Shown one piece after another: positions 1 through 64,000 of a stretch of 64,000 nucleotides of DNA. The stretch covers positions 64,001-128,000 of the IMG/VR virus record IMGVR_UViG_3300020576_003495. One strand, 5' to 3'. The notes beneath the pieces are model-generated. The model had not been told where the DNA came from. It searched no databases and was given only the letters and a program-made list of their open reading frames with translations. The first letter of the stretch is position 1; the number at the start of each line of letters is the position of its first letter. Origin of the DNA: a virus (taxonomy: Duplodnaviria > Caudoviricetes). Made by a program: the position numbers and the translations under genes.

Positions 1-44
1 GTGCATGCGGTTCTCTACGGCATCGCTACACCAGTCTATCCATA

Positions 45-380
45 ATGTTCTACTCTATCCGCTGTTACCGTGGCGAAGGTCGGCACCGTGTCAATGACGC
101 GGTTATCAGCAATCTTCTCTCTGAACTACCTGCATGCATTCAACGCGGCAGAAATGAGCTTGATGATTCGGCGCATGGCAGTCAGCTTGTTACTGTGGAG
201 ATGGTGTTTCGTCCCGGCTTGCGTTTAGGGCAGATAGTTAAAGTGACAGAAACATTATTCGGTAGCTCATGGTATGCGAAAATAACAGGCATCAAGCATC
301 ATGTGCAGAATGCTAAGCTGACTACTGAATTAACTTTGCTGAAACCGACTGACTTCTTTGTTGGAAACTTATCTCCATGA
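45..380 (+). CDS. C-terminal part of a tail/baseplate-associated protein (probably starts upstream of the window)
   Basis: ORF ends in a hub-like motif (LRLGQIVKV...ITGIKH...TELTL) and heads a virion gene run. Confidence 0.45.
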   Translation: MFYSIRCYRGEGRHRVNDAVISNLLSELPACIQRGRNELDDSAHGSQLVTVEMVFRPGLRLGQIVKVTETLFGSSWYAKITGIKHHVQNAKLTTELTLLKPTDFFVGNLSP

Positions 381-604
381 ATCCCTTAGAGGCACTTCGT
401 AACCTGATAGCCCCACCGGCAAACAACACGCCGGGGACAGTTGTAGGTGCGCAAGGATCGCTAACCATGGTGAGAACTGCAACAGGAATAAAGCTAGTAA
501 AAGCAGGGTCAGCTTCATTTGGTTCAGTTGTTAATTTGGATTCAAGAAACGCGGTGGTGTCAGTGCAAGACTCAGATAACGTAATCCCTTCATTCAAGGT
601 GTGA
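377..604 (+). CDS. hypothetical virion-module protein
   Basis: ATGA overlap with the upstream ORF. Confidence 0.55.
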   Translation: MNPLEALRNLIAPPANNTPGTVVGAQGSLTMVRTATGIKLVKAGSASFGSVVNLDSRNAVVSVQDSDNVIPSFKV

Positions 605-605
605 T

Positions 606-986
606 ATGGCCGATACGATTGTTTTACCTAACCTAGCGGGTCTTGCTACACTGGACTCAGCCGCAGTTAATCCTGTTCCTTCCGCATGCGTCCTAGACAC
701 GGCAGCGGGTATTGGCGCAAGTTCTAATAATTCTTACCATGCCCTATGGCCGGGGGCATTTCAAGTTGATCCTGTTCCGGGCGGCACTGTTGTTCAAGTC
801 CAGTGGCGAGTCCACAAAGATGCGGCTTGGATTGTTCTATGGGATTCCAGTGTTGGGTCTAATGGGGCGACAGGGTTCTTGATGACTTGGCAGACTCCAC
901 CTAACTTTGTGCGTGCCGTTCGTACTAGCGGTTCGGGTGCTGTTAAAGCCTTCATGACAGTTCACGCTATGGCTAGCCAAGGTTAA
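606..986 (+). CDS. hypothetical virion-module protein
   Basis: Tightly packed ORF. Confidence 0.6.
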   Translation: MADTIVLPNLAGLATLDSAAVNPVPSACVLDTAAGIGASSNNSYHALWPGAFQVDPVPGGTVVQVQWRVHKDAAWIVLWDSSVGSNGATGFLMTWQTPPNFVRAVRTSGSGAVKAFMTVHAMASQG

Positions 987-991
987 TAACC

Positions 992-1363
992 ATGCCGTTT
1001 AATGTGAAACTGCCTCCGATTTATCGCGGTGCTGCCTATAAAAAGGCGTTCCGCTGGTTTTCTCAGGACGACGCGGGTGTTAAAACCCCGATTGATCTTG
1101 CGGGGAAGGCTGGCCGCATACAGTTGCGTTCTGCTGCGGGTGATGAACCTGTTTATGCAGATTGGAGTACTACGAACGGCAAGCTAATCTTTGATGACAC
1201 CAACAGAATCTCCATTGCTGTGCCACGATCCGAAACAGAGTCTTACGATTTTGATTTTGCACAGTGGGACTTATTGATCTGGCCTGTGGGAACAATAGAA
1301 GACGCTGAAGTTTTAATGCGCGGAAGCATCGCTGGCCCGCGTACAATCACTGATCTACCGTAA
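992..1363 (+). CDS. putative virion structural protein (baseplate upper/adaptor-like)
   Basis: PIDLAGKAGRIQLR...WDLLI pattern typical of small phage tail adaptors. Confidence 0.5.
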   Translation: MPFNVKLPPIYRGAAYKKAFRWFSQDDAGVKTPIDLAGKAGRIQLRSAAGDEPVYADWSTTNGKLIFDDTNRISIAVPRSETESYDFDFAQWDLLIWPVGTIEDAEVLMRGSIAGPRTITDLP

Positions 1364-1371
1364 GGATCAGT

Positions 1372-1926
1372 ATGACCAACGAAGAAACCGTCCTTGTTTC
1401 ACTGGCGCGTGATGTTGTCTTTGTTGAAGAAGAAGACTCATCTCTTGTTGTTTATGCAGAACAAGGGCCAAGGGGTATTCCGGGAATCAAAGGGGATAAA
1501 GGTGATAAGGGGGATGCAGGAACATCTGCATCACTATCCACCGATCCCAACAATCTATCCGTCATCGGCAGTGATGGGGGCATTTATACCCCCGAGAGAA
1601 ACCCTGTAGTTACCGTCAAAGACGAGGGGACTACGCTCGTTAGCTCCCTTGTTGCAATTAATTTCACAGGTTCGGGTGTATCTGCGTCGAACAGTGCGGG
1701 AACAGTCACGGTAAATGTTCCGGGTTTGTCGGGCGAATCCTATACACATACGCAGTCAATAGCTTCAGACACATGGATTATTGTTCACGGCTTAGGTAGT
1801 TACCCGTCTGTTACTATCATAGACTCAAGCGGTGATGAGGTTGAAGGCGAACTCAAGTACGTGTCAAGCAATGAAATTCATGTCACTTTTAGCGCAATGT
1901 TTGGCGGGACTGCTTATTTAAACTAG
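1372..1926 (+). CDS. collagen-repeat tail-fibre-like protein
   Basis: GPRGIPGIKGDKGDKGD G-x-y repeat; C-terminal HTQ..SDTW.I.HGLG.YP.V module. Confidence 0.65.
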   Translation: MTNEETVLVSLARDVVFVEEEDSSLVVYAEQGPRGIPGIKGDKGDKGDAGTSASLSTDPNNLSVIGSDGGIYTPERNPVVTVKDEGTTLVSSLVAINFTGSGVSASNSAGTVTVNVPGLSGESYTHTQSIASDTWIIVHGLGSYPSVTIIDSSGDEVEGELKYVSSNEIHVTFSAMFGGTAYLN

Positions 1927-1936
1927 GGGATTTACC

Positions 1937-3088
1937 ATGGCAAAGAAGATTTTAGTCAATTATGACTTTACCAAAAATGAAATACAAAATACGCTAGTTC
2001 ATAAGCTGGCTTCGGCACCGGGTTCCCCCGTTGAAGGTCAAATCTTCACGAATACCACAGCACATGATATGGAATATTACAACGGCACCATCTGGGTGTC
2101 GATGGATGCGACCAAACGAACAGGTATTCCACTTGCTAACCTAGCTACTGACCCGCTAGCCCGTGCTAACCACACAGGAACGCAATTAGCCTCAACGATT
2201 TCCGATTTCGATACACAAGTGCGTACTAGCCGTTTGGATCAAATGGCTAACCCAACAACGTCGGTTTCTCTTAACTCCCAAAAAATCACTAACTTGCTCG
2301 CCCCTTCGGCGGGTACGGATGCGGTCAATAAGACCTACGTTGATAATCTGTCGATGGGTCTTGATGTTAAAGGCTCAGTCAGGGCAGCAACCACAGCGAC
2401 AGCAGGTACCTACGCAAATTCAGGCGGCACATCAACACGCGGTCAGTTGACCGCTTGCCCGAATACCATTGACGGCGTTACCTTGGCTGGCTCTGATCGC
2501 ATTCTGGTAAAGGATCACGGCACACCTTCTGCTAATGGTATTTACGTTGTTAGCACTTTGGGTTCCGGCGCTAACGGTGTGTGGGATCGTGCTACCGATG
2601 CCGATGCTGATGGTGAACTCACTGCAAATGCCTTCGTGTTCGTTGAAGAAGGTACGCAGAACGCTGATACAGGCTGGACGATCACAACCAACGGAACAAT
2701 CATCGTCGGCGGTGCTTCGGGCACAGCCCTAACATGGGCGCAGTTCTCTGGTGCGGGTTCTGTTGTTGCGGGTTCTGGTCTGACCAAAACAGGTAACACA
2801 CTGGATGTTGGTTCGGGTACAGGCATCACGGTTGCCGCAGACAGTATCTCTATTGACACTGCGGTTGTTGTCCGTAAGTACGCTGTCGATGTGGGTGATA
2901 ACTCATCTACCGCTATTACGATTACGCACAACTTGGGAACCAAAGACATATCGGTTGAAGTGTATAATGCTTCGACACCTTGGGACACCGTAGAGTGCGA
3001 AGTTACTCGTCCGACCACCAACACAGCGACCTTAACTTTTGCCGTTGCGCCTACAACAGCGCAGTACCGTGCTGTCGTACAGGCATAA
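1937..3088 (+). CDS. tail fibre / virion structural protein
   Basis: Thr/Gly-rich; DAVNKTYVD and VRAATT...RILVK...NGIY motifs common in phage fibres. Confidence 0.7.
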   Translation: MAKKILVNYDFTKNEIQNTLVHKLASAPGSPVEGQIFTNTTAHDMEYYNGTIWVSMDATKRTGIPLANLATDPLARANHTGTQLASTISDFDTQVRTSRLDQMANPTTSVSLNSQKITNLLAPSAGTDAVNKTYVDNLSMGLDVKGSVRAATTATAGTYANSGGTSTRGQLTACPNTIDGVTLAGSDRILVKDHGTPSANGIYVVSTLGSGANGVWDRATDADADGELTANAFVFVEEGTQNADTGWTITTNGTIIVGGASGTALTWAQFSGAGSVVAGSGLTKTGNTLDVGSGTGITVAADSISIDTAVVVRKYAVDVGDNSSTAITITHNLGTKDISVEVYNASTPWDTVECEVTRPTTNTATLTFAVAPTTAQYRAVVQA

Positions 3089-3149
3089 TCTTGCACAGCT
3101 AGAGCTTACGCCATACAATAAGGGGTAAGCCTATTTACGGACGCTTTTA

Positions 3150-3941
3150 ATGGCCTTGAAGACTCTAGGCTTTAGGTCTTTGCCTAAAGTAACCGCCCTA
3201 CCCACACCCGTAGCTGGGCTAGAGGGTGTCACGGCAGAATTATCGTCCGACAAGAAGCCGTACTATTGCGATGGGGCTACTTGGGTTGACTTGTCTGCTA
3301 CGGGTAGCGGGGCGGGTCTAACCTACACCACTATAAAAACAAGTAATTTCGGCCCAACTGTAGGCACAGTAGTACGAGTTAACTCCACAGGCGGTGCTTT
3401 TACAGTAACGCTTCCAACCACCCCCGCAGATGGTTCGGTGGTCGGCGTTTTTGATGTCGCTAATTATTGCGGAACAACTCCCGTTTTGGTTTCTCCGGGC
3501 GGCGCAGATACCATAGAGGGTGCCACGGGGCTATCCGCAAACATAAACGGAGCCTACATTCTTTTAGTTTACAACTCAGCGACAACTAACTGGAAGCTAG
3601 CAGACACTTATGCGAATACCTATTCTGCTGCCCCTGCCCCCGCACCGATAACGACAAGCTTCCCCGGCTCAAACGCTACACCCCTAACAGGTGTTTCCCG
3701 TTATTATTTTTCAGCGTCAGCCACCTACACAACGATTATTGTGGGGTTATCTTCAGCACTGACATCATTCACAATAACCATTTATAAGAATGGTTCTTCC
3801 TCTGCTACACTGGTTTATTCTGGTGCCGCAGCTTATACATCGTCAGGCTCCATTAGCCTATCCGTGATTTCTGGCGATTATATTACGGTAGGCGCTGTAG
3901 GTAGTGGCGCTCTATTCGATCTTGTTGTAACTCTTAAATAG
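3150..3941 (+). CDS. tail-fibre-like protein
   Basis: STGGAFTVTLP beta-rich motif, Thr/Ser-rich. Confidence 0.6.
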   Translation: MALKTLGFRSLPKVTALPTPVAGLEGVTAELSSDKKPYYCDGATWVDLSATGSGAGLTYTTIKTSNFGPTVGTVVRVNSTGGAFTVTLPTTPADGSVVGVFDVANYCGTTPVLVSPGGADTIEGATGLSANINGAYILLVYNSATTNWKLADTYANTYSAAPAPAPITTSFPGSNATPLTGVSRYYFSASATYTTIIVGLSSALTSFTITIYKNGSSSATLVYSGAAAYTSSGSISLSVISGDYITVGAVGSGALFDLVVTLK

Positions 3942-3949
3942 GACTAATC

Positions 3950-4360
3950 ATGCTCGTCACTAAAAATGAAATACTGGCTAAGTGCACCCCAGAGGAAATA
4001 GCGGGTGGGAATTACCACGTTATTGCCGAGAAGGTTAACGCGGGGCGCACTAAAACTGAGCTAGTTCCCATATCCGATGTTCAAGCCTACCTGCAAGCCC
4101 AAGGGGTTTGGTGGGCACTAAAAACAGTAGCGTCGACGGATCACCCCGCAAAAGCAGCGGCAGAAGCTGTTATTGACGTAGCTAATGCGCGATACAACAA
4201 CATTGATACCTCGATTCCTTTGGTGGGTCAGATGTTGGGGGCGCTGCTGGCGACCAATGTACTAACCCAAGAACAATACGACCATGTAACCACTATGGGG
4301 GTTTCTCCCGACCTTGCAAGTTGGGAACAGTGCTTTAGCGCAATGAAAGAAGGGGTTTAA
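3950..4360 (+). CDS. hypothetical virion-module protein
   Basis: ORF with AGGA RBS. Confidence 0.6.
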   Translation: MLVTKNEILAKCTPEEIAGGNYHVIAEKVNAGRTKTELVPISDVQAYLQAQGVWWALKTVASTDHPAKAAAEAVIDVANARYNNIDTSIPLVGQMLGALLATNVLTQEQYDHVTTMGVSPDLASWEQCFSAMKEGV

Positions 4361-4361
4361 A

Positions 4362-4847
4362 ATGGCACTTAACTACGCGAGTTCGCAAACTGTAACGCTT
4401 CCGTCTGCCTTGAATTCTCTGGCAACAGGAAGTTCCGTGCAGAGTGACGTGGTAACAACAGGCACCAGTAACAACACGACAGATACCTTGGTTCACGTTG
4501 AAATAAGCATCGGGGCGATTACCGCATCAGCTTCAACCTATATCTCCATCTATGCCTTTGGCTCAGAAGATGGTACCGCTTATCCGGGCGGGGCGTCCAC
4601 GACTGAAGTATTGGGAGGCGGTAATGGCTCAGTGACGTTATCCGCCAACGGTAACAACCTGAAGTTCCTCGGAACAATCCAAGCCCACACAGCGAGCATT
4701 GTCATCAAGTCGGAACCGATGAGCATTGCTGCCGCCTTCGGGGGTATTATGCCGCGTAAGTGGGGTCTGGTTATCCAAAACAACACAGGGGCTAACCTCG
4801 CATCTTCTGGTCACGCAGCGAAGTACTCCGAAGTTTATTACAACTAG
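4362..4847 (+). CDS. hypothetical virion-module protein
   Basis: Coupled ORF, beta-rich. Confidence 0.6.
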   Translation: MALNYASSQTVTLPSALNSLATGSSVQSDVVTTGTSNNTTDTLVHVEISIGAITASASTYISIYAFGSEDGTAYPGGASTTEVLGGGNGSVTLSANGNNLKFLGTIQAHTASIVIKSEPMSIAAAFGGIMPRKWGLVIQNNTGANLASSGHAAKYSEVYYN

Positions 4848-4856
4848 GATTTACCT

Positions 4857-6404
4857 GTGAGCCGCCTGATACGCTCAGTGCTGCGTCCTCTGGCGATTTG
4901 TACATCTCAACCACAGGGTAATGCACAGATTGACCTATCCAATCCTATAAATGAAGGGTTGTCGTCGGCTTTTCCTTCGCTGGCGACTTACCCTGCTTAC
5001 GGAGAAGGCATACTCTACCATAACGTAAATTCGGAGAACACCCTTCGCGCTACTCGTCTTGGAGTTGGGCGTAGCTATGCTAGAAATGGGTATAACGCTA
5101 CTACTAGCGGTACGTCAATAGGAGGTATGACTGAAATCAGTGGTGATTACCCACAAACCGTAATGTTGCATGGGATACGTGGGGCATATGACGATACAGG
5201 GGCGTTTTTACTTGATGGTAACGTTGATGTTTACTTTTCTTCCTCGGGGCAATTAGCCTACGACTATGGTGGGGGTTTTGGGGCAACGACAGAAACAGTC
5301 GCCGTAGGGGGTGCTTATACTGTTTTTATGTGGGCGGCTGGGGGTAATATAACCGCAGTTGACCTCAACGGTGACGTGGTGTCCACTGTTGGTGGATTAA
5401 ACTGGGCTACGGGAAGGGCGCATACCCGTATCGGATGCCGCGAGGGTTGGGGTTTAATTAACGGCCAGATTATAAGTTTCCACAGATGGAAACGCTTTCT
5501 AACCGCAGCAGAGAGAGCTAGGTTAGTAGCTAACCCGTGGCTAATGTATCAAGCGCCCCAAAAACGCCTTCCTGTTATAGACATAGTTCGCGGCCCTGCT
5601 TTGACTCGTCAATCACGCTTGTTGGGCACAAGTTCAGGAAGCATCCCCACAGCATCAACGGCAGGATCACGAAAAATAATAGTTACTCAACAACCCCAAT
5701 GGACAGCCCAAATTGATTGGGGGAACCCTATCACAAAGGGGCTTGTGTTTGCAGTTAATGTCAATTGTAATCTTCCTTTGGAGTTGGTCAGGGGTATAAA
5801 GCCCACGTTTTCAGGGTCTTCTATTGTCACCACACCAGAAAAGTTTGGTGTTGCATCTCAATGTGTGGGGGGGTATTTAAACTACGGTAGGACAGGTGCT
5901 GATGACGTAACAACACAAGGCACTATTGTCTATGTGGGGAGAGCAGAAACAAACCCAGTTGATGTCCCTGTATTAACGTCTGATGAAGGGGCTTCGGGTC
6001 ACGGGATCACACTGGCTATTGATAACGTGTCCAGAGTTAATAACGGTGCATCGTCGTTCGCTAATAACGGGGCTTATGTTAACACCACAGGACATAACGC
6101 TGTTTCTTCCAACCTCATTCATAACGTTTATATCTATACGTGGGATGGTACAACGTGGCGCTGGTTCACCAACGGCAAGCAGGTTAACTCTGGAACGTCT
6201 ACCTTTACTTGCACAGCTAACGCAAACAGAACAACAAAACTAACTAATCGGTTTGTAGTTGGTACTCAGAACCACAGGGATGCTCTGCACCTAGTTTACA
6301 ATAGGGCGCTGACAGTGGGAGAAGCGATAAGCATTTCTTCTTCTCTTTTTTCTCCGTGGCAAATACTCAAATCTAACCCTAAACCGATTTGGGTGCCTAC
6401 ATGA
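4857..6404 (+). CDS. tandem LamG/concanavalin-like domain virion protein
   Basis: Two repeats starting IDWxNPI and ending (W/Y)xR.LT..E...L..NPW; YTWDG...NG motif. Confidence 0.6.
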   Translation: MSRLIRSVLRPLAICTSQPQGNAQIDLSNPINEGLSSAFPSLATYPAYGEGILYHNVNSENTLRATRLGVGRSYARNGYNATTSGTSIGGMTEISGDYPQTVMLHGIRGAYDDTGAFLLDGNVDVYFSSSGQLAYDYGGGFGATTETVAVGGAYTVFMWAAGGNITAVDLNGDVVSTVGGLNWATGRAHTRIGCREGWGLINGQIISFHRWKRFLTAAERARLVANPWLMYQAPQKRLPVIDIVRGPALTRQSRLLGTSSGSIPTASTAGSRKIIVTQQPQWTAQIDWGNPITKGLVFAVNVNCNLPLELVRGIKPTFSGSSIVTTPEKFGVASQCVGGYLNYGRTGADDVTTQGTIVYVGRAETNPVDVPVLTSDEGASGHGITLAIDNVSRVNNGASSFANNGAYVNTTGHNAVSSNLIHNVYIYTWDGTTWRWFTNGKQVNSGTSTFTCTANANRTTKLTNRFVVGTQNHRDALHLVYNRALTVGEAISISSSLFSPWQILKSNPKPIWVPT

Positions 6405-7192
6405 TAGGTCGTCAAGTGCCGTGCGGTGGACAAACACAAGACTGGGCCACTATTGACTGGGGCAATCCGATCACTCGTGGACTTTCGCTTGTGTCCACGG
6501 GAAATATGGCCGTCAATCTGGTCACAGGATTACCGCAAACCTATGCAGCGGGATCAGGCACGCTATCTAAAGTCGCAACCCCAAAAGGCACAGGATGGAC
6601 AGCCTCTGGTACAGGGGGGGCTAGTCTAAACGCAAGTGCTGGTGTGTTAGGAAACGGCGACATAACCGCGTTATTTTTTGGCAATCCGACTGCTAATTTG
6701 TTGGCTCAAACACCGATTTACCATACCGCTACAAGTGGAAAGATTTGGTTTTCAGCTAACAACGACGAGAACGAGACGCCTACTAACGGGCAGCTATGTC
6801 TAGGTCTGCTGGAAACAGGCGTAAATCGGTCATCGGTTAAAGTCGCAGGAGCAATCGACGGCACGTTTTCAACCTATCTGCTGGGTAAGACAAGCGGAAG
6901 TGGGCTAGCCTACAAGAACGGAATAAAGCTCACCCCTACAACCACGGGAACACTGGGGGGAAGTCCGTCAACCGGAAGTCCATCATACAAACTCCTAGGC
7001 AATAACACTGCCGGGGGTGGCGAGTGTACGGGTTGGACTATTTTAGTTTGTGCTTGGAATCGGCTTTTATCCGATGCCGAAGCGGCTTTAATAACATCAA
7101 ACCCTTGGCTTATTTTTAAAACCATAACAAAACCAATATTTATCAATATCCCCGCTAGCGCAGCATCTTATATAATGCAGTATTGGAGGTAG
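6401..7192 (+). CDS. LamG/concanavalin-like virion protein, paralogue of the upstream gene
   Basis: IDWGNPITRGL...WNRLLSDAE...NPW. Confidence 0.6.
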   Translation: MIGRQVPCGGQTQDWATIDWGNPITRGLSLVSTGNMAVNLVTGLPQTYAAGSGTLSKVATPKGTGWTASGTGGASLNASAGVLGNGDITALFFGNPTANLLAQTPIYHTATSGKIWFSANNDENETPTNGQLCLGLLETGVNRSSVKVAGAIDGTFSTYLLGKTSGSGLAYKNGIKLTPTTTGTLGGSPSTGSPSYKLLGNNTAGGGECTGWTILVCAWNRLLSDAEAALITSNPWLIFKTITKPIFINIPASAASYIMQYWR

Positions 7193-7196
7193 TGCC

Positions 7197-8684
7197 GTGA
7201 CGACTGTGAATCTATCCACCTTAGTTAGTCCGATAGCGACAAGCGGAACACCCGTTGAAGTGCGTGACGAGGGCGTGCAAAAGACGGCTGGGGTTTCCAG
7301 CTTTGACTTTGTTGGTGCGGGCGTTACTGTCACGGCTACAGGTGGCGCAGCTACTGTCACTATTCCGGGGGGAGGCAGTGCCGTTGCAGTAAAAGATGAA
7401 GGGGTATCCAAAACATCTGCTGCTACGTCTCTCGATTTTGTCGGCACAGGAGTTACTGTAACAAATTCTGGTGGTGATGTTACTGTGGCTGTAAACGGCC
7501 AAGATTCTATTCAAGTGCATCAAGTTGCTCACGGCTTTTCTGTAGGGGATATTGCACGCTGTGTTTTCGATACTTGGATTACTGTAGACACGTCTAACTT
7601 CGGCATGGGTGTTGTAACAGCCATTCAAGGTGTTGATGATTTTACGGTGACCTTCAGCGGGATAGTCAATTGCTTTTCCGGGTTAGAACCTGACGCTTCG
7701 TATTTACTATCAAGAACCGCTATTGGTACATTGACACGCGGGGATATACCTGCATCTCCCCCAGAGATGATGTCAAGGCTGGCCGGTAATACCGTTATTT
7801 TTGGTATGGCTTTAACAGCCACATCTTTACAGATCGTTCCCTATGAATCGGCTTTCGCCGACGCAAACGCTGTTTCGACGGTGTATTACTACGCGGAGTC
7901 TGATCCAAGTCAAAAATTTCTTTACTTAGACACGACAACAGACTCGTACTTGCCAGCCAGCGCGGCAAACGTAGCTACGCTAGCAACCGCCCTTTCTATT
8001 TGTTATGACGTATCGAATACTTTGGGTTTGGCTGTGCTTTTGGATGGCAGGGCGCGTCAGTTTGATTACGCTTTATATGGCGGTTTTTGCGGTGACCTTA
8101 CGTACCTTACACTAACTGGTTCACCCGGCGACTTAGTTTACCTAAGCGCCACTGTACCCGGTGGTGTTACTCTTACTCCCCCTGCAATACGTCAAGTAGT
8201 TGGCGTCATAGATTCCAGTAGTTCAATAGCGTGGGTCACACCTTATCTGGAAACAGTTGTCAGTATAGCTAACGAGGGCACACCTTTAACCCCCCACGTT
8301 TCTTCGCTAAATTTCACAGGCGGGGGAGTAACCGCATCTAATACTGGGTCTGCGGTTACGGTGGATGTTCCCGCAAGTATTACGGATCATGGTGCTTTGA
8401 GTGGTCTTGGTGATGATGATCACCCTCAATACAATGTTCTCGTTGCGGACGAAGGGGTAACAAAGACAACGAAAGCGGCATCAATAAATTTTGTGGGGGC
8501 TGGTGTTACGGCGACTAACACAGGTGACGATGTTACCGTTACAATTACGGGGGGCAGCAGCGGTATCGCAACTTACATACAGAACGCAACGCCAACGATA
8601 GCTCCGGGCGATAAAGCGTTGTGGATTCAAACAGGCTTAGGGGATGGTACCGGCATGACGTTTTGGATTGAGGATGGACTATGA
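7197..8684 (+). CDS. tail fibre protein with internal repeats
   Basis: Four copies of V.DEG...S.(D/N)F.G.GVT.T repeat, also seen in 1372..1926. Confidence 0.65.
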   Translation: MTTVNLSTLVSPIATSGTPVEVRDEGVQKTAGVSSFDFVGAGVTVTATGGAATVTIPGGGSAVAVKDEGVSKTSAATSLDFVGTGVTVTNSGGDVTVAVNGQDSIQVHQVAHGFSVGDIARCVFDTWITVDTSNFGMGVVTAIQGVDDFTVTFSGIVNCFSGLEPDASYLLSRTAIGTLTRGDIPASPPEMMSRLAGNTVIFGMALTATSLQIVPYESAFADANAVSTVYYYAESDPSQKFLYLDTTTDSYLPASAANVATLATALSICYDVSNTLGLAVLLDGRARQFDYALYGGFCGDLTYLTLTGSPGDLVYLSATVPGGVTLTPPAIRQVVGVIDSSSSIAWVTPYLETVVSIANEGTPLTPHVSSLNFTGGGVTASNTGSAVTVDVPASITDHGALSGLGDDDHPQYNVLVADEGVTKTTKAASINFVGAGVTATNTGDDVTVTITGGSSGIATYIQNATPTIAPGDKALWIQTGLGDGTGMTFWIEDGL

Positions 8685-9025
8685 GCCTTAGAAACGCTTT
8701 TGAAGACCTAGCCACAGAGAAAGGTTTGACGCTTTTGCGTCGAATATTCCAAGCACTGAAGCCTTTGGGTGTGGTTACGGGTAGCGGCAGTAATCGTTTG
8801 TCTGTTGATGTGAACAACGTCACAGGCGGAACCCTGATCGCAACCCAAGCCACAGCAGGTAACTTGAACTGCACTGCCACTATTGCGTCAGGAACGGTGA
8901 CCACGGTGACCACGGTGGCTACAATGAGCAACCAAACTAATATTGGCGGTGTTTCTGCTTTTGAGATGCTAAAAGCGATGTCCCGAACAGGCTACAATCA
9001 AGGTATTCGGTCACGTATTACATGA
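8681..9025 (+). CDS. hypothetical virion protein
   Basis: ATGA overlap; TVTTVTTV low complexity. Confidence 0.55.
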   Translation: MSLRNAFEDLATEKGLTLLRRIFQALKPLGVVTGSGSNRLSVDVNNVTGGTLIATQATAGNLNCTATIASGTVTTVTTVATMSNQTNIGGVSAFEMLKAMSRTGYNQGIRSRIT

Positions 9026-9075
9026 TGTCGCGTGTAACGATCACGACCCACATCAAATTACTCTAAGGATTTTTC

Positions 9076-11934
9076 ATGGCTAACGCAAACAAACAACTAA
9101 TTGACCTACCGTTTTTCGAGTTGTGCAACCAAGCCCCCGTCGCAACGCAAGCCATTGCCGCCATGACGACATCGGAAGACGGCACGGATCGCTATATTTA
9201 TTACATCGTTGGTATTACCTTCTACCGCTACGACACGATTGCAGATACGTGGCAATTACTTGCAGCACCTAATCAAACCACCACGGTTGGGTGTTCTCTA
9301 CGCTATACAACAAAGCGCGGTTTTCACGGGCGCGTCCTTTCAGCAACATCGACCACGATACAAATCCCCGGACTGCGTGGGCCGACTCTTGATGGTCAAA
9401 CCATTGAAATTCTGAGCGGAACAGGTATGGGTCAAACTCGTGTGCTAACGTACACAGGAGAAACTGTTCACGACGCTGGTGTGGTAACCGCTGTTGCAGC
9501 AAACTTGCTCACAGATAGCTTGAAGAAGTGGAAGATTAATCAATGGGCAGGGTACATGGTTGGTGTAACCTTTGGTACTGACTCCACACAATATAAAAAG
9601 ATTCTCTATAATGACACGACGACGCTCTATGTGTCCGACATTAACTTACAGCCCCACGATCCGTGGAGTAATCAGCCGTATGCTGCGATCCTTCCTTATG
9701 CACTCCCCGTAACAACGGCAGGTTCGCAAGCGCACTTCCAAATCATGTCCAGCACGTTTTCTGTAACGGCGTGGACAACGACCCCTGATTACACATCGTT
9801 CTTCACTACGTTATCGGGCGGGATTTACCTTTTGTCGTCCCTTGCAGGCGCACCCTATTTCTCCCTGCAATACTACGATGTGATAGCTGATAGCTGGCAG
9901 AACAAAACAACCCCACAAGGTATGATCCTTGCTGCTTTAGGTACTGACTTTTCTCTTCAGCGCACAGGGAAGTTGGGTTCAGCGTTAGTGACAAATCTTG
10001 GTGTGGTGAGTGGAACTAATCGAACACTTGCTGATGCGGGTCAAACCACATTGGAAGTTGATCGTTGGAGAAATCACCGTATTGTGATTACAGGTGGAAC
10101 GGGTATTGGTCAGTCCCGAAGAATCGTTAGCAACACAGCGGGTGCGTTTACCGTCAATAGAAATTGGGATATAAACCCCACCACAGGTTCAACGTATGAA
10201 GTCTGGCCGGATTACGCTCGCCTCTACATGGCGGGGGGTGCGGCTTCTGCTTTATTCGCCTATTCCACATTCAACGATTGCTGGGGGCAGGGGCAGTACT
10301 TCGATGACGGCATTACAGCTAACATAACCTGCACCATGGCAGGATGGGAGCCTTTCGGCGTCACTTCGGGCACACGTATTGCAGCGGGTGTCCAAGCAAT
10401 CAACACAACGCCAGCCAATGCGGGGACGGGTTATGCCATTGGTGACACATTCAGTTTTGTAACTGGTGCCGGTGCCGGTGCTAAAGGTCGCGTTGTTGCT
10501 CTGTCAGCCGTGGGTGTTCCTTCTACGATTGAATTGATTGATTCAGGCACAACCACAGGCTACACGGTTGCAACATCAGGCGGGGTCACAAACATTGTGG
10601 GTTCAGGTTCGGGATTAACTGTGAGTGTCACAACAGTTGGCCCAACAGCAAATATTGTTCTGGCTTCTGCTAGTTGGTTGAAGCAAGGCGATTCTGTAAC
10701 CTTCGCTGGATGTACAGAAGGATTGTGGAATGCTGCTTATACCATTCTTGGTGTGAGTGCTGTGTCAACATCCGCTTGCACATTCTCTGTTGCAACCACA
10801 GCGACAGCCAACATGGCAGCGTCTAACTCCCAATCAACTACAGTCATTGTCGATCCAAGTAAAAACTGGATTGTCAATGAGCATGTGGGGCGCATTGTTG
10901 ACCTTTGTGTTTCGGGTACCGCACCTACATCACAGAAGCGTTGGATTACAGCAAATACCGCAACGACGTTAACCGTAGCCACTATCGTTGCAGGTGTTAA
11001 CGGAACAAGTAAATATTGCATTTACGACGCCAACATTTTCGGTTGTGATGATCAGCGTAAAGAAGCCAACATGCACGGCTACGGCCATGCTTCAGGGGGT
11101 TCACTCACAACACTAACTGATTCAAGCAAGAACTGGATTCCCGGTCAGTGGATTGGTTATTTGTTCAAAGTGGAAGCGGGTACAGGCTACGGCTCAGGCC
11201 GTATCAGCATCACAGCCAATACGGCAACAACTCTTACCTACACAACCCAATCCTTCACACCGGACGCCACAACACGCTATGAGATTGCGGATGCATGGGG
11301 TATTGCGACATCAGGTGCCGCTTCAACACTAACGGATAACACTAAAAATTGGGCGACTAATCAGTGGGGCGGTAAGCGTGTTCGTGTTACAGCAGGAACG
11401 CTGCAAGGAACGGAGACAACCTGCACAGCCAATACGGCAACGGCACTGACCATCACAGGTACGCCTGACACCACATCAGCTTATGCCATTGTGTCTATTC
11501 CACCAAGGGGCGCGGGTATTGAGTTGATATGGGCGTGGGGAGCTACTGCTGTAGCCAACAAAAAGTTGATGTTCTGCCCTCGGGGTGGTGGTTCTAACTC
11601 AGCCGACATCTACGATATTGCCAAGGAAACATGGGCATTCGGTTACTTCTTCGGGCCACAGGCTGAACCGTTTACCACAGGTTCAAGTTATGCGTATGAC
11701 GGGGTTGATTCTATCCTTGCATCGCGGTCAGCCACAGGACAACCTGTTCGTGTTTTCCGTTATAACCTCGCCACGAACAAGATTAGCGGCTATGCCACGA
11801 CAACGTGGGTACAAGGCACGGCACATATCGGAAATTTCATGGGAATTTGTTCTGCACCGACCACGGGGGAGGAATACCTCTACTGCCTGCAAAATACGGG
11901 CACCCTAATGTCTCGTGCTCAAATGTTCTTCTAA
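9076..11934 (+). CDS. large virion structural / receptor-binding-like protein
   Basis: 952 aa, repeated D.SKNW..NQW.G..V...GTG.GQ.R.I..NT modules. Confidence 0.65.
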   Translation: MANANKQLIDLPFFELCNQAPVATQAIAAMTTSEDGTDRYIYYIVGITFYRYDTIADTWQLLAAPNQTTTVGCSLRYTTKRGFHGRVLSATSTTIQIPGLRGPTLDGQTIEILSGTGMGQTRVLTYTGETVHDAGVVTAVAANLLTDSLKKWKINQWAGYMVGVTFGTDSTQYKKILYNDTTTLYVSDINLQPHDPWSNQPYAAILPYALPVTTAGSQAHFQIMSSTFSVTAWTTTPDYTSFFTTLSGGIYLLSSLAGAPYFSLQYYDVIADSWQNKTTPQGMILAALGTDFSLQRTGKLGSALVTNLGVVSGTNRTLADAGQTTLEVDRWRNHRIVITGGTGIGQSRRIVSNTAGAFTVNRNWDINPTTGSTYEVWPDYARLYMAGGAASALFAYSTFNDCWGQGQYFDDGITANITCTMAGWEPFGVTSGTRIAAGVQAINTTPANAGTGYAIGDTFSFVTGAGAGAKGRVVALSAVGVPSTIELIDSGTTTGYTVATSGGVTNIVGSGSGLTVSVTTVGPTANIVLASASWLKQGDSVTFAGCTEGLWNAAYTILGVSAVSTSACTFSVATTATANMAASNSQSTTVIVDPSKNWIVNEHVGRIVDLCVSGTAPTSQKRWITANTATTLTVATIVAGVNGTSKYCIYDANIFGCDDQRKEANMHGYGHASGGSLTTLTDSSKNWIPGQWIGYLFKVEAGTGYGSGRISITANTATTLTYTTQSFTPDATTRYEIADAWGIATSGAASTLTDNTKNWATNQWGGKRVRVTAGTLQGTETTCTANTATALTITGTPDTTSAYAIVSIPPRGAGIELIWAWGATAVANKKLMFCPRGGGSNSADIYDIAKETWAFGYFFGPQAEPFTTGSSYAYDGVDSILASRSATGQPVRVFRYNLATNKISGYATTTWVQGTAHIGNFMGICSAPTTGEEYLYCLQNTGTLMSRAQMFF

Positions 11935-11937
11935 GGA

Positions 11938-12108
11938 ATGACCGTGACTATTCAAGAACTTATCGTTTTAAGTGAATCCCGTCTTGCTTACATCGGAGAA
12001 CTAAGGGCGTCGGCATTGGCTACTGGCGATGTTCAGCATCTTTTAGTGCTTGAATCACAGCAGGTTGAAACCCAAATTACCTTAGACAAGCTTAGAAGTT
12101 TGGTTTGA
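11938..12108 (+). CDS. small hypothetical protein (not in ORF track)
   Basis: 56-codon ORF after AAGGA RBS: MTVTIQELIVLSESRLAY...LDKLRSLV. Confidence 0.55.
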   Translation: MTVTIQELIVLSESRLAYIGELRASALATGDVQHLLVLESQQVETQITLDKLRSLV

Positions 12109-12126
12109 TACGCTCAGGTAATGCCG

Positions 12127-12160
12127 AAAGCGCACGCAGTACGGTGCGCTTTTTGTTTTC
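12127..12160 (+). terminator. intrinsic terminator
   Basis: AAAGCGCAC-loop-GTGCGCTTT followed by a T tract. Confidence 0.75.
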
Positions 12161-12227
12161 ATAAGGAAGGTAGCTCCCCCGCTATACTCTAACTTTACGC
12201 CACATCATATTAAAAGGACGCCCTGCC

Positions 12228-12731
12228 GTGTCTGACGTACCCCTATCCGAAGCTGTTACGATGGTGCAAGGACTCTCCACAGGAGGCAGCGACATCCTTG
12301 AAGCGACTAAATGGGTAGTCGTCATTCTTCTGATGGTTGCGGGGGCTTGCTTACCGTTCATGATGCTAATCAACAAAAAAACAAAAGACAAGAACACAAA
12401 CGTCTTAGAGACAGCCATATCAGAAGTTGGCAGCACGCTATACACACAGTTAAGCAAGCAAGTTGAAGAATATCGACTAGCGGCAGATTCAGCAAGCAAA
12501 GAACGTAATGAGTTGGTACTTAGGGTTGCTCATTTGGAAGCACAAATCTTCTCCCTTGAATCTTTGCGAGAAACCAACGAGCGCTTGCGCAGCAAATTGG
12601 ATGTGAAAGACGAAGAAATGAAAGGTCTTCTTGCACAGGGCTTGGACGAACGAAAGCAGTTCATGGATATGCTGTTGCTTAAAAACAGAGACAGCTTGCG
12701 TAGAGATGCTAAACAGGAGACACCAATATGA
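12228..12731 (+). CDS. single-TM coiled-coil protein of the lysis cassette
   Basis: N-terminal hydrophobic helix followed by a coiled coil. Confidence 0.55.
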   Translation: MSDVPLSEAVTMVQGLSTGGSDILEATKWVVVILLMVAGACLPFMMLINKKTKDKNTNVLETAISEVGSTLYTQLSKQVEEYRLAADSASKERNELVLRVAHLEAQIFSLESLRETNERLRSKLDVKDEEMKGLLAQGLDERKQFMDMLLLKNRDSLRRDAKQETPI

Positions 12732-13045
12732 TTACGGATGAAGTAAGCAAGGTACGTCGTTTTTTCTACGACTTTTTCAAGATTTTTATTCTGATGGGCG
12801 CGGTCGGTTTTCTTCTGTATCAAGCTGACCCGACCAACGCTGTGATCTTTCAGGCTATGGGGATCGCGCTGTTCATGGTCGGTGGAACACACCTAACCCG
12901 AAGGATTCTTTTCAACAGCCTTGATTTACAGGCCATCGCTAGGTTAGCCGTAAGAGATAACAACATGTCAGCAGCGATTGTGTTTGCTTCTGTTGTGGCG
13001 TTCCTCATAGCGGTGATGTCACTCTCCATGCAGGTTTTCAAATAA
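12728..13045 (+). CDS. putative holin
   Basis: 105 aa with 3 TM segments, upstream of the endolysin. Confidence 0.55.
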   Translation: MITDEVSKVRRFFYDFFKIFILMGAVGFLLYQADPTNAVIFQAMGIALFMVGGTHLTRRILFNSLDLQAIARLAVRDNNMSAAIVFASVVAFLIAVMSLSMQVFK

Positions 13046-13057
13046 GCGGGGTGGTCT

Positions 13058-13258
13058 ATGATTGTTTGGTCAGTATCACGCCTGTTTCATTTTTCGTGCT
13101 CAGTTTGCAATCACAAGTGGGATGTTTTCAACTGGCCGAACTGGTTTAGCATTAACAGGACGCGACTTCCCGTGGAGTGTCCGAACTGTGGGCACGCGGA
13201 TATTCCCGTAGAATCAGTGGAAAATAAAGATGCTTCCATCTCACCCGCCCCCACTTGA
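13058..13258 (+). CDS. small zinc-ribbon protein
   Basis: CSVC...CPNC. Confidence 0.45.
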   Translation: MIVWSVSRLFHFSCSVCNHKWDVFNWPNWFSINRTRLPVECPNCGHADIPVESVENKDASISPAPT

Positions 13259-13904
13259 GCCTATTTGCCCGGTTGTGCAATTAACTGCAAATGAGCAGCA
13301 GCATCTACCTACACTTTTATTAGAATCCAACCTCTATTGGCCTGAGTTGAAATGGAAATCAATGTTAGGTTCTCAGATAAGACAAGAAACCTGCCCGAGT
13401 CTAAAGCACAGGTTTTGCTGGAACCCGAGAGCGGAACTCAAGACATCCCGAGAGTACGGCTTTGGCCTCGGACAAATTACAATCACAGCCAAATTCGACA
13501 ACTTCAAAGAGGCGAAGAAGCTGAATACGACGATGAGTGACTGGAAATGGGAGGACAGGTATGATGCCGCCTACCAAATCAGGACGCTTGTGTTGATGGA
13601 TAAATTTAACTACGGCAAGTTCTCTTTGGCAGCGGATGAAAAAGAACGTATGGCTTTTTCTTTTGCTGCGTATAATGGGGGGCTTGGGGGGGTCTTATCA
13701 GACAAGGCTGTTTGTAGAAATACTTCAGAGTGCGACCCTAACCGATGGTTCGACCACGTAGAGCACACTAGCAAAAAAGCCAAGGTTCCTGTACACGGGT
13801 ACGGTCAGAGCTTCTTCCAAATTAACCGAACATATACAAATAACATAGTTAACGTCTTCCCGCCACGCTATATGCCTTTCTTCGGAGAATGCAATGTTCG
13901 CTAG
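13230..13904 (+). CDS. endolysin, lytic transglycosylase (SLT-like)
   Basis: QET catalytic Glu, GLGQI, AAYNGG motifs. Confidence 0.8.
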   Translation: MLPSHPPPLEPICPVVQLTANEQQHLPTLLLESNLYWPELKWKSMLGSQIRQETCPSLKHRFCWNPRAELKTSREYGFGLGQITITAKFDNFKEAKKLNTTMSDWKWEDRYDAAYQIRTLVLMDKFNYGKFSLAADEKERMAFSFAAYNGGLGGVLSDKAVCRNTSECDPNRWFDHVEHTSKKAKVPVHGYGQSFFQINRTYTNNIVNVFPPRYMPFFGECNVR

Positions 13905-14388
13905 TCTGCTTACAGGTAAAATCATGGGGGGCTTGAGTCTAGCCCTTCTTATCATCTTCGCTGCGTTTGGTGTGTACCATTATTTTCTTGTGTTGTCCCT
14001 TGAGCACACCATCACCAAGCAGGGGGAGAAGATTGCCAGCCTCAACATCAAAAACGCTGAGTTGACCAGTGAAAATACCAAGCTGACTGAAGCTAACGTA
14101 AAAATGGCGGCTTCGATTGACGTTCAAAACGCCAAGATCAAAGAAATGGTTGACGCACAGACTACTGCGGTAGCTGCGGCTATTAAGGTAGCGGATGCAG
14201 CGGTAGCCACGGCTAAAAAGGACAAGGCGAGGTATGAGGCTTTGCTCACTGCCCCAAGGACAACATCGGACGATTGCAAGGAAGCCTCTTTGAAGGTGAA
14301 TGAGTATTTACAGATGCGGTACGCAGATACTCATCCACCAAAAACCCCCACAGCGCCCCCCACAGCGGCGTCAGGAGAAGCAAGATGA
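13894..14388 (+). CDS. Rz-like i-spanin
   Basis: N-terminal TM plus periplasmic coiled coil after the endolysin. Confidence 0.75.
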   Translation: MFASLLTGKIMGGLSLALLIIFAAFGVYHYFLVLSLEHTITKQGEKIASLNIKNAELTSENTKLTEANVKMAASIDVQNAKIKEMVDAQTTAVAAAIKVADAAVATAKKDKARYEALLTAPRTTSDDCKEASLKVNEYLQMRYADTHPPKTPTAPPTAASGEAR

Positions 14389-14663
14389 AGTATCTGATAG
14401 CTACCCTATGCCTAGCCCTTTCCGCGTGCGCTACGTGCGATCCTAAAGTCATCATAGAGACAAAGGAAGTTTCTATTCCCGTGGTGACGCGCTGCAAGGT
14501 GAAGTACCCACAGAAGCCTGTGGATATTACGAAGGATGCGGTTCCTACGAAATACTATGAGCAGATCATCGCCCTGATACGTGAGAACGTGGACTACCGA
14601 AACTACATCAACGAACTGGAAGCCGTTCTGAAGGTTTGCGCTGACGATGATCCCGCAAAGTAA
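14385..14663 (+). CDS. Rz1-like o-spanin lipoprotein
   Basis: Signal peptide with LSAC lipobox. Confidence 0.75.
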   Translation: MKYLIATLCLALSACATCDPKVIIETKEVSIPVVTRCKVKYPQKPVDITKDAVPTKYYEQIIALIRENVDYRNYINELEAVLKVCADDDPAK

Positions 14664-14727
14664 ATAATTTCTTGACAAATCCTTAACCACGGGGTATAGT
14701 GGTTCCCAATTAGACAACGGAGTGTGC

Positions 14728-15087
14728 ATGAAACCAAACCTTTACGTGTCCCCACAAGACGTTGAGTGTCTTTTGTTTGGCTTTTCTGCGTACAAAGACC
14801 TCACGGAACAACAGAGGAACCTTCTCAAAAGGCTGGCTAGCATCGACTTTACTACAAAAGCGGGTGAAGGTTTTTACTTTCCCGCGCTGTACAACAGCCA
14901 TACTAAAACTCATTGTATCAAGACGCTTCGGGCTTTGACGGGCTTGGGGCTTAAAGAAGCAAAGGACGCTGTTGAACAAGAAACACGATTCAGTCTGTTG
15001 GGTTACGACTTGACCGCAGAGAAGGTTTTGGCGGTAGCGCTTGAGCAGTCTGGTATTGTCCACAAAGTTGTTGTTGCATTCGAGTGA
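14728..15087 (+). CDS. ribosomal protein bL12 (L7/L12) C-terminal-domain-containing protein
   Basis: KTHCIKTLRALTGLGLKEAKDAVE matches the bL12 CTD signature (K..VIK.VR..TGLGLKEAK.LVE); TTGACA-N17-TATAGT promoter upstream. Confidence 0.75.
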   Translation: MKPNLYVSPQDVECLLFGFSAYKDLTEQQRNLLKRLASIDFTTKAGEGFYFPALYNSHTKTHCIKTLRALTGLGLKEAKDAVEQETRFSLLGYDLTAEKVLAVALEQSGIVHKVVVAFE

Positions 15088-15115
15088 AATCACCTTCAAA
15101 TTTATAGGAGTAGCT

Positions 15116-15451
15116 ATGCCAAAAGCACAAGTAACAATGGTTGCCGTGGGTGACGGTGGTTATGAAGTTTTCGCCCCCGCTGTCTTAGACTTGAACACCT
15201 TCGAAGCCAGCACAGCGAAAGACGACTTTCTGAACTGCACAGAAGATTCGGATACGTTTTTTGGTCTGGATATAGGTGACGGGGGGGACGACTATATCCA
15301 TCTTGGTGTGGACTACATGTACCCCAACGAATTTATGGTGGTGGACGCTGCGAGTATTGGCCGCATCAAAGCCTACTACAAAGAAAATCCCGGCGCTGTT
15401 GAAGCAGACGACGACATCGAAGGCGAAGACGATGACACCGATAGCCGATAA
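15116..15451 (+). CDS. acidic hypothetical protein
   Basis: AGGAG RBS; D/E-rich. Confidence 0.6.
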   Translation: MPKAQVTMVAVGDGGYEVFAPAVLDLNTFEASTAKDDFLNCTEDSDTFFGLDIGDGGDDYIHLGVDYMYPNEFMVVDAASIGRIKAYYKENPGAVEADDDIEGEDDDTDSR

Positions 15452-15680
15452 CGAAGAAGACCCTGCACGGCTATGGGCTGAAATCCACCGTTTGCGCGTT
15501 ATTGTGCGCGGCCCAGAAGGCTATGATACGTGGCAAGATGCTGCTTTAGCAGAACGCCTCCGACGTATCGCTTTTCAAGGTGAGCTACAAGCACTACGGA
15601 ACCACGTTGAATATTGGTTTAGGGCAGGGCGTGACTTTGATGCCCTTAAACGGGCTGATGATGCGTTAAAGACTTATTAG
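15432..15680 (+). CDS. hypothetical protein
   Basis: Internal ATG of ORF 15276..15680. Confidence 0.5.
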   Translation: MTPIADNEEDPARLWAEIHRLRVIVRGPEGYDTWQDAALAERLRRIAFQGELQALRNHVEYWFRAGRDFDALKRADDALKTY

Positions 15681-15705
15681 TTGCAATTAATTTCAATGGA
15701 GTGAT

Positions 15706-16893
15706 ATGTTAAAAACTGTAGCTAAAGCAGGGATACCGATTATTGCCGTTACCACGTCGGACGTGATGAACGCATCGTCTGTGTTGGCACACATCGTTGA
15801 TTCCCCCGTGGCTGAATGGCCTCAAGGTGGTTCATCTGCGGTGGATAAAGGCAACCTTAAATTTGCCAAGTTTTTCTATACCAAGGATACAGCGCTTGAT
15901 CTAAGCGAGCATACCTACGATTGGCTGGTTAAGCATGGAAAGGTTCTCTTTCTGTTGAACCACGAAGGGTCTTCCCTCGCTTTTGACGGGGGAGAGTTAC
16001 CGACACCTAGTGCACTCGTACAGTCTTTCCTGTCGACCATCATGAGCGGGGACGAAGCAACTAAATGTCTCCCCGCACTACAGGGGCTTACCCTAAAAGG
16101 CGTATCAGAATTGGTACGCATTACATCTGTTGGCGGAACAATCACCAATCACACGCTGCTTGAAAATCGGTGGATGGTTTCTTCACAAGTGCAGGGGCTG
16201 GAAGAAGTCAACAAGGACTTGGGGGTTTATTTACCCTGCAAGCAGCTAGTGGATTACGCTACTCTCAATCTGAAGTACCTCAATAAAAACGTTCCTACAC
16301 AACTTCGCCCCCGTGGTGTGTTGCTTGCCGGTGAGAGCGGTGTTGGAAAAACAATGGGCGCTAAATACTTGGCAAACCAGTTTGACTGCCCTTTGTATCG
16401 CCTTGATATTTCAGCGTCTTTGGGGCGCTATGTGGGTCAGAGTGAGCAAGCACTGAACAAAGTCCTATCTTCGGTACAAACCAGAGGGACGTGCGTGCTT
16501 CTAATAGATGAAGTCGAAAAACTGTTCGGTGAAACAGACGATACAGGCGTTACACATCGTCTTCTGGCACAGCTTCTCTGGTTTTTGCAGGAGCACAGGG
16601 AACCCGTTCTTACGGTGATGACAGCCAACAACTTCAGCAAACTACCCGTAGAACTCTATAGGCCGGGTCGTATAGACGAGGTTATAGTGATACACACCTT
16701 AAGCATGGAAGCGGCTATTGAGTTGTCCAAGAGGCTATACATTTCCATCAAGGCAAGCAAAGCGCACTATGATAAGTTTTGCTCTAGTTTTCTAAGTCTT
16801 CTTGCCGGTCTGTCTTCTGCTGACCTGACACCAGCAAAAGTAACCGCCCACGTGTATCAGTACATAAAAACCAACAATCTCTTGACAAACTAG
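15706..16893 (+). CDS. AAA+ ATPase
   Basis: Walker A GESGVGKT, Walker B LLIDEVEK, SRH TAN...RPGRID. Confidence 0.85.
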   Translation: MLKTVAKAGIPIIAVTTSDVMNASSVLAHIVDSPVAEWPQGGSSAVDKGNLKFAKFFYTKDTALDLSEHTYDWLVKHGKVLFLLNHEGSSLAFDGGELPTPSALVQSFLSTIMSGDEATKCLPALQGLTLKGVSELVRITSVGGTITNHTLLENRWMVSSQVQGLEEVNKDLGVYLPCKQLVDYATLNLKYLNKNVPTQLRPRGVLLAGESGVGKTMGAKYLANQFDCPLYRLDISASLGRYVGQSEQALNKVLSSVQTRGTCVLLIDEVEKLFGETDDTGVTHRLLAQLLWFLQEHREPVLTVMTANNFSKLPVELYRPGRIDEVIVIHTLSMEAAIELSKRLYISIKASKAHYDKFCSSFLSLLAGLSSADLTPAKVTAHVYQYIKTNNLLTN

Positions 16894-16941
16894 GCAAATA
16901 AGCGTACTATCCCAACTTCAATAACACAAGGAAAACATACC

Positions 16942-17475
16942 GTGTCTGATTTCAAATTTAATGCCCCCACACTCGAAACTGTGAAGGGGTCTGAGGAAGG
17001 AAGCACCTACCTCGTTTTTGCCAAGGGTGGTAATCTCAAGCTGAGCATTCGCCCTTTCATGATCCCCATCAAACACAAGGACAACCCGTGGATTGCCGTG
17101 GCTGTTCGTCTGCGTGCTGAAACGGTTGATGGTTCATCCTGTTCTATGGGGATGGCTACTGACGTGTTCGGTCAGTTCGGGTTCTACGAGTCGGGACACC
17201 ACAGTTCGGCTATCCTTGCTTTGCCGCTGGCTAAGCTGCTTTGCTCCCCGGCAGAAGTCTATTCCGCTTTTGCTGCACAGGGCGACGTGGCTTCAAATCT
17301 GGTCAATCAGATTGCCGACAAGTTCTACAAGTCGGTCAAGTTCTCGATCAAAAAGGAAGATTTGATCTTTATCCTTCAAGAAAAGCTGGCCGATACCGTG
17401 CCTCAGTTTGTGCTTGAAACCAACACTGATCCAGAATTCCTCTACATCACCCTGAAAAACGAAGGTGCCGAATGA
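16942..17475 (+). CDS. hypothetical protein
   Basis: Promoter and AAGGA RBS. Confidence 0.6.
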   Translation: MSDFKFNAPTLETVKGSEEGSTYLVFAKGGNLKLSIRPFMIPIKHKDNPWIAVAVRLRAETVDGSSCSMGMATDVFGQFGFYESGHHSSAILALPLAKLLCSPAEVYSAFAAQGDVASNLVNQIADKFYKSVKFSIKKEDLIFILQEKLADTVPQFVLETNTDPEFLYITLKNEGAE

Positions 17476-17885
17476 ACCAACTCAAAGCCGATGCCGTTAA
17501 CGAAACGTTCCTCGATTGCTTGTTCAAAGACAAGCCAACTGTCGGCGGATACGTCAAAGCCGAAGGGATCACCCTGTCGGTTGGATTTAACCCCGAAAGT
17601 CTTGCGAAAAACACGGAAAAAATCCATGACTTCCTGATGCAACTCCCGTCGCCGTTCCATCAAGCACACGGGGGAGGTTATTCCTTTTTGGGTGCTTGTG
17701 AAGACAGCACGGGTCTTCAGTGGACGGGTATGCACAAGGACATGGAAGAACTTTTCCTTCTCGGGGTAGCTACGGGCTATGTTAAGTGCCTTCTCCCACG
17801 GGAGATATGGAATTCCCTTCCGGGCGGGGTTCCCTATTACGTAGTTCTCACTGACCCCGTTCCCGTGGAAGTAACCCCGATTTGA
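17472..17885 (+). CDS. conserved phage hypothetical protein
   Basis: GGGYSFL..C....QWTG...PGGVPYY motif. Confidence 0.6.
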   Translation: MNQLKADAVNETFLDCLFKDKPTVGGYVKAEGITLSVGFNPESLAKNTEKIHDFLMQLPSPFHQAHGGGYSFLGACEDSTGLQWTGMHKDMEELFLLGVATGYVKCLLPREIWNSLPGGVPYYVVLTDPVPVEVTPI

Positions 17886-17951
17886 TTGCGCTTGACAAAT
17901 CTGCGTAGTTGGTGTAGTCTACCTACATCAACTACATACCACGGAGGGTAT

Positions 17952-18746
17952 ATGCAATATTTCACCAGACACGGTTCGCTTGTAGCCGAAGACCGCATCC
18001 TGTCAGTTTCTAAAGACGGGCAATCCGCATCGTACAAGTATCTGCACAGTTGTTCGCGTTGTGGTGGTTTGGGTGGCGGTAGTCAGTGGAATCATACGGG
18101 CTGGACGTGTTTTGACTGCGGCGGTAAAGGCAAATGGTTCAAGCACGACGGCAAAGCCTATAGCGCCGAAAAGAATGCGAAGCTTGATGAAGCCCAAGCA
18201 AAACGTGATGCCGCGAAGCTTGCCAAACACAATGCCAAGGTTGCGGCTCGACAAGCTGCGGCGGCGGCACTCCAAGCTGAATTCAAAGTAGGCAACGAAG
18301 ATGTGGTTGCTGCGATTAAAGCCAAGTCAAACTCGTTTTACGAGAGTCTGTATCGACAGTATCAAGATCGTGGGCAGCTTACTGAAGCCCAAGTTGCCGC
18401 TGTTAGGCAGTCCATTGAAAGAGAGAAAGACAAGGCGCTCAAAGCGGCTATAAGTTCTTTTGTCGGTGAAGAAAAGCAGCGTCTGGTTGCCAACGTAACC
18501 GTTGAGCGTGTGTCGTCCTTTGTTGGTTTGGATTGGTGTGGCCGCTCAGTCGTCAAGTACACCACCAAACTCAGGACTTCCGAAGGCAACGCCCTTGTGT
18601 ATTGGGGGCAGGTTGGGGACGAAGGCGAGCAGTTTGACCTGAAGTTCACGGTGAAAGAACACGCGGAGTACCAAGGCGAAAAGCAAACCACGATCAACCG
18701 ACCTGTTATCGTGCCCAAGGCTGAAGAAGCACAAGCCGCCCGATAA
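17952..18746 (+). CDS. zinc-finger plus C-terminal OB-fold-like protein
   Basis: CSRCGG...CFDCGG; C-terminal VKEH.EY.GEKQT.I.R. Confidence 0.6.
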   Translation: MQYFTRHGSLVAEDRILSVSKDGQSASYKYLHSCSRCGGLGGGSQWNHTGWTCFDCGGKGKWFKHDGKAYSAEKNAKLDEAQAKRDAAKLAKHNAKVAARQAAAAALQAEFKVGNEDVVAAIKAKSNSFYESLYRQYQDRGQLTEAQVAAVRQSIEREKDKALKAAISSFVGEEKQRLVANVTVERVSSFVGLDWCGRSVVKYTTKLRTSEGNALVYWGQVGDEGEQFDLKFTVKEHAEYQGEKQTTINRPVIVPKAEEAQAAR

Positions 18747-18970
18747 TCGCACAGCAAATAAAAAAAGGGGGATACCTTGCGGTTCCCCCTTTCTTCGTGC
18801 TACAGTAACTTCCCGTTGGTATCCCGACTAACTAGAAGTAAAAAACCACGTTCGATCCGCTACCGTTAAGGTTAGGGTCAAGCCGCCTTTCGTTGCAAAA
18901 AGCGCACACGTCGTTTCAGGGCGAATAGTAGCATACTTGGTGATTGTGTCAACACTGTTCAGGAAAAATC

Positions 18971-20629
18971 ATGGCTTTTCAATATCCCAAAGCAAAATTT
19001 GAATACCTACGTGACATCGGTAAGGGGACGCCTTTTACGGTAGTGCACCGTGAAGTCAGAAAAACGGTGGGGCTGAAGACAGCCTTGCTCATTGCTGAAT
19101 TGGAGTGGGGATTCTCTAGCCACGAACACAGCACAGCTAAAAATGCTCACTACGGCATGCCGCGTTACATCATGCCCCCCAAAAAACAAAACAAGTACAT
19201 CCCCATCCTCGCTGACAAGTGTGACTATTCTTCTGCCCGTGTCTTCAAAGAGCAGTTCTCTTTCATCGGGGAGTACTACCCGACACTCACGGACTACTTT
19301 GAAACGGTATCCGTAGGGGAAGACCCGTTCCGTGGGAAGCCCTACGTCTGCATCTACAACAGGAAGAATCACTACGCTCGTTTCATGCGCAACCCGCTTA
19401 ACGCCAAGCGCTTTTTCATTGACCGTTTGAACGGAAAACCTGTCTTGGGGCTGGTGAAAAACAGTTCATCAAAAGAGAAAGTGCACTTCGTACACGAAAT
19501 GCTTTTTAGCAGTTCGAGTAATACTGTTAACAACGTAATTACCATTGATTTTAATAAGAATAATAAATTAATAAATGAAGTTAGTATTACTAAGAAGAAA
19601 GAGGTACTTGCCGACAACTTCGTTGTCAGCGTTGACCCAACCCCTAACAACACAGAACGGGTAGGGCAAGGCAAAGAAGAAGAAAATATTAACTTTACAA
19701 ACGTGGGTATAGAGTCTACAATAGGGTCTTCAAGAGGCTTACCCGGATTTGAAGGTAATTGCACTGATACTCAGGATGAAATTACTTGCAAGGATGCTGC
19801 CGTGATTGTTGAGAAGAAACCGTGGAGTACACCCCCCAAGTCTGCGGCAAAGATGGGGGCTTCTTTGTCTTCTGGCGAGTTACAGGGCATCTATGAAGCA
19901 AAAGCACCCCCACAGCACCTAGCAGACCATGCCCTAAGCTACAATTCGACCAAGCAAGCCCCTTCCTTGAACGCTGCGGCGTTTTATTCGGCTTGGGCTA
20001 AGGCTACCCTTGCACACTACCCTGAAACGCTTCTAACGCCCCCCACAGGGAAAGATTTTGGTGTGTGTAAAAAGATAATCAGTAATGCCAGAGAGCATTT
20101 TAACGACCCTGAAATATTTTCCATGTTCAATGCCTGTTTCAAGGCGTGGGAGAAGGGGATCATCCAAGGCATCCTGAAAACGGACACGGTGCTGTTTACT
20201 TTCCCCGCACGCCTTGAACTTACCTTCTTCTTGAAGTACCAATCCCACTTCATGACGTGGTATCAATCCAGTCTGAAAATTGAATCTCATATGAAGAAGT
20301 ATGCCGAGCAGACGAAAACTGCTGCGGTTAATACCAAGGATGCTGTTGACGGCTGTGCTGTGGTAAAATCTTCACCACCAAAGAAGGAAAGCTACATTGA
20401 TGCGGCTAACAGCGTGGGGATGACGTATCCAAAGAGCGTGCTCAGCGTGTACCCGTCAGTAGCCTACAGGGAAACAATGGAGTTTAGGCTGGCTCGTGCT
20501 GAGATAGGTGACGTTGGTGCGGGGATAATTCAGCAGATTAAAGACTATCTTGCTAAACATGCGGTTGACCTTGCCGTTAGTTTGGCTAAGACTGAAGAGT
20601 ACAAGGTTACGCATGCAAAAGAGTTATAG
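18971..20629 (+). CDS. putative replication initiator
   Basis: Directly upstream of the DnaC-like and DnaB genes; AT-rich internal linker. Confidence 0.4.
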   Translation: MAFQYPKAKFEYLRDIGKGTPFTVVHREVRKTVGLKTALLIAELEWGFSSHEHSTAKNAHYGMPRYIMPPKKQNKYIPILADKCDYSSARVFKEQFSFIGEYYPTLTDYFETVSVGEDPFRGKPYVCIYNRKNHYARFMRNPLNAKRFFIDRLNGKPVLGLVKNSSSKEKVHFVHEMLFSSSSNTVNNVITIDFNKNNKLINEVSITKKKEVLADNFVVSVDPTPNNTERVGQGKEEENINFTNVGIESTIGSSRGLPGFEGNCTDTQDEITCKDAAVIVEKKPWSTPPKSAAKMGASLSSGELQGIYEAKAPPQHLADHALSYNSTKQAPSLNAAAFYSAWAKATLAHYPETLLTPPTGKDFGVCKKIISNAREHFNDPEIFSMFNACFKAWEKGIIQGILKTDTVLFTFPARLELTFFLKYQSHFMTWYQSSLKIESHMKKYAEQTKTAAVNTKDAVDGCAVVKSSPPKKESYIDAANSVGMTYPKSVLSVYPSVAYRETMEFRLARAEIGDVGAGIIQQIKDYLAKHAVDLAVSLAKTEEYKVTHAKEL

Positions 20630-20635
20630 GATTTT

Positions 20636-21268
20636 ATGAGCGACAAAAAAGACTACCTCGATCCAGAGCATCATGCGGCGTTGCTGCACAGTCTGGATTT
20701 CATTTCTGAGCAGACACACATATCGAAGCACCACTTGCATTACCTGAGTGCTGAGACTGTGTGTACTCCTGCGGAATTTGAGTGGGTTCGTAATTTCAAG
20801 TCCTATCTTAAAGAAGGACGGGCGGGGCTTATTCTGGTGGGTACGGATGGATCATCGCCTGTAATGAAGCTTATCAGCATCGGGGCGACCATGGTGCGGA
20901 ACGGTAAGGATGCGCGTGTTTACTCCACCGGCATGCTGTTGAGCGCTTTGGATGATCGTTATGTTGAGACACCCAACCCCACGGTGTTGATAATCCCCGA
21001 CCTGTGTTCAGGCATAACTCTGACTGCGGGGCAAATCAGCAAGCTATACAATTTGATTTTGGAACGGTTCATCGCCAACAAAATGACTATAGCGTGGGTC
21101 AGTGACTTGACTATGTTACAGACGCTGTACGGGAAGCCGTTTTATTCGTTGATTGAACAGCACTTCGATCTTATGGGGGACTTGAGTGTAGACAATTCTA
21201 AAGTAGAGGCATACAGCATTAAAAAAGAGAAGGTAGCAGGGAAAAAAATAAGTACCCTCAGTGTGTAG
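20636..21268 (+). CDS. DnaC-like helicase loader (degenerate P-loop)
   Basis: GLILVG, VLIIPDL, LILERF...TI; lies upstream of DnaB. Confidence 0.5.
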   Translation: MSDKKDYLDPEHHAALLHSLDFISEQTHISKHHLHYLSAETVCTPAEFEWVRNFKSYLKEGRAGLILVGTDGSSPVMKLISIGATMVRNGKDARVYSTGMLLSALDDRYVETPNPTVLIIPDLCSGITLTAGQISKLYNLILERFIANKMTIAWVSDLTMLQTLYGKPFYSLIEQHFDLMGDLSVDNSKVEAYSIKKEKVAGKKISTLSV

Positions 21269-21309
21269 CCACATTGTTTTCTACAAAATAAACTAAAAAA
21301 GCGTGGGAT

Positions 21310-22560
21310 ATGCTAGGTCATGATTTGATCGTTTCGATGGTTACGGGTGGTGGTGTGTCTGATTTCTATCACGCACGGCTATCACCAGACTATTTTGTTT
21401 CTGACGAACTGGATGTGTACCTGTTCGTTAAGAACCATGTTGATTCCTACAGCGTTCTTCCGTCCATGGTGACGCTGGAAGAAAAGTTCGGTGCTTTGGC
21501 CGCTACACCCGAACCACACGCTTACTATCTGGATCGTATTGAGCAGCGTTTTGGGTTTCAGTGCCTGAACAAGACCTTGCAGAAAAGTTCTGACCTTCTA
21601 AAGAAGAAAGACGTTAAGGGGATCATCGCTGCGTTTACCGAAGTGGCGACTAAACTTACATCATCCGCCTTGCGTTCTAGCGTGGTGGATTGGGTTAAAG
21701 AAGGTCACCAGCTAGTACAGGCCGAAAAGAACAAGGCGTTGATGGGTGCTATAGAAGGCATAAAGCTAGGCTGGAAGTACCTAGACGATATGACTTCAGG
21801 GCTAAGCGGGGGGGATATTCTGTCTGTGGTTGGTCGACCGGCGAGCGGAAAGACCTACGCTAACCTGTGGATGGGGTACAGCGCCTATAAGCAGGGGAAG
21901 AAGGTGCTTGTTTTGTCGATGGAAATGTCGCCTATTTCTATCTGCCAACGGATGCACGGCATACACGCCAAGCTGGACATGACTAACTTCAAGAAGGGTC
22001 TGGTGTCCACTGCGAAGTGGGAGTCTTTGTGCGCCAGCATGGCGATACTCGCAGCCGCAGAAAACGAGTTGGGGAACTACTTCAAGATTGTTGATGGGAA
22101 CATGAACAGCCGCGTGGATGACTTAGCCGCATTCATCGCACAGTACCACCCCGATTTGGTTATTGTTGACGGGGCTTACTTGTTAAAACACAGCAACCCT
22201 CGTTTGGATCGTTTCAACAGGGCAGCAGAAAACGTGGAGTTATTGAAACAACTTTCAGGAGCGGAGAATATACCTATGATTTTGTCTTATCAGTTGAACC
22301 GTGAGTCTACGAAGAAAAAGAAAAGTGATTCCACTGGCCTTGAGGATATTGCCTATTCGGATGCCGTGGGTCAGATTTCAAGTGTTGTTTTGGCGCTGAT
22401 GCAACCCGAGTCGACAGAGACTACCGGGCAGCGGGAGATTACTGTACTCAAAGGGCGCGATGGTCAGTCTGGAAAGTTTTCTATTAACTGGCGTTTCGAT
22501 GCGCTGGATTTCTCACAACTAGACGAAGTTGCCGAGGGCGAAGACCACTTTTACGGCTGA
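21310..22560 (+). CDS. dnaB: replicative DNA helicase, DnaB family
   Basis: GRPASGKT, LSMEM, VIVDG, QLNR, KGRDG. Confidence 0.9.
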   Translation: MLGHDLIVSMVTGGGVSDFYHARLSPDYFVSDELDVYLFVKNHVDSYSVLPSMVTLEEKFGALAATPEPHAYYLDRIEQRFGFQCLNKTLQKSSDLLKKKDVKGIIAAFTEVATKLTSSALRSSVVDWVKEGHQLVQAEKNKALMGAIEGIKLGWKYLDDMTSGLSGGDILSVVGRPASGKTYANLWMGYSAYKQGKKVLVLSMEMSPISICQRMHGIHAKLDMTNFKKGLVSTAKWESLCASMAILAAAENELGNYFKIVDGNMNSRVDDLAAFIAQYHPDLVIVDGAYLLKHSNPRLDRFNRAAENVELLKQLSGAENIPMILSYQLNRESTKKKKSDSTGLEDIAYSDAVGQISSVVLALMQPESTETTGQREITVLKGRDGQSGKFSINWRFDALDFSQLDEVAEGEDHFYG

Positions 22561-22647
22561 TTTTTGAAGTCAATTGCACAACTATTAGGTAGTCAGTAAT
22601 TGACAAATTAGTTAGGTGGTAGTATCATTGCATCTTCAAATCAGGGG

Positions 22648-22866
22648 ATGCACACAATGAAAAGAAAAGCGTATCAACCAACAAAACACATGCACGGTGC
22701 GGTGTTGACACACATGCGAGAAACCGTGTTCGGCAATAAAGCGTGTGTTGAATTGTACAAAGCCGCAGAGCGTTCGGACAGGATGCGGGATGACGCGGCA
22801 CTCTTAGATGCTGCCGAAGCTAAGAGAAAAAGAAAAGCAGAGAAAAGGGCGAAACATGGCGGGTGA
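22648..22866 (+). CDS. hypothetical protein
   Basis: Own promoter and RBS. Confidence 0.5.
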   Translation: MHTMKRKAYQPTKHMHGAVLTHMRETVFGNKACVELYKAAERSDRMRDDAALLDAAEAKRKRKAEKRAKHGG

Positions 22867-23135
22867 TTTTTCGTGTAGTGGCGTGTGCAATGAAACTAAA
22901 ACAAAAACAAGACTGCGGTTCGAAAAGATATGCAAGCGTATCAATCTGTCTCCGGGGTATCCGTATAACGCCGATACAAACAAGTACGGTGGACATTTGG
23001 TGAAGCAGTCGCACTGGGAGTTCTGGCAAGAAGCCGTTTGTTATGCGAAATTGAAAGATTAGCTTGACAAACTATAAAATAGCCTTATAATAGGCACATA
23101 GTTTCAAAACAACTTTACTTTTTACGGAGAAAAAG

Positions 23136-23594
23136 ATGCCCATAACCATTACCAAAACCACCAAGGCGGCTAAGTACGTTGATAGCAAGAGCGTCAAGCC
23201 AGTAGCCGTAAAGTCTGAGGCTGATGTCAAGGCAGAACGCATTGTTGCCGCTCAAACGGAGCTAAAAGCAGCAAAGAAGGTTGTTGCCGACTACGAAGTC
23301 GACCGCAAGTTTCTTGCCGCGCTGTTGGATGAAACCGCAAAGCCTGAAGACGAAGTGGTCTACAACGTTGAAGGTGGATCGGTCAAGTTTTCTCCAAAGA
23401 CGGAACAAACATCTTTGGTTGACGCTAAGGCTGTTCACAAGAAGCTTGGCGATGCCGCGTTTTACGCCATTGCCAAGGTTTCGGTTGAAGACCTGAAGAA
23501 GTACCTTTCGGCGGTTGAACTTGCGGCGTTTTGTGAAACCAAGCTTACCGGCGCACGACGCATCAGTGTTGTTGTCGACGCTGTTAAAGCGTAA
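23136..23594 (+). CDS. hypothetical protein
   Basis: Promoter and GGAG RBS. Confidence 0.6.
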   Translation: MPITITKTTKAAKYVDSKSVKPVAVKSEADVKAERIVAAQTELKAAKKVVADYEVDRKFLAALLDETAKPEDEVVYNVEGGSVKFSPKTEQTSLVDAKAVHKKLGDAAFYAIAKVSVEDLKKYLSAVELAAFCETKLTGARRISVVVDAVKA

Positions 23595-23604
23595 GGGGGA
23601 AACC

Positions 23605-23940
23605 GTGGATATTTCTAAACTTAATAAGGCCGCTGTTCTGGCGGCTCTTTACAACGGTTCCAAGCAGCAAGGCATGGGTTTCATGCATGTGCGTGGTGGC
23701 GAAGGTATGACGGTTGAACAGGCGCAAGCGGAAATAGACAAGTGCCTCGTGTATGCCTTAAGTCTGGGCGTTCCTGAATCAGAGCTAGGCAGGGAATCGC
23801 TGTACTTCGACTACCTGTACGGTCGCGCGTTGAAGATTGACCTTAGTGAAGATGACTTGTTCACGGGGCTTTACAACCGGGACAACGGGCAAGGTGCCGC
23901 AGAGCGCATTATCGAAGAACTGCGCAAGAACGCGGCTTAG
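23605..23940 (+). CDS. conserved phage hypothetical protein
   Basis: YFDYLYGR..K...LYNRDNG.GAA motif. Confidence 0.6.
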   Translation: MDISKLNKAAVLAALYNGSKQQGMGFMHVRGGEGMTVEQAQAEIDKCLVYALSLGVPESELGRESLYFDYLYGRALKIDLSEDDLFTGLYNRDNGQGAAERIIEELRKNAA

Positions 23941-23994
23941 GTAGGGCAAAGGTTTGCTCTAATAGAGGCAAGCCTTCTTTCTTTTTGGGATGAA

Positions 23995-24333
23995 ATGATA
24001 CAAGCTTCTGATTTCGATGAACTGGTCTTCACCTGTACGGATATGCTTTTGCATAACCCCAAGAAACTGGTGGATGAACTTGTTCGTTCTGTCGAAGAAG
24101 ACACCTACTACGCGGCAGTTACCTCGTTTGCGGTGTTGCATGCCTCTATAGATTTGTGCTTGCCGCAGGAGCATGTTTCTACTTTTTTCGGGGCGGTTTC
24201 GTCCCTGTGCTCTGCGGATAACGTGTCTGAGTGCACTCGTCATCTGGCTGAAATTGAATCCTCGTACTACGCGGGGTATATGGACGACTATCAAGGTATG
24301 CCCGTGTTTCAATCGAACAATACACTACACTAG
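23995..24333 (+). CDS. hypothetical protein
   Basis: ORF. Confidence 0.5.
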   Translation: MIQASDFDELVFTCTDMLLHNPKKLVDELVRSVEEDTYYAAVTSFAVLHASIDLCLPQEHVSTFFGAVSSLCSADNVSECTRHLAEIESSYYAGYMDDYQGMPVFQSNNTLH

Positions 24334-24340
24334 GTCACCC

Positions 24341-25333
24341 TTGAATCGTGGCAAAGTAAAGCAGTTACTCAAGTCCCTGAAAGCAAAGAACATCAGCGAC
24401 CACGATGAGTGGGTGATGTTCTCTTGCATTTTTGCGCACCACACGCATGCGTCTGGAAAAGACTCATCGGCTTCGGCGGGGATTAGCCTGTCTTCTGGCG
24501 GTACCAGCAACTACCACTGCTTTTCTTGCGGTGCGTCTGGTGCCGTAACCAACGTCCTGTTAGAACTCTACGCGCTCAACAAAAAAGACGGGATACCAAG
24601 CCCCCACATTGCTACGGCGCTTGAGTACATGGACGAAGAAGACATTTTCGTTTATGACGCCGACGAATACCCTGAAGACGATAAGGTAAAGGGTTTCGTA
24701 GAGTTTCCTGACTTCTGGTTGAAGGGCTTCCCTAGCGCGTTGGCGTGTCCAGAGGCTATGGCCTACCTCAAGGGGCGCAATGTTCCTGACAAGGTGATTG
24801 TTGATTTTGACCTTCGGTTTGATCATGCAAGGAAAGCCGTGGGTTTTCCTTACTACGATGAAATGCATAAGAAGCTGGCGGGGATGCGTGCACGGATCAT
24901 TGACCCTTCCAGTGAAAAAAAGCATCATGACTACTTGTACAACTCGGTGAACAATACGCATACGACATGGTTCAGGGAAAGTAAGCTGAACGTGGACAAG
25001 GCTGTGGTAGTTGTCGAAGGTCAGTTCGATTGCGCACGTGTTTATCAGGCTTACCGCAATGTGACGGCAATACTCACAGCTTTTCCGACAAAGCGTAAAT
25101 TAGAACACCTTCGTCGGTTCCCCTATATCGTTTGGTTTTCCGATAATGACACAGCGGGTTTGAAGTCGTCTAAGGACGCTTTTGAGTATTATCAGAGCAA
25201 CCATGACGTTAAGATAGACATCGTGAAGTATCAAGAAGGCGACCCCAAAGACCCCGATTCGCTAGACCCAAAAATGCTAAAGTACTATTTGTCCGAGTAC
25301 GTTGAAATGGATGATTTACTGCTTGACACCTGA
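24341..25333 (+). CDS. DNA primase (zinc-binding plus TOPRIM)
   Basis: C..H...CFSCG; VVEGQFD; DND.AG; start codon uncertain. Confidence 0.85.
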   Translation: MNRGKVKQLLKSLKAKNISDHDEWVMFSCIFAHHTHASGKDSSASAGISLSSGGTSNYHCFSCGASGAVTNVLLELYALNKKDGIPSPHIATALEYMDEEDIFVYDADEYPEDDKVKGFVEFPDFWLKGFPSALACPEAMAYLKGRNVPDKVIVDFDLRFDHARKAVGFPYYDEMHKKLAGMRARIIDPSSEKKHHDYLYNSVNNTHTTWFRESKLNVDKAVVVVEGQFDCARVYQAYRNVTAILTAFPTKRKLEHLRRFPYIVWFSDNDTAGLKSSKDAFEYYQSNHDVKIDIVKYQEGDPKDPDSLDPKMLKYYLSEYVEMDDLLLDT

Positions 25334-25415
25334 CTACAGGCTTGTCAATATGGTGCTGTTCCTTAATCGGAATTCAAGAACCGTAAATTAACCTAAATAC
25401 CCAAAAGGACTCAAA

Positions 25416-26141
25416 ATGGCTATTACATGGGCGCGTACAGGCGCAGCAGCACATGCCGAAGCAGAAAAACACGAAAAAGAACAAAAAGCAAAGGCAGAGC
25501 AGACGCGAAGGGTTTGGCGTTTTGGCTTGAAGGAAGGGATGGAAGGTCGCATCACCTTCGTTGACGGCTTACTTGGTGCAGATGGTATGGTGGATTATTT
25601 CCTGTACTACGAGCATCACCTGATGTTGAACGGCTCGTGGGGGCACTTCTACACGTGTATCAAGGACATGGAACCTTGCCCGATTTGCGGGGCCAATGAT
25701 TCACCCGCCTTGGTGGGGGCTTTCACGGTTATTGACCACACGCCCTACACTTCCAAGAAGGGTGTGGTCTATGTGGACATGCCCAAGTTGTTTATTGCCA
25801 AGCCGACGACGCTGAAGCAGTTGCAAATCTTGGGCGGTAAGCGCGGTGGTTTGGCTGGATGCACGTTTGACGTGGTTCGCTCAGGGGACAAGTCTCCCGG
25901 TGTGGGGAGCATGTTTGACTTCATTGAGAAGCAGGAAATAGACGTTCTCAAGAAGAAGTATTCCCGTGTTGATCCTGAAACGAAGAAGACCATTTGTTTC
26001 TTTGTTCCTTTGGATTACACCAAGGAATGTGCACCCCTCTCAGCAGAAGAAATCCGCAAGGAAATCCCCACGTTAGCGTCAGCGGCACCTGTGGGGCACG
26101 TTACTTCAGCGCAGAAGGCAGCGCTAGAAGACAACCTGTAA
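25416..26141 (+). CDS. single-stranded DNA-binding protein (gp32-like)
   Basis: H...C...CPIC zinc site, OB-like core, location in the replication module. Confidence 0.6.
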   Translation: MAITWARTGAAAHAEAEKHEKEQKAKAEQTRRVWRFGLKEGMEGRITFVDGLLGADGMVDYFLYYEHHLMLNGSWGHFYTCIKDMEPCPICGANDSPALVGAFTVIDHTPYTSKKGVVYVDMPKLFIAKPTTLKQLQILGGKRGGLAGCTFDVVRSGDKSPGVGSMFDFIEKQEIDVLKKKYSRVDPETKKTICFFVPLDYTKECAPLSAEEIRKEIPTLASAAPVGHVTSAQKAALEDNL

Positions 26142-26205
26142 GCAGTAGTTTTAATCGTCCGGTCGGGGTTCTCCCGGCTGGATTGTTCCATTAACGGAGT
26201 GGGTT

Positions 26206-26442
26206 ATGTTTAACGCGCTAGCTGCGGAGTGGGTTTTGTTCGAGTCGGATTGCATTCCAAAAGACGCTCCTGAGATACAAAGAATAGAAATGCGTAGGGC
26301 GTTCTACGCTGGTATGGAGTCTTTTCTTGCTTTGCAATGTAAGACGGCTAACCAGAGTGAAGACGCCTGTGTGGAGTTGATGAGGGCGTGGAATGACGAA
26401 CTTAAGGCTTTCACACTACAGGTTAAAGCTGGTTTGGCCTGA
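26206..26442 (+). CDS. hypothetical protein
   Basis: Q..EMRRAFYAG motif. Confidence 0.55.
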   Translation: MFNALAAEWVLFESDCIPKDAPEIQRIEMRRAFYAGMESFLALQCKTANQSEDACVELMRAWNDELKAFTLQVKAGLA

Positions 26443-28715
26443 TGCTTGATCTAAAACTGAAAACCAAGCCGCTTTACACAGCGGCAACAGCCGTTTATCC
26501 ATACTCAAAAGACATGGAAACGCATTTCATCGTCAAGACGAAGTATGAGCCTGACCCTATATTTTTGACGAAGAAGATGGGTGATTTCCTGCTGGTTCCG
26601 CGTGAGTTGGCACCACTCGGAGAGGATAGGCGTTCTCGGGGGAAGCCTATTGCAATTACTTGCACTACCGATTTCAAGCCCGACACCTATGAGGTTCAAA
26701 AGCAGCTTCATGGGGACAGTCTTGCCCTGTTAAAACAAGGCGTATCACACACACTGAACGCTTTGATGGGGCTAGGAAAGAGCTATATTGCAACACGCCT
26801 TATTTGTGACATGGGGTTGACCACACTGATCATTGTTACCAAAGAAGATTTGATGCAGCAGTGGAAGGACAACCTGCTTAAATACACCAAAATAAAAGAA
26901 GAAGAAATCGGGTTTATTCAACAGGACGTTTGCCAAGTCGACGGTAAGAAAGTGGTAATTGGTCTGGTGCATTCCCTAGCGGGGCGTGACTACCCAAGCA
27001 GCATCTATAGTGCTTTTGGGCTAACCGTGGCTGATGAGTGTTTTCATCCTGACCATGAGTTATTGACCCCTTCAGGGTGGATTAGTATTGCTGACTTGCC
27101 TGAAGATGCCCAAGTCATGTCTTTCGATGCCCATACTGATACCATGCGTTTTGAGCCTATTCTGAGGAAAGTTGTAAAGCTTTTTTCTGGAAACTTAATA
27201 GCTATTGCTGGTCGCGGTTTTCATACAGTAACAACACCAAACCATGAACAGCCTATTAAACGCGAAAAGGCTCATGGTTGGTCTGTGTGCAGGATTCCAG
27301 TAGCCGACTTACTTTTGAAATCGAGGATAAAGCTGCCTATTGCTGGTTATGTATCAGGAGATGATGGGCGTAGGATTACAGATTGGGAGAGGCTACTAAT
27401 TGCCTTTGAAGCTGACGGACACCACCTTTACACCAGTAAGAACAGCGGAATACGCACATATAGGTTTTCTTTCAGGAGGCCGAGAAAAATAAGTAGATTA
27501 AAATCCATACTTTCTGGTTGCGGCATAGACCACAGTGTTAGCGTTAATTGCCGTGGCGACACCAGCATCACCTTTAAGCATACAAGCCTACTTCCCAAAA
27601 ACTTTGACTGGTTTGATCCCTACGTATCAAGTCCGTTAAATGCTGATTTTTTAGAAGAATTGACTCATTGGGATGGTTGGTCAAATGATGAGGGTTGTTT
27701 TTTTGAACACCTTTTGGAATCTACGGCTAACACTATAGTCATCATAGCAAAGTTATGCGGTAGAGCCGCGTCTATAATTAAGACAGGTTATTCTGGCCGT
27801 GAGAAGCGGTATCGAGTACGATGGTTCGCAGACAAACCTTGGATTTCTCCGAAGGGGTACACAAAAACAATGGTTCCTTACTCGGGGGATGTGCACTGCG
27901 TTACTGTCCCTTCAGGTAATGTGCTGACTAGGTATAAAGGCTCACTTTCCATTTCAGGGAACTGCCATAGAATGTCGGCGGAAACGTTTAGTCAGGCCAT
28001 GTTCAAATTCAATTCTTATCTCAGGCTAGGGTTGAGTGCTACGCCTGTTCGTCCTGATGGGAAGTCTTTTATATTCCGTGCTCATATCGGGGAAGTAGGT
28101 TCATCGTCTGATCATGTACAGTTAGCCCCCCGCGTTCTGGTAATCAGGACGAACTGGAAACTCCCGCTATGGCGCGTGCGAGACGACTTCGGCGGGTACA
28201 AAATGATTCCTATGCCACTACAGCGAGGGCGTCCTGCTGTGGTTTCGTCTAAGATGGCAAAAGACCCCGAACGTAACCATCTGCTAGCCGACCTGTGCCT
28301 CAAAGCCTACAAGAAGGATCGTAGGATTGTGATGTTTTTTGACTCTTTGGCGCACATTGAAGTCATAAAAAAACTTCTAATCAGCATGGGCATCCCCAAG
28401 ACAGAAATACTGAGGTACACGGGGGGTATTTCAAAAACAGACGCCGCTACTGCACACAGCATGCGTGTGCTGTTGGCAACGTACAGCTACATGAGTGAGG
28501 GTACGGACGTTCCATTTTTGGACACGGCTATTCTTTGTTCCCCGAGAAGTAACGTGAGTCAGACGGTGGGGAGAATCTTGCGTAAAGTCCCCGGAAAAAA
28601 AGAACCTGTGATCATGGACATTTTAGACAGTTGCGCACAGGAACTACTTGATTCTTTCCAGTCAAGGGTGCGCCAATACAAAAAGTTGAATGCCACAATA
28701 GTCGATATTACTTGA
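26442..28715 (+). CDS. SF2 DExH helicase containing an intein
   Basis: GLGKS, DE[intein]CH, LSATP, EGTDVP, QTVGRILR. Confidence 0.9.
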   Translation: MLDLKLKTKPLYTAATAVYPYSKDMETHFIVKTKYEPDPIFLTKKMGDFLLVPRELAPLGEDRRSRGKPIAITCTTDFKPDTYEVQKQLHGDSLALLKQGVSHTLNALMGLGKSYIATRLICDMGLTTLIIVTKEDLMQQWKDNLLKYTKIKEEEIGFIQQDVCQVDGKKVVIGLVHSLAGRDYPSSIYSAFGLTVADECFHPDHELLTPSGWISIADLPEDAQVMSFDAHTDTMRFEPILRKVVKLFSGNLIAIAGRGFHTVTTPNHEQPIKREKAHGWSVCRIPVADLLLKSRIKLPIAGYVSGDDGRRITDWERLLIAFEADGHHLYTSKNSGIRTYRFSFRRPRKISRLKSILSGCGIDHSVSVNCRGDTSITFKHTSLLPKNFDWFDPYVSSPLNADFLEELTHWDGWSNDEGCFFEHLLESTANTIVIIAKLCGRAASIIKTGYSGREKRYRVRWFADKPWISPKGYTKTMVPYSGDVHCVTVPSGNVLTRYKGSLSISGNCHRMSAETFSQAMFKFNSYLRLGLSATPVRPDGKSFIFRAHIGEVGSSSDHVQLAPRVLVIRTNWKLPLWRVRDDFGGYKMIPMPLQRGRPAVVSSKMAKDPERNHLLADLCLKAYKKDRRIVMFFDSLAHIEVIKKLLISMGIPKTEILRYTGGISKTDAATAHSMRVLLATYSYMSEGTDVPFLDTAILCSPRSNVSQTVGRILRKVPGKKEPVIMDILDSCAQELLDSFQSRVRQYKKLNATIVDIT
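27039..27962 (+). mobile_element. intein (308 aa) with a LAGLIDADG-like endonuclease region
   Basis: Starts CFHPDHELLT, block B TTPNH, ends VHCVTVPSG...ISGN/C; sits inside Walker B (DE|CH). Confidence 0.9.
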
Positions 28716-28772
28716 CAAATAAGAAAACCTTGACATACTGTGGCGTATGTTAATTTTATATGGAATAGCGCG

Positions 28773-29219
28773 ATGACCAAGCCAGCAGATCAGAAATTCA
28801 AATTTACTGATTGGTACGAAAAGAACAAAGACGACCTTAACGCCAAAAGAAAAAAGAAGTACGAGTCCGACCCTGAGTACCGGCAAAAAGCTAAAGATAA
28901 CGCCAGAAGGTACAGGCTAAGCAAAGTGAAGGGCGGTGTTAATTTCGTAAGTACACGTGCTGTTCCACCCCCCGGAAAACTAAATTTATCAGGGCTGTGT
29001 CAAGCCGCAGGGATTCCAGAAGATACCTACAGTCGCTATCGTCGCTTAGGCTGGATACCAAAGATTAAGAAAAATACATGGTTTACGGGGGCGCATGCGG
29101 TCGCACTAAGCGCGTTGGCTCAGAAGGCTTTGGAATCACGGTACATGAAGATTGGCCGCGCTGGATTCTTGGCACCCTACATCGCGCAGGTAGCTAACGC
29201 TTGGGAGTATACGGAGTAA
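28773..29219 (+). CDS. basic hypothetical DNA-binding protein
   Basis: K/R-rich; HTH-like LCQAAGIPEDTYSRYRRLGWIP. Confidence 0.5.
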   Translation: MTKPADQKFKFTDWYEKNKDDLNAKRKKKYESDPEYRQKAKDNARRYRLSKVKGGVNFVSTRAVPPPGKLNLSGLCQAAGIPEDTYSRYRRLGWIPKIKKNTWFTGAHAVALSALAQKALESRYMKIGRAGFLAPYIAQVANAWEYTE

Positions 29220-29221
29220 CC

Positions 29222-29557
29222 ATGACAAACAAAACAGACAAGATAAAAACCCCAAGTGACGGCACGCTCGTTATTGATACCGTCTTGGGGACAATTACGA
29301 TCATTCATGCCGATGGTTCCGAGGTTGTTAAGCAGCTTCCTGTAAAGGAAGTCGTCGTAGCAAAACCCATGTGCAACGTGGGCGTTTCTGCAAAAGCGAC
29401 CTACAACTTGGGTAACTACGAATCCATGCAGGTTAGCGCCATGATCAACATCCCCGCTGAATACGGTGAGATAGACGAGGTTTATGACTTTGCTCGTCGG
29501 TGGGTTGATACCAAGATGACAGCGATCTATAAAGAGGTCAAAGGCATTGCATCATGA
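29222..29557 (+). CDS. hypothetical protein
   Basis: T.NLGNYES motif common in phage proteins. Confidence 0.55.
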   Translation: MTNKTDKIKTPSDGTLVIDTVLGTITIIHADGSEVVKQLPVKEVVVAKPMCNVGVSAKATYNLGNYESMQVSAMINIPAEYGEIDEVYDFARRWVDTKMTAIYKEVKGIAS

Positions 29558-30672
29558 GCATTTCTTTTTCGAGTGGTTCTAGCGAGTCCTTGTCTGTACT
29601 GAAGAAGTTCAAAAAGGACATGGGGGATGGTGTAGCCCACATGGGTAATGAAGCCCTTTCAGTCCTTCGTATCCCCACAGGAATCCTTCCGCTGGACGTG
29701 GCTACGAATGGTGGGATACCTCGTAGTCGTGTCACTATCGCTTGGGGAAGTGAGGCGTCAGGAAAAACAGCTATTGCTTATCTTCTCATGGCGCAGGTTC
29801 AGCGAGAAGGGCAGCGTGCCGTCTACGTTGACATGGAAACTACGCTAGACCCGTCTTGGATGGCTTTGTTTGGTGTGAACATGAGCGACCTGATTGTTCT
29901 ACAACCAGACTTCGCAGAGCAAGCCGTGGACATGGTAGAGGCTATGCTGTATGCCAGCGACGTGGGTATTGTGGTTGTTGATTCCATTGCCGCCATGACG
30001 ACAGACAATGAAATAGCCTCGTCAGCACAGAAGATGAACGTCGGTGGGAATTCATACGTTGTTGGTAAGCTGGTTCGTAAATCTGTGGTTGCTTTGGGTA
30101 AAGGAAGGGAACATCGCCCCGCACTTTTTCTAATAAATCAGTCCCGTTATGAAATTGGGAAAATGTTTGGTGACCCGCTGAAGTTCCCCGGTGGTAACGC
30201 CCTGAAGTTTGCATCATCAATGACTTTACGTTTGTACGGCAAGCTTGAAATAGTCAAAGATGTAAACCCAACTAACCCCACTTTTCTTCATGTCACGGGT
30301 TCTATTCAAAAAGCCAAAGTTCCAGTTACATCGCGCTCTTTCGAGTACGACCTTACGCTTATACCCCACGGTAATCTTGGTGTTGGGATGTGCCCGTCTT
30401 GGGGTTTTGTGGCGGTTCGGTGCAAGGATTTGGGCTTGATGACGCAAGACCCCAAGGGGGATAAGGCGTGGACGCTGTGCGGTAGAACAGCCAAGACCCA
30501 GAAAGAACTTCGTCACTGGTATGAAACGGACAAGACGTATAGCCTTCTAATAAATTCAATCATTACGAAGGAAGCGGCCTCTTCTGGCGTGTTTGAGATA
30601 AACCCTGAACCATCCGCATTCAAGGTTGACAAGGAAACAGGGGAAATTTTTTCGGAGAGTACTGTTGGCTGA
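29554..30672 (+). CDS. recA: RecA-family recombinase
   Basis: IPTG...LD..GGIP, GSEASGKT, VVVDSIAA, FLINQ, PGGNALKFASS. Confidence 0.92.
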   Translation: MSISFSSGSSESLSVLKKFKKDMGDGVAHMGNEALSVLRIPTGILPLDVATNGGIPRSRVTIAWGSEASGKTAIAYLLMAQVQREGQRAVYVDMETTLDPSWMALFGVNMSDLIVLQPDFAEQAVDMVEAMLYASDVGIVVVDSIAAMTTDNEIASSAQKMNVGGNSYVVGKLVRKSVVALGKGREHRPALFLINQSRYEIGKMFGDPLKFPGGNALKFASSMTLRLYGKLEIVKDVNPTNPTFLHVTGSIQKAKVPVTSRSFEYDLTLIPHGNLGVGMCPSWGFVAVRCKDLGLMTQDPKGDKAWTLCGRTAKTQKELRHWYETDKTYSLLINSIITKEAASSGVFEINPEPSAFKVDKETGEIFSESTVG

Positions 30673-31042
30673 CTCCCCGTATGAAAAACGTCTGGCTTCC
30701 CGCACTAAAGGAAGTCACGGTGTTGTGTCTGAGAAGAAGGTAGCCAAGTCTCTCGGGGGGAGATTAACCCCCGCATCAGGTTCTATGCACGGGGCTAAGG
30801 GTGATGTACGTGTGGCTGATTTTTTATTAGAAGCCAAGAGTACGTCGGATCAAACGATGCGGGTTGAACTGCATTGGCTGCAAAAAATATCCCACGAAGC
30901 CTTGAGCATAGGAAAGACACCCGCATTATCCATACGGTTTGTTAACCCTGACGGCACACCTAAAAAGGGTGGTTCTTTCGTGGCTATTCCAGAGTTTCTT
31001 TTCGCGGCACTAATAAACAATGGAAGTTTCTCCAATGATTAG
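30626..31042 (+). CDS. Holliday junction resolvase-like PD-(D/E)XK nuclease
   Basis: SGS...KGDV...LEAKST. Confidence 0.7.
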   Translation: MTRKQGKFFRRVLLADSPYEKRLASRTKGSHGVVSEKKVAKSLGGRLTPASGSMHGAKGDVRVADFLLEAKSTSDQTMRVELHWLQKISHEALSIGKTPALSIRFVNPDGTPKKGGSFVAIPEFLFAALINNGSFSND

Positions 31043-31075
31043 TCCTGTGGGAGTATCACTATTTCAGGAGTAATC

Positions 31076-31216
31076 ATGCCAAAAGAACGACGCTACGATG
31101 ACATTTCCGGTAAGGTATTCGGGAGGCTTAAAGCGCTAACTTTCTCACACGTAAAAGCACATCGTACTTTTTGGAATACCCTGTGTGTTTGCGGAATCTC
31201 CCCGAGTATTCAATAG
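31076..31216 (+). pseudogene. truncated homing-endonuclease N-terminus
   Basis: MPKERRYDDISGKVFGRLK...W...CVCG then stop; AGGAG RBS. Confidence 0.55.
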
Positions 31217-31261
31217 GAAGTTGTGATGTTTGTTTAATTGTTAATGACGGAGTATTTTCAA

Positions 31262-31720
31262 ATGACTAGCAGTTTTACCGTAGAAACAAAAGACGGTGAC
31301 TTCAATGTTCTACCAGACGGTAGTGGTTTTTTCACAGGTTCTTTCCCATTACCGAAAGACCATTGGCTGTACGCCCCACAATGCGCTGAGTGGGATGATG
31401 CGCGTGGTACCAGTGCCGACACGCCTTACCCCATCTTGCATGTTAGCCTTCGTGACGCGGTAATTGCAGCGGCTAAGTACGCCGTTCGTGGGGCGACGAT
31501 GTGCGGAAAAGACATGGATTTCGACCCAGACGCTTTGGTGAAGAATGTGGCCTATGCTTTGTGTGGCCCGTTTGCCGCGCCTGTCGTAGCACCCGTTGCC
31601 GAACCTGTTGCCGCAGGAGAAACACAGCGTTTGGGGGTAGAGTCTTTTTCTAGCTTTGAATCAGGAGAACCAGAACCTGCCCCAAGGAAGATTCTTGTTG
31701 ACGTGCCTAAGTGGGTCTAA
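31262..31720 (+). CDS. hypothetical protein
   Basis: ORF with GGAG RBS. Confidence 0.55.
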   Translation: MTSSFTVETKDGDFNVLPDGSGFFTGSFPLPKDHWLYAPQCAEWDDARGTSADTPYPILHVSLRDAVIAAAKYAVRGATMCGKDMDFDPDALVKNVAYALCGPFAAPVVAPVAEPVAAGETQRLGVESFSSFESGEPEPAPRKILVDVPKWV

Positions 31721-31723
31721 TTC

Positions 31724-32611
31724 GTGGATTTCATCACGAACGCTCTGAAAGAGAAAAAAGAAGAGGTTTCCCTGTGCAGCTATTTAAACAAGCACTTGGA
31801 AACTAGGAAGCCAGCACGATCCCCAAACGTTATTCATGCGTCAGATATTACCAAGGATGATCCCGAGTTTTGTCCGCGTGAAATCGTTCTTCTTCGTCTG
31901 CTGAAAACCAAGCGCAGGGACGAGAGTTTTTCTGTCGCGCTGAACGTTACCTTCGGCATTGGCAATGCGTACCATGATCTTGTGCGGGACGTGTGGCTCA
32001 GGGACATCGCTGTGGGGGATTGGGTATGCCCACACTGCGGAAATCGCGTTTATTTCAGCAAAGAGCCTAAAGTCCCCTGTGCCAAGTGCGGGTCAAAAAA
32101 ATGGGAGTACGTCGAACTAAGCTTTCTGTCGAAAGAAATCAACGCGACAGGCAGTATCGACTTGGTAGTTGATTTGGGGTTGCCTAAGCATGTGGCTGTT
32201 GAAATCAAGTCATTAGACAAGGATCAATTTAATGAGTTGGTTGCACCAAAGGCTGAACACCGTATTAGAACATCCCTCTACCTTCGGATGATTGAACACA
32301 GTAACAGTTCTCACGTTGACAAGATTGATTTGACGCATGGGCGTATCCTGTATGTCTCCAAAGCCTTCGGAAAAAAGGACATCAACGGAAAGTTCACGCC
32401 GTTCAAAGAATTTATAGTGAAGCGGGATGATGCAGCTACAGAGTATTACGTTTCCAAAGCAAAGCTGATCAAGCGGTTTGAGGATACAGGGGAGATTCCA
32501 AGTGGTATATGCCCCAACTCTTTTTGCAAGCGACTCAAATCCTGCAACGTAGCTACATCCTGTTTCACAGGAAAATATCCCGCAGGGACAATAATACCTC
32601 TTGACAAATAG
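31724..32611 (+). CDS. Cas4-like PD-(D/E)XK exonuclease
   Basis: HASD...CPR, GSID, EIKS, C-terminal C..C..C..C. Confidence 0.75.
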   Translation: MDFITNALKEKKEEVSLCSYLNKHLETRKPARSPNVIHASDITKDDPEFCPREIVLLRLLKTKRRDESFSVALNVTFGIGNAYHDLVRDVWLRDIAVGDWVCPHCGNRVYFSKEPKVPCAKCGSKKWEYVELSFLSKEINATGSIDLVVDLGLPKHVAVEIKSLDKDQFNELVAPKAEHRIRTSLYLRMIEHSNSSHVDKIDLTHGRILYVSKAFGKKDINGKFTPFKEFIVKRDDAATEYYVSKAKLIKRFEDTGEIPSGICPNSFCKRLKSCNVATSCFTGKYPAGTIIPLDK

Positions 32612-32658
32612 CTGACTAGGTGGGATACTTACTGCTCTTTCTACGAACGGAGTGGTAA

Positions 32659-32913
32659 ATGACTGATATTTATAGCATTGAGGACACGCCAAAAACGTCT
32701 GTCCTTGCTGATGGGACGGTGATTATTCGGGCTTACACCGATGACGCGCTGGAAAGCAAGCGGGTTGATGCGATCAATCGGATCGGAACACGCTGGCTGC
32801 TTCATCCGAAGAACCAAGTGCAACGCGGTGGCGGGTTTTCCTTTCCAAAGGTTGACGGTTCATCTTTTTATTTGACACGCCACTTCGACAGGCTTAAACT
32901 GCAAGCCGCGTGA
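32659..32913 (+). CDS. hypothetical protein
   Basis: Promoter and RBS. Confidence 0.5.
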   Translation: MTDIYSIEDTPKTSVLADGTVIIRAYTDDALESKRVDAINRIGTRWLLHPKNQVQRGGGFSFPKVDGSSFYLTRHFDRLKLQAA

Positions 32914-32919
32914 TCATTT

Positions 32920-32960
32920 GGGCCGGTGGCGAAGTTGGTTGAAACGCATTAGGTGTGTTA
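32920..32960 (+). pseudogene. 5' half of a disrupted tRNA (Leu-like)
   Basis: GGGCCGG acceptor strand and D-arm; complementary to the 3' half at 33548-33593. Confidence 0.75.
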
Positions 32961-32964
32961 ATAT

Positions 32965-33040
32965 GCCCCAATACGCAATTTGGTAAAGCGGGGGGATTTA
33001 AAATCCCTTGATTCTGTCAGTTCGACTCTGACTTGGGGCA
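32965..33040 (+). tRNA. tRNA-Leu(TAA), short variable loop, no CCA
   Basis: GCCCCAA/TTGGGGC; loop TTTAAAA; GTTCGACT. Confidence 0.85.
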
Positions 33041-33046
33041 CTCATT

Positions 33047-33550
33047 ATGATTCTTGTGTCTGAATACATAAAGCTTCCAAAAGAAGCTAGGCAAGCACAC
33101 CTAGATTTAGCTTCCCCTTGTATTGAGAGGGGTGGTAGTTCAACGCAGCATAGGGCAATACTGGCTTACGTGCTAGATACCGATATAGCTACGGGCGTAT
33201 GCTGTTGTCACGCTTGTAGTAACGGTAAATGCAGTAACCCTAAGCACCTGTATTGGGGTACGTATAAAGAGAACAGTCTTGATGCGTTAGCTGACGGTAA
33301 CCCTACACCGTGGGATCGCATGGTAAAGAAGTACGGTAAGGAAGGTGCCTTGGAGAAGCTTAAGTTACTACGCTTTAATAGTATAACAGCTAGGAGAGCG
33401 GCTTCTAAGCTTACGGATGACCAAGTGAGACACTTACGTTCTTTGCCAGTAAAGTACGGTATGGCGTCAGAGTGGGGTAGAATTTTTGGTGTTGGTAGGC
33501 ACGTAATACATAATGTTCTTGCCAACAAGTCGTATCAGCACGTACAGTAA
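33047..33550 (+). CDS. HNH (His-Me finger) homing endonuclease
   Basis: CHACSNGKCSNPKHLYWGTYKEN; C-terminal HTH. Confidence 0.8.
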   Translation: MILVSEYIKLPKEARQAHLDLASPCIERGGSSTQHRAILAYVLDTDIATGVCCCHACSNGKCSNPKHLYWGTYKENSLDALADGNPTPWDRMVKKYGKEGALEKLKLLRFNSITARRAASKLTDDQVRHLRSLPVKYGMASEWGRIFGVGRHVIHNVLANKSYQHVQ

Positions 33551-33593
33551 CACACTAGAAACACCGAGGGTTCGACTCCCTCCCGGCCTACCA
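33548..33593 (+). pseudogene. 3' half of the disrupted tRNA
   Basis: T-arm GAGGGTTCGACTCCCTC plus CCGGCCT-A-CCA. Confidence 0.8.
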
Positions 33594-33597
33594 AACA

Positions 33598-33626
33598 GGG
33601 TGTATAGCTCAGGGGCAGTAGCAACT
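33598..33626 (+). pseudogene. 5' half of a disrupted tRNA (Ile2/Met-like)
   Basis: GGGTGTA-TA-GCTCAGGGGCAGTAGC then breaks off. Confidence 0.65.
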
Positions 33627-33667
33627 TAGTAGTTGACGGCAAAAAGTATAGTCCGTATAATTGCAAC

Positions 33668-34210
33668 ATGCCTACCCAAGCTGACTATCCGTACCAAGAG
33701 TATAGACTCTACGTTGTTCTCCACAAGAAAGAAAAACGTAGAATGGCGTGCTTAGTTAAACCCGGAAGCAGGGAAAGACTCACATTGTCTTATGCTAAGT
33801 ACCTAATGTCCGTCCACTTAGGTAGGGTTATGCTGCGTGATGAGACAGTTGACCACGTAAACGGGGATAAACTTGATGATAGACTAGAGAACTTTCAAAT
33901 ACTCAGTGCAAAGGCCAATAGAGAGAAGTACGTCGCTGATAACCCTGCTGAGTTGGTTCACCTAACCTGTAAAAAGTGTGGTCTAGCGTTTGTACGATCA
34001 AAAAGTCATGCGTACAAGCACACGCATTTGGGAAAACCTAGTTACTGTTCTCGTTCGTGTTCGGGCAATGTAAATATGGGTTCCTATAAAAGTCTGTCCG
34101 ACACGGTGGTAGCTGAAATAAAAAGACTACACGCCAGCGGTGTCGCCACTTCTGGCATAGCCTTGGCTTTGGGTGTCAGTGGTAACACCATTAGGAAGTA
34201 TCGTGTTTGA
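33668..34210 (+). CDS. HNH homing endonuclease
   Basis: VDHVNGDKLDDRLENFQ, CKKC...CSRSC, C-terminal HTH. Confidence 0.85.
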   Translation: MPTQADYPYQEYRLYVVLHKKEKRRMACLVKPGSRERLTLSYAKYLMSVHLGRVMLRDETVDHVNGDKLDDRLENFQILSAKANREKYVADNPAELVHLTCKKCGLAFVRSKSHAYKHTHLGKPSYCSRSCSGNVNMGSYKSLSDTVVAEIKRLHASGVATSGIALALGVSGNTIRKYRV

Positions 34211-34219
34211 GTTAAATTA

Positions 34220-34295
34220 GGACGTGTCGTATAAGGGTTGATTACGGGCTACTCATAATAGCCTTATTCTGGTTCGAGTCCAGACCCGTCCACCA
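34220..34295 (+). tRNA. tRNA-CAT (Ile2 or elongator Met)
   Basis: GGCTA-CTCATAA-TAGCC; CCA end. Confidence 0.85.
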
Positions 34296-34369
34296 TTAAT
34301 TGCAAGTAATTTCAACGCACACTATAGGAAGCGTCATTTCAGTCTATACTGCCCTTTTGTGGGGGACTT

Positions 34370-35149
34370 ATGTACGCATCCATATTGAAAGAAGAACTAC
34401 GCTGGCCTAAAGGCTCCCCGATGGGCGGCAAGTTTCGCGCAGGTAACTCCCCTGTACCAGAGTCAATAGACCACTGGACGAAAAAAGATGATTCACAGGG
34501 CGGATCAAACCCCGGATTCCAAGCCTATGATGAAACAGGGCAGAAGTACTACGTCAAGTTCCCCAAAACAGCAGACCACGTTTATAACGAAGTCCTAGCA
34601 TCACACCTATACAAAGCCGCAGGGGTTCGTGTTCCCGATGTGAAGCCTATCATGTACAACGGGCATATTGGCGTTGCCTCGAAATGGACTTCGGGGATGA
34701 AAAACATGCACCGTGAGATTCGACATGTTGAAGGGGCTAAAGAAGGTTTCGCTGTGGATGCGTGGTTGTCGAATTGGGATACCGCAGGGATGGGTCACGA
34801 TAACATGCTCATGCACCCTGACGGAAAAGCCTTCCGTGTCGATGTGGGGGGTTCCATGCAGTACCGTGCCCAAGGACAACCCAAAGGTGACGTGTTTGGT
34901 GATACGGTTCCTGAAATAGATCGGATGCGGGATCAAACAAAATCCTTCAACGCCGCTCAGGTTTTTGGGGGCATGTCTGAGCAGGAAGTGGCTAATTCTG
35001 TGAAGAAGGTTGCAGCGGTTTCGGATGAGGATATTGACAAATTAGTTGCTACGTATTATAATGCGTCAACTGAAAAAAGAAGTATCTTGGCTAACAAGCT
35101 AATTGCCCGTAAGAACTATCTCATTTCGAGATACGGAAGGGGGACATAA
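34370..35149 (+). CDS. HipA/PI3-4-kinase-like kinase with N-terminal targeting-like motif
   Basis: GGSN, YYVK, NEVLA, DAWLSNWD...N, VD.GG. Confidence 0.7.
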   Translation: MYASILKEELRWPKGSPMGGKFRAGNSPVPESIDHWTKKDDSQGGSNPGFQAYDETGQKYYVKFPKTADHVYNEVLASHLYKAAGVRVPDVKPIMYNGHIGVASKWTSGMKNMHREIRHVEGAKEGFAVDAWLSNWDTAGMGHDNMLMHPDGKAFRVDVGGSMQYRAQGQPKGDVFGDTVPEIDRMRDQTKSFNAAQVFGGMSEQEVANSVKKVAAVSDEDIDKLVATYYNASTEKRSILANKLIARKNYLISRYGRGT

Positions 35150-35168
35150 CATAAGGAAAGTATAATAT

Positions 35169-35618
35169 ATGTGGATCATGCTGAATGGTGGATTTTTGTC
35201 CATCGTTGATAACTCAAATACAAAAGGCGAACTGTTGGTTCGTGCACGTCGTCGTGGTGATATTGAAAAGGTGTTCCCTGATGCTAAAGTGACCAGTGCC
35301 GTAGGACGTGATTACCTTTTTCGCGCCAGCATCAAGCGTGAACTGGTTGCCGATGCCCTGCATAAGCAGGTGATGGGTATCACCTATCCGAACTTTAAGG
35401 ATAGCGTCAAAGACGACAAGCTGCATGATGCCTATAGCGACGTGTGGGGGCGTATGGCACGGCTACAGGAAACCCCGCCTTACCATGTACCGTTCAAGGG
35501 CACTCGAAGCCATGCCGCACCGACAGTCTTTCCAAAGCTGGTGGGCAAGGGCAAGTTTGAAGTCTCTCGTCAGACGGAAATCAACGCATTGAAGCGGGGG
35601 TCTAGGCGTGGTCGGTAA
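35169..35618 (+). CDS. conserved hypothetical protein
   Basis: MWI...GFLSIV...LLVRAR...DY.FR...YPNFK. Confidence 0.6.
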   Translation: MWIMLNGGFLSIVDNSNTKGELLVRARRRGDIEKVFPDAKVTSAVGRDYLFRASIKRELVADALHKQVMGITYPNFKDSVKDDKLHDAYSDVWGRMARLQETPPYHVPFKGTRSHAAPTVFPKLVGKGKFEVSRQTEINALKRGSRRGR

Positions 35619-36087
35619 GCCTGTTATTTGTCTTGACTCCGATGGTGTGTTTTCTGACTTTCATGGGTTTCTGAAAGATCATGGGCTAGTTCACGGTGAT
35701 AGGAACATGTGGGCAGAGTTGTCCAAGATTCCCAATGCCTTCTATAAAATGAAGGTTTTGCCTGACGCACTTAAACTCTATGCGGCCATAAAGCATCATC
35801 GTCATTATGTTCTCACAGCGATGCCGCGCCCCACAGGATACCTGTCTACCTCAAAAGAAGACAAGGTGAAGTGGTGGGCAAATAACGTGAGTCCCGATGT
35901 GGACGTGGTAGTTGTTTCTTCAGGAAAAGAAAAAGCAGCGCATGCAGCACCGAACAAAATCTTGATTGACGATCTTCAACGTAACATCGGCATGTGGGAG
36001 AATGCGGGGGGGATCGGTATCCTTCACAAGTCTGTTCCAGAGACACTAGAAGAACTACGTGGGCTAGGTCTGCTTTCTGTAGCGTAA
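35608..36087 (+). CDS. HAD-family 5'(3')-nucleotidase-like protein
   Basis: DSDGV.SDF, LTA, K, ILIDD. Confidence 0.8.
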   Translation: MVGKPVICLDSDGVFSDFHGFLKDHGLVHGDRNMWAELSKIPNAFYKMKVLPDALKLYAAIKHHRHYVLTAMPRPTGYLSTSKEDKVKWWANNVSPDVDVVVVSSGKEKAAHAAPNKILIDDLQRNIGMWENAGGIGILHKSVPETLEELRGLGLLSVA

Positions 36088-36157
36088 TCCTGTTAGGAAG
36101 CCCATACTCACAGCAAGCCGTCTTACTATACAAGGCGGTTTTTTGTGTGGGACTCTT

Positions 36158-36772
36158 ATGCGTATCGCAATCGACTTGGCTTTAGATGAACAGACCGTCC
36201 AAGCTTTGTCTACTGCATTGGACGAGCGAGATACTCGTACAATGGAACATTGCAAAAGGGTTAGCCAACTGGCGTGCGCTCTGGGTTATTTTTGCAATAT
36301 CAAATCCAAAGAAATGGCACAGCTTTATGCTGCTGCTGTGTTGCATGACGTGGGTAAGATAGGAATACCTGATTCAATACTGCTTGCCCCTCGCAGGTTG
36401 TCGAACGAAGAATACGAGGTTATAAAAACCCACCCTGAGCGTGGGGAGCGAATTGTTCGGGAGATACCTAGCCCACTGGCTAGAAAAGCTGCGACCATAA
36501 TTAGGCACCACCATGAGCATTTTGATGGGGGCGGTTATCCTGACGGATTAGTTGGCGAAGAAATTCCTCTTTTATCGAGAATCCTTTTTGTTGCTGACTG
36601 TTACGACGGGGTATTGGAAGCACGCACGTACCATGAAAAACGCTCGCATGACGAAGTGATGCGGATTTTGAAAGACGAAGCGGGTGTTAAGTCGGACTAC
36701 AACGTGTTCAAGGTGTTTGCGTCCAAGATAGGCAAGCCTGACTTTTCCAACATTGTCATTTCAACCATATAA
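36158..36772 (+). CDS. stand-alone HD-GYP phosphodiesterase
   Basis: LHDVGK, HHEHFDGGGYP, ADCYD. Confidence 0.9.
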   Translation: MRIAIDLALDEQTVQALSTALDERDTRTMEHCKRVSQLACALGYFCNIKSKEMAQLYAAAVLHDVGKIGIPDSILLAPRRLSNEEYEVIKTHPERGERIVREIPSPLARKAATIIRHHHEHFDGGGYPDGLVGEEIPLLSRILFVADCYDGVLEARTYHEKRSHDEVMRILKDEAGVKSDYNVFKVFASKIGKPDFSNIVISTI

Positions 36773-36867
36773 TATTGCTTGACAAACTAAGTGGCAATGT
36801 GTATCATTGCCCGTGAAGTTAATTGCAACTGTTGCCCAGCATAGGGCTAATCCATTTGGAGAATATC

Positions 36868-37596
36868 ATGCCATACGAAAAAGGACTTGTAGTTGAGTGG
36901 GCGTATCATGCGGGAAAAGTGCACGGCTTCCGTCAGGGTACAATTGTTCTGTTTGTACCCGAGTTTGAATCCATCGAACATTTGGCTGGCGTTGCTGGTA
37001 TTCAGCCAAACAAGGACGTGTCCTACAAGGATTCGTCATCCATTGATCGTTACCTTGTGCAAGGCAGTGACGGCAAGTTCTACGCACCGAAGGCAACCAT
37101 TGTTACCCCGTCTGTGAAAATCGAACCGAACGACGAAAGCGATGCAGCGGTCATCAAAGCTACCATTGAAGCTGCGTATGTCGATGACGGCGCTGAAAGT
37201 GGTGATGTTGTCAGCGATGAATTTGGTTCTCTTTTTGACTTTAAGTACGTACTCTTTGCCAAGTCCGATACGGCCAGAGCCTACGGTCGTGCATACGCAG
37301 GGGGTATCAAGGTGATCCTCAAAGGGGGAGACTTCACGTTTCTTCGTGAATCTGGTGCCCACGAGGACGCGCATGTGCTGACGATCAAAGGATTCTGCGT
37401 AGCTGGTGCGTTCGGTGTCAGGACGGTTGACCTCTGCGGTGTACGTGAACTAGCAGTTGATGCTGTTGCTAAAGCCTTCGGGGACGCTGGTTTTGAAACA
37501 GACTCAAACACGGTGGCATCGCTTATCTATTCCGGCGCTGAACAAATCGACCTCTCCGACGACACTGTAGTTGGTCTGTCCGTAGCCTACTGCTGA
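36868..37596 (+). CDS. hypothetical protein
   Basis: Promoter and RBS. Confidence 0.55.
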   Translation: MPYEKGLVVEWAYHAGKVHGFRQGTIVLFVPEFESIEHLAGVAGIQPNKDVSYKDSSSIDRYLVQGSDGKFYAPKATIVTPSVKIEPNDESDAAVIKATIEAAYVDDGAESGDVVSDEFGSLFDFKYVLFAKSDTARAYGRAYAGGIKVILKGGDFTFLRESGAHEDAHVLTIKGFCVAGAFGVRTVDLCGVRELAVDAVAKAFGDAGFETDSNTVASLIYSGAEQIDLSDDTVVGLSVAYC

Positions 37597-37686
37597 CCTT
37601 GTTTGTTTTTATTAGAATGCCCTGCTTAGGCGGGGCTTCTTTCGTTTACACTGGCGTTACTTTGTATTTATTGTACAGGCGAACCT

Positions 37687-40600
37687 ATGTATTCTTCTCT
37701 GCTTGGTGGGACAGCTAAAACTATGTCCAACAAAACCCCCAAGACACCTTTTTCTGCGCTATTGAGCAAAGAGGAAAAGCATTTTCCCGCTGGATACACT
37801 GACCCCGAAGGGCATAAGGGGGGACAGTTTGCCCCGAAAGATACGACAGGTGAAGTAGCACAGGAAACCAAGGAAAAACCATTCGTTTATTCTGATGGTC
37901 AGACTTCCCTAGTGAATTCTATGGCAGTCAACAAGCCGAAGGAACCCACAGCGCCTGATGTCAGCCCTGAAGATTTGATTGCACACCACAAGGCAGGGCT
38001 TGAAAAGAGCGCCAAGCTGCTGAATCAGTACATCAAACAGGACGGGGGGAAGCCTACCGATACCAACGCAAAAATTCTAGCAGGGAACATTGCGAACCAC
38101 GTTGACGCGCTGTCTGATCTTGGTGGGATGAGCAAGGAAGAACTAGCCAAAGGACTCAGCACACAAGGTCTGAGCATGTGGCTGAAGAAAAAGCATGGCC
38201 TACCGCTCACAGCGCAAGAGGAAAAGAACATTGCCTCTACCATGAAGTCGGCTATCGCCTTGCAGAACAAGAAGCAAGCGGCTAAAAAACTGGAAGACCA
38301 CAAAAAGAATTCAGCGCTGGCGGAAGAAGCCAAAGTTAAGTTTGGGGAGGATTCGGCGCAGTACAAAAAGCTAAAAAACAAAGCCGAAAAAGACCTAAAC
38401 AAAGCCATGAGCTATGGGGTTCTTCCTGCCGATGCTGTAAAGGAAAAAGAAGTAGTTAAAGAAAACCACGATGCTGAGAAGGTAGCACAGCTTAAGGCCA
38501 TACATGACGCAGCAGAGGAATTGGCTCATCAAGAGCATATGGGCACGCAGAACACAGCCTACTACAATGCTGTTTCTGATGCCGTAGCTGCTGCGAAGTA
38601 TGCTGACGAAAACGAGACTAACAAGGCGATTGAAGCAGGGAAAGCTACCAATGCCGCAAAGATTGCCAACGGTAAAACCCTGCTATCTATTTCAGTAATT
38701 GCTCATGCTCAGGTTCAGCACCAACAGCATGAAGCCAAGGATTCCGACGCCTACAAAGAATACAAGGACGCGGCGAACGCCTATAAATACTACTACAACA
38801 CCGGGGCGATATATAACGGGCTAAACAAAGACGACCTAAAACAAGCGGTCAAGACGGGTAAGCTGGCATTCTCATCCATGAAGGCTAACAAGAACATGGA
38901 GAAGGTTGCCCCGCCTGATGTTCCCGGTTTTGAGAAACTTGCTCCCGCACCAAAACCCGCTGTGGAAGTGAAACCAGAATCACCAAAAACGTTCTCCGAC
39001 ATTTCTTCCGAGGCCAAGGCTAAAGACGGTTTGCAGCAGTTGGTTGATTTGACGACCAGCTACAACGCCCACATGACGATGCCTAACAATCAGACCTACT
39101 ACTCTGATTTCCTTGAAGCCAAGAAAAACTTCGACACGACGATGGGGGTTGGGTACTCCGACAAAGCGCTAGCGGCTTACTATGCCTTGAAGAACAATTT
39201 GGTGGATAGTCAGGCTAAGGATAAAGAAGCGGAAAAAGAAGCGCAGAAGAAAGATTTCTTTGGTGGTCTGGATTACCTGAAAGCTTACCCTAATGACAAA
39301 GAGGCGTCAGCAAAACTAGCTGATAACCACAAGGAGATTAACGATACCTACGGGGCAGGGACTACGCTGGCGTGGCTGAAAGAGTACAACGCCAAGAACA
39401 AGCAGGTTGAACCTAAAACCTTCTCCGATTTTGTTAATGACGCCAAAGGCAAAGGTAACACAGGTAAATTGGCCTACATGACCAATGCCTACAGCGACCA
39501 CAAAGCAGCACCGACACCCGACACACAGGCCATGCTTAATGGGGCTAAGGCTTCACTTGATGCGTCTATGGGGGCAGGGTATTCGGATAAGGCTATTGCT
39601 GCGTATGACACTGCGACCACTGCCAAGCCCCTCGCAACTTCGCCTGACGGTATGATGCTGGCGAAGGATAAGTCAGACTATTTCAAAGCCATAGATAGCA
39701 CGCCAGACAGCCCCAAGGGAGAGGCTGATCCTAAGTTGATGCAGATGAAATTGGACATCGACAAGAAGTATGGCGACGGCACAGCTAACTCGTGGATTGC
39801 CGAAAAGATTAAGGGGATGCATGCGGATGCCGCTGTAAAAGAAAATGTAAAAGCGTCTTACCTTAGCATTCTTAACTACGCGAACCCTGATGCCAGTCAG
39901 CAGAGTGCTATTGCAGAGATGAAGAAAAACATTGACGCGAAGTACGGGGATGGCACGGCTACAACGTGGATGACAGAAAACATCAAAGCTGTTGGTCAAG
40001 CCGCCACAGCGAAAAGTTACGATTATGGGAAGCAGGAATATAACCTAACCGACACTAAAGCCGACGCCCTAGCCGCGCTGAGAATTCCGCACACACTGGA
40101 TGACAAGTCTGACCTGATACAGAACATCATTGATAAGGCAAAAGCGGATATTGACCTTGCTTCGGGTGTTAAAGACGCAGGGCTGAAGTACCTTAATGGT
40201 AAGTACACCGACCACAGTAACGATAATCCGAACCCTGAGTTTTCTAATTTTGCTAAAGAGGTAGCGACCAAGATGTTGGTTGACGCGCAAGCAAAAGTAG
40301 ATAGCTTAGTTGATCCAATTCTTGAGCTATCAAAGAAAGACGCGGTTAAAGCACTTACTGGCCTGAAGCAAGACGTAGATAAGTACCTTGGGCAAGGTGC
40401 AAGTGCTGACTTGTTGGACTCCTATGACGAGGCTAAAGCAGACCACAAAAAACAATTCTTTGCCAAGATGGACGCGGTACAAGGTGGGAAAGCCAACGCA
40501 GACAACGCCTTGGCTTTGGGGATGCATATCAACAAAGTTGACGAGCTATTTGGCAAGGGAACATCAAGCCTGTGGGCTGATGAATTCAACTCTAAGAAGC

Positions 40601-43449
40601 TGTGGGCAGACGCCTACGGAGGTAATCCGCCTAAGCCTGTAGACCAAAAAGCCGAAGATAAAAAGAAGTATATCAATTCCTACATTGCAAACATGGTTCC
40701 AGAACACAAACCTATAGAACAGACTATGAACGCCAAGTATGGCGTGGATACTGTTCAGGGTTGGGTTAAGGATTTTAATGCTGACAAGAAAATGCTACAG
40801 GGGAAAAATCTGGATTATTTAGATAACCCATCCCCCGAAGCTGTAGCTGCCATAAGCAGCACTACAAAAACGATTGATGCGGCCTACGGGGACGGCACGG
40901 CAAAATACATGCTGACGGGGCACAAGCCCGATGTTTTGGGTTCAAAACCAAAGCCTACTCAAGAAGATAAAGATTACCTTCTGGCCGCATCCGACACCCT
41001 CGCTGCCACAGGGGCGAAAGTAGCTGATGCTGTGGATTTTGCAAAAAAAGTTAAGATGTTCAACAGCATTTACGGGGAGGGTGCTGCTTCTGCCTACATC
41101 AAAGAAGCTAAAAACTTAAAAATCCCCAATGACATGGACGTAAGTGGTGTCAACGGAACCACCCCACTAGCATGGAAGGAAATAATTAAGGATAACTACG
41201 ACTCGTCTGTGTCGAGTTTGGTTTTTCATTCTAGCGATGTCGAAGATTACCCACAGCTTTCTAATGTGGATAAGAGCTACGGTACGGGGATGCATCAATA
41301 TTGGCTGACACAGCATATTGAAAGTTTGGATAAAGAAGCTAAAACGACGGCACCTACACCAACTACATCTAGCCCTACCCAAGCTCTGCTTGATGCAGGT
41401 AATAAGCTAGGCGCAAGTGGGGCTAAGATCAGAGATATGATTATTTTTGCCAGTAAGGTTACTGAGTACAATAACCTATATGGTGAAGGGTATGCATCAA
41501 AGCACCTAGCAGACACGGATAGTCTTGTTATTCCGTCAGACGACACAGTTGACCAGAACGGGAAGACTGCTGCGGAGTGCAAAAAGTCTTTGGGTGATTC
41601 TTACGACGCAGCAGTTAAAAATGCATACGCCACAAATCAGGCGATACCTGTGTACGCCAAGACAGCTAATGCTAGTTTTGGTTTAGCCACGTACAACTAC
41701 TGGTTGGCGCAGCATATTGAGCAGTTAGCTCAGGGAAAGAGTTCACCAGCACCAATAACTCCAGTAGACCCCAAAGCCGTAAAAGCAGCAACAGCCAAGA
41801 TGAAGAAGTCGGTACTTGCTGCGGCTAAGGCATTAATTGCAAACCCAACATCCCCACAGCATGCCGCAGCGTTTTCAAGCCTATTGTCCGATGCGGACGC
41901 AAAGTACGGCAGTGGCACGGCATTGAAGTGGATTGGTGCGGCAAACAAAAAAGAAGCCAAGGCTAATACGGGAACGGTTGCTGCATTGGAAATGCCAAAA
42001 GAATTGAACGATGTCATCGCAGTGGGGGATAGCGTTAACACGGCAAGCAAAACACAAGTACCCAAATTGCCTGACGTTCTCCCCACGGACAAGACCGAAG
42101 CCGAAGCCCTTAACGAGAAGTTGGGGTTGGCTTACTATACTATTCGTCATGAGAATGGTGGGGATAAAAATGCCCCTGATGTGCTCGCATCCTACAAAGT
42201 GTGGGATACGCTAAAAGACCACATGAAAGCCAATTTGGGCTATGACAAGAGTTTCTTTAGTAGCTCATCTAGCGACTTGAACAGTAAAGCCCAATCTCTA
42301 TGGGACAACAGTGGACAGGCCGCTGCCGATAAAAAAGCAAAAGCCACATCGGATTACGTGGATTCTGTTGCGGCATGGAGTGCTGAAGCGTCAAAGAAGA
42401 ATATTGACCCCGACAACGAAGACTACCTGAAAGATATGATGGTCACGAACGCCAAGCAAGCGGTTATTGCGGGTGTGCCTTCGAATACTATCGGTACGTT
42501 GTTTGAATCAGGTAAAGCTAATTCTGCGGCTTTCGTTAAAAAACAAAAAGACGATGCCATGAAAGAAATAGCGGCGGCAAGTCACGACTACTTCATGAAG
42601 AGCGGTTTAAAGGGTGAGGACGACCCAGAAACTAAAGCCGCTAACATGAACGCTTTGAACATCATGGCAAAGCATAGCATGCTGCTTTCAGAAGCCGAGA
42701 AGATTGACGCTTTCGGAAGGTCGAAGGGTGCTGCTGAAAAAACAGTGGCTAACATGAAGCTGCTGGGCGACTTGGGTGCCGCTGCACAGAAATATGATTC
42801 CGGTGAAATTAATTGCAAATGGGCACCTAAAGGAAGCGACGAGTTTAACCAAGCAAAAGCGGTTGGGGATGCTTTGTGGAAATCTCTTACACCATCGCAA
42901 CGTTCCGCTTTCACAAGCTATACTGGGTCTGGACACAAAGGCGTTAACAAGAATCTGGCACAAGGAACGACTACTGATCTAGCGGATGTTTTATCCAAAG
43001 CCATGGACGGTCAATCTTTGGGGGTTGATGTTAAGCTTGGGCGGAATATGCCGCAGAAGTGGTTTTGGAAGGCGATGGGGCTTCCTAACGACACCAGAGC
43101 AGAAATGAACAATTTGACAGACGAACAGCTTCAAGCTTGTGTGGGTAAGGTTTATCATGAGCCGGGGATAAGTTCAACGTCGTATGATCAGGACTGCGGC
43201 GTGTCCGTTACTAATACGGGGGACCAGTCAGGCTATCTTAAGCTTCACATCAGAGCCGCCAAGGATATTTCACAGGGGTTGTGGATAGATACTCACTCGA
43301 CTTGTTCCAGTGAGCGTGAGGTTATGCTGAACAAAGGGGCAACGTATTTGATTCGTGGAATACAGCGCAATGATACGTCTAGCTACGGCCCGTACTCATA
43401 CACCATTGACCTTGACTTAATCGGCTACACACAGGAACCAAAGAAATGA
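37687..43449 (+). CDS. 1920-aa protein with a C-terminal ADP-ribosyltransferase (VIP2/Alt-like) domain
   Basis: YTG...N..L, GRN, SSTS, EREV (R-S-ExE class). Confidence 0.8.
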   Translation: MYSSLLGGTAKTMSNKTPKTPFSALLSKEEKHFPAGYTDPEGHKGGQFAPKDTTGEVAQETKEKPFVYSDGQTSLVNSMAVNKPKEPTAPDVSPEDLIAHHKAGLEKSAKLLNQYIKQDGGKPTDTNAKILAGNIANHVDALSDLGGMSKEELAKGLSTQGLSMWLKKKHGLPLTAQEEKNIASTMKSAIALQNKKQAAKKLEDHKKNSALAEEAKVKFGEDSAQYKKLKNKAEKDLNKAMSYGVLPADAVKEKEVVKENHDAEKVAQLKAIHDAAEELAHQEHMGTQNTAYYNAVSDAVAAAKYADENETNKAIEAGKATNAAKIANGKTLLSISVIAHAQVQHQQHEAKDSDAYKEYKDAANAYKYYYNTGAIYNGLNKDDLKQAVKTGKLAFSSMKANKNMEKVAPPDVPGFEKLAPAPKPAVEVKPESPKTFSDISSEAKAKDGLQQLVDLTTSYNAHMTMPNNQTYYSDFLEAKKNFDTTMGVGYSDKALAAYYALKNNLVDSQAKDKEAEKEAQKKDFFGGLDYLKAYPNDKEASAKLADNHKEINDTYGAGTTLAWLKEYNAKNKQVEPKTFSDFVNDAKGKGNTGKLAYMTNAYSDHKAAPTPDTQAMLNGAKASLDASMGAGYSDKAIAAYDTATTAKPLATSPDGMMLAKDKSDYFKAIDSTPDSPKGEADPKLMQMKLDIDKKYGDGTANSWIAEKIKGMHADAAVKENVKASYLSILNYANPDASQQSAIAEMKKNIDAKYGDGTATTWMTENIKAVGQAATAKSYDYGKQEYNLTDTKADALAALRIPHTLDDKSDLIQNIIDKAKADIDLASGVKDAGLKYLNGKYTDHSNDNPNPEFSNFAKEVATKMLVDAQAKVDSLVDPILELSKKDAVKALTGLKQDVDKYLGQGASADLLDSYDEAKADHKKQFFAKMDAVQGGKANADNALALGMHINKVDELFGKGTSSLWADEFNSKKLWADAYGGNPPKPVDQKAEDKKKYINSYIANMVPEHKPIEQTMNAKYGVDTVQGWVKDFNADKKMLQGKNLDYLDNPSPEAVAAISSTTKTIDAAYGDGTAKYMLTGHKPDVLGSKPKPTQEDKDYLLAASDTLAATGAKVADAVDFAKKVKMFNSIYGEGAASAYIKEAKNLKIPNDMDVSGVNGTTPLAWKEIIKDNYDSSVSSLVFHSSDVEDYPQLSNVDKSYGTGMHQYWLTQHIESLDKEAKTTAPTPTTSSPTQALLDAGNKLGASGAKIRDMIIFASKVTEYNNLYGEGYASKHLADTDSLVIPSDDTVDQNGKTAAECKKSLGDSYDAAVKNAYATNQAIPVYAKTANASFGLATYNYWLAQHIEQLAQGKSSPAPITPVDPKAVKAATAKMKKSVLAAAKALIANPTSPQHAAAFSSLLSDADAKYGSGTALKWIGAANKKEAKANTGTVAALEMPKELNDVIAVGDSVNTASKTQVPKLPDVLPTDKTEAEALNEKLGLAYYTIRHENGGDKNAPDVLASYKVWDTLKDHMKANLGYDKSFFSSSSSDLNSKAQSLWDNSGQAAADKKAKATSDYVDSVAAWSAEASKKNIDPDNEDYLKDMMVTNAKQAVIAGVPSNTIGTLFESGKANSAAFVKKQKDDAMKEIAAASHDYFMKSGLKGEDDPETKAANMNALNIMAKHSMLLSEAEKIDAFGRSKGAAEKTVANMKLLGDLGAAAQKYDSGEINCKWAPKGSDEFNQAKAVGDALWKSLTPSQRSAFTSYTGSGHKGVNKNLAQGTTTDLADVLSKAMDGQSLGVDVKLGRNMPQKWFWKAMGLPNDTRAEMNNLTDEQLQACVGKVYHEPGISSTSYDQDCGVSVTNTGDQSGYLKLHIRAAKDISQGLWIDTHSTCSSEREVMLNKGATYLIRGIQRNDTSSYGPYSYTIDLDLIGYTQEPKK

Positions 43450-44699
43450 TTTTCTCTAAACTTTTCAAAAAAGAACCGATAAGTGAAAAGCAGCGTGTCA
43501 TGGGGCGTGTGGATGATGAGAGTTCATACGGGGAGTCCCTAGACAGCCAGTGCCAAACCTGCCGTTGGTATCATCCCGCACAGGCGACATGCGAAGCCTT
43601 TCCAGAGGGTGTCCCCACACTAATTTTGATGGGGGCTTACGACCACACCTACCCCTATGCCGATGAAGATTTAACGTATGAACCCAACCTTGCTACACGC
43701 ATAAACTCTGTAGTGAAGGGAAGCAAAGATCAACCTCGTATTCCTAAAGGAAACCCCGGTGGTGGGGAGTTTGCTTCCGAAGGATTTTCAGCGGCATCGT
43801 TTGCTAAAAAGAAGATTGATCCTTACGCCAAGATGTCTTCTATGGACAGGATGAAACGGGGCTATGCGTTAGCCAGTAAAATTCTTTCCAAGGAAGATTA
43901 CAACGATTTTGTAGCCAAGCAAAATGAGTTGCAGGACGATATTGCCAATGGAAAAATAACAGCCAAGTTTTACACCAAGGATGGTGATGAAAAAACCTAC
44001 ACATCCGAGCGGACTCAGGTTCATAACGATCTAATAAAAGAATACATGGGGGATATTTCCCGATTTTTACCCGAAAAAGGGAAAGAGCCTACCTTTACCA
44101 TCATCGGGGGTAGAGCAGGGTCAGGTAAGGGCGGGTTAGACGAGAAGGGTCTTAAAGAGTACGACAGGAACAAACAACTGGTGATTGACAGCGACATAGT
44201 GAAAAGTATGCTCCCTGATTACGATCCAGAAAAAGCCCACCTTTTTCACAAGGAAGCGCACTATCTTGTGACCCGTCTGTTACGGCAAGCCAGAAAACTG
44301 CATATCAATACGGTATATGACTCTACGATGAGCCAAGATGATTCCAGAGTTGTACAGACCTTCCATCGTCACCAATTTTCTACACGGGCTGTCTTTATGC
44401 ATGTGCCCCCATATGAATCTGCGGGACGCTCTTTGCTACGGTGGGCTAACGTAGGAAAAAAGAAGAAAGATGGCACACCAGACAGGGGGCGGCTGGTTAA
44501 TCCTCAGATTTGTTTGGGGATGACTAATAACGAGAGTAACTTTGACAAGACAAAAAAGCACGCAGACAGTTGGGCGTTCTACCGCAACGACGCCCCATCA
44601 AAGCTGGTTCCTGCCAGTCTGTACGCAACTGAAAAGGGTGTGGTGTCGGACGATCCCAAGGTGAAGAAGTATTCAAAACTATTGACAAACTATACCTAA
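43446..44699 (+). CDS. zeta-toxin-like P-loop kinase with an N-terminal Cys domain
   Basis: GGRAGSGKG, IDSD.VK, N.VYDST; N-terminal CQTC...CEAFP.G.P. Confidence 0.7.
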   Translation: MIFSKLFKKEPISEKQRVMGRVDDESSYGESLDSQCQTCRWYHPAQATCEAFPEGVPTLILMGAYDHTYPYADEDLTYEPNLATRINSVVKGSKDQPRIPKGNPGGGEFASEGFSAASFAKKKIDPYAKMSSMDRMKRGYALASKILSKEDYNDFVAKQNELQDDIANGKITAKFYTKDGDEKTYTSERTQVHNDLIKEYMGDISRFLPEKGKEPTFTIIGGRAGSGKGGLDEKGLKEYDRNKQLVIDSDIVKSMLPDYDPEKAHLFHKEAHYLVTRLLRQARKLHINTVYDSTMSQDDSRVVQTFHRHQFSTRAVFMHVPPYESAGRSLLRWANVGKKKKDGTPDRGRLVNPQICLGMTNNESNFDKTKKHADSWAFYRNDAPSKLVPASLYATEKGVVSDDPKVKKYSKLLTNYT

Positions 44700-44732
44700 A
44701 GTGCTACACTTTAATAAAGAGAGGACTATTAA

Positions 44733-44945
44733 ATGAAATATGTTGATACATGCACACCCGAAGAAAGAGAACATCGTGCGCTCGCGGCAATGAAAGAGAT
44801 GGACGAAGCGTATAGCCTTGTCACTGACATGACTGACGACGATGGGGATTACGCCCTGATGAAGTTCTTAGGCACTAAGATTGAAGACCTTCCAGAAGAA
44901 GAAGATCGTAAGAATTACTCTGCCTATCTTAAGGCTAATCCTTGA
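44733..44945 (+). CDS. small acidic protein (candidate immunity protein)
   Basis: Own TTGACA promoter; GAGGA RBS. Confidence 0.55.
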   Translation: MKYVDTCTPEEREHRALAAMKEMDEAYSLVTDMTDDDGDYALMKFLGTKIEDLPEEEDRKNYSAYLKANP

Positions 44946-45003
44946 CAAATTAACTAAGCTGTAGTAAATTGGCTACATCGAACAACTTCCCACGGAGGGG
45001 AAA

Positions 45004-45327
45004 ATGCAAAAAGTAAGTAAAAAGGTAAGACCCTGCTCAAAAGCGCACCAACGCTATTTGGACTTGGTGACGGGCTATGGCATGTCGACGGAAGTTCGTA
45101 CCAAGACGGGGTTTCCAGTACGGGTGTGGATGAATGTTCAACCTGCTGATTTTGAAGTGGGGATCAATCGTTCCTACGTTGATGAGTTTGTTATCACCAC
45201 GAGAAACGGCTTTGAAGTGCCTTGGCTCAAGTTATCTGAGGATGAACAGGAAGATTTAGTCATCAAGGCGCGTGAGCAACTGGACGTTGACGAAGACTTC
45301 TGCGAGCCAGATAGCTACTACGACTAG
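45004..45327 (+). CDS. hypothetical protein
   Basis: Promoter and RBS. Confidence 0.55.
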   Translation: MQKVSKKVRPCSKAHQRYLDLVTGYGMSTEVRTKTGFPVRVWMNVQPADFEVGINRSYVDEFVITTRNGFEVPWLKLSEDEQEDLVIKAREQLDVDEDFCEPDSYYD

Positions 45328-45389
45328 GAGCTATGCTTAGCCGTTAGGAAGTTGTATCATGGGGGTAGTTACTCTAAAAGGCATCCCCC

Positions 45390-45461
45390 ATGTACGCACG
45401 CATATTGAAGCGCGAACTGAAGCTAGCCTTCAACCCATATCACGACGACCGACCATGCTAG
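45390..45461 (+). pseudogene. stranded original N-terminus of gene 46098..46946
   Basis: MYARILKRELKLAFNPYHDD vs MPLYSRILKRDLKLAFNVYHGDD. Confidence 0.8.
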
Positions 45462-46111
45462 TTTACCTCATTACTAGCAAAGATACGGGTAGGGTTTATG
45501 TCGGTCAAACAGTACGCCCTTTACACAAAAGAATGTATCGGCATTGGGAGCATGCTAGGCGTGGGCGTATGCACCCTTTATACGCAGCTATTAGAAAGTA
45601 TGGGGAGTCATCTTTTAGCGTGCGTGTTCTGGAAGTTGTTACAACACAGGAAGAGCTAGATTCAGCAGAACGTAAATGGGTGTTGTACTTTAATAGCGTA
45701 CACCCAGAGGGATACAACTTACGTGGTGGGGGAAGAGGGCGTGGAGAAATTAGTAAAGACACGCTACAACGCATGTCCGAATCGCATAAAGGTTTTGTCG
45801 TAAAAGAGGACACAAAAGAAAAAATACGTGCAGCCATGAAAGTCCGTTTCTTTTCTCCTGAGCATAGGGCGAGAATAAGTGCAGCTAAAAAAGGAAAAAA
45901 GGTGCCCTCGATGTTAGGTAAACTAAGCGGAGAAGCCAGTCACTTTTCTAAACATTCTTGGGAAGTCGTTAACGCTGTTAGGCTTGATTATGCTTCGGGC
46001 GGCTATCGCCAATTTGAGTTGTCTAAGAAGTACGGAATTAAAGCGGCAAGTCTATGCATGATTCTCAGTGGTAAGACTTGGAAAACGGAGAACTATCATG
46101 CCCCTATATAG
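45455..46111 (+). CDS. GIY-YIG homing endonuclease with NUMOD3-like repeats
   Basis: LVYLIT...VYVGQT, R...H, E, GYN; MSESHKG / ISAAKKG. Confidence 0.88.
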   Translation: MLVYLITSKDTGRVYVGQTVRPLHKRMYRHWEHARRGRMHPLYAAIRKYGESSFSVRVLEVVTTQEELDSAERKWVLYFNSVHPEGYNLRGGGRGRGEISKDTLQRMSESHKGFVVKEDTKEKIRAAMKVRFFSPEHRARISAAKKGKKVPSMLGKLSGEASHFSKHSWEVVNAVRLDYASGGYRQFELSKKYGIKAASLCMILSGKTWKTENYHAPI

Positions 46112-46946
46112 TAGGATATTAAAACGTGACCTTAAATTAGCATTCAACGTGTACCACGGGGATGATGGTAAATTTACGGACGCCGAGCATTCCGTTATTG
46201 AATCGGGGCATGCGGGGATCACTCAAGCCCGAAGCTACGGCAAAGACCATGATCAAGCTAAAGGCGCTATCGCTGAATCCACCAACCGTGGGAGAAGCAG
46301 GGCTAGCAAAGGTATCCGCGCCGATGTCGATTCCTTTTTCAAACTAAACGAAAATCAAAAAATACGTCGTAGCGCTGTCTCTGGCGTCTACCCTCACGCC
46401 GATGACGACGGTGTTAAGCACGTGCAAGCGGTTCAATCTGACATGGTTTATACTGATCGTCAGAAGTCGGGGATCATTCAGTCGCAAATAAACAATACGC
46501 TGATGGACGCATCAATGATGAAGGCAGGGCTGTACGGAAAGAACGCTGTTATCTTCCAATCTGACCCGCACCTGAAAGCCAAAGAACAAGTATCCAAGAA
46601 GATTCTCATGCACGCGGGGACAAAGGCATTCCACAGTCTCAATGGTGCAACCAAAGCATTGGAAGAATCCGGCCTACACGGCTATGCAATCGTTCAGAAA
46701 GAGTCCAACGGCTTCAATGTGAGCATTGACATACCCAAGCAGAACAGTGCCCACGGGAAGGGATTACGCGCCCTTGCAGTGATGTTCCGAAGGAAGTACG
46801 GCTTGACAGGGGAACACTTCAACGGTCAGTGCACGTTGTTGAGAGCGAACAACGTTGACACCAAGGTAAGTCAGCGGTTAGCCTCAGATGCTACTGCAAC
46901 AGCAAAATACGCCGAGTTGAAAACCAAATACGTACAAGGTAAATAA
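46098..46946 (+). CDS. hypothetical effector-like protein with N-terminal targeting-like motif
   Basis: YSRILK...FNVYHGDDGKF; RBS inside the GIY-YIG 3' end. Confidence 0.6.
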   Translation: MPLYSRILKRDLKLAFNVYHGDDGKFTDAEHSVIESGHAGITQARSYGKDHDQAKGAIAESTNRGRSRASKGIRADVDSFFKLNENQKIRRSAVSGVYPHADDDGVKHVQAVQSDMVYTDRQKSGIIQSQINNTLMDASMMKAGLYGKNAVIFQSDPHLKAKEQVSKKILMHAGTKAFHSLNGATKALEESGLHGYAIVQKESNGFNVSIDIPKQNSAHGKGLRALAVMFRRKYGLTGEHFNGQCTLLRANNVDTKVSQRLASDATATAKYAELKTKYVQGK

Positions 46947-46948
46947 CC

Positions 46949-47131
46949 ATGAAGAAGCTGCCTGAGTATATCGCTGGACAATCCCCTACGGATTATTACG
47001 AATCTTGTTTAGCCGCAGGGTGGACAGAGGATGAGTTGGATGCTGCGTTTGAAAACGACTTCCCAGAAGGCGACGATGCCTATACAGAGTTGGATGTGTA
47101 CGATGGTGAAGGTGTGCCTGACGATGCCTGA
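46949..47131 (+). CDS. small acidic protein (candidate immunity protein)
   Basis: Very D/E-rich, coupled to the upstream gene, followed by a terminator. Confidence 0.55.
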   Translation: MKKLPEYIAGQSPTDYYESCLAAGWTEDELDAAFENDFPEGDDAYTELDVYDGEGVPDDA

Positions 47132-47378
47132 TGCACTACCAAGCCCCCACGAGGGGCTTTTTTAATGGTAGTTCGGCACAGCATGACTTATTCTGTTCCG
47201 TCCGGTGAACGTCGGTGTGAGCGGTGTCAGCAGTATCGACTGAGTTCAAAGGGTAAGTACGTCAATAAGACTTTGTTGAGGCGGCAGTGGCTCTGTGAGT
47301 TTTGTTTGGCGGCGGTTGACAAGCCTGTTCCTGCCCTATAAACTCAGCGGCATACTAAACCATAGTTTTGGGAACATC

Positions 47379-48179
47379 ATGCTTAAGGTACTTGAGTACA
47401 CCGACAAAAGTTACACGCCCTTTTCATTGTGTTTGAGCACACCCCACGAAGAACCTGACGATGCCTATAACATCTTGTCATTTGCATTTATCAAATGGGC
47501 GTGGTACATCAAAGTCCCGCAGTTCATCAAGCCCGTAGGTAAGAAGGTTAAAGTGACCACATGGGACGCGGCGACAATCGCTCGATTAGGGCGGGACTGG
47601 TACATGGACTACACACCAAAGAACTACGGTTTTACCTTCTTGGAAGACTCCATTCACATAGCCCACGGTATTCAACCGGGGTGCTTCATTTCCAACGACA
47701 AGAAAAACTCTGACCACGTAAAGATATGGGATTACCCGTGGAACTACACGCATGTCAGGAACACGATTTATACTCGAAACGGCGGTGAGTATAGTTATGG
47801 TGATTGGCACAAGCATGACAGGGTAAAGTACGATATTAAAGATCGTGACCTTGCTTGGCTTAGTGATCCCACAGGAGCGTATTACTATTTCATATATCGT
47901 GACACGTTTGATGGGATGGACATACCCACTAAAGCGCATGTTTCTGAGCGTGAGTGGCGCAGAGGAAAAAGTAAGTTTTGGCGTGTACTTCTTAGTATTT
48001 TTCCCAGCAGCAAAAAAGTTGTTTGTAGCCTAGAAATAGAATTCAAACATGAGGTTGGTGCACGAAAAGGATCATGGAAAGGCGGCACCATGGCTATGAA
48101 TATGGCGATGCTTGACGGTGAATCCGTGAATGATGCTATTTCTCGATTCAATACTACTTCCGCAGGGAATAAACGATAA
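47379..48179 (+). CDS. hypothetical protein
   Basis: EVG.RKGSWKGG motif. Confidence 0.6.
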   Translation: MLKVLEYTDKSYTPFSLCLSTPHEEPDDAYNILSFAFIKWAWYIKVPQFIKPVGKKVKVTTWDAATIARLGRDWYMDYTPKNYGFTFLEDSIHIAHGIQPGCFISNDKKNSDHVKIWDYPWNYTHVRNTIYTRNGGEYSYGDWHKHDRVKYDIKDRDLAWLSDPTGAYYYFIYRDTFDGMDIPTKAHVSEREWRRGKSKFWRVLLSIFPSSKKVVCSLEIEFKHEVGARKGSWKGGTMAMNMAMLDGESVNDAISRFNTTSAGNKR

Positions 48180-48366
48180 TGGAAACTCAAGGAACAACGC
48201 TTTTGATTGAGAGTGAGAAGCGTGTGGGTGCAGTGTCTTTTTGTGAGTTCATGGCGCGTCGTTTGATGGAGTGTATTGAAGAATCCGGTGGGGACTTTAC
48301 CCGATTGGATAACTCAGGTGCCGAGTGGGTTCTGATGGTCGTAAACGAATACGAGAGTGGTGCACG

Positions 48367-48888
48367 TTGATTTCTGTTGGCCTTGATCTTTCTACCCGCA
48401 CAGGTTTTGTGGCGCTTTCAGATGATCCACCGAAGCAGTTTTCTGATGAGCTATCCACACCAAAGAAGGGTTTTGCACGCCTAGCGTGGTTTCGAGAGCG
48501 CGTGTTGAAATTACTTGCAACGTACCCACCCGATTTGGTGGTGATTGAGGGCTATGCTTTTTCAGGAAAGTTCACCAACTCGTTTCAGTACGAGATTGGT
48601 TCGGTGGTTCGCATGGCACTCTATGATGCGGGGATCGTGTGGGTTGATATACCCCCAACCACGTTGAAGGCGTCTATGGGGTCTGGTGCCAGCAAGAAGG
48701 AAAAGATTTTATTAGAAGTATTCAAGCGGTGGGGGTTTGATGCTACCACTAACAACATTGCTGATGCTTTCGTGCTGGCTAAAATTGGTCAGGCTATATT
48801 GGGTGTTGATGTGGGGTTCACCAAAGCAGGATTAGCATCCATTTTTAAAGTTGAATCGGTGAAGGGTTATGTCGCAAGTAAAGCCTAG
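48367..48888 (+). CDS. RuvC-like Holliday junction resolvase
   Basis: GLDLSTRTG, VVIEG, P...K, ADA. Confidence 0.8.
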   Translation: MISVGLDLSTRTGFVALSDDPPKQFSDELSTPKKGFARLAWFRERVLKLLATYPPDLVVIEGYAFSGKFTNSFQYEIGSVVRMALYDAGIVWVDIPPTTLKASMGSGASKKEKILLEVFKRWGFDATTNNIADAFVLAKIGQAILGVDVGFTKAGLASIFKVESVKGYVASKA

Positions 48889-49261
48889 AATTTTTGCGAT
48901 TAATGAGTTTGAGGTCTGGTCTGCTTTTACACAGAAGGATGCTGTAGCTGCATCCATGCTGTTATCCGGTCTTTCTGAGGATTACACGCTAGACCCTTAT
49001 CATGCTAAAGAGATTTCGATCAAAGAAGCAACCAAACGGCGTGTGACTTCCCCCTCGGGAGAGGAAACAACGCTCTACGCTCTGTACGTTGCCGCACAGA
49101 CGGTGCCGTGTTTGCTGCATACCCTAGAAACTACAGAAGGCGACCGTTAACTTATTTGGTTGACTTTTGTTTTGTCAAGTGGTACAGTAGCGGCATAAGT
49201 ACAGAGTTACTTTCTCAGGGGCACTGCCCCGTTATGTTATTCCATTTTTTAGGAGCATACT

Positions 49262-50029
49262 ATGTCTACCCTTGAATTGCTTAAAAAGTCAGCAAAGAAG
49301 TCTGAGTCGTCCGAAGATCAGATTCTTGACGTAGCGCACGAGATTGAAAATCTCACACAGGACAAGGCGGAAGCACTGGTCTTTGAACTGCTGGATCAAG
49401 ACAACTCAAATGCCTTCAAGCTGGGCGGCGTTCTATCAGTCATCAAGTCGAACGGCTGGTTCGATGGTTTCAAGGACTACAAGGATTACGTGTCCAAGAC
49501 CTTCGGCCTTGAATACCGCAAGGCGCAGTATTGGATCGGTATCTATGACAAGCTGGTTGGCGAGTCGATTTCGTGGTCTAAGGTGTCGTCCTTGGGCTGG
49601 ACTAAAGTTTCCATTCTTTGCCCGGTGCTGACCGAAGCTAACGTTGACGAGTGGGTTGAAAAAGCCAGCAAGGTTAATTGCGACACGCTTAAGGCGATGG
49701 TCAAGGCGGCTTTGGGTGGCGATGCCGACGAAGGCGTACCCGAGAAGGTGACCACGGATGTATCCAAGCTGGCGTTCACGGTGCATGCCGACCAGAAGGA
49801 AACCATCAAGTCGGCGCTTGAAAAGGCGAAGGAAGAAACGGCTACGGAGTTTGACACCGTGGCGCTTGAAAACATCTGTATCGGTTACCTTGGTGGTTCG
49901 GTCAGTGTTGAAAAGAGCCTGAAGCAGATTCTGTCTGAAGCGGGGTACAAAGCGGTGCTTGATACGTTCGGTGAAATCTGGCCTGACATCGGCATCGTCA
50001 TTGACGAAAAAACTTTGCCGCAAGCGTAA
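49262..50029 (+). CDS. hypothetical protein, paralogue family member 1
   Basis: RKAQYWIGIYDKL...LGWTK. Confidence 0.65.
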   Translation: MSTLELLKKSAKKSESSEDQILDVAHEIENLTQDKAEALVFELLDQDNSNAFKLGGVLSVIKSNGWFDGFKDYKDYVSKTFGLEYRKAQYWIGIYDKLVGESISWSKVSSLGWTKVSILCPVLTEANVDEWVEKASKVNCDTLKAMVKAALGGDADEGVPEKVTTDVSKLAFTVHADQKETIKSALEKAKEETATEFDTVALENICIGYLGGSVSVEKSLKQILSEAGYKAVLDTFGEIWPDIGIVIDEKTLPQA

Positions 50030-50384
50030 GTCTGGTTTTTAGCGTCGGTGCATGGCTAGTTGAGTCCCCGCTTCGGCGGGGATTTTCTTTGTGAGGATTA
50101 CAATGATCGTCCTTAAGAGTAAAGGCAAGCTAGTTCCCTTGAAACCCTTTGACCCATCGCTGAAGAAGGGGATGGATACCTACATTGTTAACAGGAAAAC
50201 AGGAAGGCGGTTCAAGGTAAAAAAGTACTACCCGCTAACGGGTGAATTGCATTTGATTGACCTCAGCGGCGGCAGGATAAAATCCATGCTCAGACCCCAT
50301 TTAGGGTTGAACTACGACGTGGTGCGAGAGAAGAAGTCTTGACAAATTATACGCTGTGTGTAATACTATAGTTTTATTTAGGGG

Positions 50385-50978
50385 GTGTGCAGCATGTTTG
50401 ATTTTTTGCGTATAACGAGTCTTGCTGATGTTCTTTTAGTGTTAGGCGTGTTGATCCTCTTGTTCTCCTTGGGGTACTTTGCACTTGATTTTTACCGAAC
50501 CTTAGCGGGGCTAGCTCGCCGGGGAAAGGACAAGCCACCTGTCGGTGAAGACACAGTACAGGGTCTTGAAGCACAGATAAAAGAACTAGACTTGGCGTTG
50601 TTCATGAATAAGCAGCGGCTTGAGGAAGCCGAAGCAGACCGTGATAACCTAGTCAAGATTAAAGCCCACATGGAGTTGCTAGAGCATCTACTTGGCACAG
50701 CGCAGAACTACATTAAATTGTTGGAAGAACTGCGCGACACGCCAAGCGCACCTGCCCCCGAAGCAGAGAGTTTTGATTTCTTTGCTTTGGTGTCTTCAGC
50801 GCTGGACGATATTGGTACGCCAGAGAACCTGTATGAAGCTGGCGTCTACAATGGCTTGGCTTCAATTCTCAAGGTGTCTGGTGAAGTTGTTGACGTGGTT
50901 GATCCGAAGAAATACCCACAGCCAGCGAAACCGTTTGCGCGTGGAAAAGACGGTCGGTTTTGTAGGGCATCTGCCTGA
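50385..50978 (+). CDS. membrane-anchored coiled-coil protein
   Basis: N-terminal TM; C-terminal RGKDGRF. Confidence 0.55.
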   Translation: MCSMFDFLRITSLADVLLVLGVLILLFSLGYFALDFYRTLAGLARRGKDKPPVGEDTVQGLEAQIKELDLALFMNKQRLEEAEADRDNLVKIKAHMELLEHLLGTAQNYIKLLEELRDTPSAPAPEAESFDFFALVSSALDDIGTPENLYEAGVYNGLASILKVSGEVVDVVDPKKYPQPAKPFARGKDGRFCRASA

Positions 50979-51122
50979 GAATATGCCCCTGTTGGGCGAC
51001 TATAACGGGGTGCAGTTGTGCCGTTTGTGCGTTGCCCCACATAACAGAAATATTTCTTTCATTTAAGATTAGGGGGGTGTATTATCATCCTTCCTATCCC
51101 AATAATAATTGAAGATTTTATA

Positions 51123-51977
51123 ATGACGCCTTTTCCGATAGTTGCGCAGGGTGAGGATTTCTTGCCTGTTGCTGATTCCACAGCAGCTTACTTCCAAACG
51201 GTAACACGAGAAGACGCCCTTGCTGCAATAAAGCAGCTTTCACAGCAAGAATCTGAGGATTGGTTCAACATCGGCAGGGTTCTTTCAGCCTATAGGTCAG
51301 GCAGGACAGACTCCGAGTGGAACGATCTTCTGTCCTACGCGGAAGACAATTTTCAGGTCAACAAGCGCAAAGCTTATTATCTGATCGGAATTTACGAAAG
51401 CCTATCCAAGAGCAACATTGCCGTAGAACAAGTTAAGCAGATTGGTTGGACGAAGCTTAAGGAAATCGCCCACCTACTCACACAGGACAACGTTGAGTAC
51501 TGGGTTCAGATTGCCACAGAAAACTCTACAAAGAGCCTCTTAGCACTGCTTAAATCGAAGGCTACAGCAGACTCCAAAGTAGCGGTGATGCTGGACTCGC
51601 ACCTGTCAGATACGAACGCGGACGATCCTGTAACACCTTCACCCGATTTTAGTGCCGCTGATGACGTAGCTGAAGACGGCAACTATGTTAACGGCGCGGA
51701 TACTTATTTTGTTAGCCCTGTTGTGGGGGTTGATCTAGCCTCGGGGGCTGATATAACGGCAGTTTTTGTTGGAACCACGGATGGTGGTGGGGAGGTATTT
51801 GTACATGAACATGCTGTTTTACCTGTTGAAGTACCGACTGAACACGACACTACCGAACATGCCAGTCTTGTCGCCGGTGCCGTTGGAGTCCTCAAACAGT
51901 ACAGCGCCAATGACGTTATCAAAGCCGTGTCGGAACTATTTCCTAATATGAAGATTGTGGCTAAGGGGGTTATTTAG
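51123..51977 (+). CDS. paralogue family member 2
   Basis: RKAYYLIGIYESL...IGWTKL. Confidence 0.65.
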   Translation: MTPFPIVAQGEDFLPVADSTAAYFQTVTREDALAAIKQLSQQESEDWFNIGRVLSAYRSGRTDSEWNDLLSYAEDNFQVNKRKAYYLIGIYESLSKSNIAVEQVKQIGWTKLKEIAHLLTQDNVEYWVQIATENSTKSLLALLKSKATADSKVAVMLDSHLSDTNADDPVTPSPDFSAADDVAEDGNYVNGADTYFVSPVVGVDLASGADITAVFVGTTDGGGEVFVHEHAVLPVEVPTEHDTTEHASLVAGAVGVLKQYSANDVIKAVSELFPNMKIVAKGVI

Positions 51978-52610
51978 ATGTCCGCACTGTTACCACACTA
52001 CCCACAAGAATTGACCTTCGAATACCAGAATCTAGCGAAGCTTTCCAAACCAGAGATACTGAATCTGCTGTCTTTCCTCACGGAGAAGATTAGCCGTTCG
52101 TTTATCATGATGGGGGGCTTGTTGCACACCATACGCAAGAACAAATGGTACAACCCAGACTACCCCAACTTCCAAGACTTTTGTGATGCTTACGCGGAAA
52201 TACAGTACCGCAAGGCCATGTACCTGATTACGATCTACGAGTCACTGGTGAACAACCATATCCCGTTTGAAGAAGCCGTCAAGTTAGGGTACACGAAACT
52301 CGTTTTGTTGGCACCCTACTTCACGCAGGAAAACTACGAAAGCGTCATATCGTGGGCACTTCCGCTGAAGACTTTGCAGGTTGAAACCGCTTTAGCGGGG
52401 ATGTCCAAGACCGCAAAAGATTTTATTGACAAGGTTTCCAGTGCGTCTACGCTTGAGCCGAGCTACAAAGAGCCGAAACAGGAAGCACCCGAGTTGCCAC
52501 ACCTTAAGACGTATCTGCTGACCACACCTTTAGCTTTGGTGGTCGAGGCTTTGAATGTTCTGCATCCTGATAAGGGCTACGTACTCATTTCAGAAGAGCT
52601 ATTTGCTTGA
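51978..52610 (+). CDS. paralogue family member 3
   Basis: RKAMYLITIYESL...LGYTKL. Confidence 0.65.
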   Translation: MSALLPHYPQELTFEYQNLAKLSKPEILNLLSFLTEKISRSFIMMGGLLHTIRKNKWYNPDYPNFQDFCDAYAEIQYRKAMYLITIYESLVNNHIPFEEAVKLGYTKLVLLAPYFTQENYESVISWALPLKTLQVETALAGMSKTAKDFIDKVSSASTLEPSYKEPKQEAPELPHLKTYLLTTPLALVVEALNVLHPDKGYVLISEELFA

Positions 52611-52963
52611 CAAATTAGGTAGTTTGTTGTAAAGTATAGTCATACTCACGGAGGGTTGACAAATGGCAAGCATCAGCAAAATTGTAAATCATATCGAGCA
52701 GCTACAAGAAGACGCAGTAGTTCCCTATTACAAGGAACTGTACTCACGAATCCTTAGCGCTTTGCGTTTTAACGACTTGCGAGCCGCGTTGTGCATCGCT
52801 GAGTCAGGTATATCGGGGGCTGATGAGGATCGTAGTTGGGATTCACAGGTAACGTCTGTAATCAACGCCATAGACGGTACCTTGGAACACTACGGAATCC
52901 CGCTCTAATCGTAATGTGCCTTCCGGTGGTGTAGAATAGGGCATCCAAACGAGCGGTGACCCT

Positions 52964-53338
52964 ATGAAGCAGATGTGCCTTTACTACGCCCTTGATAAGT
53001 GGCAGGAAGAAGGGGGCTACATTCTGTTTAGAAAAAACACGGATTGGTGCATCCCACATGCGCTGCACTTAGACCCGAAAACCAGTAAGCTGACGCACTA
53101 CGTCCCAAAGCAGGGGTTGGCCTATCCATGGTATACCATGTTTGGTTTCGACGGCTACGTTCAGTTTGGGGATTTGGAGAAAGCCACACCCCTAGACACG
53201 CCTTGTATTGTTTTTGGTTCGTTGTGGTTGTCGTTCTTTACTTGCGTCTGGTTTGTTTCACGGCTATTTACCCGGCGAAACAAGAGGCGTGCCGACAGGG
53301 TGAAGTTTTGGGTCGGTAAGGATAGGCGCAGCCATTAA
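52964..53338 (+). CDS. hypothetical membrane protein
   Basis: C-terminal TM; terminator follows. Confidence 0.5.
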   Translation: MKQMCLYYALDKWQEEGGYILFRKNTDWCIPHALHLDPKTSKLTHYVPKQGLAYPWYTMFGFDGYVQFGDLEKATPLDTPCIVFGSLWLSFFTCVWFVSRLFTRRNKRRADRVKFWVGKDRRSH

Positions 53339-53375
53339 AAAAACCTGCCGAAGCAGGTTTATTTTGCAAGTAATT

Positions 53376-53693
53376 TCAACTGCCTTTGGTGCCGTTAATC
53401 GACGCCATTATGTCGCTGTGCAGTTTTGACAGGGTATTAAGTGTCCACAGGAATACTTCGGGGTTCCTTTGATGGACTTCTTTACAGTTGGGGCAGTCAG
53501 TGCCCAGCGGAGTAACTTCAAACCCGCGTGGTTTTTCTTCATCAAGTTCCTTGAGCGCCACAGTACCACACGTATTGCATAGGCCCAAAAAGAAGTGTCC
53601 CTTGTCTTCTGACAGTCCTTTGTCCTTGGCGAAGTTTGTTACTATTTCATCGTAGCGGCTGGTCATCGTTTCTCTCTCCATAAAAGCAGTCAT
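53376..53693 (-). CDS. zinc-binding hypothetical protein (rare minus-strand gene)
   Basis: CNTC...CPNC; convergent hairpin at 53340-53361. Confidence 0.55.
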   Translation of the reverse strand: MTAFMERETMTSRYDEIVTNFAKDKGLSEDKGHFFLGLCNTCGTVALKELDEEKPRGFEVTPLGTDCPNCKEVHQRNPEVFLWTLNTLSKLHSDIMASINGTKGS

Positions 53694-53782
53694 TATAGGT
53701 TCGCACTTGTTTTTGTCAAGGCTGAGTCTTGTTATCGTGTAAGTTTAAGTGTACACTGCCGAAAAATAGCTTGGGGGCGATC

Positions 53783-54508
53783 ATGGGCAGTAAACAACAC
53801 ACTTTCCCGAAGATAGAAAATCTTCCACCACAAATAAAAATCAAGCTGGACGCTATGCTGTTCGATAAGAAGGGAGTAACAGCAGGGGCTAAGTTCTTAG
53901 CCACACTGATTGAGTTCCCAAGTTACCAGAGTTGTTACGCCTATGTGCGTGATTACAAAGAACATTTAGCAAAAGCTTACGAAGAAAATAAACTACTCCC
54001 CCCAACGCTTGTTGAGATAACCAAGGCCAATGTATTAGAAGCCATAGACCTTACGCACAAACAGGCTATGGAAGCGTCAGACTTGATGCAGCAGGTAAGA
54101 GCAAACGAGCAGTCTTTGGAGTACGTGCGGGATTTCACAGCGCTGCAAGAAATGACGCTACTGGCGTTCATACAAAAAGAACGTACACTGAAGCTTTACG
54201 CGCAAGAAAAAGCATCAACTACGGCAGAGGGGTTCATTTCCCCTGTTTGCGGTTTGCGGGATCAACTGGAATCTACGTTCGCCATGTTCTCAAAGATAGC
54301 TCAACTCCAAATGGACTTGGGTATTCTTGAAAAGACAGAGAAGGATTCCAAGGGTCTGAACGTAGTTGCCAAACAGCAACAGGAAGCGTTGATAAAACGG
54401 TTCAAGCAGCAACAGCACCTAAACGACTTAACCACACGTGCCTTGGAAGTCATTCTGGAAGATGGTGATGGTGGGGACGACGATCAACCCGAGCCAACAG
54501 AAGGGTGA
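53783..54508 (+). CDS. hypothetical protein (possibly terminase small subunit-like)
   Basis: N-terminal KIENLP...LD..L helix-turn and coiled coil; weak. Confidence 0.35.
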   Translation: MGSKQHTFPKIENLPPQIKIKLDAMLFDKKGVTAGAKFLATLIEFPSYQSCYAYVRDYKEHLAKAYEENKLLPPTLVEITKANVLEAIDLTHKQAMEASDLMQQVRANEQSLEYVRDFTALQEMTLLAFIQKERTLKLYAQEKASTTAEGFISPVCGLRDQLESTFAMFSKIAQLQMDLGILEKTEKDSKGLNVVAKQQQEALIKRFKQQQHLNDLTTRALEVILEDGDGGDDDQPEPTEG

Positions 54509-54514
54509 TACCCC

Positions 54515-54832
54515 ATGTTTTTATTAGATCAGCTTGTAGCCGCGTCAAAAAACTCAGTCTCCAAGGCAAAGAGGAAGCCGACGATAAGGAAAAAGTCTTC
54601 TGGACTAACCCAACGTGAGCAGGATCATCTTGATGCGTTAATTGCGATGGGTGGCCGGGGGACAACAACTGACATCGGGTTTAGAGTAGCGGGACTCTAC
54701 TACAGCGGGTTGATGTACCTAAGAAAGCTTGAGGCCAAAGGATTTGTCCGTGTTGTGGGTGCTGTTGATCGGGACGGGTCTAACCCCCCCTACATATGGG
54801 AAGTCGTTGATGCAGAAAAACAACACTCTTAG
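54515..54832 (+). CDS. winged-helix DNA-binding protein
   Basis: LTQREQ..LD.L...YLRKLEAKGFV. Confidence 0.6.
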   Translation: MFLLDQLVAASKNSVSKAKRKPTIRKKSSGLTQREQDHLDALIAMGGRGTTTDIGFRVAGLYYSGLMYLRKLEAKGFVRVVGAVDRDGSNPPYIWEVVDAEKQHS

Positions 54833-54860
54833 TCCCCACAAAAATAATTTCAAAAAATAG

Positions 54861-55133
54861 TTGACACTTCGTTTTTAGGTGAGTTACCATAGCAACACTT
54901 CTGGGGGATTCCTCAGAGCTAATCGGATCAGAACCATGTTTTCACTGCTGCATTCACGACTTGAAAAACCACTAAGCCCCAAAAGGGCCGCGTGTGCTAC
55001 CACTTCGTTTATTAGTCAGGAGAATTATGATTGGTCTGGTTGTGGGCTTGTAGGGATGGGATAAAACTCACCCCCTCTAACTCTAAAAAGAGAAGCCCAA
55101 GACCCTAACGGATTTTGGGCTTTTCCCATTTTT
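54861..55133 (+). promoter_or_regulatory. promoter, leader peptide and transcription attenuator upstream of the tRNA array
   Basis: TTGACA...TACCAT; ORF 54936-55064; alternative AAGCCC/GGGCTT pairings; terminator 55092-55133. Confidence 0.65.
54936..55064 (+). CDS. leader peptide (42 aa, all 20 amino acids)
   Basis: MFSLLHSRLEKPLSPKRAACATTSFISQENYDWSGCGLVGMG. Confidence 0.6.
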   Translation: MFSLLHSRLEKPLSPKRAACATTSFISQENYDWSGCGLVGMG

Positions 55134-55165
55134 GCAACATGAAATGAAGTTTTTGAAGAAAGTGC

Positions 55166-55194
55166 TTGACAAATGGTTTGATGTTCTGTAGAAT
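55166..55194 (+). promoter_or_regulatory. sigma70-type promoter of the RNA island
   Basis: TTGACA-N17-TAGAAT with extended TG. Confidence 0.75.
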
Positions 55195-55692
55195 GCGAAC
55201 TGTTGAATCAAGAAAGGAAGCAAGATGCAAAAAGAATGGATGCGGAGAATTTTCCGCTAGTAGTAACAGTGGATGCGCAACGAGGGTGCATACCCCACTT
55301 AAAACATGGTAGAACGGGCGGGACTTAGGATCGTAACCCTAGTGTGGGCGAAAAGATCAAGTTCATAAGCAAGCACCTTGCGACAATAGCGAGCAGCGAT
55401 AGGGTAGGTCAGATTTTGCCAGACTTCGGGGATTTCATGATAACGCCTGACAATAGTTCGCAGCGATAGCAGGATGCTTCCTTATAAAGAAAAACGTCGC
55501 GGAGTGATAACAACGGGTGCCTAATATTGGCCGATGTGACACCACCAACGAGCCGCTAGCAGCGGTCAAGGGGATGAAAAGTCTCCACCAGTAAAACAAC
55601 TTGTGAAGGTTGAGGTCGACTCAGGACACACCTTTGCGGATTGATCGGAGCAGGTTGTTTTACTGAATACCTTCGCAAGAGGGTGTTGTTTC

Positions 55693-55772
55693 GGGGATGG
55701 GGACTGCTTGGTGTGGTCGCTTCACTGTCAATGAAGATATTCAGGCGAGTTCGAATCTCGTCATTCCCGCCA
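55693..55772 (+). tRNA. tRNA-Asp(GTC)
   Basis: CTTCA-CTGTCAA-TGAAG; CCA. Confidence 0.9.
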
Positions 55773-55781
55773 CAGGAAATT

Positions 55782-55868
55782 GGGTTAGAAGCCGTAATGG
55801 TATGGCCCCGGACTGTAAATCCGAGAGCGTGGCTGCACGAGTTGGTTCGATTCCAACCTAACCCACCA
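55782..55868 (+). tRNA. tRNA-Tyr(GTA)
   Basis: Loop CTGTAAA, long variable arm, CCA. Confidence 0.9.
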
Positions 55869-55903
55869 TTGACATTCTTTACAGAGTGCAGTATTCTGTA
55901 ATT

Positions 55904-56308
55904 ATGAAAATATGCACATCCTGCAAGCAAGAGCTTCCTTCGGAAGCGTTTTATAAGAACGCCGTTACGCTGGACGGTCTAGGTTCTCAGTGCAAGCGTT
56001 GCGACGGCGCGGGTAAGCAAGTTAAAGCTAGAGAAAATAAGCGCCGTCTTGTTGATGCTTTTGGCGGTTGTTGTAGCGTCTGCGGATACAGTAAATCCCT
56101 ACAAGTTCTACAGTTTCATCACCACGAGCCTAACAAAGAACGTGGTGTGTCTGATTTACTTAGGAATAAATACGAAGTAGCACTGGCCGAAGCTAAAAAG
56201 TGTATCTTGCTTTGCTCTAACTGTCATTTGGAATTACATGAAAAAGAGAGGCCACCATTAGTATATGGTGCTACTCGTAGGGGTAGGTCTAAAACAGTGG
56301 TATGCTAG
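55904..56308 (+). CDS. HNH homing endonuclease
   Basis: CTSC...CKRC, CSVCG, FHH, LLCSNCH..LH. Confidence 0.85.
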   Translation: MKICTSCKQELPSEAFYKNAVTLDGLGSQCKRCDGAGKQVKARENKRRLVDAFGGCCSVCGYSKSLQVLQFHHHEPNKERGVSDLLRNKYEVALAEAKKCILLCSNCHLELHEKERPPLVYGATRRGRSKTVVC

Positions 56309-56341
56309 ACATAGGGGGTTCGATTCCCTCACCCACCACCA
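56308..56341 (+). pseudogene. 3' half of a disrupted tRNA-Tyr
   Basis: T-arm plus ACCCACC-A-CCA (Tyr-type acceptor). Confidence 0.75.
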
Positions 56342-56345
56342 GAAT

Positions 56346-56890
56346 TCGCTTGGTTAGCGAAGTAGTCAGAGCACAACTGACGATAACTCAAACGTGGGAG
56401 ATGCCGTCACCTTAATAGGCAACCGTGGATGTCAGGGAGTCTGGCTCACTAAATCACTGGTAGAAGGATGTTGATTAGATACTCATCTGAATAAGGTCTT
56501 AGGGATTTGATCACCCTATCTCTACGGGTACCAGAGAGAGAAGCACTAACCATGCAGATCACCTTATTTTGTCCAACAGGGTCGCCCCCTGTAAGCAAAG
56601 CCTTGATTGATCATCAAGGTACTCCAAGGTCGTCCAATGGGAAGATACCCTGCATTTTGCGCGGGGAGATGCGGGTTTCGAAGTCCTGCCCTAAACGGAG
56701 TCAAGAACAGCGTAACGCTTACGGTGTAAATCCGAAGCTTCGTGGGCTAATCTACCCCCACTGAGGTTATCCCCACCAAGAAACAGAAGGGGCAGAATTT
56801 GTCGTTAATCAGAAAAGAATGCAGTTAGCCGAATAACCGGACTCTACTTGTAGAGCGACAGTGAAAGCCTGTACCGGGAGACACTAAGTA
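56346..56890 (+). ncRNA. large (~540 nt) structured ncRNA candidate with an embedded tRNA-like domain
   Basis: Terminal CTTGGT/ACTAAG pairing, many hairpins, cloverleaf at 56621-56701, no convincing ORF. Confidence 0.55.
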
Positions 56891-56896
56891 TTATAC

Positions 56897-56923
56897 GGGG
56901 GTATGGCTCAATTGGCACAGCAC
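56897..56923 (+). pseudogene. 5' half of a disrupted tRNA-Ala
   Basis: GGGGGTA-TG-GCTCAATTGGCACAGC. Confidence 0.65.
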
Positions 56924-56940
56924 TTATGGTATACTAGGGT

Positions 56941-57417
56941 ATGAGTTATATATTTGTACCCGCCCCTGAGAATTACCCCGGAACGATCTACCAGTACGGT
57001 AATAGAATTTTAGAACACCATTTAGTGTGGTGGTTGTCTACGGGGTTACTTGTTCCAGATGGTTACGTTTTGCACCATAAAGACGAAGACCCAACTAACA
57101 ATGAATTTAGTAACTTGGAGTTGATGCTTGAGGGTGACCATATCCGCCACCACAACACACAGCACACCATTGCTAGATTTGTATGCCGTAGGTGCGGAAA
57201 TACGTTTGACCGAAATACCAGAGTTATTTCTGATGGGTCAAAACATATCTATTGCTCAAAAAGGTGTTCAGCGCTCAGCACATCAGGAAGATGCCGCCTT
57301 AGCGAAGATATGAAGGAAAAAGTGCGGTTGCTTAGAATTTCTGGTGGGTCGACTAGAAGTATTTCCAGAGAGTTAGGTATTAGTCGCAACACTGTGATGA
57401 AGTATTGGGGGATATAG
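56941..57417 (+). CDS. HNH homing endonuclease
   Basis: EHHLVW, LHHKDEDPTNN..SNLE, CxxC, HTH. Confidence 0.85.
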   Translation: MSYIFVPAPENYPGTIYQYGNRILEHHLVWWLSTGLLVPDGYVLHHKDEDPTNNEFSNLELMLEGDHIRHHNTQHTIARFVCRRCGNTFDRNTRVISDGSKHIYCSKRCSALSTSGRCRLSEDMKEKVRLLRISGGSTRSISRELGISRNTVMKYWGI

Positions 57418-57478
57418 ATGGGCTAAACAACTGATTTGCAATCAGTTAGGGACGGATCGTTACCGTCATTCTCCACCA
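57407..57478 (+). tRNA. tRNA-Ala(TGC), divergent, overlapping the HNH stop codon
   Basis: G3:U70; ACTGA-TTTGCAA-TCAGT; reduced D-arm; T-loop ATCGTTA. Confidence 0.75.
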
Positions 57479-57578
57479 AGTTTCAAGCTAGACGGCAAGA
57501 TTGAGCTACGGGTGCTCTCTTGTTCGTGACAAGCCAGTAAGGCTCCCCAAAAGAGATAGCTGGTCGCTTTTTTACAAT

Positions 57579-57662
57579 GCGAGTGTGGCGTAATTGGTAG
57601 CCGCAGCGGTTTTAGAAGCCGCCGTTAATTCGTGGTGGGTTCGACTCCCCCCACTCGCACCA
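57579..57662 (+). tRNA. tRNA-Leu(TAG)
   Basis: GCGGT-TTTAGAA-GCCGC; CCA. Confidence 0.9.
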
Positions 57663-57670
57663 AGTTTTAT

Positions 57671-57748
57671 CTACCTGTCGCCTAGTCTGGTATGGCCCCT
57701 GATTTGGGATCAGGCATAACCTCAGTTCAAATCTGAGCAGGTAGACCA
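57671..57748 (+). tRNA. tRNA-Pro(TGG)
   Basis: CCTGA-TTTGGGA-TCAGG; CCA. Confidence 0.9.
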
Positions 57749-57829
57749 GAATACTCCGTCATTGCGACTTGCACAGCAGCAGTGCCGGGAAAGGCAGTGT
57801 GCAAGCTGCCTGAGAGTTTTATTAGATTT

Positions 57830-57905
57830 GCCCCCTAAGCACATGTGGACGTGTGTCAGTCTCCAAAACTGAAGGTAGGCGGTTCGAGGCCGTCAGGGGG
57901 TGCCA
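57830..57905 (+). tRNA. tRNA-Trp(CCA)
   Basis: TCAGT-CTCCAAA-ACTGA; CCA. Confidence 0.88.
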
Positions 57906-57928
57906 ATGAAAGTAATTGCAAATACCCA

Positions 57929-57957
57929 TTGACAAATCGGGGGAGCTTTTATATAAT
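57929..57957 (+). promoter_or_regulatory. consensus sigma70 promoter for ncRNA copy 1
   Basis: TTGACA-N17-TATAAT. Confidence 0.85.
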
Positions 57958-57968
57958 TAGTAAAACAC

Positions 57969-58311
57969 TGTTAGATGCGTGTTTTTGGAGGTGGGCTTAG
58001 AAGCAGCCATCCTTAATGAGTAGGGCAAGTGCTGTATGCGGATACACATAGGCTGAGAAGGGCATCATTCAGGCCGAAAAGTTCAATAGGGTTTTGTGTG
58101 GATTCTTAGGGAGGCTGGCGTTAGGCCAGATAGCCGAAAGACGAAGCAAAATCACGCCAAGGCAGCTTCGCAAACTGCTGAAGGAATGGGAGTAGCACTC
58201 CCTGAGAACGAATGGGCGTACAGGGCCACACAGCTAGTATCAAGGGGAAGTTGCCGGTAATCCCCACGATCCCTTTTGGCGTGACAGCACACCAAGAATA
58301 CGCATCTAACA
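57969..58311 (+). ncRNA. 23S uL11-binding-domain-mimic ncRNA, copy 1
   Basis: 20-bp closing stem; GGCTTAGAAGCAGCCATCC (H43) and GCGTGACAGCACAC (H44). Confidence 0.8.
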
Positions 58312-58326
58312 CTGTTGTAAAAAGTT

Positions 58327-58366
58327 TGGCGAGGAGGTTGTTGGTTACCAGACAGGCTCATAACCT
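58327..58366 (+). pseudogene. 5' half of a disrupted tRNA-Met(CAT)
   Basis: Acceptor strand, D-arm, CAGG-CTCATAA-CCT then breaks off. Confidence 0.75.
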
Positions 58367-58405
58367 TTTTCGCTAGTTGTGTTATGATACCCGTGGGGGT
58401 ATGCA

Positions 58406-58858
58406 ATGACACACTTACTATGTTGCAGTTGTAAAGAAAGCAAGCCTTTAGCTAGCTTTTCCAAAGACAAGAGTTCAAAGCGTGGGTACGCTAGTAAATG
58501 TAAAGACTGCCATAATACCTACGTGCGTACTGTGTGGTACCCAAAGAACAAGGATAAGCAGGTAGCGTCTGTTGCTCGTTTTAAAACAGCCAACAGACTG
58601 AAAGAAATCGCTTGGCGGCACGGTGTTCCGTTAGCGGATGTAGAAGAAGCAATAGAGCGCAGTTCTGGGGCTTGTGAAAGCTGCGGTTCCACTGTCTCTG
58701 TTGTGCTAGACCACTGCCACACCACGTCTAAAGTTAGAGGCGTCTTGTGCATGCGTTGTAATACAGTTTTAGGTAGGCTAGGGGATTCTTACGAGAGTGT
58801 TAAACAGCACATGGAGAGTTTGCTGGCCTATTTGGAAAAAAGTTTCGCGGGTGAGTGA
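58406..58858 (+). CDS. endonuclease VII-type homing endonuclease
   Basis: CESC...DHCHTTSKVRGVLCMRCN..LG. Confidence 0.85.
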   Translation: MTHLLCCSCKESKPLASFSKDKSSKRGYASKCKDCHNTYVRTVWYPKNKDKQVASVARFKTANRLKEIAWRHGVPLADVEEAIERSSGACESCGSTVSVVLDHCHTTSKVRGVLCMRCNTVLGRLGDSYESVKQHMESLLAYLEKSFAGE

Positions 58859-58923
58859 AACGTCTTACACAATGGGTTCATATCCCATTAACAGCAGGGT
58901 TAGACTCCCTGTACCCGCAACCA
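58846..58923 (+). tRNA. initiator tRNA-fMet(CAT), overlapping the endonuclease stop codon
   Basis: C1:A72 mismatch; GGG/CCC anticodon stem; CCA. Confidence 0.85.
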
Positions 58924-58925
58924 GT

Positions 58926-59052
58926 TTCTGTGGCGTAAATAACGATTTCCTCAATGCCAATGAAGTAACGTGGGTTCGAATCCCATCGGCTCGTAAGGGC
59001 TGTCGTCTAGTGGTTAGGACACTAAAAATTTCGTTGTTGCTTGTTCCCAGAA
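58926..59052 (+). ncRNA. YrlA-like Y RNA (permuted tRNA mimic)
   Basis: T-arm, loop-closed acceptor stem and D-arm inside a terminal bulged stem ending CTTGTTCC. Confidence 0.7.
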
Positions 59053-59332
59053 TTAAACAAAGGCCAGAAGCCTAAGTAGTTCCCCGAGCATACGGTAAAC
59101 GTGGGGTTCCCTTGAACAGACTGTTCTTCAACTTCTGTTCGGGGGGATCATGCGACAGTTTTACGGTGTGTGCTTTCGTGCCGGTTCTACTAGAATCAAA
59201 ATTTTATCAAAGCATAGAACCTTGGTGGGGGCTAGGAAAGCCTCAAAATCACTAAAGGTCAGCAGTTGTATTTACAGAATTACGTGGGGGCTTGTTCCTG
59301 TGTTCATAGAAGGATCACCCCAGTAGCAGATT

Positions 59333-59398
59333 TGCGTGGTGTATGGTTACCGTTACTTCTATCTTAGTGAAATCACACGGTTACCGCTTGTTCCCGCA
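59333..59398 (+). ncRNA. short Y-RNA-like hairpin
   Basis: GTGGTGT...CTTGTTCC terminal stem shared with 58926-59052. Confidence 0.55.
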
Positions 59399-59407
59399 TT
59401 TATTTAT

Positions 59408-59484
59408 TGCTTGTTAGCTCAGTCCGGCAGAGCATTGTCTTGATAAGGCACAGGTCGTCGGTTCAAATCCGACACAAGCAACCA
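59408..59484 (+). tRNA. tRNA-Ile(GAT)
   Basis: Loop TTGATAA; CCA. Confidence 0.9.
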
Positions 59485-59488
59485 AGTT

Positions 59489-59551
59489 TCGGTGGTGTTG
59501 GTTAGTCGTTCTTCTTTCGGTGAAAAATCCGACTAGCTGTTTGTTCCCCGA
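59489..59551 (+). ncRNA. short Y-RNA-like hairpin
   Basis: GTGGTGT...TTTGTTCC terminal stem. Confidence 0.55.
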
Positions 59552-59611
59552 TTAATTTCCCCAGTCTTAGTGGCGGGATGGTCTTAGGTATTTATACCCA
59601 CAGGAGTCAAC

Positions 59612-60112
59612 ATGTCCCCCGAACAGAAACAAGCCACATCCGAAGGTATTGAGAATGCTTTAGCTAGCGTACCCCCCGAGATTGTTGATGAAGCCCTACG
59701 CTTCTGGTATGCCTACGCAAAACTCCATTATCGTTTTACATCGGCACAAGTCCTCGTTTCTTTCCTTGCTCGCAAGGGCACAACACCCGGAAATGGCAAG
59801 GGTTGGCGGGATTGTTGGGGGTCGATTTGCGTGAAAGCCAAAAAGCAAGGCATCATGCAAAAAGTGGGGATCATGGTCACCACTGAGAAGCATACCCACA
59901 TGGGTCACGGTGCGTACTGGCAGTCCAAGGTTTATGAAGGTGGGGATGAGCAGTATCGAAACAGCCCCGAGCAGGATTTGAAGCGTGCGCTGTACATGCG
60001 CTGGCTCAAGAAGGATTATGAGAATCTGCGTGACTACACGGATGACGTGTTTTCGATGGGGGTCAAGTTTGCCCTTGAGAACAAAGAGTACGTTGCGGGG
60101 ATAAAAATTTAA
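59612..60112 (+). CDS. hypothetical protein within the tRNA array
   Basis: AGGAG RBS. Confidence 0.6.
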   Translation: MSPEQKQATSEGIENALASVPPEIVDEALRFWYAYAKLHYRFTSAQVLVSFLARKGTTPGNGKGWRDCWGSICVKAKKQGIMQKVGIMVTTEKHTHMGHGAYWQSKVYEGGDEQYRNSPEQDLKRALYMRWLKKDYENLRDYTDDVFSMGVKFALENKEYVAGIKI

Positions 60113-60148
60113 CTGTGTGTGCTAACGTACAGACAGGTAGTTTCAACT

Positions 60149-60223
60149 GTGTCCCTGACAGAGAGGCCGATGTGCAGGATTGCAAACCCTGATAGCCCGG
60201 TTCAATTCCGGGGGGACACTCCA
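60149..60223 (+). tRNA. tRNA-Cys(GCA)
   Basis: Loop TTGCAAA; U73; CCA. Confidence 0.9.
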
Positions 60224-60381
60224 AGTTACGTAGCATCACGGAAGGAACGTGCGTGGCCCACGAGGTCGATGGGGTACGGTCAGTTTTCATGTGGGGGTCG
60301 ACGCCCTAACATGCAAAGCTTAATGCTGTGCTGACAAGAAGGTGAGCAGGGCGCAACCCTGTAAGACCTTCCTACGTATTT

Positions 60382-60459
60382 GCGCTCTGAGCTAGTCTGG
60401 TGATTCAGCGACAGTTTGAAGAACTGTAGAACTAGGTTCGATTCCTAGAGGGTGCACCA
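60382..60459 (+). tRNA. tRNA-Phe(GAA)
   Basis: ACAGT-TTGAAGA-ACTGT. Confidence 0.88.
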
Positions 60460-60478
60460 AGATTACTGTATAGTCGAG

Positions 60479-60553
60479 TGGGGTGATATGCAATGGATGC
60501 ATACTTGGCTTTGAACCAAGGTTAGTCAGGTTCGATTCCTACCACCCCTTCCA
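60479..60553 (+). tRNA. tRNA-Gln(TTG)
   Basis: CTTGG-CTTTGAA-CCAAG. Confidence 0.85.
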
Positions 60554-60559
60554 GTTTTT

Positions 60560-60643
60560 AGAGAGATGAGCTTTGGAAGCAAACTATCTTGGAAAGGTAG
60601 TCCATCCGAAAGGGTGACAGTTCGATTCTGTATCTCTCTGCCA
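60560..60643 (+). tRNA. tRNA-Ser(GGA)
   Basis: Loop TTGGAAA, long variable arm. Confidence 0.85.
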
Positions 60644-60651
60644 TGTTTTAA

Positions 60652-60739
60652 GGTTAGGTGCGCGAGTGGCTAAAGCGTCTTGTTTGCTAAACAATGAGTC
60701 CGAAAGGGCACTAGGGTTCGAACCCCTACCTAACCGCCA
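60652..60739 (+). tRNA. tRNA-Ser(GCT)
   Basis: Loop TTGCTAA, long variable arm. Confidence 0.88.
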
Positions 60740-60745
60740 TGTTAC

Positions 60746-60822
60746 GCCGGGTTGACGGAATTGGCATACGTGCAAGTTTCAAAAACTTGATCTTGCGGGT
60801 TCGACTCCCGCACCCGGCACCA
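60746..60822 (+). tRNA. tRNA-Leu(CAA), short variable loop
   Basis: CAAGT-TTCAAAA-ACTTG. Confidence 0.88.
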
Positions 60823-60828
60823 AGTTTT

Positions 60829-60905
60829 GCCCTTGTGGTGGAATAGGCATACACACGCGCTTGAGGGGTGCGGTTCTGTCGGTTCGAGTCCGACCAAGGG
60901 TACCA
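60829..60905 (+). tRNA. tRNA-Leu(GAG), short variable loop
   Basis: CGCGC-TTGAGGG-GTGCG. Confidence 0.88.
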
Positions 60906-60911
60906 GTCTAT

Positions 60912-60982
60912 GCCCTCACTATCGAATAGCATCAGGTTTCCTAAACCAGATTGTGACAGTTAAACTCTGTCTGAGGGCACCA
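60912..60982 (+). tRNA. tRNA-Arg(CCT), reduced D-arm
   Basis: Loop TTCCTAA; GCCCTCA/TGAGGGC; CCA. Confidence 0.75.
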
Positions 60983-60983
60983 T

Positions 60984-61054
60984 ACCCCGACTGTGGGACA
61001 GATTTTGGCCTTCTAAGCCAAAAATGGGAGGTTCGAAACCTTCTCGGGGTGCCA
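60984..61054 (+). tRNA. tRNA-Arg(TCT), reduced D-arm
   Basis: TTGGC-CTTCTAA-GCCAA; CCA. Confidence 0.78.
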
Positions 61055-61060
61055 AGTTTT

Positions 61061-61134
61061 GCGGATGTAGCTTAGTGATAAAGCGCTTGTTTGCCAAGCA
61101 AGATACGCGAGTTTGATTCTCGTCTTCCGCTCCA
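61061..61134 (+). tRNA. tRNA-Gly(GCC)
   Basis: Loop TTGCCAA; U73. Confidence 0.9.
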
Positions 61135-61140
61135 AGTTTC

Positions 61141-61215
61141 GCCCTTGTAGCACAGTGGCAGTGCACTCGCTTGGTAAGCGAGAGGTCGTGGGTTCGATTC
61201 CGACCAAGGGCACCA
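61141..61215 (+). tRNA. tRNA-Thr(GGT)
   Basis: CTCGC-TTGGTAA-GCGAG. Confidence 0.9.
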
Positions 61216-61221
61216 AGTTTC

Positions 61222-61296
61222 GCCCTTTTAGCGCAGTGATAGAGCAATCGTTTCGTAAGCGATAGGTCGTCTGTTTGATTCAGACAAGGGGCACCA
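61222..61296 (+). tRNA. tRNA-Thr(CGT)
   Basis: ATCGT-TTCGTAA-GCGAT. Confidence 0.88.
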
Positions 61297-61306
61297 GAGT
61301 TTTAAT

Positions 61307-61383
61307 GGGACGTTAGCTCAGTCGGTAGTAGCACTCGCCTCTTAAGCGATAGGTCGTCAGTTCGATCCTGACACGTCCTACCA
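61307..61383 (+). tRNA. tRNA-Lys(CTT)
   Basis: Loop CTCTTAA. Confidence 0.9.
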
Positions 61384-61445
61384 TCACATACTCCTTGACA
61401 AACTGTGGGGATTGGATTATCATTACTCCATAGTCAATCAACGGA

Positions 61446-61745
61446 GTGATGATCATGTGGAATATAGTAATCGAAGGTAGTCAGGAAGTGTACGTTCGCC
61501 ATAATAATGAAATCGTGGCCCGGTTCAAGTACGCATCCCCCAAGGCCAGTGCCAAGCATTTTGTGAAGTTTCTGAAGGCGAACTACAGCCCCGAAGAATA
61601 CTTTGCCAAGCGCAAGTTGGGCATCCCGCCTTTGCGTATCCTTCATCAAAAGGGGTACGTCAGCTACAACGTTGAACGTGCCGACAAGGAAGCTATTGCG
61701 GGGGCTAAGAAGGTTTGGGCGATGTATGATCGTCTGAGTTTTTAA
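61446..61745 (+). CDS. hypothetical protein within the tRNA array
   Basis: Own TTGACA-N17-TATCAT promoter; GGAG RBS. Confidence 0.6.
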   Translation: MMIMWNIVIEGSQEVYVRHNNEIVARFKYASPKASAKHFVKFLKANYSPEEYFAKRKLGIPPLRILHQKGYVSYNVERADKEAIAGAKKVWAMYDRLSF

Positions 61746-61751
61746 AGTTTC

Positions 61752-62087
61752 GGTGTTCGTAGAGGGTGGGCTTAGAAGCAGCCATCCCTTAAAGAGTAGG
61801 ACAAGTGCTGTATGCAGGTACACATAGGCAGTTTAAGGGCATAGTTAACTGGCCGAAAAGTTCAATAGGGTTTGTGTGGATTCTTAGAACGGCTTGGGGT
61901 CTGGACTCCAAGTACCAATCGAAAGACGAAGCAAATCACGCCAAGGCAGTCTCGCAAACTGCTGAAGGAATGGGGGTTGCACCCACTGAGAGCGAATGGC
62001 ATACAGAGCCACACGGCAAGTATCAATGGAAGGCAGAGATGCTAAATCCAACGATTCCTTTTAGCGTAGTAGCACACTACGAACACC
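61752..62087 (+). ncRNA. 23S uL11-binding-domain-mimic ncRNA, copy 2
   Basis: GGTGTTCGTAG/CTACGAACACC closing stem; H43 and H44 motifs; paralogous insert. Confidence 0.8.
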
Positions 62088-62146
62088 ACCCATTTTTAGG
62101 AGATTTATCATGCGTTCAGAAGAAAGTGACAAACGCCCCGAATAAT

Positions 62147-62221
62147 GGGCGTGTAATTCAATTGGGAGAATCACCGGCTTTTACCCGGTTTACCAGAGTT
62201 CAAATCTCTGCGCGCCTACCA
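62147..62221 (+). tRNA. tRNA-Lys(TTT)
   Basis: ACCGG-CTTTTAC-CCGGT. Confidence 0.85.
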
Positions 62222-62239
62222 GTTGCAAGTAATTTCAAT

Positions 62240-62272
62240 GGTGATTGAAGAGCAAATTGGCCGCGCCAGCAG
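62240..62272 (+). pseudogene. 5' half of a disrupted tRNA-His
   Basis: D-arm AGAGCAAATTGGCCGCGCC resembles that of the downstream tRNA-His. Confidence 0.6.
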
Positions 62273-62285
62273 CCATAGTTTCAAT

Positions 62286-62374
62286 GGAGTCGTAAGAGCA
62301 AAGAGGACGCGCCACACGGCTGTGAACCGTGTCTCGAAAGAGGTTAGTGGGTTCAAGCCCCACACGACTCCCCA
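62286..62374 (+). tRNA. tRNA-His(GTG) with a long variable arm
   Basis: G-1:C73; CACGG-CTGTGAA-CCGTG; CTC-GAAA-GAG extra arm. Confidence 0.85.
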
Positions 62375-62496
62375 ACTGCATCAAAGGCTTTAACGGAAGC
62401 TACTAATTAGCGCACGGGTGTTCCAGTTTTTCTTGTAGTCGTAGCTGTAACGGTAAAAAGTCTCGTATGATTAAGCTATGCGAGGCGGGTAACAAT

Positions 62497-62573
62497 GCTG
62501 GTGTCGTCTAATGGACTAGGACATTTGACCTTCAATCAAAGCAATGTGGGTTCGACTCCCATCGCCAGCGCCA
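62497..62573 (+). tRNA. tRNA-Glu(TTC)
   Basis: TTTGA-CCTTCAA-TCAAA (C33). Confidence 0.85.
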
Positions 62574-62608
62574 TTACTTAGTAAGAAATCTTTGTTGACC
62601 GATACCGT

Positions 62609-62646
62609 TCAAGGTGAGGCGGGTTTGACTCCCGTACCGGATACCA
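62609..62646 (+). pseudogene. orphan tRNA 3' half
   Basis: GCGGGTTTGACTCCCGT T-arm, acceptor strand, CCA. Confidence 0.65.
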
Positions 62647-62655
62647 AGTTTCAAT

Positions 62656-62687
62656 TCCGCAGAATCCAAGCAAGGTGCAAGGACTTG
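62656..62687 (+). pseudogene. 5' half of a disrupted tRNA (Asn-like)
   Basis: TCCGCAG acceptor strand (Asn-type TCC start) plus D-arm. Confidence 0.55.
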
Positions 62688-62714
62688 TCGGAAAGTGGGT
62701 GCAAAAAGATCAAT

Positions 62715-62803
62715 TCCCCGGTACTCTAATGGTAAGAGGCGATACTGTTAATATCGTGTAGTCGGCCTAGCGCCGTATAGAAGTTCGAGTCTTCTCTGGG
62801 GAG
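62715..62803 (+). tRNA. tRNA-Asn(GTT) with a long variable arm, no CCA
   Basis: CGATA-CTGTTAA-TATCG; G73. Confidence 0.85.
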
Positions 62804-62808
62804 CACGT

Positions 62809-63216
62809 ATGAAGAATGGTGAGTATACTTTAGTCATAGCGCCTGAAGGGTATCCGGGCAAGAGGTACCGTGGTCGCTACTGCTATGAACATCATTTGGT
62901 TTGGTGGTTGAATACAGGTGAAGTCGTACTTGCTGGCGAGTTGATTCACCACAAAGATGAGGACAAGCGCAATAACGTTTTCCTTAACCTTGAGAAAATG
63001 TCAAAGACTTCTCATGATGCACACCACAGTAACCTACCGATTAAGTCGCCTGTTCTGGTGTCTCTTTTTTGTTTTTGGTGCGGTTCTGCTTTCACCTTGA
63101 GGAAGCATGTTTACGTGTGCAGGGTTAGAGCTAACGGGCATGCTGATGTGTGTTGTGGAAGGTCGTGCCAAGTCAAGAAGCAGCAGCATGACAAAAAAGT
63201 TAAAAAGGAAAATTAA
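62809..63216 (+). CDS. HNH homing endonuclease (paralogue of 56941..57417)
   Basis: AP..YPG..Y...EHHLVWW...HHKDEDKRNN..NLE. Confidence 0.85.
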   Translation: MKNGEYTLVIAPEGYPGKRYRGRYCYEHHLVWWLNTGEVVLAGELIHHKDEDKRNNVFLNLEKMSKTSHDAHHSNLPIKSPVLVSLFCFWCGSAFTLRKHVYVCRVRANGHADVCCGRSCQVKKQQHDKKVKKEN

Positions 63217-63290
63217 GCTATCAGGGTATAGCCTCTGCCTCGAAAACAGAAGGTTCCGAAAGGGATGAGTTTCGATTACTCAATTTTCCA
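63207..63290 (+). tRNA. tRNA-Ser(CGA), divergent, no CCA
   Basis: GGAAAAT/ATTTTCC; loop CTCGAAA; long variable arm. Confidence 0.7.
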
Positions 63291-63341
63291 CACTAAAACT
63301 GTTCGACTTCTGCTAAAATATTATTTTTGTGGAGTCGAACC

Positions 63342-63866
63342 ATGCGGATAAGTAAAAAACAAATAGCTAGGTTTTGGTCTAACGTGCAGAAAACAGATAG
63401 CTGTTGGCTTTGGTTGCGGCAACCAAATAATAAAGGCTACGGTAAGGTAACTATAAGGCCGAATAGTCAAGAGCGTGTAATGCTATTGGCACACAGGCTA
63501 GCTTGGCTTCTAGTTAAAGGTGAAATACCAGATGGGTTATTTGTCCTACACAAGTGCGATACTCCCTTGTGTTGCAATCCCGAACACTTATTCCTTGGAA
63601 CTCAACAAGATAACATGGGTGATATGTGGGCTAAGGGGCGCAGTCGACTGCATGAGTTCAGGCACTTGGGGACGATTGCTGCACATACTGAAGTGGCTAC
63701 GCAAAAGCGGAAAGATACGTTTATTGCCATTGAACACCAGAAGGGTAAGCGCAACTCGCAGTTTGGGTCTTTTTGGATTACCGATGGTAAAGTTAATAAG
63801 AAGTGGCGTTCTGAGTTGGGCTGTATCCCCTCTGGTTTTTTTAAAGGACGTAGTAAATTTTTTTAA
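63342..63866 (+). CDS. HNH homing endonuclease
   Basis: FW..V.K..SCW.W, AHR.AW, VLHKCD...CCNPEHL..GT..DN. Confidence 0.9.
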   Translation: MRISKKQIARFWSNVQKTDSCWLWLRQPNNKGYGKVTIRPNSQERVMLLAHRLAWLLVKGEIPDGLFVLHKCDTPLCCNPEHLFLGTQQDNMGDMWAKGRSRLHEFRHLGTIAAHTEVATQKRKDTFIAIEHQKGKRNSQFGSFWITDGKVNKKWRSELGCIPSGFFKGRSKFF

Positions 63867-63871
63867 GTTTT

Positions 63872-63959
63872 GGAAACGTGGCAGAGTGGTCAATTGCACC
63901 GGCTTTGAATACCGGCAGTCCGAAAGGGCACGTGCGTTCGAATCGCACCGTTTCCGCCA
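63872..63959 (+). tRNA. tRNA-Ser(TGA)
   Basis: Loop TTTGAAT, long variable arm, CCA. Confidence 0.9.
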
Positions 63960-64000
63960 TAAATTATTAGAATGTCCCCCCCTAGTGTAGAGTGTTAAAG

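Follow-up and report, generated by a model that had tools for sequence, protein, structure and literature searches.

The free-standing endonuclease SegB cuts a T-loop motif of tRNA genes, and its homing co-converts the flanking DNA (PMC2330249). In phage T6, tRNA-Tyr together with segB can be amplified as a single unit, and a statistical association links SegB to tRNAs (PMC13096335). In neither paper did we find described for SegB a layout in which a broken tRNA gene is accompanied by a spare. Mitochondrial mORFs bring a foreign replacement for a gene end and strand the native end (PMC3630166).

The environmental phage genome considered here is 178 kb in length (record IMGVR_UViG_3300020576_003495; Duplodnaviria; Caudoviricetes). 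The window, which is the whole stretch of DNA analyzed, comprises 64,000 nt (record positions 64,001 to 128,000). An earlier sequence-only reading proposed that nuclease genes in this window sit in disrupted tRNA genes and form mobile units with diverged, intact replacement tRNAs. We find that this observation is confirmed in part and that the interpretation is partly supported. With a probability of roughly two in three, the genes encode free-standing homing endonucleases from three families, inhabit phage tRNA clusters, and spread among co-infecting relatives, in some cases as cassettes that include a spare tRNA.

Nuclease genes adjoin tRNA remnants

All seven ORFs named previously encode nucleases of the HNH, His-Me, or EndoVII type, as judged by Pfam and PHROG matches, and an eighth such nuclease was found beyond the window in the same phage. 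Comparison of the nucleases with one another yields three paralogue families: HNH_3 with a C-terminal HTH (A), His-Me/HNH_3 (B), and EndoVII-like (C). Orphan tRNA halves adjoin five of the seven nucleases (Leu, CAT, Tyr, Ala, and Met), and the broken-gene description fails for Asn and Ser(CGA). Isolated halves are too short for covariance-model significance. In a whole-genome scan, orphan T-arm plus acceptor plus NCCA motifs with a perfect 5-bp stem are confined to tRNA regions. The first two cassettes (locus 1) contain these features:

32920..32948, + strand: Leu 5′ remnant of the old resident tRNA (acceptor strand GGGCCGG and Leu-type D-arm; read directly)
about 32965..33042, + strand: cassette tRNA-Leu(TAA), ending A73-C74 without CCA (ARAGORN; Rfam tRNA model, 53.2 bits)
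33047..33550, + strand: Leu nuclease, His-Me/HNH homing type, family B (weak Pfam zf-His_Me_endon match; PHROG HNH families)
33566..33593, + strand: Leu 3′ remnant (T-arm, acceptor strand CCGGCCT, ACCA)
33598..33621, + strand: CAT 5′ remnant, a 21–24-nt fragment of the old tRNA-CAT
33633..33661, + strand: promoter-like site upstream of the CAT nuclease (TTGACG-17-TATAAT, 11/12; consensus match only)
33668..34210, + strand: CAT nuclease, HNH_3 with C-terminal HTH, family A (Pfam, PHROG, paralogue comparison)
34220..34295, + strand: cassette tRNA-CAT with CCA (ARAGORN)

The order of parts proposed for the Leu cassette (5′ half, new tRNA-Leu(TAA), HNH, 3′ half) was recovered, as was that of the CAT cassette (5′ half, HNH, new tRNA-CAT). 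The acceptor strands of the two Leu halves pair at 7 of 7 positions. Joining the halves does not rebuild a canonical anticodon arm, and therefore the old Leu gene is not fully reconstructible; the sole fold that ARAGORN offers for the joined halves uses a D-arm strand as the anticodon stem.

Empty sites in related contigs

In related metagenomic contigs (L001, L005, and L007), whose flanks are about 94%–99% identical to the window, the places of the Leu, CAT, Met, and Tyr cassettes are occupied by a single intact tRNA without a nuclease. At the Leu and CAT cassette sites, L001 carries intact tRNA-Leu(TAA) and tRNA-Met(CAT) genes and lacks both nuclease genes (33047..33550 and 33668..34210). 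Homology between L001 and the window extends 20 nt into the L001 tRNA-Leu at the place of the Leu 5′ remnant. This remnant is identical to the 5′ end of the L001 gene at 20 of 29 positions, and the 3′ remnant to its 3′ end at 22 of 28. Together, the two Leu remnants match the resident L001 gene at 42 of 57 positions, whereas the cassette tRNA-Leu(TAA) matches it at only 29 of 59 over the compared ends. Likewise, the CAT 5′ remnant lies at the homologous place and aligns with the 5′ end of the intact tRNA-Met(CAT) at 22 of 26 positions, compared with 16 of 28 for the cassette tRNA-CAT. Thus, by these end comparisons, the Leu and CAT remnants are nearer the resident alleles of relatives than the cassette tRNAs are. 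The prediction that remnants match intact tRNAs of relatives holds for CAT, holds loosely for Leu, and does not hold at the other sites, whose direct ancestors are unsampled.

A Thr cassette beyond the window also has both halves of an old tRNA flanking a nuclease and a complete tRNA, again with acceptor strands that pair at 7 of 7 positions. Leu and Thr are the two cases in which the insert lies between the two halves of the same old tRNA.

The lineage of the CAT nuclease recurs in other phages. Its three nearest full-length homologues are 41%–53% identical, come from three unrelated phages, and adjoin tRNA-Ile(TAT), tRNA-Met(CAT), and tRNA-Met(CAT), such that the lineage stays beside CAT/TAT tRNAs in differing genomic contexts. 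One of the homologues next to tRNA-Met(CAT) has the layout 5′ half, tRNA, HNH, 3′ half, with seven of seven acceptor pairs. The closest homologues of the Leu nuclease lie in the tRNA region of another phage but do not adjoin tRNA-Leu.

Tyr, Ala, and Met cassettes

The main cluster includes three further cassettes and a pair of orphan halves:

55693..55868, + strand: foreign alleles of tRNA-Asp(GTC) and tRNA-Tyr(GTA), the latter at 55782-55868
55869-55897: promoter-like site beside the Tyr HNH gene (promoter scan)
55886..56308, + strand: Tyr HNH nuclease, family C (PHROG 2255, E 2e-31)
56314..56341, + strand: orphan 3′ half at the Tyr site (T-arm, ACCCACC, ACCA)
56897..56923, + strand: Ala-site 5′ remnant, presumed old Ala (GGGGGTA and D-arm; read from sequence)
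56941..57417, + strand: Ala-site nuclease, HNH_3 with HTH, family A (Pfam HNH_3, E 4.5e-9; PHROG; paralogue comparison)
57407..57478, + strand: tRNA-Ala(TGC) with G3:U70, a reduced D-arm, and T-loop ATCGTTA (ARAGORN)
58328..58368, + strand: 5′ two-thirds of the old tRNA at the Met site (CTCATAA anticodon loop; read from sequence)
58406..58858, + strand: Met-site Endonuclease VII-type nuclease, family C (Pfam Endonuclease_7, E 4e-15)
58847..58919, + strand: initiator-like tRNA-CAT with a C1xA72 mismatch and GGG:CCC in the anticodon stem (ARAGORN; Rfam, 34.7 bits)
58953..59025, + strand: Glu-like orphan 3′ half followed by a 5′ half, no nuclease (weak YrlA-like match, 27.5 bits)

The HNH gene at the Tyr site is missing from L005, L007, and a further related contig, X9; L005 and L007 have tRNA-Asp and tRNA-Tyr in its absence. 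The tRNA-Asp and tRNA-Tyr of the window are 56% and 66% identical to their L005 counterparts in flanks that are 99% identical, and these foreign alleles came in jointly with the HNH gene. The orphan half sits where the L005 tRNA-Tyr ends, with L005 homology resuming at CCACCA|GAATTC. The proposed new Tyr, HNH, and 3′ half are present, although the label “Tyr-type” for this half reflects position only and tRNA-Asp arrived as well.

At the Ala site, the expected series of 5′ half, HNH gene, and new tRNA-Ala overlapping the nuclease stop codon is in place. The remnant has the tRNA-type features T8, A14, G18G19, A21, and a 3-bp D stem; its origin from an old Ala gene is presumed. At the Met site, a 5′ half with a CAT loop, the EndoVII gene, and a new initiator-like tRNA that overlaps the EndoVII stop codon were all located as proposed. 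L005 has an intact tRNA-Met(CAT) at the place of this remnant, to which the initiator-like tRNA is 62% identical, and neither L005 nor L007, which also has the intact gene, carries EndoVII.

Insertions after C74

The Asn and Ser(CGA) sites have a different anatomy:

62619..62646, + strand: orphan 3′ half, no adjoining nuclease (T-arm, ACCGGAT, ACCA)
62715..62804, + strand: resident tRNA-Asn(GTT), ending after C74 owing to the insertion
62809..63216, + strand: Asn-site HNH_3 nuclease, family A, a clean 402-bp insertion replacing CAGTTTT
63207..63291, + strand: tRNA-Ser(CGA), ending A73-C74 (ARAGORN)
63327..63866, + strand: HNH_3/His-Me nuclease by Ser(CGA), family B (Pfam HNH_3, E 1.6e-15)

Asn, and possibly Ser(CGA), had been read as break-and-replace cassettes; in fact each nuclease follows C74 of a resident tRNA. 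The 5′ half assigned to Asn at 62656 scores lower than shuffled sequence against either Asn allele, and no tRNA remnant was found beside the nuclease by Ser(CGA). The tRNA-Asn(GTT) is 93% identical to that of L005, whose copy ends in GCCA and lacks the HNH gene, and the joint 62804→63207 is present in X7 and X9 contigs. The tRNA-Ser(CGA) is 100% identical in L005. An HNH gene specific to L005 sits at the same C74|C75 point in tRNA-Gly and is 46% identical to the nuclease by Ser(CGA). Overall, the window and L005 differ by four nuclease polymorphisms, and at two of these the adjacent tRNAs are essentially unchanged.

These tRNAs lack CCA because the nuclease is inserted directly after C74, and a missing CCA is therefore not the mark of a resistant allele. 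Nor do atypical structures identify replacements. Three nuclease-adjacent tRNAs score poorly with the Rfam tRNA model, namely the CAT tRNA at 34220 (unreported at E<=1), tRNA-Ala (24.8 bits, under the gathering score), and tRNA-Ser(CGA), and these may be nonfunctional. However, Cys, Ser(GGA), and Phe tRNAs likewise score low or escape the model.

A model for nuclease spread and its alternatives

The anatomy, nuclease families, presence/absence polymorphism, empty sites with intact tRNAs, and recurrence in other phages are observed; how the nucleases choose their targets, how the breaks are repaired, and what the spare tRNAs do is proposed here as a model. Each nuclease is predicted to cut the tRNA gene or tRNA 3′ end in genomes that lack that nuclease, and the break would be repaired from the nuclease-bearing genome. 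Two outcomes are observed. One is clean insertion right after C74, such that only the encoded CCA is lost and the host CCA-adding enzyme would need to restore it. The other is insertion into the gene body, accompanied by a linked foreign tRNA that shares the resident anticodon. Since the linked tRNAs are only about 50%–65% identical to the resident tRNA, recombination would be unable to resolve inside the gene, and one or both junctions may form via nonhomologous joining at the broken end, such that a fragment of the old tRNA is left behind on the 5′ side, the 3′ side, or both. The incoming tRNA would maintain isoacceptor supply, and the phage could thus tolerate the insertion with no need for self-splicing. 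Neither the interrupted target nor the diverged spare would be cut again.

The record is a metagenome-derived virus contig with repeated tRNA motifs, at which strain variants could have been mis-joined. This explanation is almost certainly wrong. The cassette arrangement is not an assembly artifact because locus 1 is 100% identical across four other samples and the main cluster is at least 99.3% identical in three; identical arrangements recur across several samples and studies, in contigs as long as 127 kb, and alternative genotypes are themselves on long contigs (20 kb for L005). It is also very unlikely that an intron-like insert carrying the nuclease is removed and that the halves, as exons or parts of a split tRNA, are then rejoined into a functional tRNA. 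The perfect pairing of Leu and Thr acceptor strands across the insert would suit such a scheme. However, a single half is retained in most cases, relatives have uninterrupted genes, and no canonical anticodon arm results from joining the Leu halves. An Rfam search at E<=1 matched neither a group I nor a group II intron family in the region, in agreement with the earlier statement that no self-splicing core is visible. To our knowledge, the archaeal splicing endonuclease route for split tRNAs is absent from bacteria.

A more serious but still doubtful alternative is general modular turnover, in which phages that infect together swap tRNA genes as units through recombination between their diverged tRNA clusters; host defenses that cleave tRNAs may select for this. 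Nucleases would merely occupy tRNA junctions, and remnants and foreign alleles would be by-products rather than parts of a nuclease-plus-tRNA unit. Phage tRNAs do counteract tRNA-targeting defenses (PMC11555353, PMC13096335). Compared with those of L005, the tRNAs of the window are bimodal, being either identical or about 62%–66% identical with the same anticodon. Xenologous swaps that keep the anticodon also occur without a neighboring nuclease, for example at Lys-CTT, Ile-GAT, Lys-TTT, and Leu-TAG. In the Lys(CTT) swap and others, the exchanged segment coincides with the gene body and neither genome has a nuclease; at Lys(CTT) the flanks are identical. The Pro and Glu genes are chimeric internally. 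Nuclease-only insertions at C74 and orphan halves without a nuclease, those at 58953..59025 being found also in L005, fit this alternative as well. Against it are the two inserts that are flanked by both halves of one tRNA and hold exactly a nuclease and a tRNA, the remnants beside five of the seven window nucleases, and the persistence of the 33668 lineage beside CAT/TAT tRNAs across 41%–53% protein identity and varied contexts. The nuclease-free swaps do indicate that nucleases are not required in cis for tRNA divergence, contrary to the idea that the mobile unit drives it, and that nucleases are one agent of a wider modular turnover of tRNA genes. On our preferred reading, the cassettes look like selfish nucleases that “cut the target and bring a spare,” thereby invading essential RNA genes intron-free.

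Comparison with known systems

Free-standing phage homing endonucleases such as T4/T6 SegB, and F-TflI/II/IV of the T5 tRNA region, resemble the nucleases described here: the gene sits in a phage tRNA cluster, has a promoter of its own, is not part of an intron, and is present in some close relatives but absent from others. SegB is a GIY-YIG enzyme, whereas those of this phage are HNH/His-Me/EndoVII enzymes, several of which are located inside a broken tRNA gene with a foreign same-anticodon tRNA and stranded halves. Group I intron-encoded homing endonucleases similarly interrupt tRNA genes while tRNA function is kept, but there a ribozyme splices; here no ribozyme is involved, and a second gene copy would maintain function. 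Integrative elements that target tRNA genes also enter with a replacement for the displaced part. These elements restore the 3′ end from attP with an identical segment, whereas the cassettes carry a whole diverged tRNA, lack an integrase, and do not reuse the old tRNA pieces.

The cassettes appear closest in design to the mORF gene hybrids of fungal mitochondria, such as Allomyces atp6 and Glomus atp6, atp9, cox2, and nad3. In both, an endonuclease ORF enters an essential gene with a foreign replacement for the displaced part, and the native part is stranded alongside, resembling the gene of a relative more than the inserted copy does (PMC3630166). The hosts (fungal mitochondria versus phages) and nuclease families differ, and mORFs replace only the C-terminal part, in frame, whereas the phage cassettes supply a whole tRNA gene on either side of the nuclease.

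Genome, tRNA inventory, and relatives

The virus record is linear, spans 178,170 bp, and is estimated to be 91% complete; the window covers its bases 64001–128000. With ARAGORN, 26 tRNAs were called in the window. The count for the genome as a whole is 31, along with a permuted tmRNA candidate. These are laid out as a small group at 32.9–34.3 kb and a large cluster from 55.7 to ∼73.8 kb (window coordinates, which are used unless genome coordinates are indicated). At least four complete tRNAs were missed by this program.

Complete tRNAs missed by ARAGORN
60984–61054: Arg-TCT tRNA
62288–62374: His-like tRNA
Beyond the window: Arg-ACG and Arg-CCG tRNAs

The permuted tmRNA candidate (genome 134848–135178, outside the window) has the tag ANDSQYRVAA and lies within the tRNA cluster, and an unassigned tRNA-like gene is located at genome 134308–134380. 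Upstream of the cluster are genes for a zeta-toxin-like kinase (43446–44699) and a GIY-YIG/NUMOD3 nuclease (45359–46111). An Acb3-like gene is found at ∼47295–48179.

Close relatives are present in public metagenome assemblies. None was found among GenBank phages or in IMG/VR, which were searched by DNA and with three proteins. The window was compared with metagenomic contigs of relatives (L001, L005, L007, X4, X7, and X9), and two contigs from the ENA samples ERZ22665968 (60 kb) and ERZ1426815 were compared as gene maps. The comparison covers those parts of the cluster that are represented in contigs. Over shared DNA, L005 and L007 match the window at ∼99% identity, and a flanking protein of L001 is 94% identical to its counterpart in the window.

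Nuclease genes in the tRNA regions

All seven ORFs that the sequence-only reading took for nucleases, named here by their start coordinates, match Pfam HNH_3, zf-His_Me_endon, or Endonuclease_7, and PHROGs HNH/EndoVII matches were likewise obtained for 7 of 7. An eighth nuclease is encoded at genome 131235–131777, outside the window. Comparison by blastp sorts the nucleases into three families.

Nuclease families and their members (tRNA at the site in parentheses)
Family A, HNH_3 plus C-terminal HTH, often ending ...NTVMKYW: 33668 (CAT), 56941 (Ala), 62809 (Asn), and the gene at genome 131235–131777
Family B, His-Me/HNH_3: 33047 (Leu), 63327 (Ser-CGA), and one gene found only in L005
Family C, zinc ribbon plus EndoVII/HNH domain: 55886 (Tyr) and 58406 (Met)

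Searches with Pfam and PHROGs revealed a GIY-YIG domain in none of the seven nucleases (0/7) and no integrase of the tyrosine or serine recombinase type among the cassette ORFs. Promoter-like sites precede nucleases 33668 and 55886. The earlier impression that no self-splicing intron core is visible holds: Intron families, including Intron_gpI, are absent from 32000–64000 at E ≤ 1, and the ORFs are separate genes located between or inside RNA genes.

Broken tRNA genes beside complete tRNAs

It had been claimed that each nuclease resides in a disrupted tRNA gene and carries a diverged, intact replacement as one mobile unit. We use the term cassette for a nuclease gene and a complete tRNA, putatively of the same identity, at a broken resident tRNA gene. 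The whole genome was scanned for orphan 3′ halves, for which the search pattern combined a T-stem of 5 bp and a loop of the TTCRA type with an acceptor strand and NCCA. Outside called tRNAs, such T-arm/acceptor motifs are confined to tRNA regions.

True orphan 3′ halves of tRNA genes
33566
56314
58970 (lacking the NCCA end)
62619
Genome 131872, outside the window

The 5′ pieces at 32920, 33598, 56897, and 58328 bear normal tRNA 5′ signatures, as proposed. Acceptor strands pair 7/7 across the insert for the Leu halves (GGGCCGG/CCGGCCT) and also for Thr halves outside the window (GCCGGTT/AACCGGC). None of the new tRNAs is repeated in the remnants. Two of the proposed cases did not survive: The putative Asn 5′ half at 62656 does not rise above shuffled sequence, and there is no sign of a broken gene at Ser(CGA) and its nuclease 63327.

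Covariance-model searches of the isolated halves gave weak T-arm matches for some 3′ halves and none for 5′ halves or controls. Neither the old Leu 5′ half nor the 56314 remnant has an exact match in IMG/VR. Joining the two halves of the old Leu gene did not yield a canonical anticodon arm. For the 56314 remnant, a match to a Tyr anticodon arm beneath the nuclease C terminus was not significant.

The arrangement at locus 1 is 100% identical in four other samples, and the main cluster is ≥99.3% identical in three samples. The arrangement is therefore not an assembly artefact.

Nuclease-free sites in relatives

Five nucleases (33047, 33668, 55886, 58406, and 62809) are absent from the same locus in L001 or in L005/L007, where the flanks are 94%–99% identical. 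At the place of the Leu and CAT cassettes, L001 is free of nucleases and carries an intact tRNA-Leu(TAA) (59.7 bits), which a spacer of 265 bp separates from a likewise intact tRNA-Met(CAT) (65.8 bits), and then a third tRNA. The third tRNA (L001:9871–9947, 35.4 bits) is exactly absent from the window and is another whole-gene gain or loss. L005 and L007 both lack HNH 55886, EndoVII 58406, and HNH 62809, and carry an HNH gene that the window lacks.

The Tyr site of L005 consists of 243 nt that encode an atypical tRNA-Tyr(GTA) as well as a tRNA-Asp(GTC) (45.7 bits), and homology with the window restarts exactly at the final bases of the 56314 remnant. The Met site of L005 holds a single intact tRNA-Met(CAT). 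Homology is lost there 7 nt into the gene and restarts in the 3′ acceptor of the new tRNA in the window. The Ala cassette is present in every relative with readable DNA. In the 60-kb contig from ERZ22665968, seen as a gene map only, a nuclease is absent between genes for proteins of 245 aa and 166 aa.

If the remnants are resident and the complete tRNAs foreign, the intact alleles of relatives should be more similar to the remnants than to the complete tRNAs. This is the case at the Leu and CAT sites. The Leu remnants are identical to the L001 tRNA at 42 of 57 aligned positions, compared with 29 of 59 for the cassette tRNA, and the CAT remnant agrees at 22 of 26 positions, compared with 16 of 28. 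However, the expectation fails at the Met and Tyr sites, where the remnant and the new tRNA are both unlike the L005 allele (about 62%–66% identity). These sites have therefore seen at least three allele lineages. At the Tyr site, the foreign block takes in tRNA-Asp as well.

Insertion within the CCA end

A second mode of insertion leaves the tRNA unbroken upstream of its terminus. The HNH gene found only in L005 has entered tRNA-Gly(GCC) cleanly between C74 and C75, adding 575 bp to a site that is empty in the window. Its downstream flank is 88% identical to the window and its upstream flank 96%. Similarly, HNH 62809 marks a clean insertion of 402 bp at C74|C75 of tRNA-Asn; at this tRNA, the X7 and X9 contigs read ...GAGC + CAGTTTT, where a regular GCCA terminus is followed by the usual spacer. 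Both tRNA-Ser(CGA) and the cassette tRNA-Leu also stop at N73–C74, directly before a family B nuclease. Missing CCA ends had been regarded as a mark of resistant tRNAs. Since the nucleases are placed right after C74, the missing CCA is instead the footprint of the insertion point. A search of the genome for a phage CCA-adding enzyme (PF01743) found none, and therefore the host would have to supply this activity.

Many tRNA junctions (e.g., 61134–61141, 61215–61222, and 57662–57671) contain the spacer CCA-AGTTT(T/C), as do the positions before stranded 5′ halves. This spacer may signal processing and is also a candidate target of the C74-inserting nucleases. Another motif, TGCAAGTAATTTCA, or its complement trails several tRNAs (34297–34320, 57905–57925, and 62222–62240) and marks the point where L001 homology restarts.

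Related nucleases in other phages

Nuclease 33668 was searched against 1.8 billion representative proteins, and its three nearest full-length relatives were inspected. One (P0133, 53% identical) is encoded 37 nt upstream of tRNA-Ile(TAT), with a DNA ligase gene adjoining, and another (P0134, 42% identical) lies 8 nt upstream of tRNA-Met(CAT). The third (P0141, 41% identical) is found in another phage, next to genes for RtcB and thymidylate synthase, where the order is a 5′ half (GGGCGTG...), tRNA-Met(CAT), the HNH gene, and a 3′ half (...TGCGCCC-ACCA), with acceptors pairing 7/7. The 33668 lineage has thus kept to tRNAs that read AUG or AUA. The layout around P0141 further shows that the split-tRNA design is not confined to the phage studied here. 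The closest homologs of the Leu nuclease (59% identical in the N-terminal domain) map to the tRNA region of another phage, 250 nt from a tRNA-Val and not beside a Leu gene.

tRNA turnover without nucleases

Between the window and L005, the tRNAs for Ala, Trp, Cys, Phe, Gln, Leu-GAG, and Thr-CGT and four for Ser are identical, and those for Thr-GGT (0.99), Gly-GCC (0.97), and Leu-CAA (0.96) are nearly so. Seven others (Asp, Tyr, Leu-TAG, Met, Ile-GAT, Lys-CTT, and Lys-TTT) are only about 62%–66% identical although the anticodon is kept. Glu, Pro, and Asn are intermediate, and the first two of these are chimeric within the gene.

Donor sequence flanking the nucleases may have been co-converted at some sites. 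Foreign Asp/Tyr and Met alleles adjoin nucleases, but Gly, Thr, and Ser(CGA) tRNAs beside nucleases are unchanged. The Lys(CTT) genes (window 61307–61383, L005:14228–14303) are 62% identical in an exchange that is exact to the gene body, with identical flanks and a nuclease in neither genome. Orphan halves likewise occur away from nucleases, at 58953–59025 and 62619. Such nuclease-free swaps and orphan halves argue that tRNAs must also be replaced by routes other than nucleases. Clean swaps through flank homology differ from the nuclease-linked events, which leave scars.

Several other features of the cluster were recorded. The Ile-GAT, Lys-TTT, and Leu-TAG swaps resemble that of Lys(CTT). The tRNA-Pro genes (TGG at 57671–57748; CGG at L005 10805–10882) have acceptor, D-arm, and T-arm in common, with the entire anticodon arm exchanged, and the tRNA-Glu chimera is similar in its 5′ half and different in its 3′ half. 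In tRNA-Ala (57407–57478) and the L005 tRNA-Tyr (9326–9408), the T-loops are ATCGTTA and ATCGTAA rather than TTCGA-type, such that the usual T54:A58 pair is apparently swapped to A54:T58. This swap may preserve the structure while changing the motif recognized by SegB-like enzymes.

A Glu-like 3′ half followed by a 5′ half (58953–59044; L005:11555–11662) is kept in both genotypes. The two copies show weak matches to Y RNA-like (YrlA) RNA at 27.5 and 20.2 bits, far under the gathering score. Instead of being debris, this element may represent a tRNA-like RNA in permuted form. The ∼555 bp between the Tyr and Ala remnants (56342–56896), which hold no convincing ORF or Rfam match, are conserved in L005 save for a 125-bp block exchanged for 121 other bases. 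Two related noncoding elements (57969–58311 and 61752–62087) each lie downstream of a strong promoter-like site (12/12 at 57929–57957), and the second is skipped in the X4 and X7 contigs.

A model for nuclease-plus-tRNA cassettes

We infer nuclease cutting, the route of repair, and the function of the spare tRNAs as follows. Free-standing nucleases would home to targets within tRNA genes or at tRNA 3′ ends. Repair would be clean when donor and recipient tRNAs are alike, or when insertion is at C74. If the linked donor tRNA is xenologous, homology could resolve no more than one of the two sides. The opposite side would be closed by end joining at the break, which would strand a piece of the old tRNA gene. 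An ectopic insertion would strand both pieces. The carried tRNA would render the insertion harmless. The tRNAs CAT 34220, Ala, and Ser(CGA) have poor tRNA scores.

The cassettes proposed from sequence are borne out at some sites, and their interpretation stands in part. The most far-reaching reading takes these combinations of nuclease and spare tRNA for a widespread class of mobile element that has not been described before and complements itself, a natural cut-and-rescue drive by which homing endonucleases could enter essential tRNA genes with no need for a ribozyme. Each nuclease lineage would be bound to a single isoacceptor, as the 33668 lineage is to CAT/TAT tRNAs, and the elements would be a main driver of xenologous same-anticodon turnover between near-identical phages. 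We consider this slightly less probable than its negation, with a probability of roughly 0.45.

Homing endonucleases are thought to persist in essential genes by means of self-splicing introns or inteins, or else to reside between genes. A third solution appears to exist for RNA genes, in which the target is broken and a diverged working copy is carried. Should cleavage be borne out, this would account for the tRNA halves that lie scattered in phage clusters and for tRNAs there that are odd or lack CCA, as well as for unrelated same-anticodon tRNAs in phages that are 99% identical. It would also provide natural examples of cut-and-rescue drive logic and nucleases specific for tRNA genes. Annotators should note that nuclease traffic can leave scars in phage genomes that affect tRNA counts or take the form of "pseudo-tRNAs" and missing CCA ends.

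Comparison with known systems

A group I intron in a tRNA gene would also separate two halves, but the cassettes lack Intron_gpI and the Leu halves lack a canonical anticodon arm. Nor do the cassettes resemble an integrase-mediated island that targets tRNA genes, since they carry no integrase and their remnants do not repeat the new tRNA. With free-standing homing endonuclease genes, the nuclease genes share their protein families, their presence or absence at one locus among close relatives, and their location outside any self-splicing intron. SegB of phages T4 and T6 is a free-standing nuclease in a tRNA cluster that recognizes a T-loop motif; it makes up an amplifiable unit together with tRNA-Tyr and shows a statistical association with tRNAs (PMC2330249, PMC13096335). 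However, SegB is a GIY-YIG enzyme, unlike the cassette nucleases, and we found no description for it of a same-anticodon spare accompanied by stranded tRNA halves.

Closest in design is the fungal mitochondrial mORF, an endonuclease ORF that enters atp6, atp9, cox2, or nad3 with a foreign replacement C terminus and strands the native one, and for which the stranded native piece is what matches a relative (PMC3630166). No report of a tRNA version of such an element was found in the literature searched. At Leu and CAT, the allele of the relative is more like the native remnant than like the inserted copy, although this likeness fails at Met and Tyr when L005 is the reference. An endonuclease ORF, an adjoining foreign replacement, and a retained native remnant are the features that the mORF shares with the cassettes at Leu, CAT, Tyr, and Met, and with Thr outside the window.

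Follow-up and report, generated by a model that had tools for sequence, protein, structure and literature searches.

Two RNAs in a phage tRNA array belong to a phage RNA family resembling the uL11-binding domain of 23S rRNA

An uncultured phage with a genome of 178 kb carries, among its tRNA genes, two RNAs that resemble the uL11-binding domain (GAC) of bacterial 23S rRNA, each interrupted by a long structured insert. Why would a phage encode such a fragment of the ribosome, and what might bind it? The stretch of DNA analysed here (the window, 64,000 nt) contains 26 tRNA genes, all on the plus strand, and both copies of the RNA lie inside that array. The phage has no close cultured relatives: its best helicase matches, to siphoviruses of Vibrio, Stenotrophomonas and Rhodobacter, are only 36% identical.

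Two paralogous copies and their insert

An earlier note on this DNA had described the two copies, their end motifs, different and fully paired closing stems, and a consensus promoter in front of copy 1. All of these were recovered, the positions as described and the 5' and 3' motifs exact in both copies (Table 1). The copies are paralogues, 86% identical across ~340 nt in pairwise alignment. Coding potential was rejected, and both were considered non-coding because the indels between them measure 1, 2, 1, 4, 3, 1, 1 and 2 nt and the substitutions are spread evenly across codon phases (12/18/15). The 20-mer GGGCTTAGAAGCAGCCATCC occurs twice in the window versus 0.00 expected occurrences, and a search of the phage genome for a third copy or broken pieces of the RNA returned none. 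The closing stem of copy 1 occupies the place of the H42 tip, a few nucleotides downstream of the start predicted from its promoter. The window contains 4 sites that match the sigma-70 consensus at 12 of 12 positions; by chance, 0.01 would be expected. The endonuclease VII-like gene next to copy 1 is genomic context, with no indication that it is part of the RNA; a weak YrlA-like match lies at 58953-59044, away from both copies.

Table 1. Coordinates of the two RNAs, their parts and neighbouring features in the window
Feature	Position	Strand	Details
Sigma-70 promoter, copy 1	57929..57957	+	TTGACA, 17 nt, TATAAT; 12/12 consensus
Copy 1, candidate GAC-mimic RNA	57969..58311	+	343 nt; family model R1 63.7 bits, E 1.7e-18
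Copy 1 closing stem	57969..57988 with 58292..58311	+	20 bp, of which 2 G-U
Copy 1 GAC 5' segment	57987..58021	+	23S 1055-1090; H43 with A1067 loop, UUAAU turn, GAGU
Copy 1 insert	58022..58278	+	257 nt; basal helix AGGG/CCCU; P2, P2a, P2b, P5-P9; UUUG linker
Copy 1 GAC 3' segment	58279..58292	+	23S 1091-1104; H44 loop GUGACA
Endonuclease VII-like gene	58406..58858	+	phrog_2633, E 8.6e-28; just 3' of copy 1
Sigma-70 promoter, copy 2 side	61395..61423	+	11/12 consensus; upstream of 99-aa ORF and copy 2
99-aa ORF	61446..61745	+	Between the 11/12 promoter and copy 2
Copy 2, candidate GAC-mimic RNA	61752..62087	+	336 nt; family model R1 83.7 bits, E 1.6e-24
Copy 2 closing stem	61752..61762 with 62077..62087	+	11 bp
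Copy 2 GAC 5' segment	61762..61797	+	23S 1055-1090; pairs G1057:C1081, U1082:A1086
Copy 2 insert	61798..62063	+	266 nt; basal helix AGGA/UCCU; UUUA linker
Copy 2 GAC 3' segment	62064..62077	+	H44 loop GUAGUA

Compared with E. coli rrlH, each copy reconstructs nt 1055-1104 of 23S rRNA (H43/H44) around the insert, and the likeness to the uL11-binding domain was thereby borne out. Copy 1 departs from the usual sequence at two points: its UUAAU turn is one nucleotide short (one nucleotide of the 1081-1086 turn is missing), and position 1095 is G. The insert had been placed at the H43/H44 junction; it actually interrupts the 5' strand of H44, between the equivalents of 1090 and 1091, and ends in a UUUG linker found family-wide. 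Among Rfam models, bacterial LSU matches only the H43 part (model positions 1098-1144; 22.4 bits versus a cut-off of 50), as does archaeal LSU (25 of 25 positions identical). A 23S gene or gene fragment was rejected on the bacterial LSU score and on the flanks, which consist of the promoter, tRNAs and phage genes.

A 50-pair model of the insert fits both copies; of the changes between them at these pairs, 5 are compensatory, 2 are one-sided and none is disruptive. The three compensatory helices and the invariant blocks named in the earlier note are all correct, and the blocks common to both copies include long single-stranded ones. Near its 3' end the copy 2 insert carries a GAGA-capped hairpin with a UAAA bulge. 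Relatives of the insert were sought by exact-block scans of viral contigs (0 matches, then 2 chance matches), by blastn against all fetched family loci (none) and in metagenome scans (0, then 3 chance matches in a purine-rich coding region, none fitting the family model R1 described below). Only the insert is private to this phage; the RNA copies themselves are part of a wider family.

By nearest-neighbour energies, the GAC-intact fold lies 12-22 kcal/mol above an alternative, present in both copies, in which a segment of the insert pairs with the H44 strand, and the mimic may therefore need tertiary or protein stabilisation to form. This anti-H44 pairing was rejected as a family feature (median z 0.26, with only -2.4 and -1.9 for the window copies). 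Unconstrained MFE folding gave each copy a different structure, neither of them matching the comparative model, so it was set aside.

A phage RNA family and its relation to known RNAs

Two pattern scans of viral contigs yielded at least 100 unique complete elements. R1, a covariance model trained on 37 elements from other phages, the window excluded, covers both copies end to end (model positions 1-163; scores in Table 1). On E. coli 23S rRNA its match is confined to nt 1048-1111 (53.1 bits) and leaves the insert subtree empty. The covariation anticipated among homologues was strong: 96.2% of paired cells in the family alignment can pair versus 72.2% after shuffling, and the covariation score is 0.584 versus 0.146, a value reached by none of 500 shuffles, with slid controls at 0.08-0.17. 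Pair 1058:1080 occurs as UA (33), GC (31), AU (26) and CG (4), being G:C in copies 1 and 2, and pair 1082:1086 as UA (60), CG (17) and AU (9). The earlier note's overall reading, a stand-alone RNA in which the uL11-binding domain surrounds a structured insert, stands on R1 and this covariation, with the insert location slightly off.

The family shares a signature to which both copies conform. At the 5' side, an element's own closing stem is followed by GGA-NGUNG-GCUUAGAAGCAGCCAUC-N, with N1058 paired to N1080; at the 3' side come GAGU, the insert with a basal helix of 3-4 bp, UUUG or UUUA, GCGUNNNAGCAC-AC and an A at 1101. Inserts run from 45 to >900 nt and vary between phages; a conserved, covarying 3' insert module is common to 27 of 100 elements. 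Location in a phage tRNA array on the same strand is a further, usual family trait that both copies share: a tRNA occurs within 500 nt of 32 of 50 elements, always on the same strand, and most members have tRNA neighbours 1-20 nt away; no gene is consistently found downstream of them.

Carriers span hosts from Paenibacillus to Pseudomonas, the cultured ones including Pseudomonas phage pf16, Cronobacter phage GAP32, Pectobacterium phage CBB, Xanthomonas phage XacN1 and Paenibacillus phage Pd_22F. A whole copy finds no match among cultured phages by blastn; these carriers were detected only with the ~45-nt core. In them the locus is unannotated or labelled hypothetical protein, and thus annotation pipelines and Rfam lack the family. 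Rfam searches of the window and of copy 1 alone, run with the gathering cut-off and again with E values up to 10, returned only tRNAs and the partial LSU match that had been expected; no full-length match and no description were found in Rfam or the literature. Both copies are thus members of a large and apparently undescribed family of phage RNAs, as had been suspected. Elements are rare in cellular genomes, and the 44 genome hits include no cellular 23S gene with this insertion and none within an rRNA gene.

The closest known structure is the bacterial 23S GAC itself (H42 tip, H43 and H44; E. coli 1051-1108; the 58-nt uL11/thiostrepton fragment). The two are near-identical over 1059-1090 and 1091-1100, with the same helices, the covarying pairs 1058:1080 and 1082:1086, and conserved U1060, U1066, G1071, C1072, A1073, A1088, G1091-C1100 and C1092-G1099. 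Unlike the 23S domain, the phage RNA is free-standing, has its own closing stem and no further 23S sequence, is encoded in phage tRNA arrays, contains an insert and UUUG linker between 1090 and 1091, and has A for U at 1101 and an A1067 that is only 78% conserved. Ribosomal protein operon leaders (L10_leader, L1/L11 operon leader) likewise imitate an r-protein's rRNA site off the ribosome. They are, however, cis-regulatory and cellular, precede r-protein genes and resemble rRNA only loosely, whereas the phage RNA is self-closed, apparently stable, found in tRNA arrays and almost rRNA-identical; a leader assignment was rejected with no Rfam match at E up to 10 and no L11 gene in the phage. GOLLD and ROOL are also phage-borne, tRNA-adjacent, large, ornate and of unknown function, but hold no copy of an rRNA domain. 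Neither of these nor a Y RNA-like family matches either copy in Rfam. A group I intron in an rRNA gene was rejected as well: there was no Intron_gpI match at E up to 10, the 'exons' amount to ~50 nt in all and are self-closed, and family inserts go down to 45 nt. 6S RNA mimics an open promoter, and phage anti-CRISPR RNAs mimic CRISPR repeats; titration of a host protein by an imitated nucleic-acid ligand, proposed here for the phage RNA, would be the common principle, with a different molecule imitated and the decoy action inferred.

Conservation and candidate functions

The L11 C-terminal domain contacts nt 1058-1060, 1062-1065, 1075-1083 and 1088, and the isolated 58-nt GAC fragment binds L11 (PMC1802607). 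Across the family these interface nucleotides are 89-100% conserved or covarying, and the insert exits outside the interface. The fold-building U1066, G1071, C1072 and A1073 are 98-100% conserved, A1095 in the H44 loop 94%; in a set that was not selected on H43, the exposed position 1067 is A in 78% and G1068 reaches 72%. With fold-building and uL11-contact nucleotides near-invariant and A1067 at only 78%, a uL11-binding decoy is therefore favoured. Conservation across the family fits recognition of the fold, for instance by the uL11 CTD, better than mimicry of the factor-contact base A1067. No protein gene recurs beside the elements (the biggest cluster is 6 of 100) and no L11, RelA/SpoT or TROVE (Ro60) homologue was found in the phage genome, hence the partner is likely a host one; the breadth of hosts fits a universal target.

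The family thus probably imitates the ribosomal GAC site off the ribosome. Our preferred reading, which is tentative (a probability of roughly 0.45), is that the RNA serves as a uL11 sink. Each copy would be produced as a stable non-coding RNA from transcription units of the tRNA array, copy 1 from its own perfect host-type promoter and copy 2 behind the small ORF. The RNA ends would join to form the closing stem and the GAC copy (H43 and its 1067 loop, the turn at 1082-1086, H44 and its 1095 loop), and the ~260-nt insert would leave H44 as a separate multi-helix domain, a lineage-specific accessory that may stabilise or gate the mimic. Away from the ribosome, a host factor specific for this fold, most likely uL11 through its C-terminal domain, would bind the folded domain; as a sink, the RNA would shift the composition of host ribosomes during infection, along with RelA activation and other processes that depend on uL11. 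Against a uL11 sink speak the energetic cost of the GAC-intact fold, the G1095 and shortened turn of copy 1, and the strong conservation of A1095, a base that uL11-CTD binding should not need.

That conservation, together with the retention of both loops when uL11-CTD binding needs mainly the fold, would suit a decoy substrate that spares the ribosomes on phage mRNAs from enzymes attacking the GAC (host defences or competitor toxins, such as rRNA ADP-ribosyltransferases, methyltransferases or nucleases). At least one toxin family does target this site: Tre23 ADP-ribosylates H44, with 1043-1123 as minimal fragment (PMC8661411). The RNA's strong, early-type promoter also fits. We nevertheless judge this unlikely: A1067 is loosely conserved, and the broad host range would demand an equally broad toxin. 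Stoichiometric decoys are poor against enzymes, and no anti-phage defence with H43/H44 as its demonstrated target is known to us.

Rather doubtful, too, is that the GAC module is only a compact handle, perhaps uL11-bound, presenting an insert with the real, lineage-specific function. The widely differing insert lengths, the maintenance of this phage's insert between paralogues, its long invariant single-stranded blocks and the 3' module shared by some elements point that way; yet the GAC is the only universally conserved part, and inserts of 45-60 nt leave scant room for a separate function.

A more elaborate, and accordingly more speculative, form of the uL11 sink would be gated. In this model the insert strand GUGCUGUAUGC pairs either with H44, masking it, or with an H44-like segment of the insert, exposing it, and the decoy would be active only under certain conditions or upon protein binding. 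It would then strip exchangeable uL11 from host ribosomes and blunt RelA-dependent stringent control, the phage's own tRNA set sustaining translation meanwhile.

On the ribosome the GAC contacts translational GTPases, RelA and the elbow of the incoming tRNA, and an RNA located among tRNA genes could bind these directly as a mimic of the factor-binding face. We find this improbable, because binding of those ligands also depends on the sarcin-ricin loop, stalk and A site, all absent from the RNA. The H42 kink-turn, which is the uL10 binding site, is missing from the plain helices of the closing stems, and among the loop bases conservation is lowest at A1067, where factors and tRNA make their main contact. 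Very improbable is a role as a cis-acting leader responding to free uL11 and controlling the endonuclease VII gene and tRNAs downstream. Copy 1 does lie between a promoter and those genes with no terminator predicted, and the H44-masking fold is available to both copies, but most members sit tRNA-flanked with no consistent gene behind them, and long self-closing stems typify stable RNAs that are excised. Capture of a host rDNA fragment with no function, suggested by near-identity to rRNA over 40 nt, is already contradicted by covariation across 100 elements, by signatures (GAGU, UUUG linker, A1101 for U) shared whatever the host, by the lack of genome hits in rRNA genes and by two diverged copies that keep every pair.

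Implications

If the family does imitate the GAC, phages of many bacterial phyla would make a free-standing copy of a functional rRNA domain. This would represent a hitherto unrecognised mode of interference, directed at the host's translation machinery or at the surveillance of that machinery, and one that joins phage tRNAs, tmRNAs and phage-encoded ribosomal proteins. Natural self-folding GAC variants with large insertions would also be material for RNA structural biology, and the cultured carriers open the family to direct testing.

Two RNA copies within a tRNA array

The IMG/VR virus record that contains the window is 178 kb long, with an estimated completeness of 91%, and carries 26 tRNA genes in one same-strand array at 55.7-64 kb of the window, with HNH and endonuclease VII genes interspersed. 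The two RNA copies of this region (copy 1 and copy 2) are 86% identical on alignment. They are non-coding, given the lengths of the indels that separate them (1, 2, 1, 4, 3, 1, 1, and 2 nt) and the even spread of substitutions over the codon phases (12/18/15). The earlier note had described a different, fully paired closing stem for each copy; indeed, both stems are perfect, spanning 20 bp in copy 1 and 11 bp in copy 2, and their sequences are mutually unrelated.

The consensus promoter previously assigned to copy 1 was also recovered, as a full sigma-70 match. Four perfect sites of this kind were observed in the window versus 0.01 expected by chance and are thus regarded as real signals. All four start with TTGACAAA; evidently, the phage depends on host-type promoters of great strength.

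Coordinates of RNA copies, promoters, neighboring genes, and alternative pairings in the window
Feature	Position	Strand	Basis or remark
Copy 1	57969-58311	+	
Copy 2	61752-62087	+	
Perfect TTGACA-N16-18-TATAAT promoter	23064-23091	+	pattern match
Perfect TTGACA-N16-18-TATAAT promoter	35034-35062	+	pattern match
Perfect TTGACA-N16-18-TATAAT promoter	53692-53719	-	pattern match
Perfect TTGACA-N16-18-TATAAT promoter	57929-57957	+	sigma-70 consensus, 12/12; 3' end 11 nt upstream of copy 1
99-aa ORF driven by 11/12 promoter	immediately before copy 2	+	ORF and promoter match
Endonuclease VII / HNH genes	56941-57417, 58406-58858, 62809-63216		between stable-RNA genes
Alternative pairing, copy 1	58022-58039 with 58279-58290	+	GUGCUGUAUGC complementarity
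Alternative pairing, copy 2	61798-61815 with 62064-62075	+	GUGCUGUAUGC complementarity

Carrying two copies is unusual for a phage, since a single copy was found in 4 of 5 complete large phage genomes. As nuclease genes interleave with the stable-RNA genes and copy 1 directly precedes an endonuclease VII gene, the second copy may have arrived with a homing-nuclease cassette.

Elsewhere in the array, positions 58920-59600 form a non-coding stretch. Within it lie a tRNA-like fragment (58929-58994), a weak YrlA-like (Y RNA) match (58953-59044; 27.5 bits, under the cut-off of 69), and the motif CTTGTTCCC, recurring near 59040, 59295, 59390, and 59545. Rfam places a tRNA at 60984-61051 (30.6 bits) that is absent from the ARAGORN list; the stretch just before it (60910-60980), which ends in ...GAGGGCACCA, may be a further unusual or broken tRNA.

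A phage RNA family related to the GTPase-associated center

Compared with E. coli rrlH (nt 1051-1108), the 5' segment of the copies is equivalent to 23S rRNA positions 1055-1090 and the 3' segment to positions 1091-1104. The Rfam archaeal LSU model was identical on H43 at 25/25 positions, and the bacterial LSU model matched copy 2 at model positions 1098-1144 with 22.4 bits. As the earlier note expected, the LSU matches are partial, and no other Rfam family matched the copies at E up to 10.

IMG/VR was scanned with the pattern GCTTAGAAGCAGCCATC-N(1-2)-TTAA-N-GAGT, which returned 88 stretches, none continuing as 23S, and with the family-specific 3' motif TTTGGCGTAAYAGCACAC, which returned at least 119. 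Both sets together were parsed into 100 unique complete elements sharing one plan: a closing stem followed by GGA-NGUNG-GCUUAGAAGCAGCCAUC-N-UUUAAAGAGU; an insert whose length ranges from 45 to >900 nt, with a basal helix of 3-4 bp closing it and a UUUG linker after it; and GCGUAAYAGCAC-AC, after which the closing stem is completed by its 3' strand.

Covariation among homologues, the absence of which had been named as evidence against the proposal, is strong across the family. The closing stem and the basal insert helix vary freely in sequence with pairing kept, pair 1058:1080 (E. coli numbering) occurs as UA (33), GC (31), AU (26), and CG (4), and pair 1082:1086 as UA (60), CG (17), and AU (9). 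For 37 aligned members, paired cells amounted to 96.2% versus 72.2% in shuffles, and the covariation score was 0.584 (reached by 0/500 shuffles) versus 0.146 shuffled; with partners slid, it was 0.08-0.17. Some members (loci L113, L132, L146, L151, L164, and L183) appear to bear an insertion at a second site, within the H43 3' strand just past GCCA (about 1077) and not in H44.

A covariance model of the family (R1) was built from these 37 elements, leaving the window copies out. It matched copy 2 (83.7 bits, E 1.6e-24) and copy 1 (63.7 bits, E 1.7e-18) over their full length, and nothing else in the 178-kb genome. In E. coli 23S its match (53.1 bits) covers only nt 1048-1111, with the insert subtree empty and UUUG deleted. 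Formally, the family is therefore the GTPase-associated center (GAC) with its H44 interrupted by an insertion between 1090 and 1091, which corrects the earlier placement at the H43/H44 junction.

A tRNA was found at most 500 nt away from 32 of 50 unique elements, often at 1-20 nt, and all tRNAs in those loci are on the strand of the element. In the cultured Pseudomonas phage pf16, the element fills the unannotated gap from tRNA-Asn to tRNA-Pro. Other cultured carriers include UNO-G1W1, Milchi, Astolliot, Aeromonas phage 4_4572, GAP32, CBB, Serratia BF, the Erwinia pEa_SNUABM phages, XacN1, XaC1, XbC2, and Paenibacillus Pd_22F; throughout, the element is unannotated or labelled a hypothetical protein. 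The family, not recognized as a described one by the earlier note, is apparently undescribed: full-text literature searches found no description, the element goes unmentioned in the XacN1 genome paper, and the family is absent from Rfam 15.

Among 185,579 prokaryotic species genomes the 3' motif occurred only 44 times, mostly on MAG contigs with tRNA arrays and in no case inside an rRNA gene. The signature GAGU, UUUG, and A1101 is identical regardless of host, which argues for dispersal from phage to phage and against repeated capture of host rDNA as the origin.

Structure of the insert and an alternative fold

A structure of the insert was built by hand on the two-copy alignment and comprises 50 pairs in 9 helices. 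All 50 form in both copies; the copies differ on both sides of 5 pairs and on one side of 2, and no pair is disrupted, in agreement with the compensatory changes reported earlier; slid controls gave 33-47% pairing and no compensatory changes. Seven G-U pairs assign the RNA to the + strand. Both copies also form an extra hairpin (about 58117-58145 in copy 1), differing in length and sequence.

No relatives of the window insert were detectable in viral or metagenome collections. Its 3' module comprises an AGUA motif, a helix, a short hairpin capped by a tetraloop (GAGA in copy 2), a UAA bulge, and a GA motif. This layout matches that of a module conserved in 27 of the 100 members (e.g. L108, L141, L144, L173, and L010): ...GAAGUAG..N-CACCCC-(tetraloop hairpin)-GGUAAGG-N..UGAAU... 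Both helices of the conserved module covary, and its AGUA/GAA strand pair resembles a loop-E or bulged-G motif.

The insert strand GUGCUGUAUGC has two possible partners, the real H44 strand and an H44-like segment of the insert itself (GCGUACAGGGC / GCAUACAGAGC), the latter pairing forming helix P2. Predictions from nearest-neighbor energies, which ignore GAC tertiary structure, favor the H44-masked fold over the GAC-intact one by 12-22 kcal/mol in both copies. All three H44-loop differences between the copies preserve the masking pairing. The complementarity exceeds chance only marginally (z -2.4 and -1.9; p about 0.03 in shuffles) and is not a family-wide trait; the pairing may represent either a conformational switch or a coincidence.

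Possible binding partners of the RNA

The interface with the uL11 C-terminal domain comprises nucleotides 1058-1060, 1062-1065, 1075-1083, and 1088 (PMC1802607), and these are conserved or covarying in the family. The bases responsible for the tertiary fold show 98-100% conservation and A1095 is an A in 94%; A1067, an exposed contact of factors and thiostrepton, is an A in only 78% of a set not selected on H43. No recurrent protein gene was found beside the elements, and the window phage encodes no L11, RelA/SpoT, or Ro60 homologue.

The main rival explanation is that the RNA acts as a decoy for enzymes attacking the GAC. Such a toxin exists, namely Tre23, which ADP-ribosylates H44 (PMC8661411). 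According to a second rival, the GAC would be a handle for a functional insert. The simplest reading is that the RNA provides a free-standing candidate binding site for host uL11, which would bind this copy of the GAC off the ribosome.
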